This document shows, piece by piece, positions 1 through 33,478 of a stretch of 33,478 nucleotides of DNA. A model generated the notes under the pieces. That model did not search any database. It was not told the origin of the DNA and was given only the letters and a program-made list of their open reading frames with translations. Position 1 is the first letter of the stretch, and every line of letters starts with the position of its first letter. Origin of the DNA: Nanobdellota archaeon (lineage in GTDB: Archaea > Nanobdellota > Nanobdellia > Woesearchaeales > GW2011-AR15). The translations under genes were made by a program, and so were the position numbers. The stretch is taken from positions 1 through 33,478 of the forward strand of contig JAHIYL010000157.1 of assembly GCA_018815145.1 (NCBI GenBank), written 5' to 3'.

Positions 1-600
1 AAAAAAAAAAATGTCAATAAAATCCTTGACATAGGTTGTGGTGCAGGCAGGCACACAATATATTTTGCTGCACATGGCTTTAAGATGTATGCTATGGACA
101 GTGCACCAAGCGGCATCAGAAGGGCAAAAGAGAATCTGAAAAAATATTCTCTATCAGCAAAATTCAGATGTGCCAACTGTTATGAGCCATTTCCCTACAA
201 AGATGATTTTTTTGATGCTGTCATATCAACCCAGGTCATACATCACGCAAAGATTGAAAATATAAATTTCTGTGTCTCTGAGATACAAAGAGTGCTAAGG
301 GCTGGCGGACTTGCTTTTGTGACTGTCACAAAATGCAAATATCATAAGGAGCATAAAGTACATATGAAAAAAATTGCACCCAGAACATTTGTTCATGTGG
401 ATGGTGTTGAAAAAGGCGTCCCGCATTATATATTCACACAAAAAGAGCTCCGAAAAGCATTTCATGACTTTAAGATACTTGATATACATACTGACAAAAA
501 AGAGCATATAATCATGTTGGGGCAATTAAAAAATTCCAATAGATTGTTATCACCTATTTTATATTTGTTCAGATATTCAAATTCTATTGAACAACAGTAG
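1..600 (+). CDS. Class I SAM-dependent methyltransferase (Methyltransf_11/25-like), 5'-truncated by the window edge
   Basis: Frame 1 is open from base 1 (KKKNVNKILDIGCGAGRHTIYFAAHGFKM...), so the listed ATG at 85 is internal. Motif I is ILDIGCGAG, followed by YAMD (acidic post-I) and RVLRAGGLAFVTV. Stop TAG is at 598-600. Confidence 0.85.
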   Translation, partial: KKKNVNKILDIGCGAGRHTIYFAAHGFKMYAMDSAPSGIRRAKENLKKYSLSAKFRCANCYEPFPYKDDFFDAVISTQVIHHAKIENINFCVSEIQRVLRAGGLAFVTVTKCKYHKEHKVHMKKIAPRTFVHVDGVEKGVPHYIFTQKELRKAFHDFKILDIHTDKKEHIIMLGQLKNSNRLLSPILYLFRYSNSIEQQ

Positions 601-664
601 GTTTGCTTATAAAAATCCATTTGTTCTGTTTCTTATTCACATTTTACATCTGGAGGTGTATGAT

Positions 665-880
665 ATGGGCAAAATGATGATACAGATGAGTGAAGATGCC
701 TGGTCTGAACTGATGCTGGAAAAAATGAAAAAAGAGTTTGAAAAAGTAAATGGAGCAAAAATGGATAAGGCAGCAGCCCTAGCAGTAGAAGCAAGCATGA
801 ATCATTGGAAAGGCAAGATGGAAATGATGGGCAAACATAAGGAATTTGGTCAGAAGCTTATGAGTGTGATGGGAAACTAA
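665..880 (+). CDS. Small (71 aa) Met/Lys/Glu-rich helical protein of unknown function
   Basis: GGAGGTG (652-658) lies 6 nt upstream of the ATG at 665, so the listed start at 587 is probably an artefactual extension. By hand count 13 of 71 residues are Met, including MNHWKGKMEMMGKH. There is no signal peptide. Confidence 0.6.
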   Translation: MGKMMIQMSEDAWSELMLEKMKKEFEKVNGAKMDKAAALAVEASMNHWKGKMEMMGKHKEFGQKLMSVMGN

Positions 881-885
881 CTACT

Positions 886-1473
886 TTATTGTTTTATTTT
901 TTTCAATAACTGAGCACTTTTCAATAGACTGGGCTTAGTCTCAGGATGATCCGTTTCTAATGAATCCAAAAAAAAACCTATCTGTGTCTTTTTGTCTGGA
1001 TTTTTTTTGAATTTCAATTCTTTGATTTCTGCAAATTTGATTATATCTTTCTCACATACATTCAATAGAAGCTTAATATTCAGTTTCTTACCAATAGAAT
1101 AATTTCCAATGAATTTTCCTGTCCTGTTCATAAAAATATTTTCAAGGAAATAAACACATTCCATATCCATATTCCAAGGTACAACAATCTTATCTGATTT
1201 TGTATTGACACTTTTACCAATTTCAAATTTTTGTTTCTTTGTTTTGATTTCACAAGGTAATTTATCAAGGATTGTATCAATAAGGTATTTTGAAACAGCA
1301 CTATTTACAGAATCATCTTCTATAATTAAGATCTTATCAGCCTTTGAAAACAATTTGTTTGTCCTTATCTCTTTTCTAATTCTCTTCTGGATTACTTGCA
1401 CAAAACAATTATTGCAGAGTGGATTGGCTCCAGAGTCCATTGTCGCATCTTTGCTGCATTTCACACATTTCAT
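886..1473 (-). CDS. PP-loop ATPase-like protein (TtuA/NcsA/TilS-like N-terminus) without a recognisable SGGxDS loop
   Basis: The listed start at 1482 is TTG and the first ATG is at 1473, giving MKCVKCSKDA...LCNNCF..IQKRIRKEIR. That is the zinc-ribbon plus helix lead-in typical of tRNA thiolation/lysidine PP-loop enzymes. Where ILVAVSGGKDS is expected it reads ILIIEDDSVNS. Confidence 0.4.
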   Translation of the reverse strand: MKCVKCSKDATMDSGANPLCNNCFVQVIQKRIRKEIRTNKLFSKADKILIIEDDSVNSAVSKYLIDTILDKLPCEIKTKKQKFEIGKSVNTKSDKIVVPWNMDMECVYFLENIFMNRTGKFIGNYSIGKKLNIKLLLNVCEKDIIKFAEIKELKFKKNPDKKTQIGFFLDSLETDHPETKPSLLKSAQLLKKIKQ

Positions 1474-1644
1474 GTTATTCAATATTGCAGGACAATAACA
1501 GAGATATAAAAATTTACTTAAATTCTGATTTTATCGTCTAATATGCCAAAAAAAATTCTATTTTTCTGTATTGTTACTACTTTAAAATGCTATCAAAAAC
1601 GATATATTTATATATAAGTGGAACCATTCTAGAGTAAGAACAAA

Positions 1645-1671
1645 CAAAAGGAGGTAAAACTACTCCTTTTG
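1645..1671. other. Perfect 9-bp stem / 9-nt loop hairpin in a gene-free gap
   Basis: caaaaggag (1645-1653) pairs with ctccttttg (1663-1671). The loop is gtaaaacta. Confidence 0.6.
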
Positions 1672-1721
1672 CACATATTCCAAGTCAACAGAAAAGAAGA
1701 ATTTCATAATCACCTCTTTTT

Positions 1722-1759
1722 CCCTGGGAGCGTCTCTCCGGAGATGCTTCGAGGGTTTT
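1722..1759. other. GC-rich 34-nt hairpin followed by TTTT on the + strand
   Basis: ccctgggagc (1722-1731) pairs with gcttcgaggg (1746-1755) with one mismatch and one G-U. The inner palindrome is tctccggaga. TTTT is at 1756-1759. This is the most GC-rich non-coding patch I noticed in the window. Confidence 0.55.
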
Positions 1760-1793
1760 ATAATAAGTCAACTAAGAAATAATTTACACTTTT

Positions 1794-3527
1794 CTATCGT
1801 TGTCGTTTCTTTTTATGTCTTACGCCATACTCTTTTCTCATCCAGGTGAAGCAGGCAAAAAAACCCAGCACAAAACCGACTGAAATCAGATATACATAAA
1901 GTGGATCGATTCTTGGCAGATAAATTCTTTTCTCCCTGAAATATATGTCCAATTTTGAGAGCTCAATAGCATATTCAAGATAAAGAAGAGCTGAGAATTT
2001 GTCGTTGTCTTTGAGTGATTTTGCATACTCATAATAGCTGTAGCCAATGATAGGGAAGACGTTCTTTTCAATCTGCTTTCCAATTATCTGCTCTGCCTCA
2101 AGAATCCTGTCCTCAATCAAAAGCATAGTCTTTTCATCATCAAGCCCCATGCTGTTAAGGACAATATCTATCTCTGCCTTTGCATTGCTTGCCTTGAACA
2201 GGCATAGGCTGTATTCCTTGCTGTTATAATCATCATAAGCATAGGAAAGCTCCTTTTTTGTCTGTTCAAACGCAAGAGGGATATACAGCTTCAGATACTC
2301 AATCCTTTCCTCAACCTCGCTTATCTTCTTGAGGCATGATTCAGCAACACTTTTTTCATCAATGATAAATTTTTGGCCGGGTTTTCCAAAAAAAGTTGAC
2401 CAGAAGACGGCACTGTTGAACCTCTCGATTCCAAATGCAAGATTATACAGACTTGAGTTTACATCTGTATCATTCCCTATGAGGTTCTCTTTTGCCGCAC
2501 TGAAATACTCCTGGGAGTTCATCAGCCTCTCATTGACTACCATGTAAGTCTGAAGATCAGTTATTGTCTCAATGGTTTTTTTGGATATGATTTCCTTATA
2601 CTCCTTTGTCTTATTTTCATAGTGGATTATCTCTTCATTGATTTCTTGTTCATCAAGATCTGAATCCAGATACCTAAAATATTTGAATTTCACATTCGCT
2701 CCAAAACAATAGCTTGCAGCACTGTAATAATTCTCTTTTTCAATTGCACCAAGTCCAAATGCCAAAAGTTCATTTGCATCATTCAATATAGAGATGTTTT
2801 CTTTGGAGGAAACAGAAATGTCTGCACTCCTCTGGCAGATCCCTTCAGATATATTTTTCATCCTTTCAATATAATCTGTATCAATTATGATTGAGTAATT
2901 CTTATCATACGTCCTGCCATTGAATTCATATATTGCTTCACGCAGGTTCCCGACCTTCACTATCTCTATTTCTGTGTTTTCCTGCAGTTCTGCGATAGTG
3001 CTCTCATTTATGCTTGACCATTTTGGAATCATTATTTTTTTTAGGCCCATCTTATCTGCATAAGTGATCTTTTCAGAGATGCCGCTCACCGGACCTACAA
3101 GTCCTCCTGAATTGATGGTCCCGGTAATTGATATTGTCTCATCAATTGTCCACTCCTCAAGAACACTTATTGTAAGAAGCGCTATTGCTGCTCCGGCACT
3201 TGGACCACCGACAATTGCAGCATTTGCCCGTATAGTGTAAAAGAAATCATATTTCTCGCAATCAGTATCACTATAGTCGCACGCAATCTCATTGGCAAAC
3301 CGTGTCGACATGACTGTGTCAAGTTTTGTAAGAGGAAATGAATCTATGAAGATTCTCCCATTTCCCGGCTTTATCTCAAGAAAAAGATCAGCGCTGCTGC
3401 CAGACTCTTTATCTTCAATCTCAGATACTGCCAAAAGTTTCATCTGCCCATTTTTGGCATTGCACAAAGGTACAATTGCAAAAAAAAGAAGCATTAACAA
3501 TATTTTTTTTGATATATATTTTGACAT
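1794..3527 (-). CDS. Membrane-anchored S16 (Lon-type) serine protease domain protein without an AAA+ module
   Basis: The listed start at 3548 is TTG and the ATG at 3527 gives MSKYISKKILLMLLFFAIVPLCNA (signal/anchor). The Lon proteolytic core is VGGPSAGAAIALLTISVL...ITGTINSGGLVGPVSGISEKI..ADKMGLKKIMIPK (Ser-Lys dyad context). A ~350-aa helical region follows, then a C-terminal TM helix (LYVYLISVGFVLGFFACFTWM) and a basic tail. Confidence 0.8.
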   Translation of the reverse strand: MSKYISKKILLMLLFFAIVPLCNAKNGQMKLLAVSEIEDKESGSSADLFLEIKPGNGRIFIDSFPLTKLDTVMSTRFANEIACDYSDTDCEKYDFFYTIRANAAIVGGPSAGAAIALLTISVLEEWTIDETISITGTINSGGLVGPVSGISEKITYADKMGLKKIMIPKWSSINESTIAELQENTEIEIVKVGNLREAIYEFNGRTYDKNYSIIIDTDYIERMKNISEGICQRSADISVSSKENISILNDANELLAFGLGAIEKENYYSAASYCFGANVKFKYFRYLDSDLDEQEINEEIIHYENKTKEYKEIISKKTIETITDLQTYMVVNERLMNSQEYFSAAKENLIGNDTDVNSSLYNLAFGIERFNSAVFWSTFFGKPGQKFIIDEKSVAESCLKKISEVEERIEYLKLYIPLAFEQTKKELSYAYDDYNSKEYSLCLFKASNAKAEIDIVLNSMGLDDEKTMLLIEDRILEAEQIIGKQIEKNVFPIIGYSYYEYAKSLKDNDKFSALLYLEYAIELSKLDIYFREKRIYLPRIDPLYVYLISVGFVLGFFACFTWMRKEYGVRHKKKRQR

Positions 3528-3605
3528 ATATGATGCTACTAAAGACAAAAGCCATTTAAAGTTTGTGTTTTGCTGATAAATTTTGGAAAGAAGGTGACAA
3601 AAAAA

Positions 3606-4199
3606 TCATTTGATTATGTTTGAATCAGTGTTCTTGTTCTTCTTCAGATCCTCAACTACTTCTTCAAGTATCATATTGAAAGATTTCTCCCTGAAATTTT
3701 CAAGTTCTTTTTCAAGATCTTCAGCATGCAGCATATCTTCAAAAAAGATCTTATAGCTCTTTGAGCCGCCATTAAAATTTGCCTTAGGGAACCAATTGAT
3801 ATGCATCTCATATTCAACAGGTGTTGATGACATCATTGAAGAAATGAACTCTTCATTTTGCCCTTTCTCCTTGTACATAGCCAGAAGTTTTGACTGATAC
3901 AGTATTCTGTTATATTTTTCAAGCTGCGTGTCCTTTTCAAAAGTCCTCAGTTGGTTCTGCAAAGAAATAAGTTTGGCTGAATCGGAAAACAATGTCAGAT
4001 TTCCGCTCTTGACAATTTCCTGGCCTGATTTCTGAGTATCTTTCACTCCAAAATTTGAAAGGACTACATTGAATCGGATCTCCACTTCAGGATATTTCTC
4101 AAGTACACCAATATCAAATTTCACCAGTTCTTTAGAATCCGACACTGCTTCTTTATTACCCTTGTTCTGAATTTTTCCCAAAATATCTTTGATTTCCAT
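3606..4199 (-). CDS. Hypothetical 197-aa acidic, coiled-coil-like protein, translationally coupled to topA
   Basis: The ORF has no motif I recognise. Its ATG at 4199 lies 1 nt after the topA stop (TAA, 4203-4201). Confidence 0.6.
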   Translation of the reverse strand: MEIKDILGKIQNKGNKEAVSDSKELVKFDIGVLEKYPEVEIRFNVVLSNFGVKDTQKSGQEIVKSGNLTLFSDSAKLISLQNQLRTFEKDTQLEKYNRILYQSKLLAMYKEKGQNEEFISSMMSSTPVEYEMHINWFPKANFNGGSKSYKIFFEDMLHAEDLEKELENFREKSFNMILEEVVEDLKKNKNTDSNIIK

Positions 4200-4200
4200 G

Positions 4201-6477
4201 TTAAATCACTTCAGGTATGACTGTCTCTTCACTTTGTTTTTTTGATTCTGGTTTATTATGACCATTGCCATTGTTCCCAAGCTTTTCTGTATACCTGCAC
4301 TTTGGATATTTGGAACAACCTAAGAATTGCCCATATACACTTTTTCTTAAGACAAGTTCTCCGGATTTGCAGGTTGGACATTTCTTTATTTCTTTCCCAC
4401 TCTCCAAATCAGTCACTTCTTTCTTTATTTCTTTATCAATGATCTTCTTGGATTTACAATCAGGATTAAAACATACTTCCTGTGTCTTTGAATTAATTAT
4501 CTTTATTATCGGATAATTGCAGTGCTCACAAAACTTGTCAGTAGATTCTATTTTTCCGCTCCCGGGCAAAGAGAATGTAGTTTTGCATTCAGGATATTTA
4601 TTGCATGCCAGGAATCTTCCGAACCTTCCTTTTCTCAAGGCAAGATCTCCTTCCTTGCATATCGGGCACTTCCCCATATTTGCCAGTTCATTTCTGGTCT
4701 CAATATTCGCAGAATACAATTCTTCACCTATCTTATTCATATGTTTTTCAAATTCTGCCACTATCTCGATGACCGTGTTCTTTGAGTCCTCCAAAACTTT
4801 TTTTGAATCTGTTTTTTCGTCTCTGATTTTTTCCATTTCTGTCTCAAAATTTCTTGTAAGTTCAGGATCAACAATTTTTGGAGAATATTTTTCAAGAGTT
4901 TCTTCAGTCCTTATCCCTAATTCTGTTGCTACAAGCGGCTTGCCATCAATAAATCCCCTGTCCTTCAGTGTCTCGACAATCTGTGCTCTAGTAGCTTTTG
5001 TTCCCAGATTCTCTTTTTCCAGCTCCTTGATGATGGATGCATCAGTGTATCTTTTCGGCGGTGTTGTCTTTTTATCTACGTTGTCAATGGAATCAACATC
5101 AACAACGTCTTTTTCAGTAATTTTTGGCAGCTCTTCTTCTTTGAGCTTGACATGTTTCCCATAAAGATCAAACCATCCTCGCTTAATTGTCGTTGTTCCC
5201 TTTGTGATAAATATCTCATTCTTGCAGTCAATTCTGACTGTCATGGTCTCTCTGGTTGCTGCTTCTCCAAATGTTGCCAGAAACCGTCTCAATATTAGAT
5301 CATACAGGTTTTTTTGAGCAGGAGTCTTTAGTACAGGCATATTGCCTGTCGGATAGATTGCAGGATGTGCAGGATCTGTCTTTTTGCCGTTGTTTGGCCT
5401 AAGATTACCTTTTTTCAATAATGACTCAACCAGCAATTTATATTCTGATTGTTTGGATATGGCAGCAAGTATCTTTGAATAGCCAATCTCCGGCGGAAGC
5501 ACCTGAGAAGACGTTCTGGGGTAAGATATATATCCTGCAACATATAGCTCCTGAGCTGTTGAGAGAGTCTTTTTTGGAGACATCCTTATGCAATTATGCG
5601 CCTCAATCTGCAAAGATGTCAGGTCAAACGGATAAGGCGGTAATGCTTTGAATTCCCTTTTTTCCACTGACTTTACTACTGCCTTTTTCTCACCCTTACA
5701 GTTTTCAAATATATCTTCAGCCACCTTCTTGTCGAATATCTTACCTTTTTCGTGAAGCGCTTCGATCTTTCCTTTGTTTATCTTTCCCTTGAGATGCACT
5801 TCCCAGTAGGATTCAGGAATAAATGCCTTTATCTCTTTCTCCTTGTCAACGATCAGCTTGAGTGCTGGCCCCTGCACCCTGCCTGTGGACATCAATTTAA
5901 AATGGCCGATGGAAGATATTGATTTGGTAAGTGCCCTGGACAGATTTATTCCAAAGAACCAGTCCATCATATGTCTTGTCTCACCTGCTCTTGCCTGACC
6001 CCAATTGAGCGTCTTTTCCCGATTCTCATAGGATTTGACAAGATCTGATTTTGTCAGGGTTGAGAATTTCATCCTTGAACCGTCTTTTTTTTTGCAGGCA
6101 TATCTTATGATGTTAAGACCTATGACTTCTCCCTCAATATCATAATCTGTTGCAACTGTAAATTCACTGGCACCTTTTGCCATGGACTTGATTGTTGAAA
6201 GATATTTTTTAGAATAATCCTGGCCCTTGCTCATCTTGTGTGAAGGGACCCATTGTATGTCAAATACAGGAAATTTTGATTTTGGAAGACCTTCTTTCTG
6301 ATCAAGGCCATATATATGTCCGACGGCAGAAACCACAACAATCTCTTTCTTATTATGCGTCAAACGGTAATAAGGAACACCATTGCTGCTCTCTTTTTTT
6401 GGCTTTGTGTCTGCAAGAGCAGCAGCAATCTTTGCGCCAGCACTAGGTTTTTCTGTAATTATTAGTTCATATCCCAT
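4201..6477 (-). CDS. topA: DNA topoisomerase, type IA (TopA/Topo III-like) with three C-terminal C4 zinc ribbons
   Basis: TOPRIM motifs are LIITEKPS and ATDYDIEGEVIG. The active-site Tyr context is GYISYPRTSSQ. The zinc ribbons are CPICK..CNKYPEC, CEHC..CFNPDC and CPTCK..CSKYPKC. Confidence 0.93.
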   Translation of the reverse strand: MGYELIITEKPSAGAKIAAALADTKPKKESSNGVPYYRLTHNKKEIVVVSAVGHIYGLDQKEGLPKSKFPVFDIQWVPSHKMSKGQDYSKKYLSTIKSMAKGASEFTVATDYDIEGEVIGLNIIRYACKKKDGSRMKFSTLTKSDLVKSYENREKTLNWGQARAGETRHMMDWFFGINLSRALTKSISSIGHFKLMSTGRVQGPALKLIVDKEKEIKAFIPESYWEVHLKGKINKGKIEALHEKGKIFDKKVAEDIFENCKGEKKAVVKSVEKREFKALPPYPFDLTSLQIEAHNCIRMSPKKTLSTAQELYVAGYISYPRTSSQVLPPEIGYSKILAAISKQSEYKLLVESLLKKGNLRPNNGKKTDPAHPAIYPTGNMPVLKTPAQKNLYDLILRRFLATFGEAATRETMTVRIDCKNEIFITKGTTTIKRGWFDLYGKHVKLKEEELPKITEKDVVDVDSIDNVDKKTTPPKRYTDASIIKELEKENLGTKATRAQIVETLKDRGFIDGKPLVATELGIRTEETLEKYSPKIVDPELTRNFETEMEKIRDEKTDSKKVLEDSKNTVIEIVAEFEKHMNKIGEELYSANIETRNELANMGKCPICKEGDLALRKGRFGRFLACNKYPECKTTFSLPGSGKIESTDKFCEHCNYPIIKIINSKTQEVCFNPDCKSKKIIDKEIKKEVTDLESGKEIKKCPTCKSGELVLRKSVYGQFLGCSKYPKCRYTEKLGNNGNGHNKPESKKQSEETVIPEVI

Positions 6478-6558
6478 TTACAAGCAGGAACTTTGAATTC
6501 ATATATATAATTTTTGGAGAGAGAAATATTTATACTTAGAAAAAATTAAAGCTATCAA

Positions 6559-6960
6559 ATGAAAAAAACAATAACAATTATTATTATGATTCTGACAATT
6601 GGATTGATGATGAATGGGTGTGGCCCAACAAAACCCACACCTTCATGGGATTTAGAGCATAACACATGTAATTTTTTAACAAGTTTTGATGGAAAGAACA
6701 TTGGTTGTGATACTTTATTACCCTGTCCTGCCGCCTACCTAGATCCTACAGATGCCTGTGGAGACTGCCATACTTGCTGTGTGGATGAGAAGGATTTTGA
6801 AGAGTTCAAACATCACAATATGTGGGATATTAAATGTCAATGTGCAAATCATCCTTCTGGTGAATTTTCAGAATTGAATACAATATGCAGTGCAGCATCA
6901 AGTCCAGATCAAGAGGCTGCAGGTGTTGTTCCTGAAAATGATGTATTGTTGACAGCCTAA
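6559..6960 (+). CDS. Small Cys-rich secreted or lipoprotein-like protein
   Basis: The signal sequence is MKKTITIIIMILTIGLMMNGC, with a weak lipobox-like NGC. I count 11 Cys in 133 aa, including CGDCHTCC and CQC. Confidence 0.65.
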   Translation: MKKTITIIIMILTIGLMMNGCGPTKPTPSWDLEHNTCNFLTSFDGKNIGCDTLLPCPAAYLDPTDACGDCHTCCVDEKDFEEFKHHNMWDIKCQCANHPSGEFSELNTICSAASSPDQEAAGVVPENDVLLTA

Positions 6961-7003
6961 ATAATGTTTTTTCTATTTTACTAATATGTAGATATTTTTT
7001 ATC

Positions 7004-7027
7004 ATTAGCTAAACTTTTGCGTTTTTC
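7004..7027. repeat. Target-site duplication ATTAG (7004-7008) plus left terminal inverted repeat (7009-7027)
   Basis: ctaaacttttgcgtttttc at 7009-7027 is the exact reverse complement of 8486-8504. The transposase stop codon lies inside this repeat. Confidence 0.88.
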
Positions 7028-8211
7028 ACAAAAACGAGTCGATTGAGGATTTTTCTAAATTCAACAAGGTTGCGAGCTTTTTTCTTTAGCCAACATCTCC
7101 CTTTGAGAGCAATTAATCTCATGTACCTGCATCCTTCACCTATTGTTCGGATGGTTCGATTTAGAGGTTTTAATAGTTCATCATTTCGCATCAAGACTAG
7201 ATTAGTGTAGGCTACAAGAACAGCGCATACGACTTTCTGTAACGCACCAAATTTGCGCACCTGGCAACTTTCTAATCCAAGATGCTGTTTAGCATCTCTA
7301 TGGTAAACCTCAATTTTCCACCGTTCTAAAAGCAGATTTAGTAGTGACTCATCATTCTGCTGCATAATGTTTGTAACATATATCCTAATTTCTTCTTCAT
7401 CTCCTGCTTTGTAGGAGATGATCAGCTTTTCTTTTCCTACACCTCTTTCACTTACTTCTACAGTATGGATGAAGTAAGCTTCACCATCTAAAAAATAAAA
7501 ATTGAAATCATCATCAGTTAGGGTTTGCAAATATTTCTCGATGCTTATTCTTTTTTGTCCATTTATGCTGATATTATTTGTCACTTTAGCTCCAATAATA
7601 TATTTTAATCCCCTTGCTCGCACTTCTTGTATAAGAAAATCTGCGTACAAACCTGCATCTGCAATAAAAAGCCAAATGGGCAGTTTTTTTATAGCATAAT
7701 CAAGTTGTTCTAGACAAATTTCTCTTGCTGTTTTAAATGGGTGTTCCATGTCAGTGTCTTCTTTTCGAAGATAAAAATCCGCACTAATAGGAAACTCGGT
7801 ATTTCCATCACTAAAAAAACTGTTGATAAGAAAATATCCCCAATCCTTTTTTTTGGACATGCCATTATAATGATAATTGGCATTTTCCATTTCTTTTCCA
7901 TATTTTTTTAAGAAGGTTGGATCGCATATGAATATTCCTCGTTTAAGCTTATTGAATGACTTAATTTGAGAAATTCTTCTGTTATTTATCCTAATTGGCT
8001 GCCATTCTGATGAAGTAAAAAAACGGTTTAAACTGCTTTGATCTATTCTTCCAAAGCAGTCATTTATCTCTTGAATTGTTTTGTTGTCAGAGACAACCAA
8101 CCCAATCACAAAATCACGAAAATTTTTGTACTGTGGACGAGTAAAGCATTTTTTATAAAATGAAATAAGTGCTTTAAACTTAGCAGGAATTTCTTTTAAT
8201 GGAAGTGACAT
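7009..8211 (-). CDS. DDE-family transposase (IS4/IS701-like)
   Basis: 400 aa. The candidate catalytic triad contexts are GIFICDPTFLKKYG, IWLFIADAGLYAD and RWKIEVYHRDAKQHLGL (a Y..R...E......K-like signature). Confidence 0.85.
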   Translation of the reverse strand: MSLPLKEIPAKFKALISFYKKCFTRPQYKNFRDFVIGLVVSDNKTIQEINDCFGRIDQSSLNRFFTSSEWQPIRINNRRISQIKSFNKLKRGIFICDPTFLKKYGKEMENANYHYNGMSKKKDWGYFLINSFFSDGNTEFPISADFYLRKEDTDMEHPFKTAREICLEQLDYAIKKLPIWLFIADAGLYADFLIQEVRARGLKYIIGAKVTNNISINGQKRISIEKYLQTLTDDDFNFYFLDGEAYFIHTVEVSERGVGKEKLIISYKAGDEEEIRIYVTNIMQQNDESLLNLLLERWKIEVYHRDAKQHLGLESCQVRKFGALQKVVCAVLVAYTNLVLMRNDELLKPLNRTIRTIGEGCRYMRLIALKGRCWLKKKARNLVEFRKILNRLVFVKNAKV

Positions 8212-8223
8212 GATTAAAAATGC

Positions 8224-8385
8224 TTAAACTTTTCGTAATTTTAATGAATTCTTGTCTAACAAACTCCATTCAAACTCTTCGCCCTTTTTGAATCCCATAA
8301 CTTGAGCAACTTGGGTTGGAAAATTTACATACCATTGCTCAGATTCTTTTCTTTTTATCAACTGAATTTTTGTTTTATACCCCAT
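8224..8385 (-). CDS. AbrB/SpoVT/MazE-like small DNA-binding protein (53 aa), not in the ORF track (below its length cut-off)
   Basis: My hand translation is MGYKTKIQLIKRKESEQWYVNFPTQVAQVMGFKKGEEFEWSLLDKNSLKLRKV*. GAGGTG lies 7 nt upstream of the ATG at 8385. The P.QVAQVMGFKKGEEFEW stretch resembles the looped-hinge-helix signature. The ORF lies inside the IS, upstream of the transposase. Confidence 0.6.
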   Translation of the reverse strand: MGYKTKIQLIKRKESEQWYVNFPTQVAQVMGFKKGEEFEWSLLDKNSLKLRKV

Positions 8386-8404
8386 ATTTAATCACCTCTA
8401 TTAT

Positions 8405-8424
8405 ATCTAGTTAAATAACTAGAT
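8405..8424. promoter_or_regulatory. Palindromic operator candidate in the IS-internal promoter
   Basis: atctagtta-aa-taactagat is a 9-bp inverted repeat with a 2-nt spacer. On the minus strand it sits between an A/T-rich TATA-like tract (about 8427-8442) and the SD/ATG of the AbrB-like ORF. Confidence 0.4.
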
Positions 8425-8485
8425 TTTATTTATATATTTTTCTACACTCTAGTATATATTCAGAATTCATGCAGTATTTATCGAG

Positions 8486-8509
8486 GAAAAACGCAAAAGT
8501 TTAGATTAG
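8486..8509. repeat. Right terminal inverted repeat (8486-8504) plus target-site duplication ATTAG (8505-8509)
   Basis: gaaaaacgcaaaagtttag is followed by attag. I read both directly from the sequence. Confidence 0.88.
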
Positions 8510-8549
8510 GAAAGATTTAAATATTCTCATAAATGAAAGAAGAAGTATC

Positions 8550-9503
8550 ATGAAGACAATACTTGTGACCGGTGCCGCAGGCTTCATCGGAAGCAGCACC
8601 TGCGAAAAACTGATTAAAAAAAAATACATAGTGGTTGGTGTCGACAACCTGAATGACTACTACTCTCCGAAGGTCAAACTCAGAAATGTAAACGAGATCA
8701 AGAAGGATCCAAAATTCAGACTCTACCAGACTGACATAAGAGACTTTAATGGGATAGAAAAAATTTTTGCTCAAAACAAGATCGACAAGGTGATCCATCT
8801 TGCTGCAAGGGCAGGGGTGCGTCCCTCGCTCGAGCAGCCGCGCCTATATTTTGATGTCAATGTCAATGGGACACTGATTCTGCTTGAACTGGCAAAGGAA
8901 TTCAAGGTGAAAAATTTTGTGTTTGCATCTTCATCAAGTGTCTATGGAGAGAACAAAAAAGTGCCATTTTCTGAAGAGGATTTGACAGAAGATCAGATAA
9001 GTCCATACGCATCTTCAAAAAAATCAGGCGAACTCATATGCAGGACATACAGCCATCTCTTCAATATGAATGTTTCCTGCCTGCGTTTTTTTACTGTCTA
9101 TGGTCCAAGAGGACGACCTGATATGGCTCCCTTCATATTCACTGACCTAATATCAAAGGGAAGAACAATCGATATGTATGGTGACGGCACCTCAAAACGT
9201 GATTATACCTATATAGATGATATCACTGATGGTATCATAGGCGCTCTTGAAAAGGATTTCCGGTTTGAGATTTTCAACCTTGGTAATTCTGATCCTATAC
9301 CTTTAAAAAATTTCATTTCCATCATTGAAAAAAATCTGGGGAAAAAAGCAAAAATAAAAAAAAAACCTATGCAGCAGGGAGATGTTCTGATCACATACGC
9401 TGACATTGCAAAGGCTAAAAAGATGCTCGGATATAATCCAAAGACTGACATTGAGCAAGGTATGAAAAAATTCATCGAGTGGTACAAGAAAAATAATTCA
9501 TAG
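8550..9503 (+). CDS. NAD-dependent nucleotide-sugar epimerase, most like UDP-glucuronate 4-epimerase (extended SDR)
   Basis: The Rossmann motif is TGAAGFIGS. DNLNDYYSPKVKLRN is typical of the CapI/GAE group. The catalytic region is SSSSVYG...YASSKKSGE (YxxxK). Confidence 0.8.
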   Translation: MKTILVTGAAGFIGSSTCEKLIKKKYIVVGVDNLNDYYSPKVKLRNVNEIKKDPKFRLYQTDIRDFNGIEKIFAQNKIDKVIHLAARAGVRPSLEQPRLYFDVNVNGTLILLELAKEFKVKNFVFASSSSVYGENKKVPFSEEDLTEDQISPYASSKKSGELICRTYSHLFNMNVSCLRFFTVYGPRGRPDMAPFIFTDLISKGRTIDMYGDGTSKRDYTYIDDITDGIIGALEKDFRFEIFNLGNSDPIPLKNFISIIEKNLGKKAKIKKKPMQQGDVLITYADIAKAKKMLGYNPKTDIEQGMKKFIEWYKKNNS

Positions 9504-9511
9504 AATTTTTC

Positions 9512-10081
9512 CTATAGGAGAGATCTCACAAAAGTTCCGAATATTGAAAATACAACAATATTGAAGCAGAAATTTGTGCCTGTATAGGCTATGTTCTCAG
9601 TTATTCCAAGATTCAATATTTTCATGGACATTCCAAATAGGATAATATTATTCATTATTGTTATTATTATTCCCAGAGTGAAAGTATTTGCATATGGAAA
9701 AAATGATGCGGCAACTGCAGCTAAACAATATGTAAAGATCATCAGGAAATGATCTGCTAGCATGCCTCCTGAATAAAATGATGCTATAAGTTTTGTGGAT
9801 ACTGCTACAAAAAGTCCCCACTTCAGCCCAAAAGCCTGCGTTATGACAATTGTAGAAAATGTCGAGAGCTCTAGATCAGTCGGCATGCCTCTTTTGAACT
9901 GAAAGTCAACAAGCTTGGCATTGAAGACAATCGCCAAAGCGACAAATATCAGAATCTTTGGATTGATATAAAACGACGCGATGAACAAGATGACAAGACC
10001 CATTATGACCTTTTTCAAAATATCAATGGAAAAGAAACTTTTTCCCCGTGCTTTTTTTTTGGTGCTTAATCTTTTTTTCAT
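9512..10081 (-). CDS. Polytopic membrane protein of unknown function (about 5 TM helices)
   Basis: The listed start at 10084 is TTG and the ATG at 10081 gives MKKRLSTKKKARGK, followed by hydrophobic segments. I recognise no family motif. Confidence 0.55.
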   Translation of the reverse strand: MKKRLSTKKKARGKSFFSIDILKKVIMGLVILFIASFYINPKILIFVALAIVFNAKLVDFQFKRGMPTDLELSTFSTIVITQAFGLKWGLFVAVSTKLIASFYSGGMLADHFLMIFTYCLAAVAASFFPYANTFTLGIIITIMNNIILFGMSMKILNLGITENIAYTGTNFCFNIVVFSIFGTFVRSLL

Positions 10082-10167
10082 CAAACCAAGATTATATTTT
10101 TCTTTTATATAAATATTTGTCTTGAAATCAGTTAAAAATATATATTTTGATCATCTCTTCATTATCC

Positions 10168-11676
10168 ATGAAAAAATTGCATCCCATGTTTTGGGTAACG
10201 ATCATATTCCTTATATCTGTATCAATCAGATTAATCCTGACAATGCAGAGCAATTATTTCAGCGATGATTCTTCCTATTTCACATTGAGACAAGTCGAGC
10301 ACATAAGCAATACAGGACGACCTCTCATAGATGATGAACTCTCTTACAGCGGAAGAAGGTTCATCTTCCTGCCATTCTACCATTACATCCTGGCATTCTT
10401 TTCGATTTTCCTTCCTTCGTGGCTTGTGGGAAAAATTATATCTAATATTCTGGCAGCATCGATAATTTTTTCTGTATATCTCATCTCCTATCAGGTCACA
10501 AAGAGTCGGAAAGCATCGCTTTTTGCGGCAGTGATTTCAGCCTTTACTCCAATATATCTGTCAAATACAATCAACAGCCTCAATGTAAATTCACTCGCAT
10601 TACCAACCACTTTCTTCTTCCTGTATCATTATCTCATGCTGACCAAAAAAACCAATTCAATCAATTTCATCCTTGCGTTTCTTTTTGTACTTATATTCAG
10701 CACTTCTCTTTCCTCTTTTCTGATAGTCGGATTGATACTTTATTCACTGTTGTGCTATGCAGAAAAAATCAAGATAGATAAAAAAGAGACAGAACTGATT
10801 TTATTTTCAGTATTCTTTTTTCTATGGACAAATTTTATCATATATAAGAATGCATTCCAATCTCAGGGAATCAGTATCATATGGCAGAACATTCCTCAAT
10901 TCCTATTTGAAAAATATTTTGTTCATATCTCTCTTTTTGAAGCAATATTGGGCATAGGCCTTGTCCCTCTTGTTCTTGGAACATGGACAATATTCAATTA
11001 TCTGTTTAAAAAAAAGAGCCAATCAACATACCTTTTGATATCATTATGCATCTCGGGATTCATCCTTTCCTGGTTCAGGCTGATAAATTTCACTGATGCC
11101 TTAATGTATCTCTCAATCCTACTGGCATTACTCTCTTCAATTATAATCAGAGACAGCCTTCTTCTGATTCGGAAAACCAAATTTGCAAAGCAGGAAAAAC
11201 TCTTCCTGATCATGCTGTTTTTTCTCATCCTTCTGACAGGCATTATCCCTTCAATCCAATTTTCATATGACACGATAAAAGATTCACCAACTGAAACAGA
11301 CGTTAATGCTTTCACCTGGCTGAAGAACAACACTAAAGAAGATTCAATAATTTTGGCAACTATTGAAGAAGGGCATTATATATCGTATTTTGGAGACAGA
11401 AAGAATGTGCTTGATTCAAATTTTCTTTTGATCTCAAACATAGACTTAAGGATAAATGACACTGAAGAGATCTATACTACCCCCTATAAAATCAATGCAC
11501 TTACATTGCTTGAAAAATATGACGTAGATTACATCATTTTTAGTCAGCATGCAGAAAAAGAATACAATATTACCGGTATTTCATACGCCATGGATGATTG
11601 TTTCAGCAAAGTGTATAGCAAAACTCTGGATATTTTCAAAGTCAAATGCTCCCTGGAAAAAAATGAAAGAAAATGA
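10168..11676 (+). CDS. GT-C fold membrane glycosyltransferase, STT3/AglB-like or ArnT/PMT-like (paralogue 1)
   Basis: The listed start at 10147 is TTG and the ATG is at 10168. The protein is multi-TM. The first loop reads YFSDDSSYFTLRQVEHISNTG (GT-C acidic loop-1 motif). The C-terminal soluble region WLKNNTKEDSIILATIEEGHYISYFGDRKNVLDSNF...LLEKYDVDYIIFS follows the layout around the STT3 WWDYG region, but the WWDYG motif itself is absent. Confidence 0.6.
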   Translation: MKKLHPMFWVTIIFLISVSIRLILTMQSNYFSDDSSYFTLRQVEHISNTGRPLIDDELSYSGRRFIFLPFYHYILAFFSIFLPSWLVGKIISNILAASIIFSVYLISYQVTKSRKASLFAAVISAFTPIYLSNTINSLNVNSLALPTTFFFLYHYLMLTKKTNSINFILAFLFVLIFSTSLSSFLIVGLILYSLLCYAEKIKIDKKETELILFSVFFFLWTNFIIYKNAFQSQGISIIWQNIPQFLFEKYFVHISLFEAILGIGLVPLVLGTWTIFNYLFKKKSQSTYLLISLCISGFILSWFRLINFTDALMYLSILLALLSSIIIRDSLLLIRKTKFAKQEKLFLIMLFFLILLTGIIPSIQFSYDTIKDSPTETDVNAFTWLKNNTKEDSIILATIEEGHYISYFGDRKNVLDSNFLLISNIDLRINDTEEIYTTPYKINALTLLEKYDVDYIIFSQHAEKEYNITGISYAMDDCFSKVYSKTLDIFKVKCSLEKNERK

Positions 11677-13054
11677 ACTGAAACTCCTGACATTGCTGAT
11701 AATAGTAAATGTCCTGCTCTTAATAAGTCCACACATACTCAGGTATAAAGAAAACCCGTATCTTATGGGGTCATCATCTTATTTTCACATATGGGTATCC
11801 AAAAATATTGAGGGAAATGTTTTTTCTCCAATAGAAGACACTCTTTTTTTTGGAGGAAGAGAAATTGAAGTTTCCATATCAGAAATCATCCTTTCATTTT
11901 TCACTAATAAGGAGATGGTCATGAAGATTCTTCCTTTTGTTTTAGGCATCCTTTCCACACTGATTTTTTACCTGATATTAAGAAGGCTGAAGGTTCCAAA
12001 AATAAAAAGCTTCTTTACATGCCTGATACTGATCCTATCTCCAATTTACATCAATACCTTTTCAATTTACAACAATTTTTTCATTGCTGTATTTTTAGTC
12101 CTCTTATCAAGCTTTTTTCTTTTGAAAGAAAATTATTTTTTTGCCTTTTTGATGTTCATTCTGATCGTATTTATCCATCTCAACAGCATTTTTATTATCC
12201 TTATAATGCTATTGATTTTCTATTATAAAACAAAAGAAAAAAATTCAATGCTGTATTTTATTTTGGCTGCCCTTTTTTTTGCTTTTGCAGTCATTGTTGG
12301 CACTCTTACAAAAGAGGTTGGTTTTTCACCTTTACTGCAGAATATCATATCTGATTTTGGTGCAGATATTGGTTTTGGTATATTTTCATTATTACTATCT
12401 TCAATTGGAATTCTATTGTCATGGAAAAGAAAAAAGGAAAATTTGCTGTTGTATCTGATGCTATTGACATTTGCAATATTGACCATATATTCTATAGAAT
12501 TCATTATTTATCTGGAATATTTCATGGTATATTTTGCGGGAATTGCATTTGTGAAATTGCTGGATTATAAATGGCAGCTTGTTGCAATAAAGCAATATGC
12601 CATCCTTCTGATATTATGCGGATTGTTCTTTTCCAGTGGATCCTATATTAACCGATTGGTTCATCTTCAACCTACTCCGGAGGAAGTCCTGAGCCTGGAA
12701 TGGCTCAGCAAAAATTCAGCTGAATATGAGGTTGTACTGACACAATACAAAAATGGAAATCTGATAGTATCATTGGCCGGCCGGCCTGTGATAAGTGATG
12801 AATATTATTTTATATCATCAAAAGAAAAGATCCGGATTGAGGACTCTAATAGAATTTTTTACTCAAGAATACTTAAGGATACAAAAGAACTTTTGGACAA
12901 ATACAGCATAAGATACATCTGGATTAATCCACAAATGAAAAAAGAGATATGGAAAAAAGATGAAGAAGGTCTTCTTTTTCTCTTAGACAACAGCAATTCA
13001 TTCAAGAAGATTTATGATTTCAAAGGAATTGAAATCTGGAAATACACTGAATAA
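11663..13054 (+). CDS. GT-C fold membrane glycosyltransferase-like protein (paralogue 2, more degenerate)
   Basis: The probable start is the ATG at 11663 (MKENELKLLTLLII...), overlapping the upstream stop by 14 nt. The listed 11549 start would lie 128 nt inside the upstream gene. It is collinear with paralogue 1: GSSSYFHIWVSKNIEGN vs DDSSYFTLRQVEHISNTG, WLSKNSAEYEVVLTQYKNGNLIVSLAGRPVISDEY vs WLKNNTKEDSIILATIEEGHYISYFGDRKNVLDSNF, and LLDKYSIRYIWIN vs LLEKYDVDYIIFS. Confidence 0.55.
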   Translation: MKENELKLLTLLIIVNVLLLISPHILRYKENPYLMGSSSYFHIWVSKNIEGNVFSPIEDTLFFGGREIEVSISEIILSFFTNKEMVMKILPFVLGILSTLIFYLILRRLKVPKIKSFFTCLILILSPIYINTFSIYNNFFIAVFLVLLSSFFLLKENYFFAFLMFILIVFIHLNSIFIILIMLLIFYYKTKEKNSMLYFILAALFFAFAVIVGTLTKEVGFSPLLQNIISDFGADIGFGIFSLLLSSIGILLSWKRKKENLLLYLMLLTFAILTIYSIEFIIYLEYFMVYFAGIAFVKLLDYKWQLVAIKQYAILLILCGLFFSSGSYINRLVHLQPTPEEVLSLEWLSKNSAEYEVVLTQYKNGNLIVSLAGRPVISDEYYFISSKEKIRIEDSNRIFYSRILKDTKELLDKYSIRYIWINPQMKKEIWKKDEEGLLFLLDNSNSFKKIYDFKGIEIWKYTE

Positions 13055-13059
13055 TATCT

Positions 13060-14187
13060 TTATTTCCCAATTTTCTTATTAAACTCATGAATGATATCCT
13101 CAACAATCCTGGAAGTAGAATCATGTTTTGAAAATAAACTCATGTTTGCTCTAAAGAAGTATCTTAATTTTTTTTCATTGATAAGATTTGATATTCTTTT
13201 CAGTATCTTACTGTGTGAATTCTCATAGTATCCCAACTTATGCTTAAGTATGAAGTTTACATTCGCATCCTCTTGCCCGCCAAGTGATTTAAATGCAAAG
13301 ATAGGAAGTCTTTTGGAAAAACATTCTGAAACTGCTACACCTCCTGGTTTTCCCAAAAATATATCTGATGCATCCATAAGCTGCGCGACCTCTTCAGTAT
13401 AATCCAATATATGCACAGGGTTTCTTGATTTTTTGATCTTTTTCCTTAAATAATTACCAAGCTTCCTGTTTGTACCGCAGAGGACAATCAATTGTATAGG
13501 AAGATCTGCATCTGATAATTTTATCACCAGTTTTTCAGTGAATTTTTGTGCAAAACCCAGTCCTCCTCTCATCATAATGATATTGAATTTTGAAGGATGC
13601 ATACAAAACCTTTCTAAAGTTTTATCTCTGTCGAAATGGGTATTGAATTCTTTTCTCAAAGGAAGACCATAGCTTTTTGCTGTTGCTCTTTTGAGGGTTT
13701 TTTTTATTTCATTATTAAAGGATTCATGCGGAGTATAGAATATATCTGTTCCTGCAATCAGGTCAAATGGTCTGTTTATGTAGTCTGTCAATATCTGTAC
13801 ATTCAACAAAAAAGGATTTTTTTTTCTGAGTGCATTTCCAACTATGGCTCCGGCGGGAAAGGTAGAGACGACAACATCTACTTTTTGATTTCCAAGCGGG
13901 CCTATGATTTTTTTCTGGTACTTTTTGGAATTTTTTATTACATATCTATTGAAGGATTCTGAAAATAAAAGATGTTTGCTGATGGGGTCATAGATCAATT
14001 TAAAATAATGAGCCATAAAAACCCACCACCTTGTCAGGAGCCACCTATGGAATGGATGAAGATAATCATTGATATCAATGCTGTGAATCTCAATAGCTGA
14101 ATCTTTTTTCAGGAATCCTTTTCTGAGAGAGTCAGCAACCTGGGTATGGCCTGAGCCTGAAGAACATGATATTATTGCAACTCTCAT
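13060..14187 (-). CDS. GT28-type glycolipid glycosyltransferase (MGDG synthase/UgtP-like)
   Basis: The N-terminus is MRVAIISCSSGSGHTQVADSL. The C-terminal region is GKPGGVAVSECFSKRLPIFAF..LGGQEDANVNFI. Both are characteristic of the MGDG_synth/Glyco_tran_28_C architecture. Confidence 0.75.
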   Translation of the reverse strand: MRVAIISCSSGSGHTQVADSLRKGFLKKDSAIEIHSIDINDYLHPFHRWLLTRWWVFMAHYFKLIYDPISKHLLFSESFNRYVIKNSKKYQKKIIGPLGNQKVDVVVSTFPAGAIVGNALRKKNPFLLNVQILTDYINRPFDLIAGTDIFYTPHESFNNEIKKTLKRATAKSYGLPLRKEFNTHFDRDKTLERFCMHPSKFNIIMMRGGLGFAQKFTEKLVIKLSDADLPIQLIVLCGTNRKLGNYLRKKIKKSRNPVHILDYTEEVAQLMDASDIFLGKPGGVAVSECFSKRLPIFAFKSLGGQEDANVNFILKHKLGYYENSHSKILKRISNLINEKKLRYFFRANMSLFSKHDSTSRIVEDIIHEFNKKIGK

Positions 14188-14202
14188 TTGATTTGTAATG
14201 GC

Positions 14203-14679
14203 TCAATTGGACCTGTAGGAACTGACTCCTTCTAAAAATAAAAATATTGACCAGATTATAAGAGATGGCACAAACACCGGGAACCATGAAAAAAGAATCA
14301 GTGGTGTCAAAGCATAAAAGAGTATCTTCAACAAATCATAATATTTAATTTTTCTGAACATTGGGTTCAGGATAATACTCAAAAAGAAAACAATGAATGT
14401 GCCTGCGAACAGATAAAAAAAGAACATTGCAAAACCTATTCCAAAACCATAATTAAGTACATTCAGATAATTAATCTCAACATTACTGAAGATGTCAAAG
14501 TATATTGATTTAATGAATCCAAATACAACATTCACTCCAAAAGCCAGACCAGCACAAATCAGGAGAAGTATCATATAGTCTCCTAAAATATCCTCAAAAC
14601 TTTTGCTTTTCATATCTTTGAATGAGCTTTTTGGATCTGACAATACCATGATTGCTCTTTTTATCCTTTTTTTTATCAT
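14203..14679 (-). CDS. Yip1-domain-like small polytopic membrane protein
   Basis: 158 aa. The N-terminal cytosolic stretch VLSDPKSSFKDMK is followed by 4-5 TM helices. The family assignment rests on topology and N-terminal similarity only. Confidence 0.45.
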   Translation of the reverse strand: MIKKRIKRAIMVLSDPKSSFKDMKSKSFEDILGDYMILLLICAGLAFGVNVVFGFIKSIYFDIFSNVEINYLNVLNYGFGIGFAMFFFYLFAGTFIVFFLSIILNPMFRKIKYYDLLKILFYALTPLILFSWFPVFVPSLIIWSIFLFLEGVSSYRSN

Positions 14680-14756
14680 CTTATAATCCTTCCCTAATTT
14701 TTAATGCAATATAAATTTTTTCATTAAAAAAACCTACTCAAACAACCACAATTGGT

Positions 14757-16007
14757 CTAAATCTGCTTTTCCCATTTATTTTCCTTATGCGGAACAAGAA
14801 ATTCAAATAGGCTGACTATATATATGATCATTACAAAAAACCAGAACGGAAACATGAAAAATAAGGCGATTGCATGATAAAAATCAAATTTTTTATCAAA
14901 TTTAAATATTGAATAAAAATACAATGGATATGACAAAAGTGTTGAAATAAGTCCTATCATTGTCAAAAGATCCAGCGGTGTCGTACCAATAACTATTGTG
15001 TATATCCACCTTACTACACCCATGATCGAGAACCAGTTGAAAAAGAACTTGACTACTTCAAAACTAAAAATTACACCATTGTTTACAAAGTAAGTGAAAT
15101 ACCCGCCAAATATCTGTATTGAAATAAATGCACCCAGGATTATTGCCTGCAGATAAGAAAAAACAGCCAGTGGAAGAGAGTAAAGCTCAAGTATGGACAT
15201 CCTGACTCTAAGATGACGCTTAAGAATATTTATCCATCCCCTGGCAAACCTTATCCTCTGAAATATAACTCCTTTAAGTGTCTGGGGCATGTTTGTAAGT
15301 GACACACTGTTTTCCGAGTATTCTATCCTCTGTCCATTCCTGATTATTCTGACCGCAATATCAACATCTTCAGAAAATCCCTTAGATTCAAATCCACCTA
15401 TGTCCTCAAGAGTCTTTTTTCTGTAGAACGAAAGCGGTCCTGGTGTGACAATATTTGCATTAATCCTGCATAAAAGAGATCTAAGGAGTGAATTATATAG
15501 CTGTTCAATATGAAGCCATATCCCAAAAAAAGTCTTTCTGTTGTTGAGCTTGATTGTTGTGGTGACGGCACCGACATCAGGATAATTGAAATATCTAAGT
15601 GCATTGATAAGAGAATTCTTTTCAATCACACTGTCTGCATCAACCACTGCTATTATGTCTCCTTTTGCTTTTTTCAGGGCAAAGTTCAGTGCCCTAGCCT
15701 TACCAAAATGCTGAGTCTTGAATAATCTTACTGGAAACCCCTCTGCTATCCTATTTGTTGAGTCGCTGCTCCCATCATCTATGACAATTATTTCCTTTTT
15801 TCCTGGAAAATTTGACCTTATGATTGATCTGAGAGTCTCTGCCAGATACTTTTCTTCATTATGAGCCGGCACAAGGATTGAGATTAATGACGGCAATTTT
15901 CCTTTTTTTGGCACTCTTTTCCTGATGAAAAAAAGTACATAATATGAAAGGATTATCAATAGAAACAATACTTTGACTATGTTTGCCAGCTCTTCCAAAA
16001 GAACCAT
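14757..16007 (-). CDS. Integral-membrane GT2 glycosyltransferase, processive-synthase-like (PgaC/NodC/HAS-like)
   Basis: Motifs are ILVPAHNEE, IIVIDDGSSD, AVVDADS, FSEDVDIAVR (TED-like) and FQRIRFARGW (QRxRW with W->F). There is an N-terminal TM helix and a C-terminal TM bundle. Confidence 0.8.
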   Translation of the reverse strand: MVLLEELANIVKVLFLLIILSYYVLFFIRKRVPKKGKLPSLISILVPAHNEEKYLAETLRSIIRSNFPGKKEIIVIDDGSSDSTNRIAEGFPVRLFKTQHFGKARALNFALKKAKGDIIAVVDADSVIEKNSLINALRYFNYPDVGAVTTTIKLNNRKTFFGIWLHIEQLYNSLLRSLLCRINANIVTPGPLSFYRKKTLEDIGGFESKGFSEDVDIAVRIIRNGQRIEYSENSVSLTNMPQTLKGVIFQRIRFARGWINILKRHLRVRMSILELYSLPLAVFSYLQAIILGAFISIQIFGGYFTYFVNNGVIFSFEVVKFFFNWFSIMGVVRWIYTIVIGTTPLDLLTMIGLISTLLSYPLYFYSIFKFDKKFDFYHAIALFFMFPFWFFVMIIYIVSLFEFLVPHKENKWEKQI

Positions 16008-16017
16008 TTTTCAAATT

Positions 16018-17253
16018 TTACTTTGCTCTCTCAGTCTTTGGTGTGCAGTACCAATAAGAATTGAAGTTCAATGCTGCCTTTGTTACTGCAACAGTATTTG
16101 CAATAGCTAGGACTATTGATAAAGTAAATCCTGTAAGCAGAAGATATGGGAATTCTTTAAGGATCTTCAGCCTATAGAAAGTTATCAACCCCATTATTGA
16201 GAAGCCTGCCGTGAACAGGAACTTAGTGAAAAATCCTGCAAAGTCGCTTATTTTCATCAATTGCGGATCACCAAGGAACCATCCTGCAAAACCAAACAAT
16301 GTCATTATTATCACAATAGGAGCAGTGAGATTTCCAAGGGTTATGAAACTTATCATTATTCTCTGTTTAAATGATAAGGCCCTGCTGAACAATATATTCT
16401 TTGCATTATCAAAGAACACCCTTGTGTTGCCATAGCTCCATCTCATCTGCTGTTTTATGAAGGCTTCCATTGTCCATGGAACTTCACTGGGAGTGTCCAT
16501 TGGAAGGTATTTTGTCTTATAACCTTTCAGAAGCAGCCTTACTGATAGATCAGAATCTTCTGTGATACTGTTCGTGTTCCAGCCTCCTACATCAAGCATG
16601 GCACTCTTCCTGATCGCTCCTGCTGTGCCGCAGAAAAAGACACTGTTTATCTTATTATTGATCGGCATGAATATTGAATGATATATCATTAAAAGATAGG
16701 AAGCAAATCTTGTAATAAGATTAGTGTCTTTATTTATGAATCCCTGCCTTGTCTGTACAATGGCAATTTTCGGATCAGCAAATGGTCTGACTACCTTTTT
16801 CAGGAAATTCTTCCTTGGTACCCAGTCAGAATCAAAAATGACAATTATTTCACCCCTGACTTTATGCATAACTTCCTTGAGTGCACCGGGTTTGAATCCC
16901 TTTCTGTTTGTCCTGTGAAAATATCTAATCAATCCATTGCTTTTTTGTGCAAATTCGTTTAGGTTTGATGCAATTAAAGGATCTGTTGAATCATCCACGA
17001 TCATTATCTCATATCTGTCTTTTGGGTAATCAAACTCCATACAGGCTTTTACACATCTTTCTGCAATAGAATCATTGAAGACCGGAATCTGCACACTTAC
17101 ATAAGGCAAAACCTTAAGTTTCGCATGGCTCTCTTCTTCTTCACCAATAAATATGTTCACTATTGATACCAATAAAAAAAATACTGAAGCAAAAATTATT
17201 GGAATGAGCGTCAGATTATATACAAATATCGTGATTTCCTGTGCTGTCATCAT
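16018..17253 (-). CDS. Integral-membrane GT2 glycosyltransferase with the canonical D,D,D,QxxRW processive beta-glycan synthase signature
   Basis: Motifs are VQIPVFNDS, IMIVDDSTD, VIFDSDW, ITEDSDLSVR (TED) and KQQMRWSYGN (QxxRW). It is 411 aa with flanking TM helices, similar in size to NodC and class I hyaluronan synthases. Confidence 0.82.
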   Translation of the reverse strand: MMTAQEITIFVYNLTLIPIIFASVFFLLVSIVNIFIGEEEESHAKLKVLPYVSVQIPVFNDSIAERCVKACMEFDYPKDRYEIMIVDDSTDPLIASNLNEFAQKSNGLIRYFHRTNRKGFKPGALKEVMHKVRGEIIVIFDSDWVPRKNFLKKVVRPFADPKIAIVQTRQGFINKDTNLITRFASYLLMIYHSIFMPINNKINSVFFCGTAGAIRKSAMLDVGGWNTNSITEDSDLSVRLLLKGYKTKYLPMDTPSEVPWTMEAFIKQQMRWSYGNTRVFFDNAKNILFSRALSFKQRIMISFITLGNLTAPIVIIMTLFGFAGWFLGDPQLMKISDFAGFFTKFLFTAGFSIMGLITFYRLKILKEFPYLLLTGFTLSIVLAIANTVAVTKAALNFNSYWYCTPKTERAK

Positions 17254-17270
17254 TTTATTTCAAAATTTTC

Positions 17271-18008
17271 CTATATACCTAAGATCACTTCTTTATTTCT
17301 TATTGCCCTTCTCAGACGAGCATAACTTGGAACACCAACAATCTTTGTATTGTCCTTCCCGTCAATGCCAATATATATTGCCGGAAGACTTGTGCCGACA
17401 GCAAGTTTTTCTGAGTCTATCATATCTTTTTGGACAATAATATAGTCTGAAGAATCCATGCATTTATTAAATTTGCTTTTTGCAATGCCAAATCTTTCCG
17501 CAACATTATCTATCTTGTCTGTTTCCAATCCCACTATTGCGTCAATGATGTCAGAGAGGTTTCCTTTGCCGATGCTTTCTTCAATGCACAAGATTGCTGT
17601 CGCATAGACATAGCCATTTTCTTTGCTGTTGTAATCATCATCAGATATGTATGTCTTGTAATAGAGCCTGACTCTTCCTGAATCAATGAATTCATCTCTT
17701 AGCTGCGGAACAATATCTTTTTCAAAATCTTTGCCTGCATCTGAGATAAAATCAGTGAAAATAATGACTGTCACTCTTGCGTCCGGACTGCCAATAAAAT
17801 CTCTTCCCATTATATCAGGATTGGTGGTAAAATAATACTCAAAGAGATAGGATTCATTCTTCTGGTCAACATTTTTTTTTATATATGGCTTTTTTGTAAG
17901 CTCATACATCAATGCGCTGACACAAATAAATAGCACAAACAAAACAAATAAAGTAAAAACAATGATTGTCTTTAGACCTCTATTCTGTATCTTGGCCTTT
18001 TTTTTCAT
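17271..18008 (-). CDS. Membrane-anchored DsbA-like (Thioredoxin_4) protein lacking the CxxC active site
   Basis: It has an N-terminal TM anchor. The DsbA-like layout is GSPDARVTVIIFTDFISDAGKDFEKDIVPQLRDEFIDSGRVRLYYKTY...CIEE...FNKCMDS...GTSLPAIYIG. The position normally holding C-P-x-C reads S-D-A-G. Confidence 0.6.
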   Translation of the reverse strand: MKKKAKIQNRGLKTIIVFTLFVLFVLFICVSALMYELTKKPYIKKNVDQKNESYLFEYYFTTNPDIMGRDFIGSPDARVTVIIFTDFISDAGKDFEKDIVPQLRDEFIDSGRVRLYYKTYISDDDYNSKENGYVYATAILCIEESIGKGNLSDIIDAIVGLETDKIDNVAERFGIAKSKFNKCMDSSDYIIVQKDMIDSEKLAVGTSLPAIYIGIDGKDNTKIVGVPSYARLRRAIRNKEVILGI

Positions 18009-18700
18009 TCGACAGTCTCCATAAGCTCATTTTTGGATACTAACTCTTTTTGGAGAACATTTTCCTGGATAATTACAGCAGGAATATCAGTTATGTCATA
18101 GTAGCTCTTGATAAGCTTTACAATCTGTTCATCTGAATTGAAATCTATGGTAAAAACAATTACCTTTTTTCCTTTTGTTTCCATCTCCTGCTTGAATCCG
18201 TCAAGCTCTTCTCCCTGCTTAATACATGTAGCGCACTCCTTTGAATAAAAATAGAGGACTGGTATCAGGGTCTTATTGCACTTTTTGTAATTATTTTTTG
18301 CCATGACCCAAGCTCTTATCGAAAGTTTTGTATAAGATTCCTTCAGAGCAAGGTATTCTTCACTCACCTTATTGTACCGCTCATATTCTTCAATCCTGTA
18401 TGGGAAGCTCTCCCAGAAATAGCTCAGCCTATCTTCAAGATCATTGTAAGACAATGCTGAGAATTCACATGCTTTTTTTGGTGAAAGACCGCTTGTGAAG
18501 CTTTCCTGCACCTGGATTGTCTCGATTCCTGCTGTCAGGACATCCACATAGTTTTTTATGAAATCTATCTCTTCCTGAGTCTTCTTCTCTATCATTTTAT
18601 TTGCATAAAGACCACTAAGGACTCCGGCCAAATAAAGCAGAATTGACAATATGACTGATATGATAATCAATTTCTTTCGGGATTTGATGATTTTCTTCAT
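18005..18700 (-). CDS. Membrane-anchored thioredoxin-fold protein with a CxxC (CATC) motif
   Basis: It has an N-terminal TM anchor and a helical linker. The Trx core is IPVLYFYSKECATCIKQGEELD...KVIVFTIDFNSD...YDITDIPAVII. It overlaps the downstream DsbA-like gene in an ATGA arrangement. Confidence 0.7.
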   Translation of the reverse strand: MKKIIKSRKKLIIISVILSILLYLAGVLSGLYANKMIEKKTQEEIDFIKNYVDVLTAGIETIQVQESFTSGLSPKKACEFSALSYNDLEDRLSYFWESFPYRIEEYERYNKVSEEYLALKESYTKLSIRAWVMAKNNYKKCNKTLIPVLYFYSKECATCIKQGEELDGFKQEMETKGKKVIVFTIDFNSDEQIVKLIKSYYDITDIPAVIIQENVLQKELVSKNELMETVE

Positions 18701-18723
18701 ATCTCTACGGAAACGCCCGTATT

Positions 18724-18733
18724 CTATATAAAG
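18724..18733 (-). promoter_or_regulatory. TATA-like box candidate for the thioredoxin/GT operon
   Basis: The minus strand reads ctttatatag, about 25-30 nt upstream of the ATG at 18700, which would give a leaderless or short-leader transcript. Confidence 0.3.
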
Positions 18734-18786
18734 TTTTTGTCAAAAACATATATCCCAAAACTTGTGTAAAAAGAGCAAGAGGAAAA

Positions 18787-18796
18787 CTTTAAATAA
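18787..18796 (+). promoter_or_regulatory. TATA-like box candidate for the giant surface-protein gene
   Basis: ctttaaataa lies about 25 nt upstream of the GGGGG Shine-Dalgarno-like tract (18822-18826). Confidence 0.3.
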
Positions 18797-18832
18797 TCAT
18801 GTATATTAAGAGATTAAAAAAGGGGGCAAAAC

Positions 18833-21800
18833 TTGACAAAAAAACTAATTTATATGCTACTAATCATTATTCTCTCTATTGTTACAGCCAGTTTTGCATA
18901 TGCTTCCTTTGATGTTAATCTGCATTCACCTGAAAATGGCATCTATAAGAGCACAAATTCTGTTATGTTCAATTTCTCTGTCATAGGCAATTACTCAAGC
19001 TATAACTGCAGCATATTTACAAACAGGACCGGAGCGTGGATGATCAATCTCACCAATTCTTCTGTATCTAACGACACTTTCAGCTTCTTCGATCTGCAGG
19101 AACTTGATGAAGGTGAATTCTTATGGAACATATTCTGTGAAAATCAGACAGAATCCAATTTCAGCATATCTAACTATTCCCTGAATATTGATACAATCTT
19201 TCCTTCATGGACAGACTATTCTACCTATCCGGCAGACAACCAGAATTACACTCCTGACACAAGTCATGAATTCAACATAACATGGAGCGATATCAATCTG
19301 AGGTATGTCTGGATAGAACATAATTTCACAGGGACTCTTTTAAATTACACATCAGTATCAAATATTTCTGAATCTATTTTTTACTATCAGTATGGTTCTC
19401 TCAAGGCAGGTTCATATCTCTGGCGCATGTTCGCAAACGACACTGCAGGTAATCTTAATTTTTCAGACAGTTTTACCTATTTCATACAAAAAACTGAGTC
19501 ACTCATCAATCTGACAATCAACGAGACAACAACAAATTTTTCTATTAGTGAAGGTAATTATCTCAATATAACAGGGACAAAGCTCTCTGGCGAAGGTGAT
19601 ATCACTCTATACAATAATGGCACAGCAGTCAATTCAGATCCTTCACTAGTATCCAATATATCCTTCTTCTACATCCCAGGCACATTCAATATCACATTAT
19701 TCTACACTGAATCAGAGAATTACACTGAATCATATTATACTTTTTGGGTGACTGTTAATGATACAGCTGCACCATCCTGGTATGATAATCTCACAAGTAT
19801 AGCAAGTGGATTTGCCTATTCTCAACTGCTGCGCCAATTCAATGTATCCTGGAATGATTCAACATTAGACACTGTATGGATTGAACACAATTTCAGTGGC
19901 ACGCTGTCCAATTATTCTGTGACAGGCAATATCAATAACATCATATATTATTATGATTCGCCTACAATCACTCCCGGAGAATATTCTTGGAGCATGTGCG
20001 CAAATGATTCACAGCAGAATCTCAACTGCACACCATATTTCAGCTACTCAGTTATCAAGGCAAATCCCAGCATCAACCTGACCATAAATGGAAATGGAAA
20101 CCTGTCAACCTATGTTGTTGAGAGTGTCAATCTTACAGGTTTTGTCCTTGATGGAGACGACATACTTGAACTGTATGTCGAAGGCATATTGTACAATAAT
20201 GGCTCTGATGCTGTCACAAATATCACTTCCTTTATTACAGAAGGCATAAAAAATATAACTCTGATATACCCTGTTTCTCAAAATTATACAGGGACATCAG
20301 AAACATTATGGGTAGATGTTATTGGGACTTTTTTTACTTCACTTCCGGATATCTTGCCTGCAGCAATAAATAACCAGACAAATATGGTATGCAGTTTTGA
20401 AGAGGATGGAGCTTCAAACAATATCACAACGTGGTATAGGAACAATGTAAGTGACCTAAGAATATATATGCCTTTTGAGACAAATGAAGGAAGTGAGTCA
20501 AACCAGACAATAGACTATTCAGGTTTCGGCAATAATGGTGTTGTTGTCAATGCAACATGGTCTGCATCTTCCGGAAAGATCGGCGGCGGATACACTTTCA
20601 ATGGAACTGATGATTACATAACTGTTGCGCACAGTGATTCATTGAACCTCACTAAACAGTTGACTGTGGAAGCTTGGGTAAAAAGAGAGGGTATAGGAAC
20701 TGAACAGGTGATACTGTCAAAGATGAGTAGTGTTTTCGGAACAGATATGTTCTCACTCTCATTTTATTCTAACAATAAGGTTAGGTTGACAATAGGGGCA
20801 GGTAGTTCTTGCGAAATTGATTCAATTTCAGCAATAACTGACTCCAATTGGTACCATATTGCAGCAACATATGATGGAGATACAAAACTTGCCAAAATAT
20901 ATATCAATGGAACTCTTGATAAGAATGATACATCATGTCTAATATCAAGTTTCATATGGACCTCAGATCCACTGGGAATTGGCGCACTTCATGACGGGAG
21001 CAATAAATTCAACGGCAGTTTGGATGAAATGAGATTGTATAACAAAACACTTTCTGATGCACAGATAAAAGAACATTCATTATTGAACTATCATCATCTG
21101 AATGCAAATGAGACTAACAGCAATGAATACTGGAAGTGCAGTGTTCTCCTTGTAAATGATACAAAGTTAGGTAGACATTATAATTCAACAGCCAAATACA
21201 TCAAAGAATACGATGCAGTCAACCTCACTGTCAATGGAACAGACGGAAATATCGGAATTGAAAGAGATTCAAGCATCAATATCACCGGAGTGCTCATATC
21301 AGGAGAAGGAGAACTTGCAATCTATATTGATGGTAATCTGATAAACAATGGAAGCCTACATATTTCAAACATCACATTGTTCAATGAGACAGGAAGCCAT
21401 AATATCACACTCATAAGTTCAGGCTCTGACACATATCTGCCGGCAAGCGAGACACATTGGGTGACTGTCACAGATACAGTGAATCCTGTGATCTCATCAG
21501 TTGCCAATATCTCTGTCACCTGGTCAACATACAATATCATCTGGAATACAGATGAACCTGCAAATTCCATTGTCTTCTATGGTAATTCATCCGGCAATTA
21601 CACATCCAGTGCATCAAATCTAACAGAATACACATTGTCACACAACATCACCATATCTAATCTTGAAGATAACAGGACATATTATTATATTGTCAATTCA
21701 ACAGATCCATCCGGAAACTCAAACCAATCTGAGGAATATAATATCACAATAGAATATCAGGATGAAGTGGCACCAATATCTGGAAATGAGTTAGTATATC

Positions 21801-24800
21801 CGGAAACTGGAAATATATATAACACTTCTATTGAATATTTTTTCAATGCCAGTTTCACAGATGATGTAAATGTGACTAGAGTATGGATAGAGCACAATTT
21901 TACTAAAGGCGCTATGCAGAATTCATCTGTATCTAACCAAGGAAATGAATATTATTACAATACTACTCAGCTTGCAGCAGGTCACTATGGCTGGAGGATG
22001 TATGCTAATGACTCATCCGGCAACATTGGTTCCACAGATTCATTCACATATGTTGTTGAACAGGCAACTCCAAGCATCAATCTGACATTGAACAGGACTG
22101 CCGGAAATAATTCCCTGTCTGAAAATTCAGTTGTCAACCTTACAGCAATATTATTAGCCGGTGAGACAAATATAATTCTTTATAACAACAACAGCATCAT
22201 TGCATCCGGTTCGACTATTGTGTCCGCAAACACTGAATATGATAAACCTGGACTATATAATATCTCTGCTGCATATCCTGCAACAGAGAATTACAGTGCG
22301 AGCATGACAACTTATTGGCTTACTGTAACTGATGTGCCTGAAGCACCGACAATCCTTAATCTGACAGATGATGTCACAAAGACTTTCATCAAAAAGGATG
22401 AAACCATCACATTCTCAGCATACTGGCTTGATGATGATACAGGAGATTCAGTGAAACTTCTCATATCAAGGAATCCTTATTTTGAAGGCTGTGATTATGA
22501 TAACACAAGTTCATGCGTAACTTATTCTACTGCGGACACAACCAGCCCGGCCACTGCAACACTAGTAAATACCCTTAATGAGAATCTGACATGGTATGGA
22601 CAGATATGTGACAGCTACAATAATTGCACAAAAGTACATACTTACAATGACAATGATGATTCTGAAGTGAACATCAATTATACTGCAGGATGGGTTAATG
22701 TCAATTATGCATTTGATGGAAATTTGGGCGCCCCGCAGGCTTACACAACTTCAACCAGTTTCACAGAAATTCTTTTCAACTATAGTGTTCCAAATAATAT
22801 CACTCAAGGCTGGATGAATTACAAAATCGAGATTATAACTGCTCTTTCCAACGGAACTCTTTTTTGTAATAATGGAACAGAATGGATTAATCTGAAAAGT
22901 TGGCAGGATACATCTTTAACAGAAGAAAGCAATACCACAATAGATCCTACTTGTTATGATGGAAAATCTTATATTGATTTCAATCTGAGTGCAAAAGTAA
23001 CTGGACTAGGTTATTTTAGAGTATATGAACTGCAGCCTGTCTGGAACAAGACCGAAGTATACACTGAAAGTTTTATTGCTGATTCAACTCTTCCTGCAAC
23101 TATAATATTTGGTCCAACAGATAATGAAACAATCAACCTATCCGCAGTTGATTTCAATTACAGTGTCAATGATTCATTTATTGACCGTGCCTGGTATCAA
23201 TTGGATTACAGTACCACAAAAAACTTCCTGGATCCTGCATTGAACACAACAAGCATAAGTTTTGATCATCCTGGACAGCATATAATAATCCTGTATGCAA
23301 ATGACTCAGCAGGAAATATCAACAGCACATCAACAACATTCTATTCAAATGCTGCAATCAATCTCACAAAATGGAAAGAAGACATGCAAAATTCAAATCC
23401 TGAAATATCCAATATACTTATATCAAACTCAACTGGTCAGGCTGATGAACTTGCGGATCCAGACCAGGATTTCACAATCCTGCTTCAACTGACTGATGTC
23501 AATGCAACTATTGTCAACTTCTCCGGGAGCATCGCAAGATGGAACTATGTATTCAATATCACTGATGCAAGTTCAGATTTTGAAAGCCAGGTTGACAGCT
23601 CAATTGCCACCCTGCCTGTTGATTTTGCTTATCTGCAGAATTTCTCATGGTTTTATAGCTCAGAAAATACTTATCACGGTATAGTGAGGCTTCCAAAAAA
23701 CATATCCCAATATGACAGCATCTATTATTGCCCAGACCATGATCTGAGCAACTGCTACATTGTCACTTCAGTTTGCACAGGCCTATCAGACAGTGATTCA
23801 ACACCCTGTTATAATAATTCAATAGATTATATTGATGTTTTTGTTCCGCATTTCAGTGGAGTGTTTGGTGACAATGATACTGTGGCACCCACCATATCAA
23901 TATCTTCGCCTGTTGCTTCAGAAGTCCTCAGCAATGGATATGATAACTATCTTACCCTCACTGTAAATGAGAATTCATTTTGCTACTACAAATTCAGCAC
24001 AGATCCATCATATACAATCTTTTCAGCAAGTGCAGGAACATCATTCCAAAAGCGATTCAATAGTGAGAATGATGCCTGGGTGGATGCATCTCACACTTTC
24101 AACATACTTTGCAATGACACATATGGGAACAGCAACACAGACAGTGTCTCATTCACTGTCAATGATACAACAGCACCAACCATAACTTCTTCATCGTTCT
24201 ATGAAGAAAGTGCCAGTGCGGAAATTGATATTACCACAAATGAACCCACACAATGCAGATATAATCAGTCCAATGTAGCATTCTCACTCATGACCGCATA
24301 TGTACAGAATGCATCCTATATTTTTGTGCACAGCGATACTGTCGATACAGAAGGTATGCACTATATCAAATGCCAGGACATGGGAGGCAATGAAGTGGCT
24401 ACATCAATGGATATAGATTTCACCTCCACAACAAACCTTCGCAACGATGATGATGAGGGAAATACCGGCGGAGCAGGAGGAGACAGTGAAACCGCCGGTC
24501 CTTCAAGCATAACCCGGCTATGGCAGTCAATGCCGACAGGAACCCAGACCATGACCATATCAAGCGAAGAATTAATAATAACCAAATTGACTTTCTCTGT
24601 CCTTGAAGACATAACAAAGACAGTCTCAATAACAGTCAGTCAGGTAATAAGCCTCTCTTCAAGCATGCCTGAACTTGACAATCTCCTGTACAAGTATGCA
24701 AGAATAACAACTGGCAATCTTCCTGACAGCATAATTGAAAATGTAAAAATCCGGTTCAAAGTAAAGGACAGCTGGATAAAGGAAAACAATATTGACATAT

Positions 24801-25465
24801 CATCAATAAAACTGAACAGGTACACCGGAAAATGGGATCTTCTTCCTACTTCTTTGACTGATACTGATTCAAAATATTTCTACTTTGAAGCAACATCACC
24901 TGGTTTTTCATATTTTGGGGTAAATGCCAAAGCAAAACCAACTTCACCTGCTTCAACACCTGCTGCACAGAATGACACAAATCCAGTTCCTGTAATGGAC
25001 TCTGGTCCGCAGATAACCGGAAGCACAGTCACAAATCAGACAAGCATAGATAAAAAAGACCTTATTGAAAAAATAATTGAAAATCCTCTTAATTATCTTT
25101 GGCCTGTGTTTACACTATTGATTATATTCATATTAGTCATCTTCCTTATTTACCAGAATAGGTTTTCTGTAGTCACAGATTCAGATCTTGTTGGATTGAG
25201 AAAATATGTCCAGACCTGTGAAAGTGAAGGTATTGAATTTGAAAAGATAAAAGATACCCTTGTTAATGCAGGATGGAAAGAATCATTGGTGGAACTCGTA
25301 CTCCATGACGTGCATATGCCACATGATGAAATTGAAAAACTTGAATTTTACATAAGCTATGCCACAAATAAAGGAATCAAGCCTGAAGAAATCAAAGAAA
25401 ATCTTTTAGGAGTAGGGTGGCAGCATGATATTGTAGATGAACTCATAAAAAAAATCAAACCATGA
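18833..25465 (+). CDS. Giant (2210 aa) type-I membrane surface protein: signal peptide, repeated Ig-like modules, LamG lectin-like domain, FN3-like domain, PGF-pre-PGF domain, TM helix and repeat-containing cytoplasmic tail
   Basis: A TTG start with GGGGG 6 nt upstream gives MTKKLIYMLLIIILSIVTASFAYA. Three WIEHNF[TS] modules have their Trp codons at 19310, 19877 and 21884. Four INLTxN...WVTV modules are present. The Laminin_G_3-like domain spans 20513-21070 (NGVVVNATW..GGGYTFNGTDDYITV..LTVEAWVK..NWYHIAATYDG..IYINGTL..FNGSLDEMRLYNKTLS). The PGF-pre-PGF domain spans 24497-24931 (..VKIRFKVKDSWIKENNIDISSIKLNRYTGKWDLLPTS...YFYFEATSPGFSYFGV). A Pro/Thr/Ser linker follows, then a TM helix at about 25094-25153. 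Confidence 0.9.
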   Translation: MTKKLIYMLLIIILSIVTASFAYASFDVNLHSPENGIYKSTNSVMFNFSVIGNYSSYNCSIFTNRTGAWMINLTNSSVSNDTFSFFDLQELDEGEFLWNIFCENQTESNFSISNYSLNIDTIFPSWTDYSTYPADNQNYTPDTSHEFNITWSDINLRYVWIEHNFTGTLLNYTSVSNISESIFYYQYGSLKAGSYLWRMFANDTAGNLNFSDSFTYFIQKTESLINLTINETTTNFSISEGNYLNITGTKLSGEGDITLYNNGTAVNSDPSLVSNISFFYIPGTFNITLFYTESENYTESYYTFWVTVNDTAAPSWYDNLTSIASGFAYSQLLRQFNVSWNDSTLDTVWIEHNFSGTLSNYSVTGNINNIIYYYDSPTITPGEYSWSMCANDSQQNLNCTPYFSYSVIKANPSINLTINGNGNLSTYVVESVNLTGFVLDGDDILELYVEGILYNNGSDAVTNITSFITEGIKNITLIYPVSQNYTGTSETLWVDVIGTFFTSLPDILPAAINNQTNMVCSFEEDGASNNITTWYRNNVSDLRIYMPFETNEGSESNQTIDYSGFGNNGVVVNATWSASSGKIGGGYTFNGTDDYITVAHSDSLNLTKQLTVEAWVKREGIGTEQVILSKMSSVFGTDMFSLSFYSNNKVRLTIGAGSSCEIDSISAITDSNWYHIAATYDGDTKLAKIYINGTLDKNDTSCLISSFIWTSDPLGIGALHDGSNKFNGSLDEMRLYNKTLSDAQIKEHSLLNYHHLNANETNSNEYWKCSVLLVNDTKLGRHYNSTAKYIKEYDAVNLTVNGTDGNIGIERDSSINITGVLISGEGELAIYIDGNLINNGSLHISNITLFNETGSHNITLISSGSDTYLPASETHWVTVTDTVNPVISSVANISVTWSTYNIIWNTDEPANSIVFYGNSSGNYTSSASNLTEYTLSHNITISNLEDNRTYYYIVNSTDPSGNSNQSEEYNITIEYQDEVAPISGNELVYPETGNIYNTSIEYFFNASFTDDVNVTRVWIEHNFTKGAMQNSSVSNQGNEYYYNTTQLAAGHYGWRMYANDSSGNIGSTDSFTYVVEQATPSINLTLNRTAGNNSLSENSVVNLTAILLAGETNIILYNNNSIIASGSTIVSANTEYDKPGLYNISAAYPATENYSASMTTYWLTVTDVPEAPTILNLTDDVTKTFIKKDETITFSAYWLDDDTGDSVKLLISRNPYFEGCDYDNTSSCVTYSTADTTSPATATLVNTLNENLTWYGQICDSYNNCTKVHTYNDNDDSEVNINYTAGWVNVNYAFDGNLGAPQAYTTSTSFTEILFNYSVPNNITQGWMNYKIEIITALSNGTLFCNNGTEWINLKSWQDTSLTEESNTTIDPTCYDGKSYIDFNLSAKVTGLGYFRVYELQPVWNKTEVYTESFIADSTLPATIIFGPTDNETINLSAVDFNYSVNDSFIDRAWYQLDYSTTKNFLDPALNTTSISFDHPGQHIIILYANDSAGNINSTSTTFYSNAAINLTKWKEDMQNSNPEISNILISNSTGQADELADPDQDFTILLQLTDVNATIVNFSGSIARWNYVFNITDASSDFESQVDSSIATLPVDFAYLQNFSWFYSSENTYHGIVRLPKNISQYDSIYYCPDHDLSNCYIVTSVCTGLSDSDSTPCYNNSIDYIDVFVPHFSGVFGDNDTVAPTISISSPVASEVLSNGYDNYLTLTVNENSFCYYKFSTDPSYTIFSASAGTSFQKRFNSENDAWVDASHTFNILCNDTYGNSNTDSVSFTVNDTTAPTITSSSFYEESASAEIDITTNEPTQCRYNQSNVAFSLMTAYVQNASYIFVHSDTVDTEGMHYIKCQDMGGNEVATSMDIDFTSTTNLRNDDDEGNTGGAGGDSETAGPSSITRLWQSMPTGTQTMTISSEELIITKLTFSVLEDITKTVSITVSQVISLSSSMPELDNLLYKYARITTGNLPDSIIENVKIRFKVKDSWIKENNIDISSIKLNRYTGKWDLLPTSLTDTDSKYFYFEATSPGFSYFGVNAKAKPTSPASTPAAQNDTNPVPVMDSGPQITGSTVTNQTSIDKKDLIEKIIENPLNYLWPVFTLLIIFILVIFLIYQNRFSVVTDSDLVGLRKYVQTCESEGIEFEKIKDTLVNAGWKESLVELVLHDVHMPHDEIEKLEFYISYATNKGIKPEEIKENLLGVGWQHDIVDELIKKIKP
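25196..25312 (+). repeat. Cytoplasmic-tail repeat 1 (39 aa) of the giant protein
   Basis: LRKYVQTCESEGIEFEKIKDTLVNAGWKESLVELVLHDV aligns without gaps to repeat 2, with 11/39 identical residues (L..Y.......GI..E.IK..L...GW....V). Confidence 0.7.
25340..25456 (+). repeat. Cytoplasmic-tail repeat 2 (39 aa) of the giant protein
   Basis: The sequence is LEFYISYATNKGIKPEEIKENLLGVGWQHDIVDELIKKI. See repeat 1 for the alignment. Confidence 0.7.
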
Positions 25466-25469
25466 CGTT

Positions 25470-25925
25470 CTATTTTATCTTGATCATGTCACCTATAGTC
25501 AGACCCTGAGTTTTTGTCTTTTCAGATGTATGTACCTTTTCAAGCTCTACCTTCTCTATGAGTATCACACCAAGTATTTTCTCAAGCTTTTCTGACAATT
25601 TTAGAGATGGTTTTATCTGACCTGTCTCTATCTTCTGAATAAGTGATTCTCTTTCAGCAAGCTTAAGTGCAATTTCTTTCTGTTTAAGCCCCAGACTTTC
25701 TCTTTTATTCCTGATTATTGCTGAATAGTCTGAAACCACCATATTTACTACCTCTTTATCAGGCAATCTTGCAGTGTTTCTTTTTTGTCCCATTGATACA
25801 GGTCTTTTCTTCTTGATTATCTTGCCATACTGAGAGCATCCGCTGCAGACTGATAATTCTGTCCCTTCAACTGAAGCAAAGATAAGTTGATCAGTTACTT
25901 TCCCACACATATCACAATTCGGCAT
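25470..25925 (-). CDS. mbf1: Archaeal multiprotein-bridging factor 1 (zinc ribbon + Cro/C1 HTH)
   Basis: The listed start at 25943 is TTG. The ATG at 25925 lies 1 nt after the upstream stop and gives MPNCDMCGK...CSGC (C4 ribbon). The HTH is LGLKQKEIALKLAERESLIQKIETGQIKPSLKLSEKLEKILGV. Confidence 0.85.
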   Translation of the reverse strand: MPNCDMCGKVTDQLIFASVEGTELSVCSGCSQYGKIIKKKRPVSMGQKRNTARLPDKEVVNMVVSDYSAIIRNKRESLGLKQKEIALKLAERESLIQKIETGQIKPSLKLSEKLEKILGVILIEKVELEKVHTSEKTKTQGLTIGDMIKIK

Positions 25926-25926
25926 T

Positions 25927-27081
25927 TTATATCCCTCTTTCAAATCTTATCAAAATGAATTCCTGTTTTCCTGAATATATCCTTTTATTTCCTGATATTT
26001 TAAATTTGTGCTTTTTCGCAGCTTTTTCAAGCAGGTCAGTTGTCAGCGCAATGAATACGACCTTTCCTGTTTTTTTAAGTACATATTCGAACTGGTAAAA
26101 CAGCTCTTCATATAATTTGCTGGCTGCTTCCGGATTATTTCTGCCTGATTCAGGAATATATGTGACAACATAGTCTATTGTCTTCTCATCAAATTTTGTA
26201 TCCATCCACTCAATAGATTTGGCACTGAAAACAATTGAATCAAATATCCCACCTATCTTCGCGTTCTTCTGCGCAATCCTCATCAATTTAAGCTGTGAAT
26301 TCAGAGAAAAAATTTTTGGCTTTGCCTTTTTGATTTTGGAGTCTAATCTCTTCAGAAAAACTTCAATATCCTCATCCAACAAAGGTTTGAAATTCTTAAA
26401 CATGAACCTGTCCTTTGAATAGAAATTCACTGGAAAATTTTTTGCATACAGCGCTGCTTCAATAGCCATTATGCCTTCTTTGGAAAAACAGTCCAAAAGG
26501 TTTCCCTTCCCATCATAACCTGAATACCTTATTGCCAGATATGCCAATGTTCCTTTGATGGAAGTCTTTGTCTGGAATATCTTGTAATCTCTCTTTGCAA
26601 GATCCTTCACTGAAAAATCGATTCCAAAATAACCCTTATTCTTATATATGTAAAGAAAAAAAACAAGGTTTGGAGACTTAAAAGATAATTCAATCTTTTC
26701 ACCGGATCTCTGCCTGATTATACCTGATAGTGCCGCTGCCACATCCACACTCTTGAATTCATGTTTACCAATACGTTCACAATCGACCATTGCCACAGTA
26801 TTTTTGTCAGACCATATATCAAGATCAAATTGAATTTTTTTTAGTTCTTCTATGGTCTTTTCAAGTTCAGGAAAAATATTCACCTGCCCCAACATCAGCA
26901 CTATCTTATGCACTGATTGAGCAGTATAGCAGAGATTGCAGAGGTCCAATAGCTCATCAATATCAAACAGCACTACATTATCTTCTGTCTTGATGTTTTT
27001 TGCAGATATCCTTTCCTTTATTTCATCTGCACAGAGATCTTCAGCACCCATGTGCGTGACTGCAAAAGCCTTATATACCAT
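25927..27081 (-). CDS. THUMP-domain RNA methyltransferase-like protein (Trm14/RlmL architecture) with degenerate SAM-binding and catalytic motifs
   Basis: The N-terminal ferredoxin-like plus THUMP layout ends in KRDYKIF. The methyltransferase core is collinear with Trm14, but motif I reads LLDCFSKEGIMAIEAAL (expected DPxCGSGT) and motif IV reads VVTYIPESGR (expected NPPYG). Confidence 0.7.
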   Translation of the reverse strand: MVYKAFAVTHMGAEDLCADEIKERISAKNIKTEDNVVLFDIDELLDLCNLCYTAQSVHKIVLMLGQVNIFPELEKTIEELKKIQFDLDIWSDKNTVAMVDCERIGKHEFKSVDVAAALSGIIRQRSGEKIELSFKSPNLVFFLYIYKNKGYFGIDFSVKDLAKRDYKIFQTKTSIKGTLAYLAIRYSGYDGKGNLLDCFSKEGIMAIEAALYAKNFPVNFYSKDRFMFKNFKPLLDEDIEVFLKRLDSKIKKAKPKIFSLNSQLKLMRIAQKNAKIGGIFDSIVFSAKSIEWMDTKFDEKTIDYVVTYIPESGRNNPEAASKLYEELFYQFEYVLKKTGKVVFIALTTDLLEKAAKKHKFKISGNKRIYSGKQEFILIRFERGI

Positions 27082-27171
27082 ATTATTTGAGAAAGAGAGA
27101 TTGCTTTTATTGGTTGCGGAAAAGAATATATATAAGCTCTTTGACCAAAAGTAAAACTACATGAAGACAAA

Positions 27172-28509
27172 ATGGCAGATGAAATTTATTTAAGTGAACT
27201 AGAAAAAAAATTAATAGATGGTTTAGATGCAGCTAAAAAAGTCGCTGTGTGCACTCATACTGATGCTGATGGCGTTATGACGGCAGGAATCCTTGGAATA
27301 TATCTTAACATTTTAGGTAAAGAAGTTGAATATTTCTCCATAAACACTTCAAATAGAAGCCTTGAACCATCACAGATAGACATAATCAATACAGAAAAAT
27401 TTGATACTGTCATCTATGGTGATGTCTCTCCAAGAGATTTTGATCAAATCTCTTCTTTCTTAGAAGATGGTAAATTTGTCGGTGTGATTGACCACCATGG
27501 CTACAAAGATAAACTCAGAAATCTGCTCCAACATGACAAAGGTGTTATGATAAATTCTGAAATGCCTGAACTTGAAGGTATGGAAGGCATGAGGACAGCA
27601 AGTGAACTTGCTCATTCATTGTTCATTAGCTTATCTGGTTCAGCATATAGAGAGACATCTGAATTTTCAAGAGAACATCAGTTGAAACCTATGGCAGAAA
27701 GAAAAAGAATTGAAAGAGTAGGGGTAGAATCTGAAAAAGTATCATATTGGCGGCAGAACCACTGGCTACGCGAAATTGGTCTAGTTGGAGATCGGATTTT
27801 TGGTCAAGATGAAGTTGATGCCACTACTTGGTTTGAAGCTCTATATTTTAATTGGATAGGATTGGCTTGGAAAAAGACAGATATTCTGGAAGACAGAGAA
27901 AGAATATTCAGAAACATGGTGAATGTTGTTGTTAATGCATATAAAGAAAAGAGTAGTCCATTTGAATCACCTTTTTTTCGTGAGCCAGAACTAAAAAATA
28001 GGCAAAAAGAAATTGAACTTGAATATGTACCTATAAGAGAGACAATTGCCGAAGTTCAGCACACTATTCAAGAACCACAATATTCACCAAATATGCTTCG
28101 GCAGAGTGTTGAATTACCAATGGTATATGTCAATAAACCTAATCCAAACAATTGGTGCATAGGACATTGGCTTGGAAAATCAAATGTTATTGAATATTTT
28201 TTTGAGACAAATGAATATGACCTTATAGAACTTGCTGTAAAGGAAAATTTTCCTCCTGTTAATGAAAATGCCATTATTGTATTATATTCCGAAAATAAGG
28301 ATAATGAAACTGACACATATATATTTAGGCATCCGTATAATAATACTGTGCACTGTGATAGAATTTGCGATGCATTTGGTGGCGGAGGACATGCAGACAG
28401 AGGAGGATTTACTGCAAATGACCATTATAGTACAATAAGAAAAAAAGTGTTGAAAAAAATTCGAAGGGATGCTTTCAAGAATTATTTCATTCCTCGCTCA
28501 CAATCTTAG
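27172..28509 (+). CDS. DHH-family phosphoesterase, archaeal RecJ/Cdc45 (GAN)-like
   Basis: DHH motifs are [16 protein letters not shown] (I), VIYGDVSP (II), GVIDHHG (III) and TASELAHSL / LVGDRIFG (IV-like). The DHHA1 motif is [12 protein letters not shown]. Confidence 0.75.
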
Positions 28510-30940
28510 CTACATCAACACACTTGTCAGTTGGATTGAGCTTCATCAGTCTTACTCCCTGAGTATTTCTTCCTATTACAGATATGTATTTGCATGAGGT
28601 CCTAATTGCCATGCCATCTTTACTTATCATTATGAGCTCATCCTCATCTGTGACTGATTTTACTGCAACAACCTTGCCGTTTCTGTCAGTTGTCTGGATA
28701 TTGATGACACCGCTGCCGCCTCGATTGATAAGCCTGTATTCAGAGAAGATTGTCCTTTTTCCGTATCCATTCTCTGTGATTGTCAGAAGTGTCTTTTCAT
28801 CTTCAGCAATCACCATGCCTACCAGGACATCGTCTTTCTTGAGCCTCATCCCTATAACTCCTTTGGAATATCTGCCAAGAGGTCTTGCATCAGTCTCATT
28901 GAATTTGACTGCCTGCCCATTGCTGCTGGCAAGGATTATCCTTTTCTCACCATCAGTCAAGACAACATCAATCACATCATCTCCCTGGTCAAGATTTATA
29001 GCCCATATGCCTCCCTGTCTTGGTCTTGAGTAAAGAGCAAGATTTGTCTTTTTTATGATACCTTTTTTAGTCGCAAACATGAGGAAATGCTTATCATCAA
29101 ATTCTTTGATGGGAATCACAGCAGATATCTTTTCATCTTTTTCGATCCCTTCTATAAGATTGACTATTGCCTTGCCTTTTGAATACCTCCCAACTTCCGG
29201 GACTTTATAGACCTTGAGCCAATAGATCTTGCCTTTGTTGGAGAACACCAACATGTATGAATGTGTATTGGCTATGAAAATATGCTCGATCACATCCTCT
29301 TCTTTTGTCTCAGCTCCTATTACTCCTTTTCCACCCCTGTGCTGCTGCCGATAGGTGTCCAAAGGCTGTCTTTTGATATAACCTGCATGGCTTATTGTTA
29401 CAATACAGTCCTCTTCTGCAATAAGGTCTTCAATGTCTATATCTTCTTCATATTCAATGATCTTTGTCCTTCTCTCATCACCATAAGTCTCTTTGACATA
29501 CGTGAGCTCTTCAATTATCATATTGAGAACAGATTGTCTGTCCGACAGTATCTGTTTGTACTTTTCAATCAACTTTTTTATTTGTTCAAACTCATCATTT
29601 ATCTTCTGCCGTTCCAATGAAGCAAGTTTCTGCAGCCTCATCTCAAGGATTGCTTTTGCCTGGAGTTCAGATAGAGAATAATCTGCAATCAGCATCTCAT
29701 TTGCCTGGTTCACGTCTTCACTTGCCCTTATCTTTTTTATGATTTCATCAATATTATTGAGTGCAATGATCAGACCTTCAAGGATATGCGCTCTTTCCTC
29801 TGCTTTTTTTAGTTCATACTCAGTCCTTTTTGTAATCACATCAATCCTGTGGGTGATGTGGCTTTCCACCAATTCTTTCAGATTCATAATTTTAGGTATA
29901 TTGCCCTGAAGAGCCAGGAACATCACACCTTGTGTAGTCTCAAGCCTTGAATGTTTATACAGTTGGTTTATGACAATGTCTGAATTTGCATCTTTTTTCA
30001 ATTCAATTACAATCCGCATACCTTTTCTGTCTGATTCATCCCTAAGTCCTGAAATACCTTCAATCACCTTATCTTTGATCTGCGATGCAATATGTTCCAG
30101 CAACTGAGATTTATTCACCATATATGGGATTTCTTTTACAATCAAGATTTTTCTGTTCTTTTTCTCTTCAAAATCAATTTTTGCTCTAATCTTGACTTTT
30201 CCTCTTCCTGAAATATATGCATTTAATATCCCATTTCTTCCGCATAGCAGTCCGCCGGTAGGAAAATCAGGTCCCTGAACAATCTCAGCCAATTCTTTGA
30301 TTGATATCTCCTGATTCCTGATTGCTGCAATTATTGCATCAGCAATCTCATTTACATTATGCGGTGGAATGTTTGTTGCCATGCCTACAGCAATCCCAGA
30401 TGATCCATTTATCAGAAGATTAGGTATCAATGTGGGGAGAATCTTTGGCTCTTTGAGACTGCCATCAAAATTATCAGTAAAATCAACAGTCTCCTTGTCA
30501 ATATCTTTCAGAACATCACTTGATATCTTTGATAGTTTTGCTTCAGTATACCTCATCGCAGCTGCAGAATCTCCATCAATGCTTCCAAAATTTCCCTGTC
30601 CATTCACCAAAGGATATCTCAGAGACCAATCCTGAGCCATCCTGACCAGGGCCTCATACACAGATGAATCACCATGAGGATGATATTTACCCAACACTTC
30701 TCCAACAATCCTTGCACATTTTTTAAAGGTCTTATTATATTGCAGTCCAATCTCATTCATAGAATAAAGGATTCGCCTATGGACCGGCTTTAACCCGTCC
30801 CGGACATCAGGAAGGGCGCGGGAGACAATAACACTCATTGAATAGTCCATGAAGGATTTTTTCATCTCATCTTCGATAAGTGTATTCAATATCCTTGCAT
30901 CATCTTGTTGGCCTTTATCAGGTATTTTTTCTTCATCCAT
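28487..30940 (-). CDS. gyrA: DNA gyrase subunit A
   Basis: 817 aa. Motifs are [34 protein letters not shown] (active-site Tyr) and the GyrA box QHRGGKG. C-terminal beta-pinwheel repeats are present. Confidence 0.95.
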
Positions 30941-31041
30941 TTTAAGTCGAGAAAAAGGTAATTCTCTCCCCCTTCATCTTAGAACCTTTTTTTATATTTA
31001 AAGGCTTTGGTTTTATCTAAAATCTTATTACAAATTTGATT

Positions 31042-32130
31042 TCAAAATAGGAATTTCCAATATCTCAGAAGCCTTGGCTCAACTGCAACTGCCTTTAGTC
31101 CCAGTTTGATAAGATTGTCACGCTCTTCCTCAAAAAGCAGTTTTTTCATACGTTTTTTGTTGCAGAGCATCACCAGTTCATTCCAGTCTTTTTCAGAGAA
31201 TCTATCCATAACTTTTCTGAATTGCGAATGAAAAAATAGCTCAAGCCCTATCTTCCTTTTCAATATCTCTGAATAAGATTTCTTTTTTATCAAAGCTGTC
31301 GCAAGACTTTTTGCACCTATCAATCCCTGAATTATTCCTCCTCCTGTCGTTGCTTTTACCTGGCATGCAGCATCTCCTACCAAAAAAATATTCTTCTTTT
31401 CAAAACTAAACTTATAATCATATATAGGAATTATTCCGGCCTGCATCTCAATGATACTGCTCTTTTTTATCTGCAGTTTTTTCAGAAAACTGTCAAAAAT
31501 CGGTTTTGGTCTATGATAAGACGCAATCCCTATCCTCACTGTGTCTTTGTCTTCAGGCACAATCCAGGCAAACTGTCCTATATATGGATAGAATTCTACA
31601 GCATTGTCATTAGGATATTTTATTCTTGCCTGATGCCCAAGCAGGAATTTTCTTTTTGTGTAGATAGCTGAAGATTTGGCAACTCTTGATTGCGGTCCAT
31701 CCGCACCTATAAGAAAATCTGTCTCAATTACATTTATTTTATCATCTTTTTTGACTTTGAATTCAATCTTACCATTCTTCTTCATGATGTCAATAAATTT
31801 TGCTCCCAAGATAAATTTTACTCCTTCTTTTTCTGCAATCTCCTTAAGATGTTGATCAAATTTTGCCCTGTCCAACACAAAATTTTCTTTGATTTTAAGC
31901 TCAATATATCTGCCTTCGGGAGAATATATCCTCACCCTGTTCACTTTGTTTACCACAAAACTGTCAGAAGGAGCTATGATATTCTTAAATAAATTACTCA
32001 CAATCCCTGTGCATTGGACCGGTTCACCTACTTTTTTATGCTCTTCAAATACAATGACTTTTCTCTTATTTTTTGCAAGCAGGTACGCAAGGTAATTCCC
32101 TACAGGTCCGGCACCTATGATTGAGATCAT
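31042..32130 (-). CDS. Geranylgeranyl reductase family flavoprotein (archaeal lipid saturase, digeranylgeranylglycerophospholipid reductase-like)
   Basis: The FAD motif is ISIIGAGPVGNYLA..VFEE. Further motifs are ETDFLIGADG and LVGDAACQVKATTGGGI. Confidence 0.85.
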   Translation of the reverse strand: MISIIGAGPVGNYLAYLLAKNKRKVIVFEEHKKVGEPVQCTGIVSNLFKNIIAPSDSFVVNKVNRVRIYSPEGRYIELKIKENFVLDRAKFDQHLKEIAEKEGVKFILGAKFIDIMKKNGKIEFKVKKDDKINVIETDFLIGADGPQSRVAKSSAIYTKRKFLLGHQARIKYPNDNAVEFYPYIGQFAWIVPEDKDTVRIGIASYHRPKPIFDSFLKKLQIKKSSIIEMQAGIIPIYDYKFSFEKKNIFLVGDAACQVKATTGGGIIQGLIGAKSLATALIKKKSYSEILKRKIGLELFFHSQFRKVMDRFSEKDWNELVMLCNKKRMKKLLFEEERDNLIKLGLKAVAVEPRLLRYWKFLF

Positions 32131-32272
32131 ATTCTGTTCTTAAGATTTATCAGTTCATTTAAATTAATTCCTGTAATACGTAGTCCCTGAAAAGTAGTCT
32201 AAAATAATAATATTTATATATAGGTTGTTGTTACTTGGTAGTAATTTATCGCATTATTCAAACTAAAAACAG

Positions 32273-33478
32273 ATGGAGAAAGGGAAAATGAATGCAAAAA
32301 ACATGTATCTTCTATTTTTGATTATCAGTTCAATTCTATTCATAAGCATAAGCAGTTCAGTCAATGCTGTCGGCACCTGCACAGGAAGCTGTGAAAGCGG
32401 ATCTCAATGCAATGTCTATGGAAACCCTAATCCCGGAAAAGTGTGGAGCTGCAAGAACACTGGTTCGTATTATGAATGCATCCAGACCAGTGCAGACAAT
32501 TGCGATTACCTTGACTGCAGCCTTGGGTGGAGAGACTGCGGCTGCGATGTATCCGGCTGTGAACAGAGATGTGAATCACAGTATGCAAATCAGCCTGGAT
32601 ATCATACAAGGACTGAATTCTGTGATGATTGCGGCCAGAAATTCACTTGTGATTGTTATATACAAGAAGTGCCTAATCTCTTCTGTGGAGATGGGGCAAT
32701 AAATCAATACTGGGAAAAATGCGACCTGAACGGAGACAACGGAAGAGACAAGAATAATGACGGCGTATTTGGTCCGGGCGAATGCAGAACCGACTGTACC
32801 TACTGCGGGGATGCTGATACACAATTCTATACTGAAGCCTGTGACTATAAAGACACTATATACAAGAATTGTGCAACCTTTCCTAATGATCCAAATTGCT
32901 GCAGAGACAATTCTTATGGAAGAAATATGTGCACCTACTGTGGCGACGGTAAAGTACAGACCGGTCTTGAAGAGTGCGAATACAAATCTCATTGCACTGC
33001 AATCACCGGAAAAATTCTCCTGTCATGCAATTCTGATTGCGTTTGTGTATATGAAGATGCTTTTGGATGCATAGATGGATATAAAAGAGATACTACCGGA
33101 ATCGGTCTTCCTCTTTGGGAAATAACAACAGAATATGTGAATGATCCAAGCATCCGGTACATTGCATATACTGATTCATCAGGATATTACAAATTTCCTC
33201 AGTTGATAATCGGCACGTGGAAAGTGACTGAGACAATGAAATCAGGATGGGCTGTTGCCAGCGGGTACTCAATAAGCTACAATAAATATGTTTCTGTGGG
33301 TTCTACTTGTGCTGTTGCAAATTTTAAGAATAAGCAAGTGCCGACTCTCGGATGTGTTGAAGGCATCAAAAGAGATGATAACCATATAGGGCTTTCGGGA
33401 TGGACAATACATGCTAAAAAAGTCGGACAGCCTGATTCAAGCGGAAAGACTGCTGTCACCGGAAGTGACGGCAGCTAT
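32273..33478 (+). CDS. Secreted Cys-rich CGDG-repeat protein followed by Cna-B/SdrD-B-like repeats; 3'-truncated by the window edge; absent from the ORF track
   Basis: I translated 402 codons from 32273 to 33478 codon by codon and found no stop. An alternative start is the ATG at 32288, with GGAG 8 nt upstream. The signal peptide is MNAKNMYLLFLIISSILFISISSSVNA. I count 32 Cys between about residues 36 and 265. Three CGD-type repeats are present (FCGDGAINQYWEKCD, YCGDADTQFYTEACD, YCGDGKVQTGLEECE). Two units 95 aa apart follow (GCIDGYKRDTTGIGLPLWEI...SSGYYKF..GTWKVTE..GW and GCVEGIKRDDNHIGLSGWTI...GSDGSY). Confidence 0.85.
   Translation, partial: MEKGKMNAKNMYLLFLIISSILFISISSSVNAVGTCTGSCESGSQCNVYGNPNPGKVWSCKNTGSYYECIQTSADNCDYLDCSLGWRDCGCDVSGCEQRCESQYANQPGYHTRTEFCDDCGQKFTCDCYIQEVPNLFCGDGAINQYWEKCDLNGDNGRDKNNDGVFGPGECRTDCTYCGDADTQFYTEACDYKDTIYKNCATFPNDPNCCRDNSYGRNMCTYCGDGKVQTGLEECEYKSHCTAITGKILLSCNSDCVCVYEDAFGCIDGYKRDTTGIGLPLWEITTEYVNDPSIRYIAYTDSSGYYKFPQLIIGTWKVTETMKSGWAVASGYSISYNKYVSVGSTCAVANFKNKQVPTLGCVEGIKRDDNHIGLSGWTIHAKKVGQPDSSGKTAVTGSDGSY

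Follow-up and report, generated by a model that had tools for sequence, protein, structure and literature searches.

A probable agl-like, lineage-variable cell-surface glycosylation locus composed of independently conserved modules beside aMBF1-Trm14

Do the genes of a contiguous 17-kb block form one dedicated system or a mosaic of modules? The window analysed in this work (the whole stretch of DNA, 33,478 nucleotides) derives from a tiny, probably host-dependent DPANN archaeon of the Woesearchaeota type. The original prediction described the block (8550-25465) as a candidate integrated island whose genes, the epimerase and the giant-protein gene included, would act as one unit that builds, glycosylates, and redox-matures a giant envelope protein, the supposed cell-contact apparatus. 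The claim that the gene content is related to glycans and the envelope was borne out. On balance, we consider it probable that the block is a lineage-variable, agl-like cell-surface glycosylation locus, in which modules that are conserved independently occupy a conserved slot beside aMBF1-Trm14. What is stated below on the identity of the genes, their folds and motifs, and their conservation comes directly from the analysis; the comparison set comprised ~20 related DPANN loci, many of them on short contigs. The features are as follows.

7002..8511, minus strand: a single IS701-family insertion sequence, left border of the block (transposase ORF 7009-8211; NCBIfam transpos_IS701, 1e-38)
8550..9503, plus strand: GalE-like, NAD-dependent sugar-nucleotide epimerase/dehydratase of the SDR type (PF01370, 3e-59; GalE model, 8e-61, below the model's equivalog cut-off)
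9512..10084, minus strand: orf190, a multi-TM membrane protein outside known families (no match in Pfam or NCBIfam, even at E<=1)
10168..11676, plus strand (start 10147 or 10168): GTC1, a ~500-aa GT-C with the STT3/AglB fold (profile, AF2, Foldseek)
11663..13054, plus strand: GTC2, a paralogue directly downstream of GTC1 (26% identity over the C-terminal 125 aa)
13060..14187, minus strand: GT28, an MGDG-synthase-like GT-B glycosyltransferase (PF06925, 1e-12; diglucosyl-DAG synthase, 9e-39, below cut-off)
14203..14679, minus strand: Yip1-family membrane protein with 4-5 TM segments (PF04893, 2.5e-6)
14757..16007, minus strand: GT2a, a PgaC/PcManGT-like membrane GT2 (PF00535, 1e-30; PgaC_IcaA, 7e-39)
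16018..17253, minus strand: GT2b, a minimal BcsA-like (cellulose-synthase-like) membrane GT2 (CelA, 4e-47)
17271..18008, minus strand: Trx4 (Thioredoxin_4), N-terminally anchored, predicted extracytoplasmic, DsbA/BdbD-like (PF13462, 4e-10)
18005..18700, minus strand: TrxTM, an N-terminal TM segment, helical stalk/bundle, and thioredoxin domain; signature gene of module M1
18701..18832: divergent intergenic region of 132 nt with two TATA-like boxes, read directly
18833..25465, plus strand: giant type-I surface protein of 2210 aa (Pfam and NCBIfam matches)
25470..27081, minus strand: aMBF1 (TIGR00270, 6e-38) and Trm14 (3e-36), housekeeping genes of the syntenic frame, outside the glycosylation machinery

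The minus-strand run (18700 to 13060) had been predicted to be operon-like. Its gaps of -4, 17, 10, 77, and 15 nt and the 132-nt divergent gap are exactly as claimed, and the run is a real cluster: except for GT28, its six genes remain contiguous in each of the 16 lineages examined, and these five are termed module M1. The M1 gene order is Yip1-TrxTM-Trx4-GT2b-GT2a and deviates only in the window (where Yip1 has moved), L017, and L033. Every M1 locus has a Yip1 orthologue, normally as the first gene; the window protein is slightly under the Pfam cut-off (27.9 vs. 28.6 bits) and its orthologues are above it. Conservation within the block is highest for GT2b, whose orthologues are 50-61% identical to the window protein; the corresponding values are 43-52% for GT2a, 35-48% for TrxTM, 34-44% for Yip1, and 22-32% for Trx4.

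The two tandem GT2 genes had both been described as QxxRW synthases, which holds for GT2b (QQMRW) and not for GT2a (QRxRF). GT2b shares the TM-GT-TM architecture and the DD, DxD, FFCG(T/S), TED, and QxxRW motifs of BcsA and other synthase-type GT2s (PgaC, NodC, and HAS). Its motif residues (DD, DxD, FFCGT, TED, QQMRW, and a C-terminal WYCTPK) are invariant, and the family profile aligns with BcsA at 4.6e-45 through FFCG, TED, and QxxRW. GT2a, which has DxD and SED motifs, resembles PgaC/NodC. Together with the strict co-conservation of the five M1 genes and the lack of an adjoining GT-C gene in six of the 15 informative lineages, these features would fit a self-contained operon for exopolysaccharide synthesis, unrelated to protein glycosylation, whose product would be a matrix polymer resembling cellulose, PNAG, or chitin. 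In that case, Yip1 and the thioredoxin-fold proteins would serve as outer partners similar to BcsB/PgaD, and the GT-C neighbours would be a coincidence. We regard this explanation as unlikely. A GT-C gene adjoins M1 in the other 9/15 lineages, in co-directional (including a GTC1-GTC2-M1 run in L032), convergent, and upstream arrangements, which is hard to attribute to chance and argues for a functional link. Moreover, pairs resembling GT2b/GT2a are found with AglB, the epimerase, and an STT3-like pair in L018 and L020. The closest solved relative of GT2a and its top PDB match is 6yv7 (PcManGT; 6e-18), which the original J Mol Biol paper of 2020 is said to describe as a dolichyl-phosphate-dependent mannosyltransferase tied to N-glycan synthesis. 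Unlike BcsA, GT2b is a minimal core of 411 aa that has no PilZ domain, BcsB, PgaB, or PgaD, and its gene never occurs without that of another, dissimilar GT2 and those of thioredoxin-fold proteins; a deacetylase gene is also absent from the locus. Bacterial synthase-dependent systems usually have no GT-C partner, and for this reason M1 may make short lipid-linked glycans instead of a processive polymer. A processive-synthase reading of GT2b sits awkwardly with a GT-C partner.

The remaining M1 genes include those that had been predicted to be a thioredoxin/DsbA-like pair. Both products have the thioredoxin fold and TrxTM has a CxxC motif, but the DsbA-like Trx4 does not: it matches BdbD (5e-6) with SDAG at the position of CPSC, and none of the 10 orthologues has CxxC, with C141 and C183 invariant. 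Therefore, only TrxTM of the pair can be redox-active. In the TrxTM alignment, C78, C141, C156xxC159, and P207 (cis-Pro) are invariant, and conservation extends to the TM segment (LYxAGVLSGLYANK); the AF2 model has a pLDDT of 82 and its Foldseek matches are thioredoxins. Among the 971 TrxTM relatives at 50% clustering, all the named ones are from DPANN archaea. Genes of this family also have GT2a/GT2b-like neighbours in L022 (hhalign 98.4%) and in the Aenigmatarchaeota genome L036. By the positive-inside rule alone, we infer that the thioredoxin-fold domains of TrxTM and Trx4 are extracytoplasmic.

The tandem GT-C paralogues constitute the second module, M2, which was found as a GTC1-GTC2 pair in all seven lineages that have it (window, L009, L018, L020, L022, L023, and L031/32). 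These multi-TM proteins have no Pfam match, including Pfam STT3. However, the PDB matches of the GTC1 family profile are solely STT3/AglB/PglB (3.6e-8), the homology covering both the TM core and the C-terminal domain. With the GTC1 model (AF2 pLDDT 91), the best 17 Foldseek matches are all STT3/AglB/PglB (E 1e-13, TMq 0.62-0.74). GTC1 shares its fold with these oligosaccharyltransferases, to which the DPY19 C-mannosyltransferases are related in structure. The Asp of the acidic EL1 motif (FSDDxSYFxLRQVEH) is retained in GTC1 in 6/6 orthologues and missing from GTC2 in 6/6, so that GTC1 is likely the catalytic member and GTC2 probably non-catalytic, as judged from these motifs. In contrast to STT3/AglB/PglB, GTC1 has ~500 aa rather than 700-1000 aa, is always in tandem with a paralogue, the EL1 Asp being missing from one of the two, and in relatives occurs alongside a canonical STT3. 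In place of the WWDxG motif, GTC1 has xxEGH and GTC2 has xYxNG (TIEEG and QYKNG at the WWDYG position in the window). Because both proteins lack WWDxG, M2 would use a lipid-linked sugar or glycan as donor, and its extracytoplasmic acceptor would be something other than the N-X-S/T sequon.

The genes outside the two modules differ in their distributions. Orthologues of the epimerase were found only in L018 (65% identity) and L020 (60%); in both, the gene and M2 adjoin a canonical STT3/AglB of 954-956 aa. An orthologue of orf190 (57%) recurs only in L018, where it is likewise flanked by the epimerase and GTC1. This gene was missing from the gene list of the original prediction. No GT28 homologue was found in related loci by tblastn, such that GT28 lies beside M1 only in the window; in L015 and L016, the corresponding position is taken by another type of GT-B (PF13528). 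By sequence, GT28 is a lineage-specific accessory gene that is glycolipid-synthase-like.

The giant protein begins with a signal/TM segment (aa 5-23), followed by repeated Ig-like, LamG, and FN3-like modules; aa 1908-2030 form a PGF-pre-PGF domain and aa 2088-2106 a TM segment, and the protein has internal repeats of ~190-300 aa. A conserved cytoplasmic tail of ~100 aa with two 'GW' repeats follows this TM segment, and for this reason the protein lacks a PGF-CTERM sorting signal. The predicted saturation of the ectodomain with N-X-S/T sequons is confirmed: there are 118, all within the ectodomain, against an expected 48 ± 6 (47.5-48.7 ± 5.7 in shuffles, z = 12), compared with 0-7 in each of the other window proteins. 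Surface proteins that combine Ig folds and numerous sequons with a C-terminal TM segment are known from DPANN archaea (bioRxiv 10.1101/2023.10.27.564410), and the giant protein, a typical one of this kind, resembles those of Nanobdella aerobiophila and Nanoarchaeum equitans, as well as PGF-pre-PGF proteins, in its signal peptide, Ig-like repeats, very high sequon density, and single C-terminal TM segment. It differs from these relatives in its size (2210 aa vs. 600-1400 aa), in the conserved tail, and in having no PGF-CTERM/archaeosortase signal. Sequon saturation was found in 19 of the 20 members of the giant-protein family, independent of gene context, and the enrichment is general to the PGF-pre-PGF class.

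A single dedicated unit extending to this protein, as originally proposed, has several observations in its favour. The genes are contiguous, and the divergent region contains a box, TTTATATA, on the minus strand at ~18725-18732 upstream of TrxTM and another, TTTAAATA, at 18789-18796 on the giant-gene side, both of which are TATA-like by the archaeal consensus; GGGGG is located ~8 nt ahead of the TTG start of the giant gene at 18833. The sequons are accompanied by 22 Cys residues in the ectodomain. Positional orthologues beside aMBF1 in L018 (1195 aa, 41-50% identity) and L013 also abut glycosylation genes, so that all three loci (gyrA identity ~59%) have such neighbours, different ones in each. 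Ost3/Ost6 (TUSC3/MagT1), the thioredoxin subunits of the eukaryotic OST, have a luminal thioredoxin domain and four TM segments, and glycocin clusters (e.g., sublancin) combine a GT2 with Bdb oxidoreductases. The genetic association of TrxTM with glycosyltransferases, including STT3-fold ones, may be functionally analogous to both. However, TrxTM has an N-terminal TM segment, a stalk, and a thioredoxin domain, its steadiest partner is the GT2 pair rather than a GT-C, and its likeness to Ost3/Ost6 is one of functional analogy; unlike glycocin clusters, the window has no peptide precursor or ABC transporter.

Against one dedicated unit, no large surface protein is located beside M1 in 14/16 lineages or with M2 in 5/7. 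The orthologue in L013 has only 335 aa and three sequons, being reduced to the anchor, and more distant PGF-pre-PGF proteins (L024 and L025) have no glycosylation genes as neighbours. Also, GT28 is confined to the window, sequons are enriched whatever the gene context, and no AglB/STT3 oligosaccharyltransferase able to use sequons was found in the window. The neighbourhoods of relatives, to which the original prediction had pointed, thus uphold the modules, the GT-C link, and the position of the giant orthologues beside glycosylation genes, and speak against the whole as one functional unit. We consider a single giant-protein system quite improbable; because the modules co-occur independently of the giant protein, a mosaic at a variable locus is preferred.

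The word 'integrated' in the original prediction did not hold up: a horizontally acquired or mobile island is highly improbable, for although an intact IS701 element with 26-nt terminal inverted repeats (7002-7027 and 8486-8511, 88% complementary) abuts the left end and the gene content of the slot varies between relatives, it is the sole mobile element at the block, whose GC, GC3, and 4-mer composition is flat and the same as that of its flanks, no tRNA, integrase, or flanking direct repeats were found around it, synteny with other Woesearchaeota extends over both flanks and several genes inside the block, and no TrxTM relatives were found on IMG/VR viral contigs.

For the agl-like locus that we favour, the closest known systems are the archaeal agl clusters around aglB (Haloferax volcanii and the Pyrobaculum PcManGT cluster, the latter linked through GT2a), in which a sugar-nucleotide enzyme, membrane GT2s, and a GT-C are likewise clustered. 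The epimerase, the GT-C pair, and the GT2 pair recur beside a canonical STT3/AglB in L018 and L020. In contrast to agl clusters, the window has no AglB, recognised flippase, initiating phosphosugar transferase, or identified polyprenol-phosphate GT, and it has thioredoxin-fold and Yip1 genes, none of which, to our knowledge, has been described in agl clusters. As to substrates and the order of steps, we infer the following. The epimerase would provide the UDP-sugar substrate. M1 probably acts as a membrane complex or pathway, in which GT2b and GT2a, with cytoplasmic catalytic domains, would assemble a beta-linked glycan, either free or attached to a polyprenol/dolichol carrier, and move it to the outer face, with the Yip1-like protein, the stalked CxxC thioredoxin, and the redox-dead DsbA-like protein as partners. 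A canonical AglB whose gene lies elsewhere would most likely N-glycosylate the giant protein, which may also receive the products of the locus.

Archaeal N-glycosylation clusters have variable, strain-specific content that differs even among close strains (PMC11407970), and the slot described here shows similar turnover. Housekeeping genes frame the block (topA ... aMBF1-Trm14-RecJ-gyrA), and aMBF1 abuts a glycosylation cluster in L004-7, L013, L014, L018, L023, and L033. The closest relative, L018, retains the epimerase-orf190-GTC1-GTC2 ... giant orthologue-aMBF1-Trm14 frame, has STT3-EamA-EamA where the window has IS701, and carries a different GT2 pair (29-32% identity) without Trx/Trx/Yip1/GT28. 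The adjacency of the giant gene to glycosylation genes may be under selection, and probably represents shared synteny in one sub-lineage rather than an obligate partnership. M1 and M2 are uncharacterised modules that are so far found only in DPANN archaea.

The window spans one complete 33.5-kb contig (locus tag KKF44_06010) from a MAG that carries the label 'Nanoarchaeota archaeon', and the run SRR2544004 also yields an assembly of part of it. Gene identities in the block at 8550-25465 were assigned by ORF calling together with Pfam and NCBIfam scans, which reproduced the gene list of the original prediction and added one gene, orf190, for which no Pfam match was found:

8550-9503, plus strand: SDR epimerase (ORF calling, Pfam/NCBIfam)
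9512-10084, minus strand: orf190, multi-TM protein, absent from the earlier list
10168-11676, plus strand: GTC1, polytopic protein of ~500 aa
11663-13054, plus strand: GTC2, polytopic protein of ~500 aa
13060-14187, minus strand: GT28/MGDG-synthase-like protein (Pfam/NCBIfam)
14203-14679, minus strand: Yip1 protein (Pfam)
14757-16007, minus strand: GT2a, membrane GT2 (Pfam/NCBIfam)
16018-17253, minus strand: GT2b, membrane GT2 (Pfam/NCBIfam)
17271-18008, minus strand: Trx4, Thioredoxin_4 protein (Pfam PF13462)
18005-18700, minus strand: TrxTM, second thioredoxin-fold protein
18833-25465, plus strand: giant protein of 2210 aa

The spacings predicted for this block, including the 132-nt divergent gap before the giant gene, were all exact. 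The genes of the minus-strand run from 18700 to 13060 are co-directional with gaps of -4, 17, 10, 77, and 15 nt, and five of these six genes are kept as a block in 16 lineages, the exception being GT28. We regard this run as a conserved gene cluster and a predicted operon. The divergent region contains two TATA-like boxes, and a GGGGG stretch lies ~8 nt 5' of the TTG start of the giant gene.

According to the original prediction, all of these genes form one unit that builds and tailors a giant surface protein. Our results support that view only in part. The genes, spacings, and sequons are real, but the block splits into separately conserved modules. M1 (Yip1, TrxTM, Trx4, GT2b, and GT2a), M2 (the tandem pair GTC1 and GTC2), and the pair of epimerase and orf190 are each conserved separately, and they recombine with each other, with canonical AglB, and with other glycosyltransferases at a slot next to aMBF1.

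With TrxTM (18005-18700) as the marker for M1, 23 close homologues were found, and their contigs, nine loci from GTDB genomes, and nine loci from JGI metagenomes were compared by tblastn with all window proteins (related DPANN loci are denoted by L numbers; L018 is the closest relative). M1 is contiguous in 16/16 lineages. Its order is constant except in the window, where Yip1 now lies behind GT2a, and in L017 and L033, which are both rearranged. Compared with the window proteins, identity is 50-61% for GT2b, 43-52% for GT2a, 35-48% for TrxTM, 34-44% for Yip1, and 22-32% for Trx4. The named genomes with M1 are Woesearchaeota/Nanoarchaeota, apart from one MAG labelled Methanosarcinales. This exception, L009 (CAYVGP010000035.1, 'uncultured Methanosarcinales archaeon'), carries M1 and GTC1/GTC2 in a form typical of Woesearchaeota; its label probably arose from mis-binning, or possibly from host-symbiont co-assembly. 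In a wider profile search with TrxTM (971 clusters at E ≤ 1e-3), all named members were Woesearchaeota or Aenigmarchaeota. TrxTM relatives adjoin GT2a/GT2b-like genes in L022 (hhalign 98.4%) and likewise in L036, an Aenigmatarchaeota genome, where a 493-aa protein showed no relationship to the GTC1 family by hhalign and no match in Pfam. The contig of L026, which holds a distant TrxTM relative, is too short to be informative.

The genes flanking M1 differ among lineages. L004-7, L012, L014, and L033 have a PMT_2/GT22-type GT-C there. The window, L009, and L031/32 have GTC1-GTC2, which in L032 lies directly upstream in the same orientation. L017 has a GTC1-like gene, L015 and L016 have a PF13528 GT-B, and L002/3, L011, and L013 have a small GT2 of 242 aa. 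A GT-C is adjacent to M1 in some of the 16 lineages. No counterpart of GT28 was found in any related locus. Beside M1, neither an epimerase orthologue nor orf190 was seen in the compared loci outside L018; L004 has only a weak epimerase-family match (30% identity) ~5 kb away. In L012, four tandem genes of ~200 aa lie upstream of M1 (408-3328), and their N-termini, 'AEMGIGTLIIFIAMILVAA', resemble class III signal peptides of archaellins and type IV pilins, making them candidates for this class. In L014, an intein that contains a LAGLIDADG homing-endonuclease domain splits an acetyl-CoA synthetase gene (16195-19533).

The gene for aMBF1 adjoins the glyco cluster, on either side, in most Woesearchaeota lineages examined (L004-7, L013, L014, L018, L023, L033, and the window at 25470-25943), and a RadA/KaiC-like ATPase is often found at the other end. 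This recurrent position of aMBF1 indicates that the glyco genes occupy a conserved chromosomal slot of variable content.

For M2, GTC1 has 61 homologues, and GTC2 directly follows GTC1 in every lineage examined (the window, L009, L018, L020, L022, L023, and L031/32). The gene order in L018 is STT3(954 aa)-EamA-EamA-epimerase(65%)-orf190(57%)-GTC1(53%)-GTC2(51%)-GT2-DUF4190-GT2-epimerase2-[1195-aa giant orthologue]-aMBF1(58%)-Trm14. This locus shares the gene frame of the window, yet the two GT2 proteins in it share only 29-32% identity with GT2a/GT2b, and TrxTM, Trx4, Yip1, and GT28 are all absent from it. In L020, the order is GTC1-GTC2-GT2-88aa-GT2-epimerase(60%)-STT3(956 aa)-SecY. ORFs of 85-88 aa lie between the two GT2 genes in L018 (14418-14675; weak DUF4190 match) and L020 (14110-14376), and a similar-sized ORF lies between GTC1 and GTC2 in L022 (11547-11810). 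Those 85-88-aa ORFs of M2-type clusters may encode a small membrane subunit.

The block does not have the features of an integrated island. Its GC content (0.31-0.41), GC3, and tetranucleotide profiles are like those of the flanks, and no tRNA, Rfam or tandem-repeat feature, flanking direct repeat, or integrase was found in the window. Both flanks are of a housekeeping nature, with a Lon-like gene and topA on the left and aMBF1, Trm14, a RecJ-like gene, and gyrA on the right. The sole mobile element in the window is one intact IS701-family element (7002-8511, with 26-nt terminal inverted repeats) directly to the left of the epimerase, and no TrxTM relatives were found on viral contigs. We reject a compositional or mobile island because of this flat composition, the lack of tRNA, tandem-repeat, and Rfam features, the single IS, and the lack of viral relatives. 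The mid part of the giant gene (21001-24000) has a tetranucleotide correlation with the whole window of r = 0.81, compared with 0.93-0.98 elsewhere, which probably reflects N/S/T-rich repetitive coding rather than foreign origin.

The IS701 occupies the place where L018 carries STT3(AglB)-EamA-EamA upstream of the epimerase, and an IS-associated rearrangement may have parted AglB from the cluster. In the window, no STT3 was detected by Pfam or by tblastn with the STT3 proteins of L018 and L020; a disrupted AglB is ruled out because no STT3 remnant was found. Beside the IS, a 133-aa ORF (6559-6960, plus strand) has a lipoprotein-like signal (…LMMNGC) and 11 cysteines; it has no family match and is a putative small secreted Cys-rich protein. 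In the left part of the window, the recognisable part of a 584-aa protein (1794-3548, minus strand) is only a Lon_C proteolytic domain (aa 106-202), without an AAA+ module.

The giant protein is indeed rich in N-X-S/T, with 118 sequons where shuffled sequences have 48 ± 6 (z = 12). The sequons are confined to the ectodomain, and the other window proteins have 0-7 each. It contains at least four copies of an Ig-like module of ~190-300 aa, as well as LamG, FN3-like, and PGF-pre-PGF (TIGR04213, 2e-23) domains, followed by one TM segment (aa 2088-2106) and a cytoplasmic tail of ~100 aa. Substrates of the PGF-CTERM/archaeosortase A system end in a PGF motif, a TM segment, and a short basic tail; the giant protein, with ~100 cytoplasmic residues beyond its TM segment, is ruled out as such a substrate. 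The tail (aa 2107-2210; window 25151-25462) has no Pfam match and contains two 'LxxxGWxxxxVxxL' repeats, which are conserved at L013 5277-5600 in a 335-aa protein; the L018 orthologue also aligns through this region. The tail is a candidate docking module, on the cytoplasmic side, for PGF-pre-PGF anchor proteins.

The positional orthologue in L018 has 1195 aa and 76 sequons (z = 11). That in L013 (gyrA-Trm14-aMBF1-[X]-M1, where X is the 335-aa protein) has three sequons and no parts other than a signal peptide, a PGF-pre-PGF domain, a TM segment, and the same tail. In five other lineages, aMBF1 directly abuts the glyco cluster with no surface protein in between. A search for homologues of the last 811 residues of the giant protein retrieved only distant relatives (23-44% identity over the aligned parts), missing the window protein and the L018 orthologue, and was used for sequon statistics and two context look-ups only. 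These look-ups showed that two remoter PGF-pre-PGF proteins have no glyco neighbours. Together with the five lineages lacking a surface protein at this position, this indicates that adjacency of the giant protein is limited to one syntenic sub-lineage. Of 20 family members, 19 are enriched in sequons (z = 3.7-14) irrespective of genomic context, so the high sequon count characterises this class of protein. Surface proteins of the sequon-rich, Ig-fold, C-terminally anchored type are already known from cultivated DPANN (bioRxiv 10.1101/2023.10.27.564410).

Within M1, TrxTM combines a strikingly conserved N-terminal TM segment with a helical stalk that varies in length, a bundle of helices, and a thioredoxin domain. 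Its invariant residues are C78, C141, C156xxC159, and the cis-Pro P207, with the CxxC and P207 present in 17/17 sequences, and its Foldseek matches are thioredoxins (E 4e-5). TrxTM thus has a predicted thioredoxin fold with a CxxC and a cis-Pro loop and is a putative oxidoreductase. Trx4 has DsbA-like homology (PF13462, 4e-10; BdbD, 3eu3, 5e-6) and reads SDAG where BdbD has CPSC. The CxxC is present in 0/10 orthologues, which rules out an active DsbA, and C141 and C183 are the only invariant cysteines. Based on the positive-inside rule, the thioredoxin-fold domains of both proteins would face outward.

GT2b matches the BcsA profile at 4.6e-45, with the DD, DxD, FFCGT, TED, and QQMRW motifs aligned. 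Residues D87-D88, D141xD143, F206-F207-C208-G209, T231-E232-D233, and Q268-Q269-x-R271-W272 show no or almost no variation across 11-14 orthologues. A C-terminal WYCTPK (W401 and K406 invariant in 14/14, T404 in 11/11), which lies outside the HMMER alignment, resembles the FxVTxK gating loop and is a putative equivalent. By its motifs, GT2b is predicted to be a minimal BcsA-like enzyme. It shares the catalytic motifs of BcsA-like synthases but not their partners, as no BcsB, PilZ domain, PgaB, or PgaD was found in the window or related loci. A complete TM channel has ~6-8 helices; in GT2b, only ~4-5 hydrophobic segments were detected. GT2a is PgaC/NodC-like (NCBIfam) and reads QRxRF at the QxxRW position; its closest solved relative is PcManGT (6yv7, 6e-18), reportedly described in J Mol Biol in 2020 as an archaeal mannosyltransferase that depends on dolichyl phosphate and has a minimal, cellulose-synthase-like fold. 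The pairing of a BcsA-like and a PcManGT/PgaC-like enzyme is also found in L018, L020, and L036. A glycocin-type cluster (GT2 with Bdb) is ruled out, as the GT2s are polytopic and synthase-type and there is neither a precursor peptide nor an ABC-C39 transporter.

Neither GTC1 nor GTC2 matched any Pfam or NCBIfam family at E ≤ 0.01-0.1, including the PF02516 STT3 and AglB models. The GTC1 family profile matched only STT3/AglB/PglB among PDB entries (best 3.6e-8), across the TM core and the C-terminal region. The AlphaFold (AF2) model of GTC1 (pLDDT 91) has a GT-C fold with a multi-TM core and a C-terminal extracytoplasmic globular domain. A Foldseek search with this model placed STT3, AglB, and PglB in the top 17 positions (E 1e-13 to 1e-9, TMq 0.62-0.74), ahead of DPY19, AftA, and ArnT. 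In oligosaccharyltransferases (OST), WWDxG binds the +2 Ser/Thr of the sequon, and the catalytic acidic residue or residues lie in the first external loop. WWDXG is a defining motif of AglB (PMC11407970). At this position, GTC1 has TIEEG in the window protein and 'ieeGh' in the profile (family consensus xxEGH), and GTC2 has QYKNG. With an STT3-like fold and no WWDxG, GTC1 and GTC2 are members of the STT3 fold class without being AglB, and a canonical AglB identity is ruled out. The first-loop motif 'FSDDxSYFxLRQVEH' is conserved in GTC1 (the Asp of 'FSDDxSYF' in 6/6 orthologues) and absent in 6/6 GTC2 proteins. The pair looks like one enzyme and one degenerate partner. In L018 and L020, a canonical STT3 (954-956 aa, PF02516 match) coexists with GTC1/GTC2.

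In the pathway that we infer, the epimerase would supply UDP-sugars, and GT2a and GT2b would assemble a beta-linked glycan, either on a polyprenol carrier or together with one, and move it outwards. An STT3-fold or PMT_2-type GT-C would then transfer the lipid-linked sugar or glycan onto an extracytoplasmic acceptor other than the N-X-S/T sequon. TrxTM, as the redox-active protein, and Trx4, as a binding module, would act outside the membrane on partners or substrates that contain cysteines, and GT28 would perform a glycolipid step peculiar to this lineage. The giant protein would obtain its N-glycans from an AglB whose gene lies elsewhere, and it may or may not be a target for the products of the locus. 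We consider this overall picture of modules and pathway somewhat probable, and the single biochemical steps much less so.

A more specific joint reading is that M1 and M2 form one DPANN-specific, non-canonical surface-glycosylation machine with an STT3 fold, oxidoreductase assistance, and a non-sequon acceptor. In this machine, GTC1 would be catalytic and GTC2 a pseudo-enzyme, the lipid-linked glycan that it transfers would come from the BcsA-like/PcManGT-like GT2 pair, and the acceptor would be on surface proteins or lipids, while TrxTM and the redox-dead Trx4 would, by analogy with Ost3/Ost6, keep cysteine-containing substrates open. Taken as a whole, we judge this combination improbable. 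If true, it would represent an archaeal, independently evolved oxidoreductase-assisted glycosylation and would extend the STT3 fold class by a new acceptor specificity.

Among known systems, archaeal agl clusters are alike in logic and variability. They have aglB within or adjacent, whereas the window locus lacks AglB, although the orthologous genes in L018 and L020 do adjoin STT3. To our knowledge, thioredoxin-fold and Yip1 genes have not been reported in agl clusters, and full-text literature searches found no description of this module. Ost3/6 of the eukaryotic OST and Bdb of glycocin clusters offer analogous thioredoxin-glycosyltransferase associations, but the architecture here is homologous to neither. 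STT3 proteins are fold-class relatives of GTC1/GTC2, which lack the WWDxG.

The locus is a variable glycosylation slot with two conserved, uncharacterised modules, so far found only in DPANN, and our analysis replaces an over-unified island with a testable anatomy. M1 would tie thiol chemistry to glycan synthesis outside the eukaryotic OST and glycocin systems, and M2 would represent reuse of the OST fold, with another acceptor, by archaea in which canonical AglB is retained as well. DPANN archaea rely on cell-cell contact, and the construction of their surfaces is poorly understood. The two modules may account for surface glycans that differ among strains and control host recognition.

Follow-up and report, generated by a model that had tools for sequence, protein, structure and literature searches.

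The window (the whole 33,478-nt stretch of DNA that was analyzed) encodes a 2210-aa modular protein rich in N-x-S/T sequons, which raises the question of whether this locus specifies a partner-recognition adhesin, a lattice-forming S-layer subunit or an envelope protein of another kind. We conclude that it is probably an envelope glycoprotein, exported via Sec and held in the membrane with type I topology, and that it belongs to a deep-groundwater DPANN archaeon of the Woesearchaeota/Nanoarchaeota type.

Gene Integrity and Start Site

The original prediction had allowed for an interruption of the gene in the underlying reads. The ORF is intact and uninterrupted, and in the independent assembly that Logan provides for run SRR2544004 the encoded protein is identical, with one difference from the window in 22,788 bases. 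The protein is already in NCBI (record P0001), where it has 2203 aa and begins at an ATG at 18854, seven codons downstream of the TTG. We consider the TTG start plausible because it adds a Lys-Lys n-region ahead of the hydrophobic core. The GGGGG run noted 6 nt ahead of the TTG is present; in a comparison of the 25 nt preceding 22 window ORFs, only the surface-protein gene had such a G-run. The element TTTAAATA may serve as a promoter, judging only by its resemblance to a TATA box; the sigma-70 scan of the upstream region relies on a model that is not applicable to archaea.

Table 1. Coordinates of the surface-protein gene, its encoded modules and the flanking genes in the window.
Feature	Position	Strand	Remarks
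Two tandem ~500-aa STT3/AglB-like GT-C membrane proteins (context)	10147..13054	+	Both without WWDXG
MGDG-synthase-like GT, Yip1-like membrane protein, two GT2 synthase-like GTs, DsbA-like Thioredoxin_4, membrane thioredoxin-like (context)	13060..18700	-	
TTTAAATA, archaeal TATA-box-like element	18788..18795	+	~41 nt upstream of TTG; read from sequence
GGGGG Shine-Dalgarno-like run	18822..18826	+	6 nt 5' of TTG
CDS, 2210-aa surface protein	18833..25465	+	TTG start
Signal peptide (MTKKLIYMLLIIILSIVTASFAYA, putative cleavage before SF)	18833..18910	+	Hydrophobic residues 1-28
N-terminal Ig-like module, aa 27-120	18911..19192	+	10 sequons
Modules A1-B1-A2-B2, aa 121-499	19193..20329	+	
Laminin_G_3 (concanavalin-A-like jelly roll), aa 590-746	20600..21070	+	PF13385, E=1.3e-28, 100.4 bits vs cut-off 27.6
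Module B3, aa 791-880	21203..21472	+	
FN3-like module, Pfam match aa 896-972	21473..21766	+	PF16656 Pur_ac_phosph_N, 31.0 bits vs cut-off 30
Modules A3-B4, aa 979-1168	21767..22336	+	
~240-aa stretch, aa 1169-1409	22337..23059	+	Predicted all-beta
Conserved stalk, aa 1410-1872	23060..24448	+	30-37% identical to P0002-P0005 over its full length
PGF-pre-PGF domain, aa 1908-2030	24554..24922	+	TIGR04213, 83.3 bits vs cut-off 28; 0 sequons; ends SPGFSYFG
Single C-terminal TM helix, ~aa 2088-2107	25094..25153	+	Hydropathy scan; conserved among orthologues
Cytoplasmic tail, two tandem ~45-aa three-helix repeats	25154..25462	+	
MBF1-like HTH, UPF0020 methyltransferase, GyrA (context)	25470..30940	-	Conserved downstream flank marking positional orthologues
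DHH-family gene (context)	27172-28509	+	Within downstream flank

Domain Architecture

In HMM searches, every domain proposed in the original prediction scored above its threshold, namely the Laminin_G_3, FN3-like and PGF-pre-PGF domains (Table 1) and Ig modules of the Big_13 type (30.6 bits, cut-off 27). The DTxAPTI-led modules are located at residues 1682 and 1778. The two repeat types were recovered in the copy numbers anticipated: three of the WIEHNF module (A; 37-43% identity) and four of the INLT/VNLT module (B; 32-44% identity). Module A is Big_13-like and carries the motif WIEHNF...ANDS/TxGN; module B, with INLT...NIT...NYT...WVTV, belongs to no Pfam family. Homologues contributed 245 A-type and 127 B-type copies. 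The signal-peptide cleavage site was placed by an A-x-A pattern and is putative, and the Ig-like module that follows is kept at the N-terminus of the positional orthologues in L004, L005, L008, L010 and L012.

Three stretches (aa 500-589, 1169-1409 and 1509-1681) matched no family. The second had no Pfam match at E<=10, is covered by few homologues and gave an unusable AF2 model (pLDDT only 49.5); P0002, the sole positional orthologue mapped over this junction, has ~70 residues there. The third, domain X2, is Cys-bearing with the invariant motif ...YYC..C..C...C...VPHFS, and lies in the conserved stalk between an A-like Ig module (1410-1508) and two DTxAP-led Ig modules (1682-1872).

Sequon Enrichment

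The protein contains 118 sequons against 48.2 +/- 5.8 expected (z = 12), and 2000 same-composition shuffles, the control that had been proposed for the sequon density, fell well short of this number (maximum 67). The earlier hand count of 36 sequons in residues 1-437 is exact (12.4 +/- 2.9 expected from shuffles; z = 8), as is the lack of sequons in the 103-aa cytoplasmic tail. Of the claimed "several-fold" enrichment, the excess itself is real, while its size, ~2.4-2.9-fold, sits at the low end of that term. When a-x-[ST] was tested for all 20 residues, N alone was enriched (2.35x), and control patterns were near expectation or below ([ST]-x-N 0.99x; N-[ST] 0.61x; N-x-x-[ST] 0.79x). Sequons take up 118 of the 221 ectodomain Asn residues; NxT exceeds NxS (74 vs 44) despite Ser outnumbering Thr, and N-P-[ST] occurs only once. 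The other 22 window ORFs, pooled, have 36 sequons vs 44.7 expected (0.81x).

Sequon density falls along the chain: it is 7-10 per 100 aa distally, drops to 2 across the final Ig modules and reaches 0 within the PGF-pre-PGF domain and the tail, with LamG the poorest distal element at 3.8. The excess is real, directional and restricted to the predicted cell exterior. Across related modules, individual sequon columns are conserved in up to 96% of the 127 B copies and 80% of the 245 A copies. Selection for N-glycosylation would predict such column-by-column conservation across hundreds of modules, and the protein itself is predicted to be N-glycosylated.

Genomic Context and Positional Orthologues

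Positional orthologues occur in at least nine other genomes, share the same C-terminal ~800 aa and lie directly before MBF1/methyltransferase/GyrA; this MBF1/UPF0020/GyrA flank stands behind the cassette gene in L002-L012. The orthologues range from 1195 to 2210 aa, and their N-terminal parts differ, consisting of Ig repeats only or of an S8 peptidase. LamG was found in none of the eight orthologue heads scanned, nor in the two S8-headed orthologues looked up. By this distribution it is a lineage-specific insertion, unique to this protein among the positional orthologues examined; since it is missing from them, whatever function is conserved at this locus cannot be that of LamG. Given its conserved position by gyrA in at least nine other genomes, the protein looks like a core envelope protein with a variable distal part.

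Directly upstream lies a glycosylation island with thioredoxin/DsbA-like genes, which is partly syntenic: in L004 and L008 the STT3-like genes likewise accompany the surface-protein gene, in L005 they do so in part, and GT2 and Trx231 homologues are also found upstream of the orthologues in L004, L005, L008 and L013. The second STT3-like gene probably starts near 11663. No canonical AglB with WWDXG is encoded within the 33-kb window.

Membrane Anchor and Cytoplasmic Tail

The outside/inside topology proposed earlier agrees with the presence of two hydrophobic segments only (1-28 and 2085-2115) and a sequon-free tail. In the predicted type I arrangement, a signal peptide is followed by ~2060 exterior aa and a single TM helix, with the 103-aa tail inside. 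PGF-pre-PGF domains are usually paired with a PGF-CTERM/archaeosortase A sorting signal. Here the domain likewise stands just outside the membrane anchor, but the TM helix precedes a folded 103-aa tail, not a short basic stub. PGF-CTERM/archaeosortase anchoring was rejected, as no PGF-CTERM match was obtained and the TM helix and conserved tail follow the PGF-pre-PGF domain; the protein is therefore taken to be anchored by a retained TM helix.

The tail repeats follow the pattern L..Y[IV]......G....IK..L...GW....[IV] and come from an uncurated family of 245 clusters. Modelled with a pLDDT of 79, the three-helix units of ~40-45 aa stand in tandem and are closest to RecX three-helix repeats and UBA-like three-helix bundles, a likeness confined to the tail. 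The tail of the surface protein itself had no Pfam match, and Foldseek on its model returned nothing significant (best E=0.4); 17 of 36 relatives gave weak RecX_HTH1 profile matches, and RecX PDB entry 3e3v was matched at E=0.003. Unlike RecX, a RecA regulator, the tail belongs to a membrane protein.

Proposed Model and Alternatives

In the envelope-glycoprotein model, the ~2060 exterior residues would form a chain of ~17 beta-sandwich modules with as many as 118 N-glycans, placed at conserved positions on their surface, ~7 per ~90-aa module over the distal two thirds. The product would be a fibre or coat sheathed in glycans and resistant to proteases. The ~200 extracellular residues nearest the membrane (acidic/Gly linker, PGF-pre-PGF domain and S/T/P linker) are nearly sequon-free and are probable sites of protein-protein or membrane-proximal contact. 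One TM helix would serve as the anchor in place of a PGF-CTERM/archaeosortase lipid anchor, and the two cytoplasmic three-helix repeats may tie the protein to partners inside the cell. The C-terminal ~800 aa would represent a conserved stalk-and-anchor cassette at a conserved locus, with a lineage-variable distal part in which the acquired LamG jelly roll is the likeliest candidate for binding a ligand (glycan or partner surface).

It is unlikely that the protein is instead a lattice-forming S-layer subunit, a major, highly expressed wall protein rather than a fibre or adhesin. The occurrence of the cassette gene at the same gyrA-adjacent housekeeping locus in no fewer than nine further genomes would fit such a role, and the combination of Ig-like folds, many sequons and a C-terminal TM helix resembles candidates proposed (bioRxiv 10.1101/2023.10.27.564410) for the S-layers of Nanobdella, Nanoarchaeum and Micrarchaeum; the sequon-free membrane-proximal PGF-pre-PGF region could mediate lateral contacts. 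A fixed lattice geometry is, however, hard to reconcile with the varying lengths of the orthologues and the S8 heads of some, the A/B modules are common to many paralogous giant proteins, and Pfam/TIGR profile searches detected no similarity to named S-layer families.

An accessory, strain-specific adhesin recognizing a host or partner through LamG, the reading favored in the original prediction, appears distinctly unlikely. Conservation of the locus and of two thirds of the protein extends to LamG-less genomes, and LamG sits partway along the chain (590-746 of 2210) rather than at its distal end, although its strong score and restriction to this lineage would suit adaptation to a specific partner and its low sequon density could leave a binding face exposed. 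A part in host recognition is widely proposed for the LamG surface proteins of DPANN (PMC10266531); here, the suggestion of adhesion or host recognition comes from the LamG domain only.

Finally, that N-x-S/T is a structural motif of beta-sandwich modules (such as Asn/Thr capping) in a protein not appreciably glycosylated is highly improbable: purely structural conservation could give the same fixed sequon columns, and a canonical AglB is not visible in the window, but the enrichment is N-first at i+2 only, with neither the reverse orientation nor other spacings enriched, the sequon columns are many and different with a hydrophobic or variable middle residue from which Pro is nearly excluded, NxT is favored over NxS, and both the cytoplasmic tail and the LamG-only or FN3-only homologues lack the excess.

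Comparison with Known Systems

Considering the DPANN LamG surface proteins, for which host recognition is the field's standard hypothesis (PMC10266531, which traces it to Castelle 2015/2018 and Golyshina 2017), the protein shares a secreted or membrane-bound, concanavalin-A-like LamG in a DPANN genome; it differs in having a single LamG within a conserved Ig-repeat scaffold at a locus kept without LamG in relatives. SPEARE proteins of Nanohaloarchaeota are likewise very large, membrane-anchored and extracellular, and in a re-analysis carry a cytosolic VirB4/TraG-like ATPase domain (PMC10266531). Membership in this group was rejected, since the cytosolic part here consists of 103 aa of three-helix repeats in which the HMM search found no ATPase match. 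With Sulfolobales SlaA/SlaB and other archaeal S-layer glycoproteins it has in common Ig-like beta-sandwich chains and heavy, here predicted, N-glycosylation, and with SlaB a C-terminal TM anchor; in contrast, no sequence relationship to them was detected, and module content varies among the orthologues.

Nanobdella surface proteins combine Ig folds, multiple sequons and a C-terminal TM helix, some with peptidase heads (bioRxiv 10.1101/2023.10.27.564410). Nanobdella aerobiophila MJ1_0076, MJ1_0095, MJ1_0361, MJ1_0408 and MJ1_0691 share with our protein a signal peptide, Ig-like chains, many sequons and one C-terminal TM helix, and the peptidase head of some recalls the positional orthologues of this gene. 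Compared by description, they have 14-49 sequons (bioRxiv 10.1101/2023.10.27.564410) vs 118 here, where PGF-pre-PGF, LamG and the conserved cytoplasmic repeat tail are additional. Among giant DPANN homologues, a 2-3x sequon excess is common to ~80 of 89, and seven that match via LamG or FN3 alone show none (0.88-1.15x). In this respect the surface protein is therefore typical of its class, and it is a genuine, well-constructed representative of an established protein type, not of a new one.

Gene Integrity and Modular Architecture

Our preferred reading, held with somewhat better than even confidence, is that the 2210-aa surface protein forms a glycan-sheathed, membrane-anchored chain of β-sandwich modules. 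The gene behind it is intact. A Logan contig from an independent assembly of run SRR2544004, a dataset cited in a study on deep terrestrial subsurface waters (PMC5364579), encodes the identical protein and shows a single difference from the window over 22,788 bases; the concern that the gene might be interrupted in the underlying reads therefore falls away, and an assembly artefact is ruled out. The GGGGG SD run does end 6 nt upstream of the proposed TTG start, as originally predicted. The NCBI record (P0001, 'MAG: PGF-pre-PGF domain-containing protein [Nanoarchaeota archaeon]', 2203 aa) begins instead at an ATG seven codons downstream; with TTG as the start, the protein gains a Lys-Lys n-region ahead of the hydrophobic core, which would suit a signal peptide without proving this choice of start. 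A scan for sigma-70 promoters and terminators was uninformative, the organism being an archaeon. Only two hydrophobic segments are present (residues 1–28 and 2085–2115), indicating a type I topology.

The Laminin_G_3, FN3-like, Ig-like (Big_13) and PGF-pre-PGF domains put forward in the original prediction all pass their HMM cut-offs, the FN3-like domain marginally, and the same PF16656 match recurs in the orthologue at locus L005. The two proposed module types, A in three copies and B in four, are also real. They were traced through motif searches and module alignments in place of self-BLAST of the protein, which returned no off-diagonal HSPs. Module B has no Pfam family. Residues 500–589, 1169–1409 and 1509–1681 gave nothing meaningful in Pfam/NCBIfam scans (E ≤ 10), and an AF2 model of residues 1240–1700, built on a 7-sequence alignment, was unusable (mean pLDDT 49.5).

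Features of the surface-protein gene, its product and neighboring genes
Feature	Position	Strand	Details
Tandem ~500-aa GT-C membrane proteins (STT3-like pair)	10147-11676 and ~11663-13054	+	
DsbA-like Thioredoxin_4 protein and thioredoxin-like membrane protein	17271-18008, 18005-18700	-	Divergent, adjoin surface-protein gene
Surface-protein CDS	18833-25465	+	Single uninterrupted ORF, TTG start, 2210 aa
Module A (WIEHNF...ANDS/TxGN, Big_13-like), three copies	aa 121-221, 310-410, 979-1078		37-43% identity
Big_13 bacterial Ig-like (PF19077), module A	2 stretches		30.6 bits vs gathering threshold 27
Module B (INLT...NIT...NYT...WVTV), four copies	aa 222-309, 411-499, 791-880, 1079-1168		32-44% identity
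More distant A-like Ig modules	aa 27-120, 1410-1508, 1682-1777, 1778-1872		
Laminin_G_3 (PF13385)	aa 590-746		100.4 bits vs gathering threshold 27.6; profile positions 1-151 of 151
FN3-like Pur_ac_phosph_N (PF16656)	aa 896-972		31.0 bits vs gathering threshold 30, marginal pass
PGF-pre-PGF (TIGR04213)	aa 1908-2030		83.3 bits vs curated cut-off 28
Cytoplasmic tail	25154-25462, aa 2108-2210	+	Two tandem ~45-aa repeats, L..Y[IV]......G....IK..L...GW....[IV]

A Conserved Locus with Variable Heads

The C-terminal part of the protein behaves as a constant cassette of stalk, PGF-pre-PGF domain, TM helix and tail: residues 1414–2210 align end to end with the homologous proteins P0002–P0005 at 30–37% identity. 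Three of these (P0002–P0004) carry an S8 peptidase domain, and P0005 has Big_13 only. The P0002 and P0004 genes lie directly upstream of, and convergent with, genes for an MBF1-like HTH protein, a UPF0020 methyltransferase and GyrA, as in the window. A profile scan of species-representative genomes recovered the full cassette in ten genomes, including the closed chromosome CP010425.1 (GW2011_AR15), and the same trio follows directly downstream in nine of the ten (loci L004–L012), with GyrA 64–76% identical to that of the window. Because they share both the cassette and this flank, the genes are positional orthologues. Their products range from 1195 to 2210 aa, the window protein being the longest version.

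The distal parts, or heads, of these orthologues vary. Those of L004, L005, L008, L010 and L012 are made up solely of the window-type N-terminal Ig module and A/B repeats; L006 (the locus of P0002), L007 and L009 have S8 peptidase heads. LamG was found in none of the orthologue heads scanned, relative to which the LamG of the window protein is an insertion. Relative to P0002, residues 1169–1409 form a further insertion of ~240 aa without a family match.

Two alternative identities bear on this pattern. A true S-layer subunit would be in keeping with the conserved housekeeping locus, but it appears unlikely given the variable length and peptidase heads of the orthologues and the lack of any S-layer family HMM match in the Pfam/NCBIfam scans. 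A dedicated host adhesin is quite improbable: it would make sense of the LamG domain, but the locus is conserved without LamG, and the domain sits mid-chain.

Two further observations concern these loci. The public MAGs of L002, L006, L010, L024 and L025, which carry the orthologous locus, are titled 'uncultured Methanosarcinales archaeon'; their gene content, together with the identity of GyrA in L006 and L010 or the similarity of the cassette in L024 and L025 to Woesearchaeota-type genomes, suggests that this label is wrong. At L003 (GCA_018657865.1, positions 1–7080), upstream of the gene for the S8-headed P0004, lie genes for an APS kinase, an inositol-phosphatase-family protein (possibly a PAP phosphatase), a sulfotransferase, a GT4 and a LamG protein of 866 aa, a hint that this lineage might have sulfated glycans and a LamG protein of its own.

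Sequon Enrichment

The whole surface protein contains 118 N-x(not P)-S/T sequons, against 48.2 ± 5.8 expected from composition-shuffled controls (maximum 67; z = 12), so that shuffling does not yield a similar density. The original prediction had counted 36 sequons in the first ~437 residues, a figure that is exact (12.4 ± 2.9 expected, z = 8), and had described the tail after the TM helix as free of them, which agrees with 0 in 103 aa (0.3 expected). The excess thus amounts to ~2.4-fold overall and ~2.9-fold in the N-terminal part.

Within the ectodomain, N-x-[ST] is the sole enriched pair among the 20 a-x-[ST] pairs (2.35×), with the reverse [ST]-x-N at 0.99× and the altered spacings N-[ST] and N-x-x-[ST] at 0.61× and 0.79×. 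More than half of the ectodomain Asn residues fall within sequons (118/221, 53%); NxT exceeds NxS (74 vs 44) despite Ser being commoner than Thr, and N-P-[ST] occurs once in the protein. The remaining 22 ORFs of the window, pooled, hold 36 sequons where 44.7 are expected. In the surface protein, the signal peptide and the TM helix bracket all 118. The excess thus has a direction, is a feature of this protein and not of its neighbors in the window, and stays within the portion predicted to be extracellular. Shuffles and directional controls rule out a compositional artefact, and the directional controls also contradict the idea that the sequons are a structural motif in a non-glycosylated protein, which we consider highly improbable. 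Sequon density drops toward the membrane, from 7–10 per 100 aa in the distal modules through 3.8 in LamG to ~2 in the last two Ig modules and zero over residues 1873–2030, from the acidic/Gly linker through PGF-pre-PGF; the TM helix and tail are likewise devoid of sequons.

The same 2–3× excess was found in ~80 of 89 homologues, all giant proteins of 1.2–3.8 kaa, none of which spans more than 36% of the query; those with a source name come almost exclusively from Nanoarchaeota, Woesearchaeota or Aenigmatarchaeota MAGs. Seven homologues with ratios of 0.88–1.15 were matched through the LamG or FN3 domain only. HMMs of modules A and B, as found in the window protein, collected 245 copies of A in 69 proteins and 127 copies of B in 48, with ~7 sequons per module. 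Some sequon columns are fixed, occurring in up to 96% and 86% of B copies and in 80%, 75% and 72% of A copies, as purifying selection on glycosylation sites would predict; composition or β-strand periodicity would hardly explain them. These fixed columns show the sequon load to be a property of the protein class, not special to the window gene. All eight orthologue proteins analyzed likewise keep the excess (1.8–3.75×).

Membrane Anchor and Cytoplasmic Tail

Anchoring through PGF-CTERM and archaeosortase A was rejected: TIGR04126 gave no NCBIfam match at E ≤ 1, the sole PGF (residue 2023) belongs to the SPGFSYFG ending of the PGF-pre-PGF domain and not to the C-terminus, and after the TM helix comes a folded tail.

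The repeats of this tail have no curated family, and the tail itself gave no meaningful match in Pfam/NCBIfam (E ≤ 10). HMMER, run in full over 1.84 billion representatives, recovered them in 245 clusters at E ≤ 1e-3 (74 at E ≤ 1e-10). Of 147 relatives examined, the majority have 2–13 copies, placed after the last TM helix and reaching the C-terminus or its vicinity. The relatives measure 65–6404 aa. Sequons abound in the large ones; the small ones have either a TM helix with repeats or nothing but repeats, the latter including soluble proteins such as P0216 and P0229. The RecX three-helix repeat (PF21982/PF02631) did not match the query, and 17 of 36 relatives weakly matched RecX_HTH1; in a separate scan of a whole relative, P0266 scored 27.4 bits against a RecX gathering threshold of 26. 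The family profile matched a designed HHH miniprotein (E = 8e-4) and RecX 3e3v (E = 3e-3). AF2 modeled the tail as two three-helix bundles (pLDDT 79), for which Foldseek retrieved nothing from the PDB at E ≤ 0.001, the best matches being Ltp 4eqq (E = 0.4) and RecX 3dfg (E = 1.8). Since Pfam gave no match, the RecX matches are weak and those of Foldseek non-significant, we describe the tail, as modeled, as tandem three-helix repeats of RecX/UBA-like appearance and assign it no more closely. It might serve, for example, in clustering or in coupling to cytoplasmic partners.

On the reading of a glycan-sheathed module chain, the protein would be exported through Sec, N-glycosylated at many of its sequons and would stand on the membrane as a sheathed β-sandwich chain, anchored by its TM helix, with the sequon-free PGF-pre-PGF region close to the membrane and a small folded tail inside. 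The conserved role of the locus would be that of a core envelope protein, and the LamG insertion would be a probable, lineage-specific ligand-binding element.

Neighboring Genes and the Glycosylation Island

Upstream of the surface-protein gene lie genes for an NAD-dependent sugar epimerase, the two multi-TM GT-C proteins, an MGDG-synthase-like GT, a Yip1-like protein and two GT2 synthase-like GTs, and, nearest, the membrane-anchored DsbA-like protein and the membrane thioredoxin-like protein. The first GT-C protein belongs to a populous Nanoarchaeota/Woesearchaeota family, named 'glycosyltransferase family 39' by NCBI. Against the PDB, the family profile matched the C-terminal domains of STT3, PglB and AglB (E = 2e-10 to 6e-6), its sole non-OST match being phage Gp47 (E = 0.42). 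The WWDYG region of the alignment reads 'LxEGH' in the 32-sequence consensus and 'TIEEG' in the window protein; where STT3 has its acidic SYDNE motif, the aligned residues are non-acidic. WWDXG, the defining motif of AglB, PglB and Stt3 (PMC11407970), is absent at the aligned position in both genes of the pair. The second is a diverged paralogue of the first (hhalign probability 99.5%). If the pair is an OST, it would read N-x-S/T without the WWD residues, which are thought to bind the +2 Ser/Thr of the sequon. The compound proposal that the pair is a divergent OST branch glycosylating the surface protein, and that the tail repeats are an undescribed module coupling DPANN surface proteins to the cell interior, we regard as a long shot.

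Strict linkage of this island to the surface-protein gene is only partly supported. Homologues of the GT-C, GT2 and thioredoxin-like genes occur upstream of the orthologue in L004, L005, L008 and partly L013 (the thioredoxin-like gene in both L005 and L013), only that of a 190-aa membrane protein in L009 and L012, and none was detected in L006 (identical to L002), L007 and L010; on this distribution the linkage is suggestive, not strict. The thioredoxin-like membrane protein carries a C-A-T-C motif in its C-terminal domain. As the DsbA-like and thioredoxin-like genes adjoin that of the surface protein, whose ectodomain has 22 Cys, including four invariant in the Cys-bearing domain X2 (residues 1509–1681), their products may form the ectodomain disulfides.

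Three other genes of the window deserve mention. An IS4-type DDE transposase (DDE_Tnp_1, E = 8e-12; 7009–8211, minus strand) separates a topoisomerase/Lon-like block from the island. The protein encoded at 1794–3548 (minus strand) has a Lon_C (S16) protease domain, a hydrophobic segment at its N-terminus and a TM helix at its C-terminus, with no ATPase-domain match; its 7 sequons against 3.9 expected (ratio 1.8, the highest among the larger ORFs besides the surface protein) make it a possible further glycoprotein of the extracytoplasmic side. An ORF that runs off the window end (~32216–33478, plus strand) and is more than 400 aa long as far as it goes encodes a signal peptide and a very Cys-rich secreted protein, followed by repeats ending '...GW.I....D.SGYYKF', which we take to resemble Cna-B/SdrD-type repeats; it is probably another surface protein.

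Significance and Relation to Known Surface Proteins

DPANN archaea have tiny genomes, yet devote a large share of them to giant surface proteins, whose presumed role is to mediate dependence on other cells. The present gene offers a clean, complete and independently assembled example with quantitative handles. The sequon share of Asn and the fixed columns over hundreds of modules argue that dense N-glycosylation is selected across the class. The combination of a constant stalk and anchor with swappable distal parts (Ig-only, S8 peptidase, LamG) indicates a route of diversification for such proteins, and the uncurated tail repeats and WWDXG-less STT3-like neighbors bear on their anchoring and glycosylation. 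The literature searched held no description of the conserved-locus, exchangeable-head organization, of the cytoplasmic repeat family or of the STT3-like pair, and we treat all three as leads, not conclusions.

Among known systems, surface proteins described for Nanobdella combine Ig folds and numerous predicted N-glycosylation sites with a C-terminal TM helix, and peptidase annotations occur among them (bioRxiv 10.1101/2023.10.27.564410). For host recognition by DPANN archaea, surface proteins with LamG are standard candidates (PMC10266531). Membership of the SPEARE giant proteins is ruled out, because these have a cytosolic VirB4/TraG-like ATPase domain (PMC10266531), whereas the 103-aa cytosolic part of the present protein has no ATPase match. 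In PGF-CTERM substrates, the extreme C-terminus comprises a PGF motif, a TM helix and a short basic stretch; here, in contrast, a folded tail of 103 aa ends the protein, without a C-terminal PGF. Taken together, the findings refine the general picture of DPANN surface proteins and do not change it.

What the first reader, a model, noticed from the sequence alone, without database searches (positions are those of the whole stretch)
32273..33478. Real 402-codon gene missing from the ORF track: secreted Cys-rich CGDG-repeat / Cna-B-like protein
Seen in sequence: the frame from the ATG at 32273 (or 32288) to the last base has no stop, which I verified codon by codon. The track instead lists five shorter ORFs in other frames or on the other strand: 32364-32702, 32427-32609, 32576-32992, 32757-33074 and 33277-33459.

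The product has:
- a classical signal peptide
- 32 Cys in about 230 residues, an even number
- three [FY]CGD[GA]...E.C[DE] repeats reminiscent of the 'Myxococcus cysteine-rich repeat' class
- at least two 95-aa G-C-[IV]-[DE]-G-[YI]-K-R-D...G[LW]...[ST]G.Y units resembling Cna-B/SdrD-B stalk domains

Inference: it is a second disulfide-rich adhesin or stalk protein continuing beyond the window. This repeat class is mostly described in bacteria, so horizontal acquisition is possible.
Basis: partly seen in the sequence, partly recalled or inferred. Interest (0 to 1): 0.6.

Follow-up and report, generated by a model that had tools for sequence, protein, structure and literature searches.

The report
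Truncated archaeal cysteine-rich stalked surface protein
The open frame is the start of a real gene for a large exported, disulfide-rich, stalk-like surface protein of a tiny Woesearchaeota-type archaeon; the protein type is ordinary, but its tip is an undescribed 100-residue cysteine-rich domain otherwise found mainly on surface proteins of ultra-small CPR bacteria.

Summary
Frame 32273-33478 (+) is open for 402 codons (chance about 2e-12). It was absent from the ORF track only because it runs off the contig end. It continues on contig C223, the only contig-end pair in the assembly sharing a 33-mer. The minimum model is 1133 aa: signal peptide, a new 15-Cys domain (aa 33-136), three CGDG repeats, at least 4 SdrD-B/CnaB-type stalk domains, a Cys-rich region, Asp-rich Ca-type motifs and a CARDB-like end. 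Unitig depth in two samples (3-4x) suggests about two more repeat units are missing. Stalk domains pass Pfam cut-offs only with the continuation. The CGDG repeats fail DUF4215/TIGR02232 thresholds; repeat 1 matches a 41-aa archaeal variant. The C-terminal module is conserved in the window's archaeal family and GC3 is native, so the gene as a whole is not a recent import. The N-terminal domain matches no Pfam, NCBIfam, PDB or BFVD entry (AF2 pLDDT 92.5). It occurs in 2 of 301 genomes of the phylum and mostly in Dojkabacteria-like bacteria. Its conserved Cys count is odd. The minimum model has no N-glycosylation sequons. Most likely it is an adhesin-like surface protein; function is inferred, not shown.

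The parts
32213..32220 (+). TTTATATA, an archaeal TATA-box-like element 60 nt upstream of ATG 32273. A GGAG at 32275-32278 lies 9 nt before the alternative ATG at 32288.
   Evidence: Pattern positions computed. Promoter function is inferred, not tested.
32273..33478 (+). 5' part (402 codons) of the gene. It is cut by the contig end and continues on contig C223 (locus L004, 7227 down to 4999, minus strand) to a stop. Minimum model 1133 aa.
32273..32368 (+). Sec-type signal peptide, aa 1-32 (MEKGKMNAKNMYLLFLIISSILFISISSSVNA | VG). No twin arginine.
   Evidence: Sequence inspection of the translation. No predictor was run.
32369..32680 (+). N-terminal Cys-rich domain ('N-dom'), aa 33-136. It has 15 conserved Cys and a predicted alpha/beta fold with no match in Pfam, NCBIfam, PDB or BFVD.
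32681..32806 (+). CGDG repeat 1, aa 137-178. It is a full-length member of a 41-residue archaeal variant of the DUF4215-type repeat.
   Evidence: 63.9 bits, E 8e-22, against an HMM built from P0052/P0054/P0060 repeats. The best of 2000 shuffles scored 4.9.
32801..33064 (+). CGDG repeats 2 and 3 (aa 177-221 and 222-264). Only the YCGDG..E.C head is shared with canonical DUF4215 repeats; the tails are idiosyncratic.
   Evidence: Domain scores of 9.8 and 12.0 bits to positions 1-14 of a canonical-repeat HMM. BLASTP to the relatives' DUF4215 regions gives E 3.7e-5 to 3e-3.
33065..33349 (+). Stalk domain A1, aa 265-359. SdrD-B/CnaB-type prealbumin fold with a conserved Cys pair (Cys266, Cys346).
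33350..33478 (+). First 43 residues of stalk domain B1 (aa 360-402). The rest is on contig C223.
33223..33478 (.). Collapsed repeat segment. Logan unitigs here have 3-4x the single-copy depth in two independent metagenome runs, and a 115-nt piece exists in two variants that differ by 3 bases.
33446..33478 (+). 33-nt exact overlap with the end of contig C223. The same 33-mer recurs 567 nt further inside C223.

Best explanation
The frame is the 5' part of one gene of a Woesearchaeota-type DPANN archaeon. The gene encodes a Sec-exported, disulfide-rich, modular surface protein with no N-glycosylation sequons in the minimum model.

Domain order (shown):
- signal peptide;
- a novel 15-Cys alpha/beta head domain;
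- three CGDG repeats;
- a stalk of alternating A/B SdrD-B/CnaB-type beta-sandwich domains, each carrying a conserved Cys pair (at least 4 domains; depth suggests more);
- a 35-Cys region;
- Asp-rich thrombospondin-type-3/MopE-like motifs;
- a C-terminal CARDB-like Ig domain.

How it probably works (inferred): the conserved C-terminal module holds the protein non-covalently on the archaeon's own envelope. There is no TM helix or archaeosortase signal, and two membrane-anchored CARDB-type proteins are encoded immediately downstream. The Cys-stapled, probably Ca-stiffened stalk projects the variable, unglycosylated head outwards. The head (N-dom plus CGDG repeats) then binds a ligand on another cell or surface, so the protein acts as an adhesin for an organism that probably lives attached to a host.
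For: Real gene and its extent.

Continuation: the only contig-end pair with a shared 33-mer among 305 contigs, in frame to a stop.

Domains:
- Pfam above cut-off for CarboxypepD_reg, SdrD_B and SpaA on the joined model.
- Collinear relatives carry DUF4215 (47.4 bits), Cu-binding_MopE (28.0) and CARDB (25.0) above cut-off.
- AF2 gives a confident beta-sandwich for the last ~100 aa (pLDDT 80-91), with Ig-like Foldseek hits.
- A Cys pair is conserved in 19 of 19 stalk domains from 7 proteins.

Lineage:
- The best hit is Ca. Woesearchaeota.
- Same-family genome G093 carries the Woesearchaeota-labelled P0051 contig.
- The C-terminal module is found at E 1e-57 to 1e-69 in 7 same-family genomes, often as 3 paralogues.

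Head-on-stalk logic: N-dom sits at the N-terminal, distal end of otherwise unrelated proteins that end in an LPxTA-type anchor, a PEF-CTERM-like signal or DUF11 domains. One such gene lies next to a sortase gene.

Naked surface: 0 sequons against 9.6 +/- 2.8 expected, with 0 of 2000 shuffles as low.

Disulfide handling: a Thioredoxin_4 (DsbA-type) protein is encoded in the same window.

Background: cell-surface proteins of Nanoarchaeota are the fastest-diversifying genes and are implicated in host binding (PMC6142677).
Against: - No binding, localisation or expression data exist, and no RNA run holds the gene.
- No anchor was found, so the protein could be released rather than surface-held.
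- The CARDB, TSP_3 and MopE matches of this protein itself are below cut-off (13.9 and 12.9 bits; no MopE hit at E<=0.1). They rest on orthologues and on the conserved motif VNPGMDEIPYNGQDDDC.
- The C49-C223 join is a graph adjacency, not a read-spanned join, and copy number is unresolved.
- The middle of the C-terminal module folds poorly (mean pLDDT 62).
- The host-dependent lifestyle is assumed from the lineage, not shown for this organism.
Confidence: 0.6

Rival explanations
1. It is a released cell-envelope-targeting factor rather than an adhesin held on the cell. The N-terminal domain would be a targeting or binding module for foreign cell walls, and the protein would be secreted to act on neighbouring or host cells.
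For: No TM helix, PGF/PEF-CTERM or sortase motif at the C-terminus (sequence). In two bacterial proteins N-dom is fused to Peptidase_M23 peptidoglycan endopeptidase domains (66.2 and 42.2 bits).
Against: No catalytic domain is detected anywhere in the 1133-aa model. Most N-dom carriers are themselves anchored surface proteins. The conserved C-terminal module looks like a base rather than an effector.
Confidence: 0.15
2. It is a structural envelope or sheath component. In this reading it would be a rigid building block of the cell surface, or of a filament, with no specific ligand.
For: Repetitive Ig-like stalk domains, tandem amplification, neighbouring CARDB/FixG_C Ig-like membrane proteins, and an HTH plus S_layer_C protein on C223.
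Against: The N-terminal parts of family members are highly variable (beta-propeller-like repeats, different Cys repeats, N-dom) while the C-terminus is constant. That pattern is typical of ligand-binding heads, not lattice proteins. N-dom is present in only 2 of 9 same-family genomes.
Confidence: 0.12
3. It is an extracellular metal-binding or redox protein. Many of the 79 Cys and the MopE-like motif would bind metal (for example Cu), or the unpaired Cys of N-dom would be a reactive thiol.
For: Orthologue P0009 passes the Cu-binding_MopE cut-off (28.0 against 27). N-dom has an odd number (15) of conserved Cys, and in 8 proteins these are the only Cys present, so at least one is not in an intramolecular disulfide.
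Against: The PF11617 motif is only 30 residues long and this protein does not hit it at E<=0.1. Cys in the stalk and repeats occur in conserved pairs, as expected for disulfides. Co-loss of Cys40 and Cys82 in three homologues indicates a disulfide pair.
Confidence: 0.08
4. It is a non-functional remnant or an assembly chimera. The open frame would be a pseudogene fragment or an artefact of mis-joined repeats.
For: The last 256 nt are a collapsed repeat. C223's first ~140 nt are not represented at 95% or higher likeness in the Logan contigs of either run.
Against: The unique part (32273-33222) lies on single-copy contigs with no differences in two independent samples. The frame is open, conserved and domain-rich. 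Relatives with the same architecture exist in several genomes.
Confidence: 0.05

Closest known systems
SdrD / Cna-type MSCRAMM adhesins of Gram-positive bacteria (B-repeat stalk: Pfam SdrD_B PF17210, SpaA/prealbumin-like PF17802, transthyretin-like clan)
   Same: Tandem ~95-residue beta-sandwich stalk domains that project an N-terminal ligand-binding region. Pfam scores are above cut-off on the full model.
   Different: The host is archaeal and there is no LPXTG or sortase anchoring. Each stalk domain has a conserved first-strand/last-strand Cys pair (19 of 19), roughly where CnaB domains are expected to carry a Lys-Asn isopeptide (placement recalled, not checked on a structure). The head is unrelated to the MSCRAMM A region.
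DUF4215 / 'Myxococcus cysteine-rich repeat' proteins (PF13948, TIGR02232, IPR011936)
   Same: The 'YCGDG..E.C' repeat head. Close relatives (P0005, P0051, P0008) pass PF13948. These are extracellular Cys-rich repeats of unknown function (bioRxiv 10.1101/2023.03.06.531300).
   Different: This protein's repeats do not reach either model at E<=1. Repeat 1 belongs to a 41-residue variant (..CDLxGxNGxDxNxDGxxGxGECRxDCTYC) seen in Woesearchaeota/Nanoarchaeota proteins. Repeats 2 and 3 have unique tails.
Unnamed Woesearchaeota surface-protein family (P0003, hypothetical protein JXB41_00595; P0005, P0006, P0008, P0009, P0010)
   Same: Collinear from the stalk to the C-terminus, at 53% identity (P0003) and 33-36% (others). 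All share the Cys-rich region, the DxDxDG Asp-rich motifs, NPGxxExxxNGxDDDC and a CARDB-like end finishing in Y.R..YRE.
   Different: N-terminal heads differ (beta-propeller-like repeats, more DUF4215 repeats). Among the six relatives named here, only P0010 also carries N-dom.
Giant surface proteins of DPANN archaea, such as the 2210-aa LamG protein in the same window
   Same: Large exported modular Ig-fold proteins thought to mediate contact with hosts.
   Different: This protein has 0 sequons, 79 Cys and no anchor.

Membership tests
SdrD_B / SpaA prealbumin-like stalk domains (PF17210, PF17802; transthyretin-like clan) | Score at or above Pfam's gathering cut-off | tested here: met
   Joined model: SdrD_B 64.8 bits (cut-off 29.7), SpaA 64.5 (23.1), CarboxypepD_reg 78.8 (32.3), three stretches each. 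The window fragment alone scores 14.7, 14.1 and 20.4 bits, all below cut-off.
CnaB-type domains | Intramolecular Lys-Asn isopeptide with a catalytic Asp/Glu | not testable with these tools
   A Lys (GYKRD) and an Asn (NFKNK) are present, but the geometry could not be examined. Instead a Cys pair is conserved in 19 of 19 domains, which suggests a disulfide staple.
DUF4215 (PF13948) / TIGR02232 Myxococcus cysteine-rich repeat | Match to the curated repeat model | tested here: not met
   No PF13948 hit at E<=1 and no NCBIfam family at E<=1. An HMM built here from 14 canonical repeats of relatives matches only profile positions 1-14 (9.8 and 12.0 bits).
41-residue CGDG repeat variant of Woesearchaeota/Nanoarchaeota proteins (no curated model) | Full-length match to an HMM of the variant repeats of P0052, P0054 and P0060 | tested here: met
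   Repeat 1 (aa 137-178) scores 63.9 bits, E 8e-22, over profile positions 1-41. The best of 2000 shuffles scored 4.9. Repeats 2 and 3 match the head only.
CARDB (PF07705) | Pfam gathering cut-off; Ig-like beta-sandwich fold | tested here: inconclusive
   This protein scores 13.9 bits, below the 22.7 cut-off. Orthologue P0009 scores 25.0 and passes. AF2 gives a 7-strand sandwich at pLDDT 80-91, and Foldseek finds Ig/Fn3-like domains at E about 5e-5.
Cu-binding_MopE 'putative metal-binding motif' (PF11617) and TSP type-3 repeat (PF02412) | Pfam gathering cut-off | tested here: not met
   TSP_3 scores 12.9 bits, below 25. There is no PF11617 hit at E<=0.1. Orthologue P0009 scores 28.0 against 27 for PF11617. 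The motifs DTDHDGICDDDDNCP and VNPGMDEIPYNGQDDDC are visible, and their Asp, Gly and Cys columns are invariant in 11 sequences.
Archaeosortase or sortase substrates (PGF-CTERM, PEF-CTERM, LPXTG) | C-terminal sorting motif plus TM helix plus basic tail | tested here: not met
   The model ends ...NNDEFSRTIIREFWLNK with no hydrophobic segment. Other N-dom carriers do have PEF-like (P0051, P0097) or LPxTA-like signals.
C-type lysozyme (weak sequence hint for N-dom) | Significant sequence or fold similarity | tested here: not met
   The profile against PDB gives a best E of 0.31 at 14.9 bits. Lysozyme is absent from the 50 Foldseek matches listed, and the best TM-score is 0.23.

The most novel reading that the evidence does not exclude
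The first 100 mature residues are a previously undescribed disulfide-rich fold that serves as the target-recognition tip of surface proteins in two unrelated groups of ultra-small episymbionts. These are Dojkabacteria-type CPR bacteria, where it sits on sortase-linked or M23-peptidase proteins, and a few Woesearchaeota. The domain would have been passed between the two domains of life. Its invariant odd Cys (15, or 13 after paired loss) would provide a reactive thiol for covalent or redox-dependent attachment, possibly together with the invariant Gln in C-x-Q.
Probability: 0.25. Interest if true: 0.75.

Novelty: new variant of a known kind. Interest (0 to 1): 0.42.

Why it matters
How DPANN archaea and CPR bacteria recognise and hold on to their hosts is largely unknown, and their surface proteins are mostly unannotated. 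This gene gives a concrete modular example: a constant base, a Cys-stapled stalk and an exchangeable head. It also isolates a compact 100-residue head domain that can be expressed and tested. That domain is confidently modelled, has no counterpart in Pfam, NCBIfam, PDB or BFVD, and is shared across the bacteria/archaea divide. Its odd, invariant Cys count and the complete avoidance of glycosylation sequons, next to a sequon-saturated neighbour, are testable clues to how the tip works. For annotation practice, the case shows that ORF lists which drop contig-end ORFs, and assemblers that break at tandem Ig-domain repeats, hide exactly this class of gene.

Tried and rejected
1. Recent HGT of the whole gene is rejected. 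GC3 is 0.388, within the neighbours' 0.23-0.43, and the higher GC comes from codon position 2. The C-terminal module is conserved in same-family genomes.
2. Alternative frames being the real genes is rejected. The five ORFs give no Pfam hit apart from one chance-level match at 15.1 bits, E 0.017.
3. N-dom being lysozyme-like is rejected. The profile E is 0.31 and there is no fold support.
4. I tested whether the bacterial N-dom proteins that end in '...PPxTD[ILK]' are truncated at TGA in code-25 organisms. This is rejected, because P0076 stops at TAA.
5. The word-indexed search restricted to N-dom found only 3 proteins. The exhaustive HMMER search was needed.
6. The genome-contig scan with single-protein peptide patterns found one full-length relative. 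The other hits were Asp-rich motif matches in Saprospiraceae, Myxococcota and similar bacteria, which show only that the TSP3/MopE-like motif is widespread.
7. AF2 of the 488-aa C-terminal module reached only pLDDT 62, and only the last Ig domain is usable.
8. I tried to place the far end of the 2x-depth 650-nt Logan contig on the window, which would prove a loop.
9. No RNA run holds the gene, and earlier scan notes have nothing like N-dom.
10. Model coordinates are not exposed, so disulfide connectivity could not be read from the AF2 model.
Full report
**1. The observation**

Translating 32273-33478 (+) gives 402 residues with no stop. The window is the whole of contig C49 of a 305-contig, 2.34-Mb, 89%-complete assembly. 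The lister omits ORFs that run off the source by default, and that alone explains why the gene was 'missing from the ORF track'. At the local composition a 402-codon open frame has a chance of about 2e-12. The five alternative-frame ORFs have no HMM support; the best is a 15-bit match at E 0.017. The motif positions are as stated. There are 34 Cys in total and 31 in aa 33-264.

**2. The rest of the gene**

- The reverse complement of contig C223 (7227 nt) begins with exactly the last 33 nt of the window. Among all 610 contig ends of the assembly, this is the only pair that shares a terminal 33-mer.
- Joined, the frame runs on to a stop at C223:4999, giving 1133 aa.
- The 33-mer recurs 567 nt (189 aa) further on, so the assembly broke inside a tandem repeat. 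The two A-B units of the model are 74% identical in DNA and nearly identical in their last 250 nt.
- Logan contigs of two independent runs, a biofilm metagenome and a groundwater metagenome, both contain the gene.
- In the biofilm run single-copy flanks have word depth 12.7-13.5. Window 33223-33478 is covered by unitigs at 40.9, 22.3+23.3 (two variants differing by 3 bases), 41.7 and 52. The groundwater run shows the same 3-4x ratio.
- A 650-nt contig at 2x depth leaves the shared 54-mer and then diverges from C223's version.
- The tally fits an array with about two more repeat units than the bin contains: three copies of the high-depth segment, four of the 54-mer, and exits at 2x + 1x + 1x. 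If the 650-nt contig re-enters the segment, the extra period would be 852 nt, which is in frame and equals 284 aa.
- I could not place the contig's far end. So 1133 aa is a minimum model, and the link is a graph adjacency rather than a read-spanned join.

**3. Anatomy (residues of the minimum model)**

- *aa 1-32, signal peptide.* Sec-type with a VNA|VG cleavage-like site, judged by eye.
- *aa 33-136, the Cys-rich domain 'N-dom'.* See section 5.
- *aa 137-264, three CGDG repeats with 16 Cys.*
  - Pfam PF13948 and NCBIfam give nothing at E<=1.
  - Relatives carry PF13948 above cut-off (P0005, 47.4 bits).
  - BLASTP aligns these repeats to the relatives' DUF4215 regions at E 3.7e-5 to 3e-3.
  - An HMM of 14 canonical repeats matches only the YCGDG..E.C head of repeats 2 and 3 (9.8 and 12 bits).
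  - An HMM of a 41-residue variant from Woesearchaeota/Nanoarchaeota proteins matches repeat 1 end to end at 63.9 bits.
- *aa 265-645, four alternating A/B stalk domains of about 95 aa.* On the joined model CarboxypepD_reg scores 78.8, SdrD_B 64.8 and SpaA 64.5 bits, all above cut-off. The window fragment alone is sub-threshold. Every one of 19 such domains in seven family members keeps a Cys at position 2 and another at about position 80. This is probably a first-to-last-strand disulfide, roughly where CnaB domains are expected to have their isopeptide (that placement is recalled, not checked on a structure).
- *aa 646 to about 960, a region with 35 Cys.* It is predicted as beta-hairpins at moderate confidence.
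- *About aa 935-1020, Asp-rich DxDxDG motifs and VNPGMDEIPYNGQDDDC.* These are invariant in 11 aligned sequences. This protein is below cut-off for TSP_3, while orthologue P0009 passes Cu-binding_MopE and CARDB.
- *aa 1035-1133, an Ig-like beta-sandwich.* pLDDT is 80-91 and Foldseek finds Fn3/Ig domains at E about 5e-5.
- *No anchor.* There is no TM helix or sorting signal at the end.
- *Downstream on C223, same strand.* Two exported CARDB/FixG_C-type proteins with C-terminal TM segments come first. Beyond them, on the opposite strand, lies an HTH plus S_layer_C protein.

**4. Whose gene, and is it imported?**

- The closest relative, P0003, is from a Ca. Woesearchaeota archaeon. It is 53% identical over aa 438-1133.
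- Contig lengths tie handles to names. Same-family genome G093 matches the Woesearchaeota-labelled contig of P0051. G100 matches a MAG whose title says 'Methanosarcinales', which is probably a mislabel.
- The family-specific C-terminal module was found at E 1e-57 to 1e-69 in 7 same-family genomes, often as three paralogues. In the rest of 301 genomes of the phylum it appears only as short motif matches.
- GC3 is 0.388, inside the neighbours' range. The raised GC is in codon position 2.
- So the gene as a whole is native to this archaeal family. Bacterial hits in Saprospiraceae and Myxococcota cover only the Asp-rich motif.

**5. The N-terminal domain**

- An exhaustive HMMER search of 1.84 billion representatives with aa 33-264 found 46 proteins at E<=1e-3. 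About 30 of them match only aa 34-132, at 40-53% identity.
- Twenty aligned sequences give the consensus CSGxCxSGxECNxxGNPxxGKMWSC...CYLDCxxGWxPCGCDxxxCxxxC...PG..T.T..C..CGQxFTCxC.
- None of the 20 has a Pfam match on this region. NCBIfam is silent. The best PDB profile hit is lysozyme C at E 0.31.
- AlphaFold2 with this shallow alignment gives mean pLDDT 92.5 and pTM 0.80, with all five models at 88.8 or higher. The fold is alpha/beta: helix, four strands, helix, then a long hairpin.
- Foldseek finds nothing in PDB (best E 0.4, TM 0.23 or less) or in BFVD (best E 0.55, TM 0.30 or less). AlphaFold DB was not available, so 'new fold' holds only relative to these libraries.
- Carriers place the domain at the N-terminal, distal end of diverse exported proteins. 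It is followed by PT-rich linkers and LPxTA-type anchors, by DUF11/DUF7507 domains, by DUF4215 repeats and a PEF-CTERM-like signal (Woesearchaeota P0051, P0097), or it lies inside M23 peptidase proteins.
- One carrier gene sits beside a sortase gene and SecA. That SecA is 65-70% identical to Ca. Dojkabacteria / candidate division WS6 SecA. The longest-contig lengths of three other carriers equal those of further Dojkabacteria-like SecA hits.
- In the window's own phylum the domain occurs in only 2 of 301 genomes.
- In a domain tree the archaeal copies P0001, P0051 and P0097 group together at 96/93 support with one LPxTA-anchored protein, inside a poorly resolved and mostly bacterial radiation.
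- The likeliest history is inter-domain exchange of this head module, probably from CPR bacteria to Woesearchaeota. The direction is not proven.

**6. Two unexplained features**

- *Odd Cys count.* N-dom has 15 conserved Cys: 12 in 20 of 20 sequences and the others in 19, 17 and 16 of 20. In eight proteins these are the only Cys of the whole polypeptide, so at least one cannot be in an intramolecular disulfide. The three sequences that lack Cys40 also lack Cys82, which implies a 40-82 pair, and they still keep an odd 13. The unpaired Cys could be a free or reactive thiol, an intermolecular bridge or a metal ligand. An invariant Gln two residues after invariant Cys120 is noted, but nothing more can be said.
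- *No sequons.* The 1133-aa model has no N-x-S/T sequon, against 9.6 +/- 2.8 expected; 0 of 2000 shuffles were as low. Most relatives are depleted too, although P0008 is enriched. The neighbouring 2210-aa surface protein has 118 against 48 expected.

**7. Interpretation**

Shown:
- a real, conserved, exported, modular, Cys-rich protein with an SdrD-B/CnaB-type stalk and an Ig-like C-terminal domain;
- a constant C-terminal module and variable N-terminal heads within one archaeal family;
- an unannotated head domain shared with CPR bacteria.

Inferred:
- The C-terminal module binds the producer's envelope, perhaps through the adjacent membrane-anchored CARDB proteins.
- The stalk is stiffened by disulfides and Ca.
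- The unglycosylated head binds a ligand on a host or other surface.

Two background points support this reading. Surface proteins are the fastest-diversifying genes in Nanoarchaeota populations and are implicated in host contact (PMC6142677). A Thioredoxin_4 (DsbA-type) protein in the same window supports extracytoplasmic disulfide handling.

The rivals are a released envelope-targeting factor, a structural envelope component, a metal or redox protein, and an artefact. They are weighed in their own sections.

**8. Verdict**

As a protein type it is an ordinary adhesin-like surface protein, and its absence from the track is a tool artefact. What goes beyond the ordinary is the undescribed, confidently modelled 15-Cys head domain with a CPR/DPANN distribution, the Cys-stapled variant of the CnaB-type stalk, and the total absence of sequons.

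Noticed in passing
window 32273-33478 plus L004 7227-4999 (minus strand): The 1133-aa model has no N-x-S/T sequon (9.6 +/- 2.8 expected; 0 of 2000 shuffles as low). The 2210-aa surface protein at 18833-25465 has 118 against 48 expected. Two exported proteins on one contig therefore follow opposite glycosylation strategies.
   Followed up: partly
window 32369-32680 and homologues P0053, P0055, P0059, P0068, P0069, P0075, P0089, P0098: The conserved Cys count of the N-terminal domain is odd (15). In eight proteins these are the only Cys present, so one Cys must be unpaired. Cys40 and Cys82 are lost together in three homologues.
   Followed up: partly
L004 (contig C223) 3427-4785 and 997-3375, minus strand: Directly downstream of the gene, on the same strand, lie two exported CARDB/FixG_C/NPCBM_assoc Ig-like proteins with C-terminal TM segments (452 aa and 792 aa). 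They are possible membrane-anchored partners.
   Followed up: partly
L004 31-960, plus strand: A 309-aa protein combines an ArsR/HTH_20 winged-helix domain with an S_layer_C 'outer domain' match (25.9 bits, cut-off 23.9). This is an odd pairing of a DNA-binding domain with an S-layer-type domain.
   Followed up: no
L005 = G100:C2 (CAZEKF010000002.1): A MAG titled 'uncultured Methanosarcinales archaeon' is placed in the same family as the window's Woesearchaeota-type genome and carries three paralogues of this protein family. The title is probably a mislabel.
   Followed up: no
stalk B-type domains: window 33350-33478; P0003 aa 371, P0005 aa 782, P0006 aa 694, P0009 aa 313: The first ~30 residues of the B-type stalk domain (GCV[ED]GIKRDDNH[VI]GLxGWxIHAKKxGQPDSS) are almost identical in P0005, P0006 and P0009, which are otherwise about 32-36% identical to this protein, and in most of P0003. 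This suggests a conserved binding or Ca site.
   Followed up: no
L030 4001-5419 and homologues P0057, P0073, P0077, P0079, P0083: Dojkabacteria-like N-dom/DUF11 proteins end exactly in ...P-P-x-T-D-[ILKR] at a true TAA stop, next to a sortase gene. This may be an unusual C-terminal sorting or processing motif without a TM segment.
   Followed up: partly
window 17271-18008, minus strand: A Thioredoxin_4 (DsbA-type) protein (40.4 bits, cut-off 23.2) is encoded in the same contig as the Cys-rich protein. The adjacent ORF 18005-18700 has only weak AhpC/TSA and DUF373 matches.
   Followed up: partly
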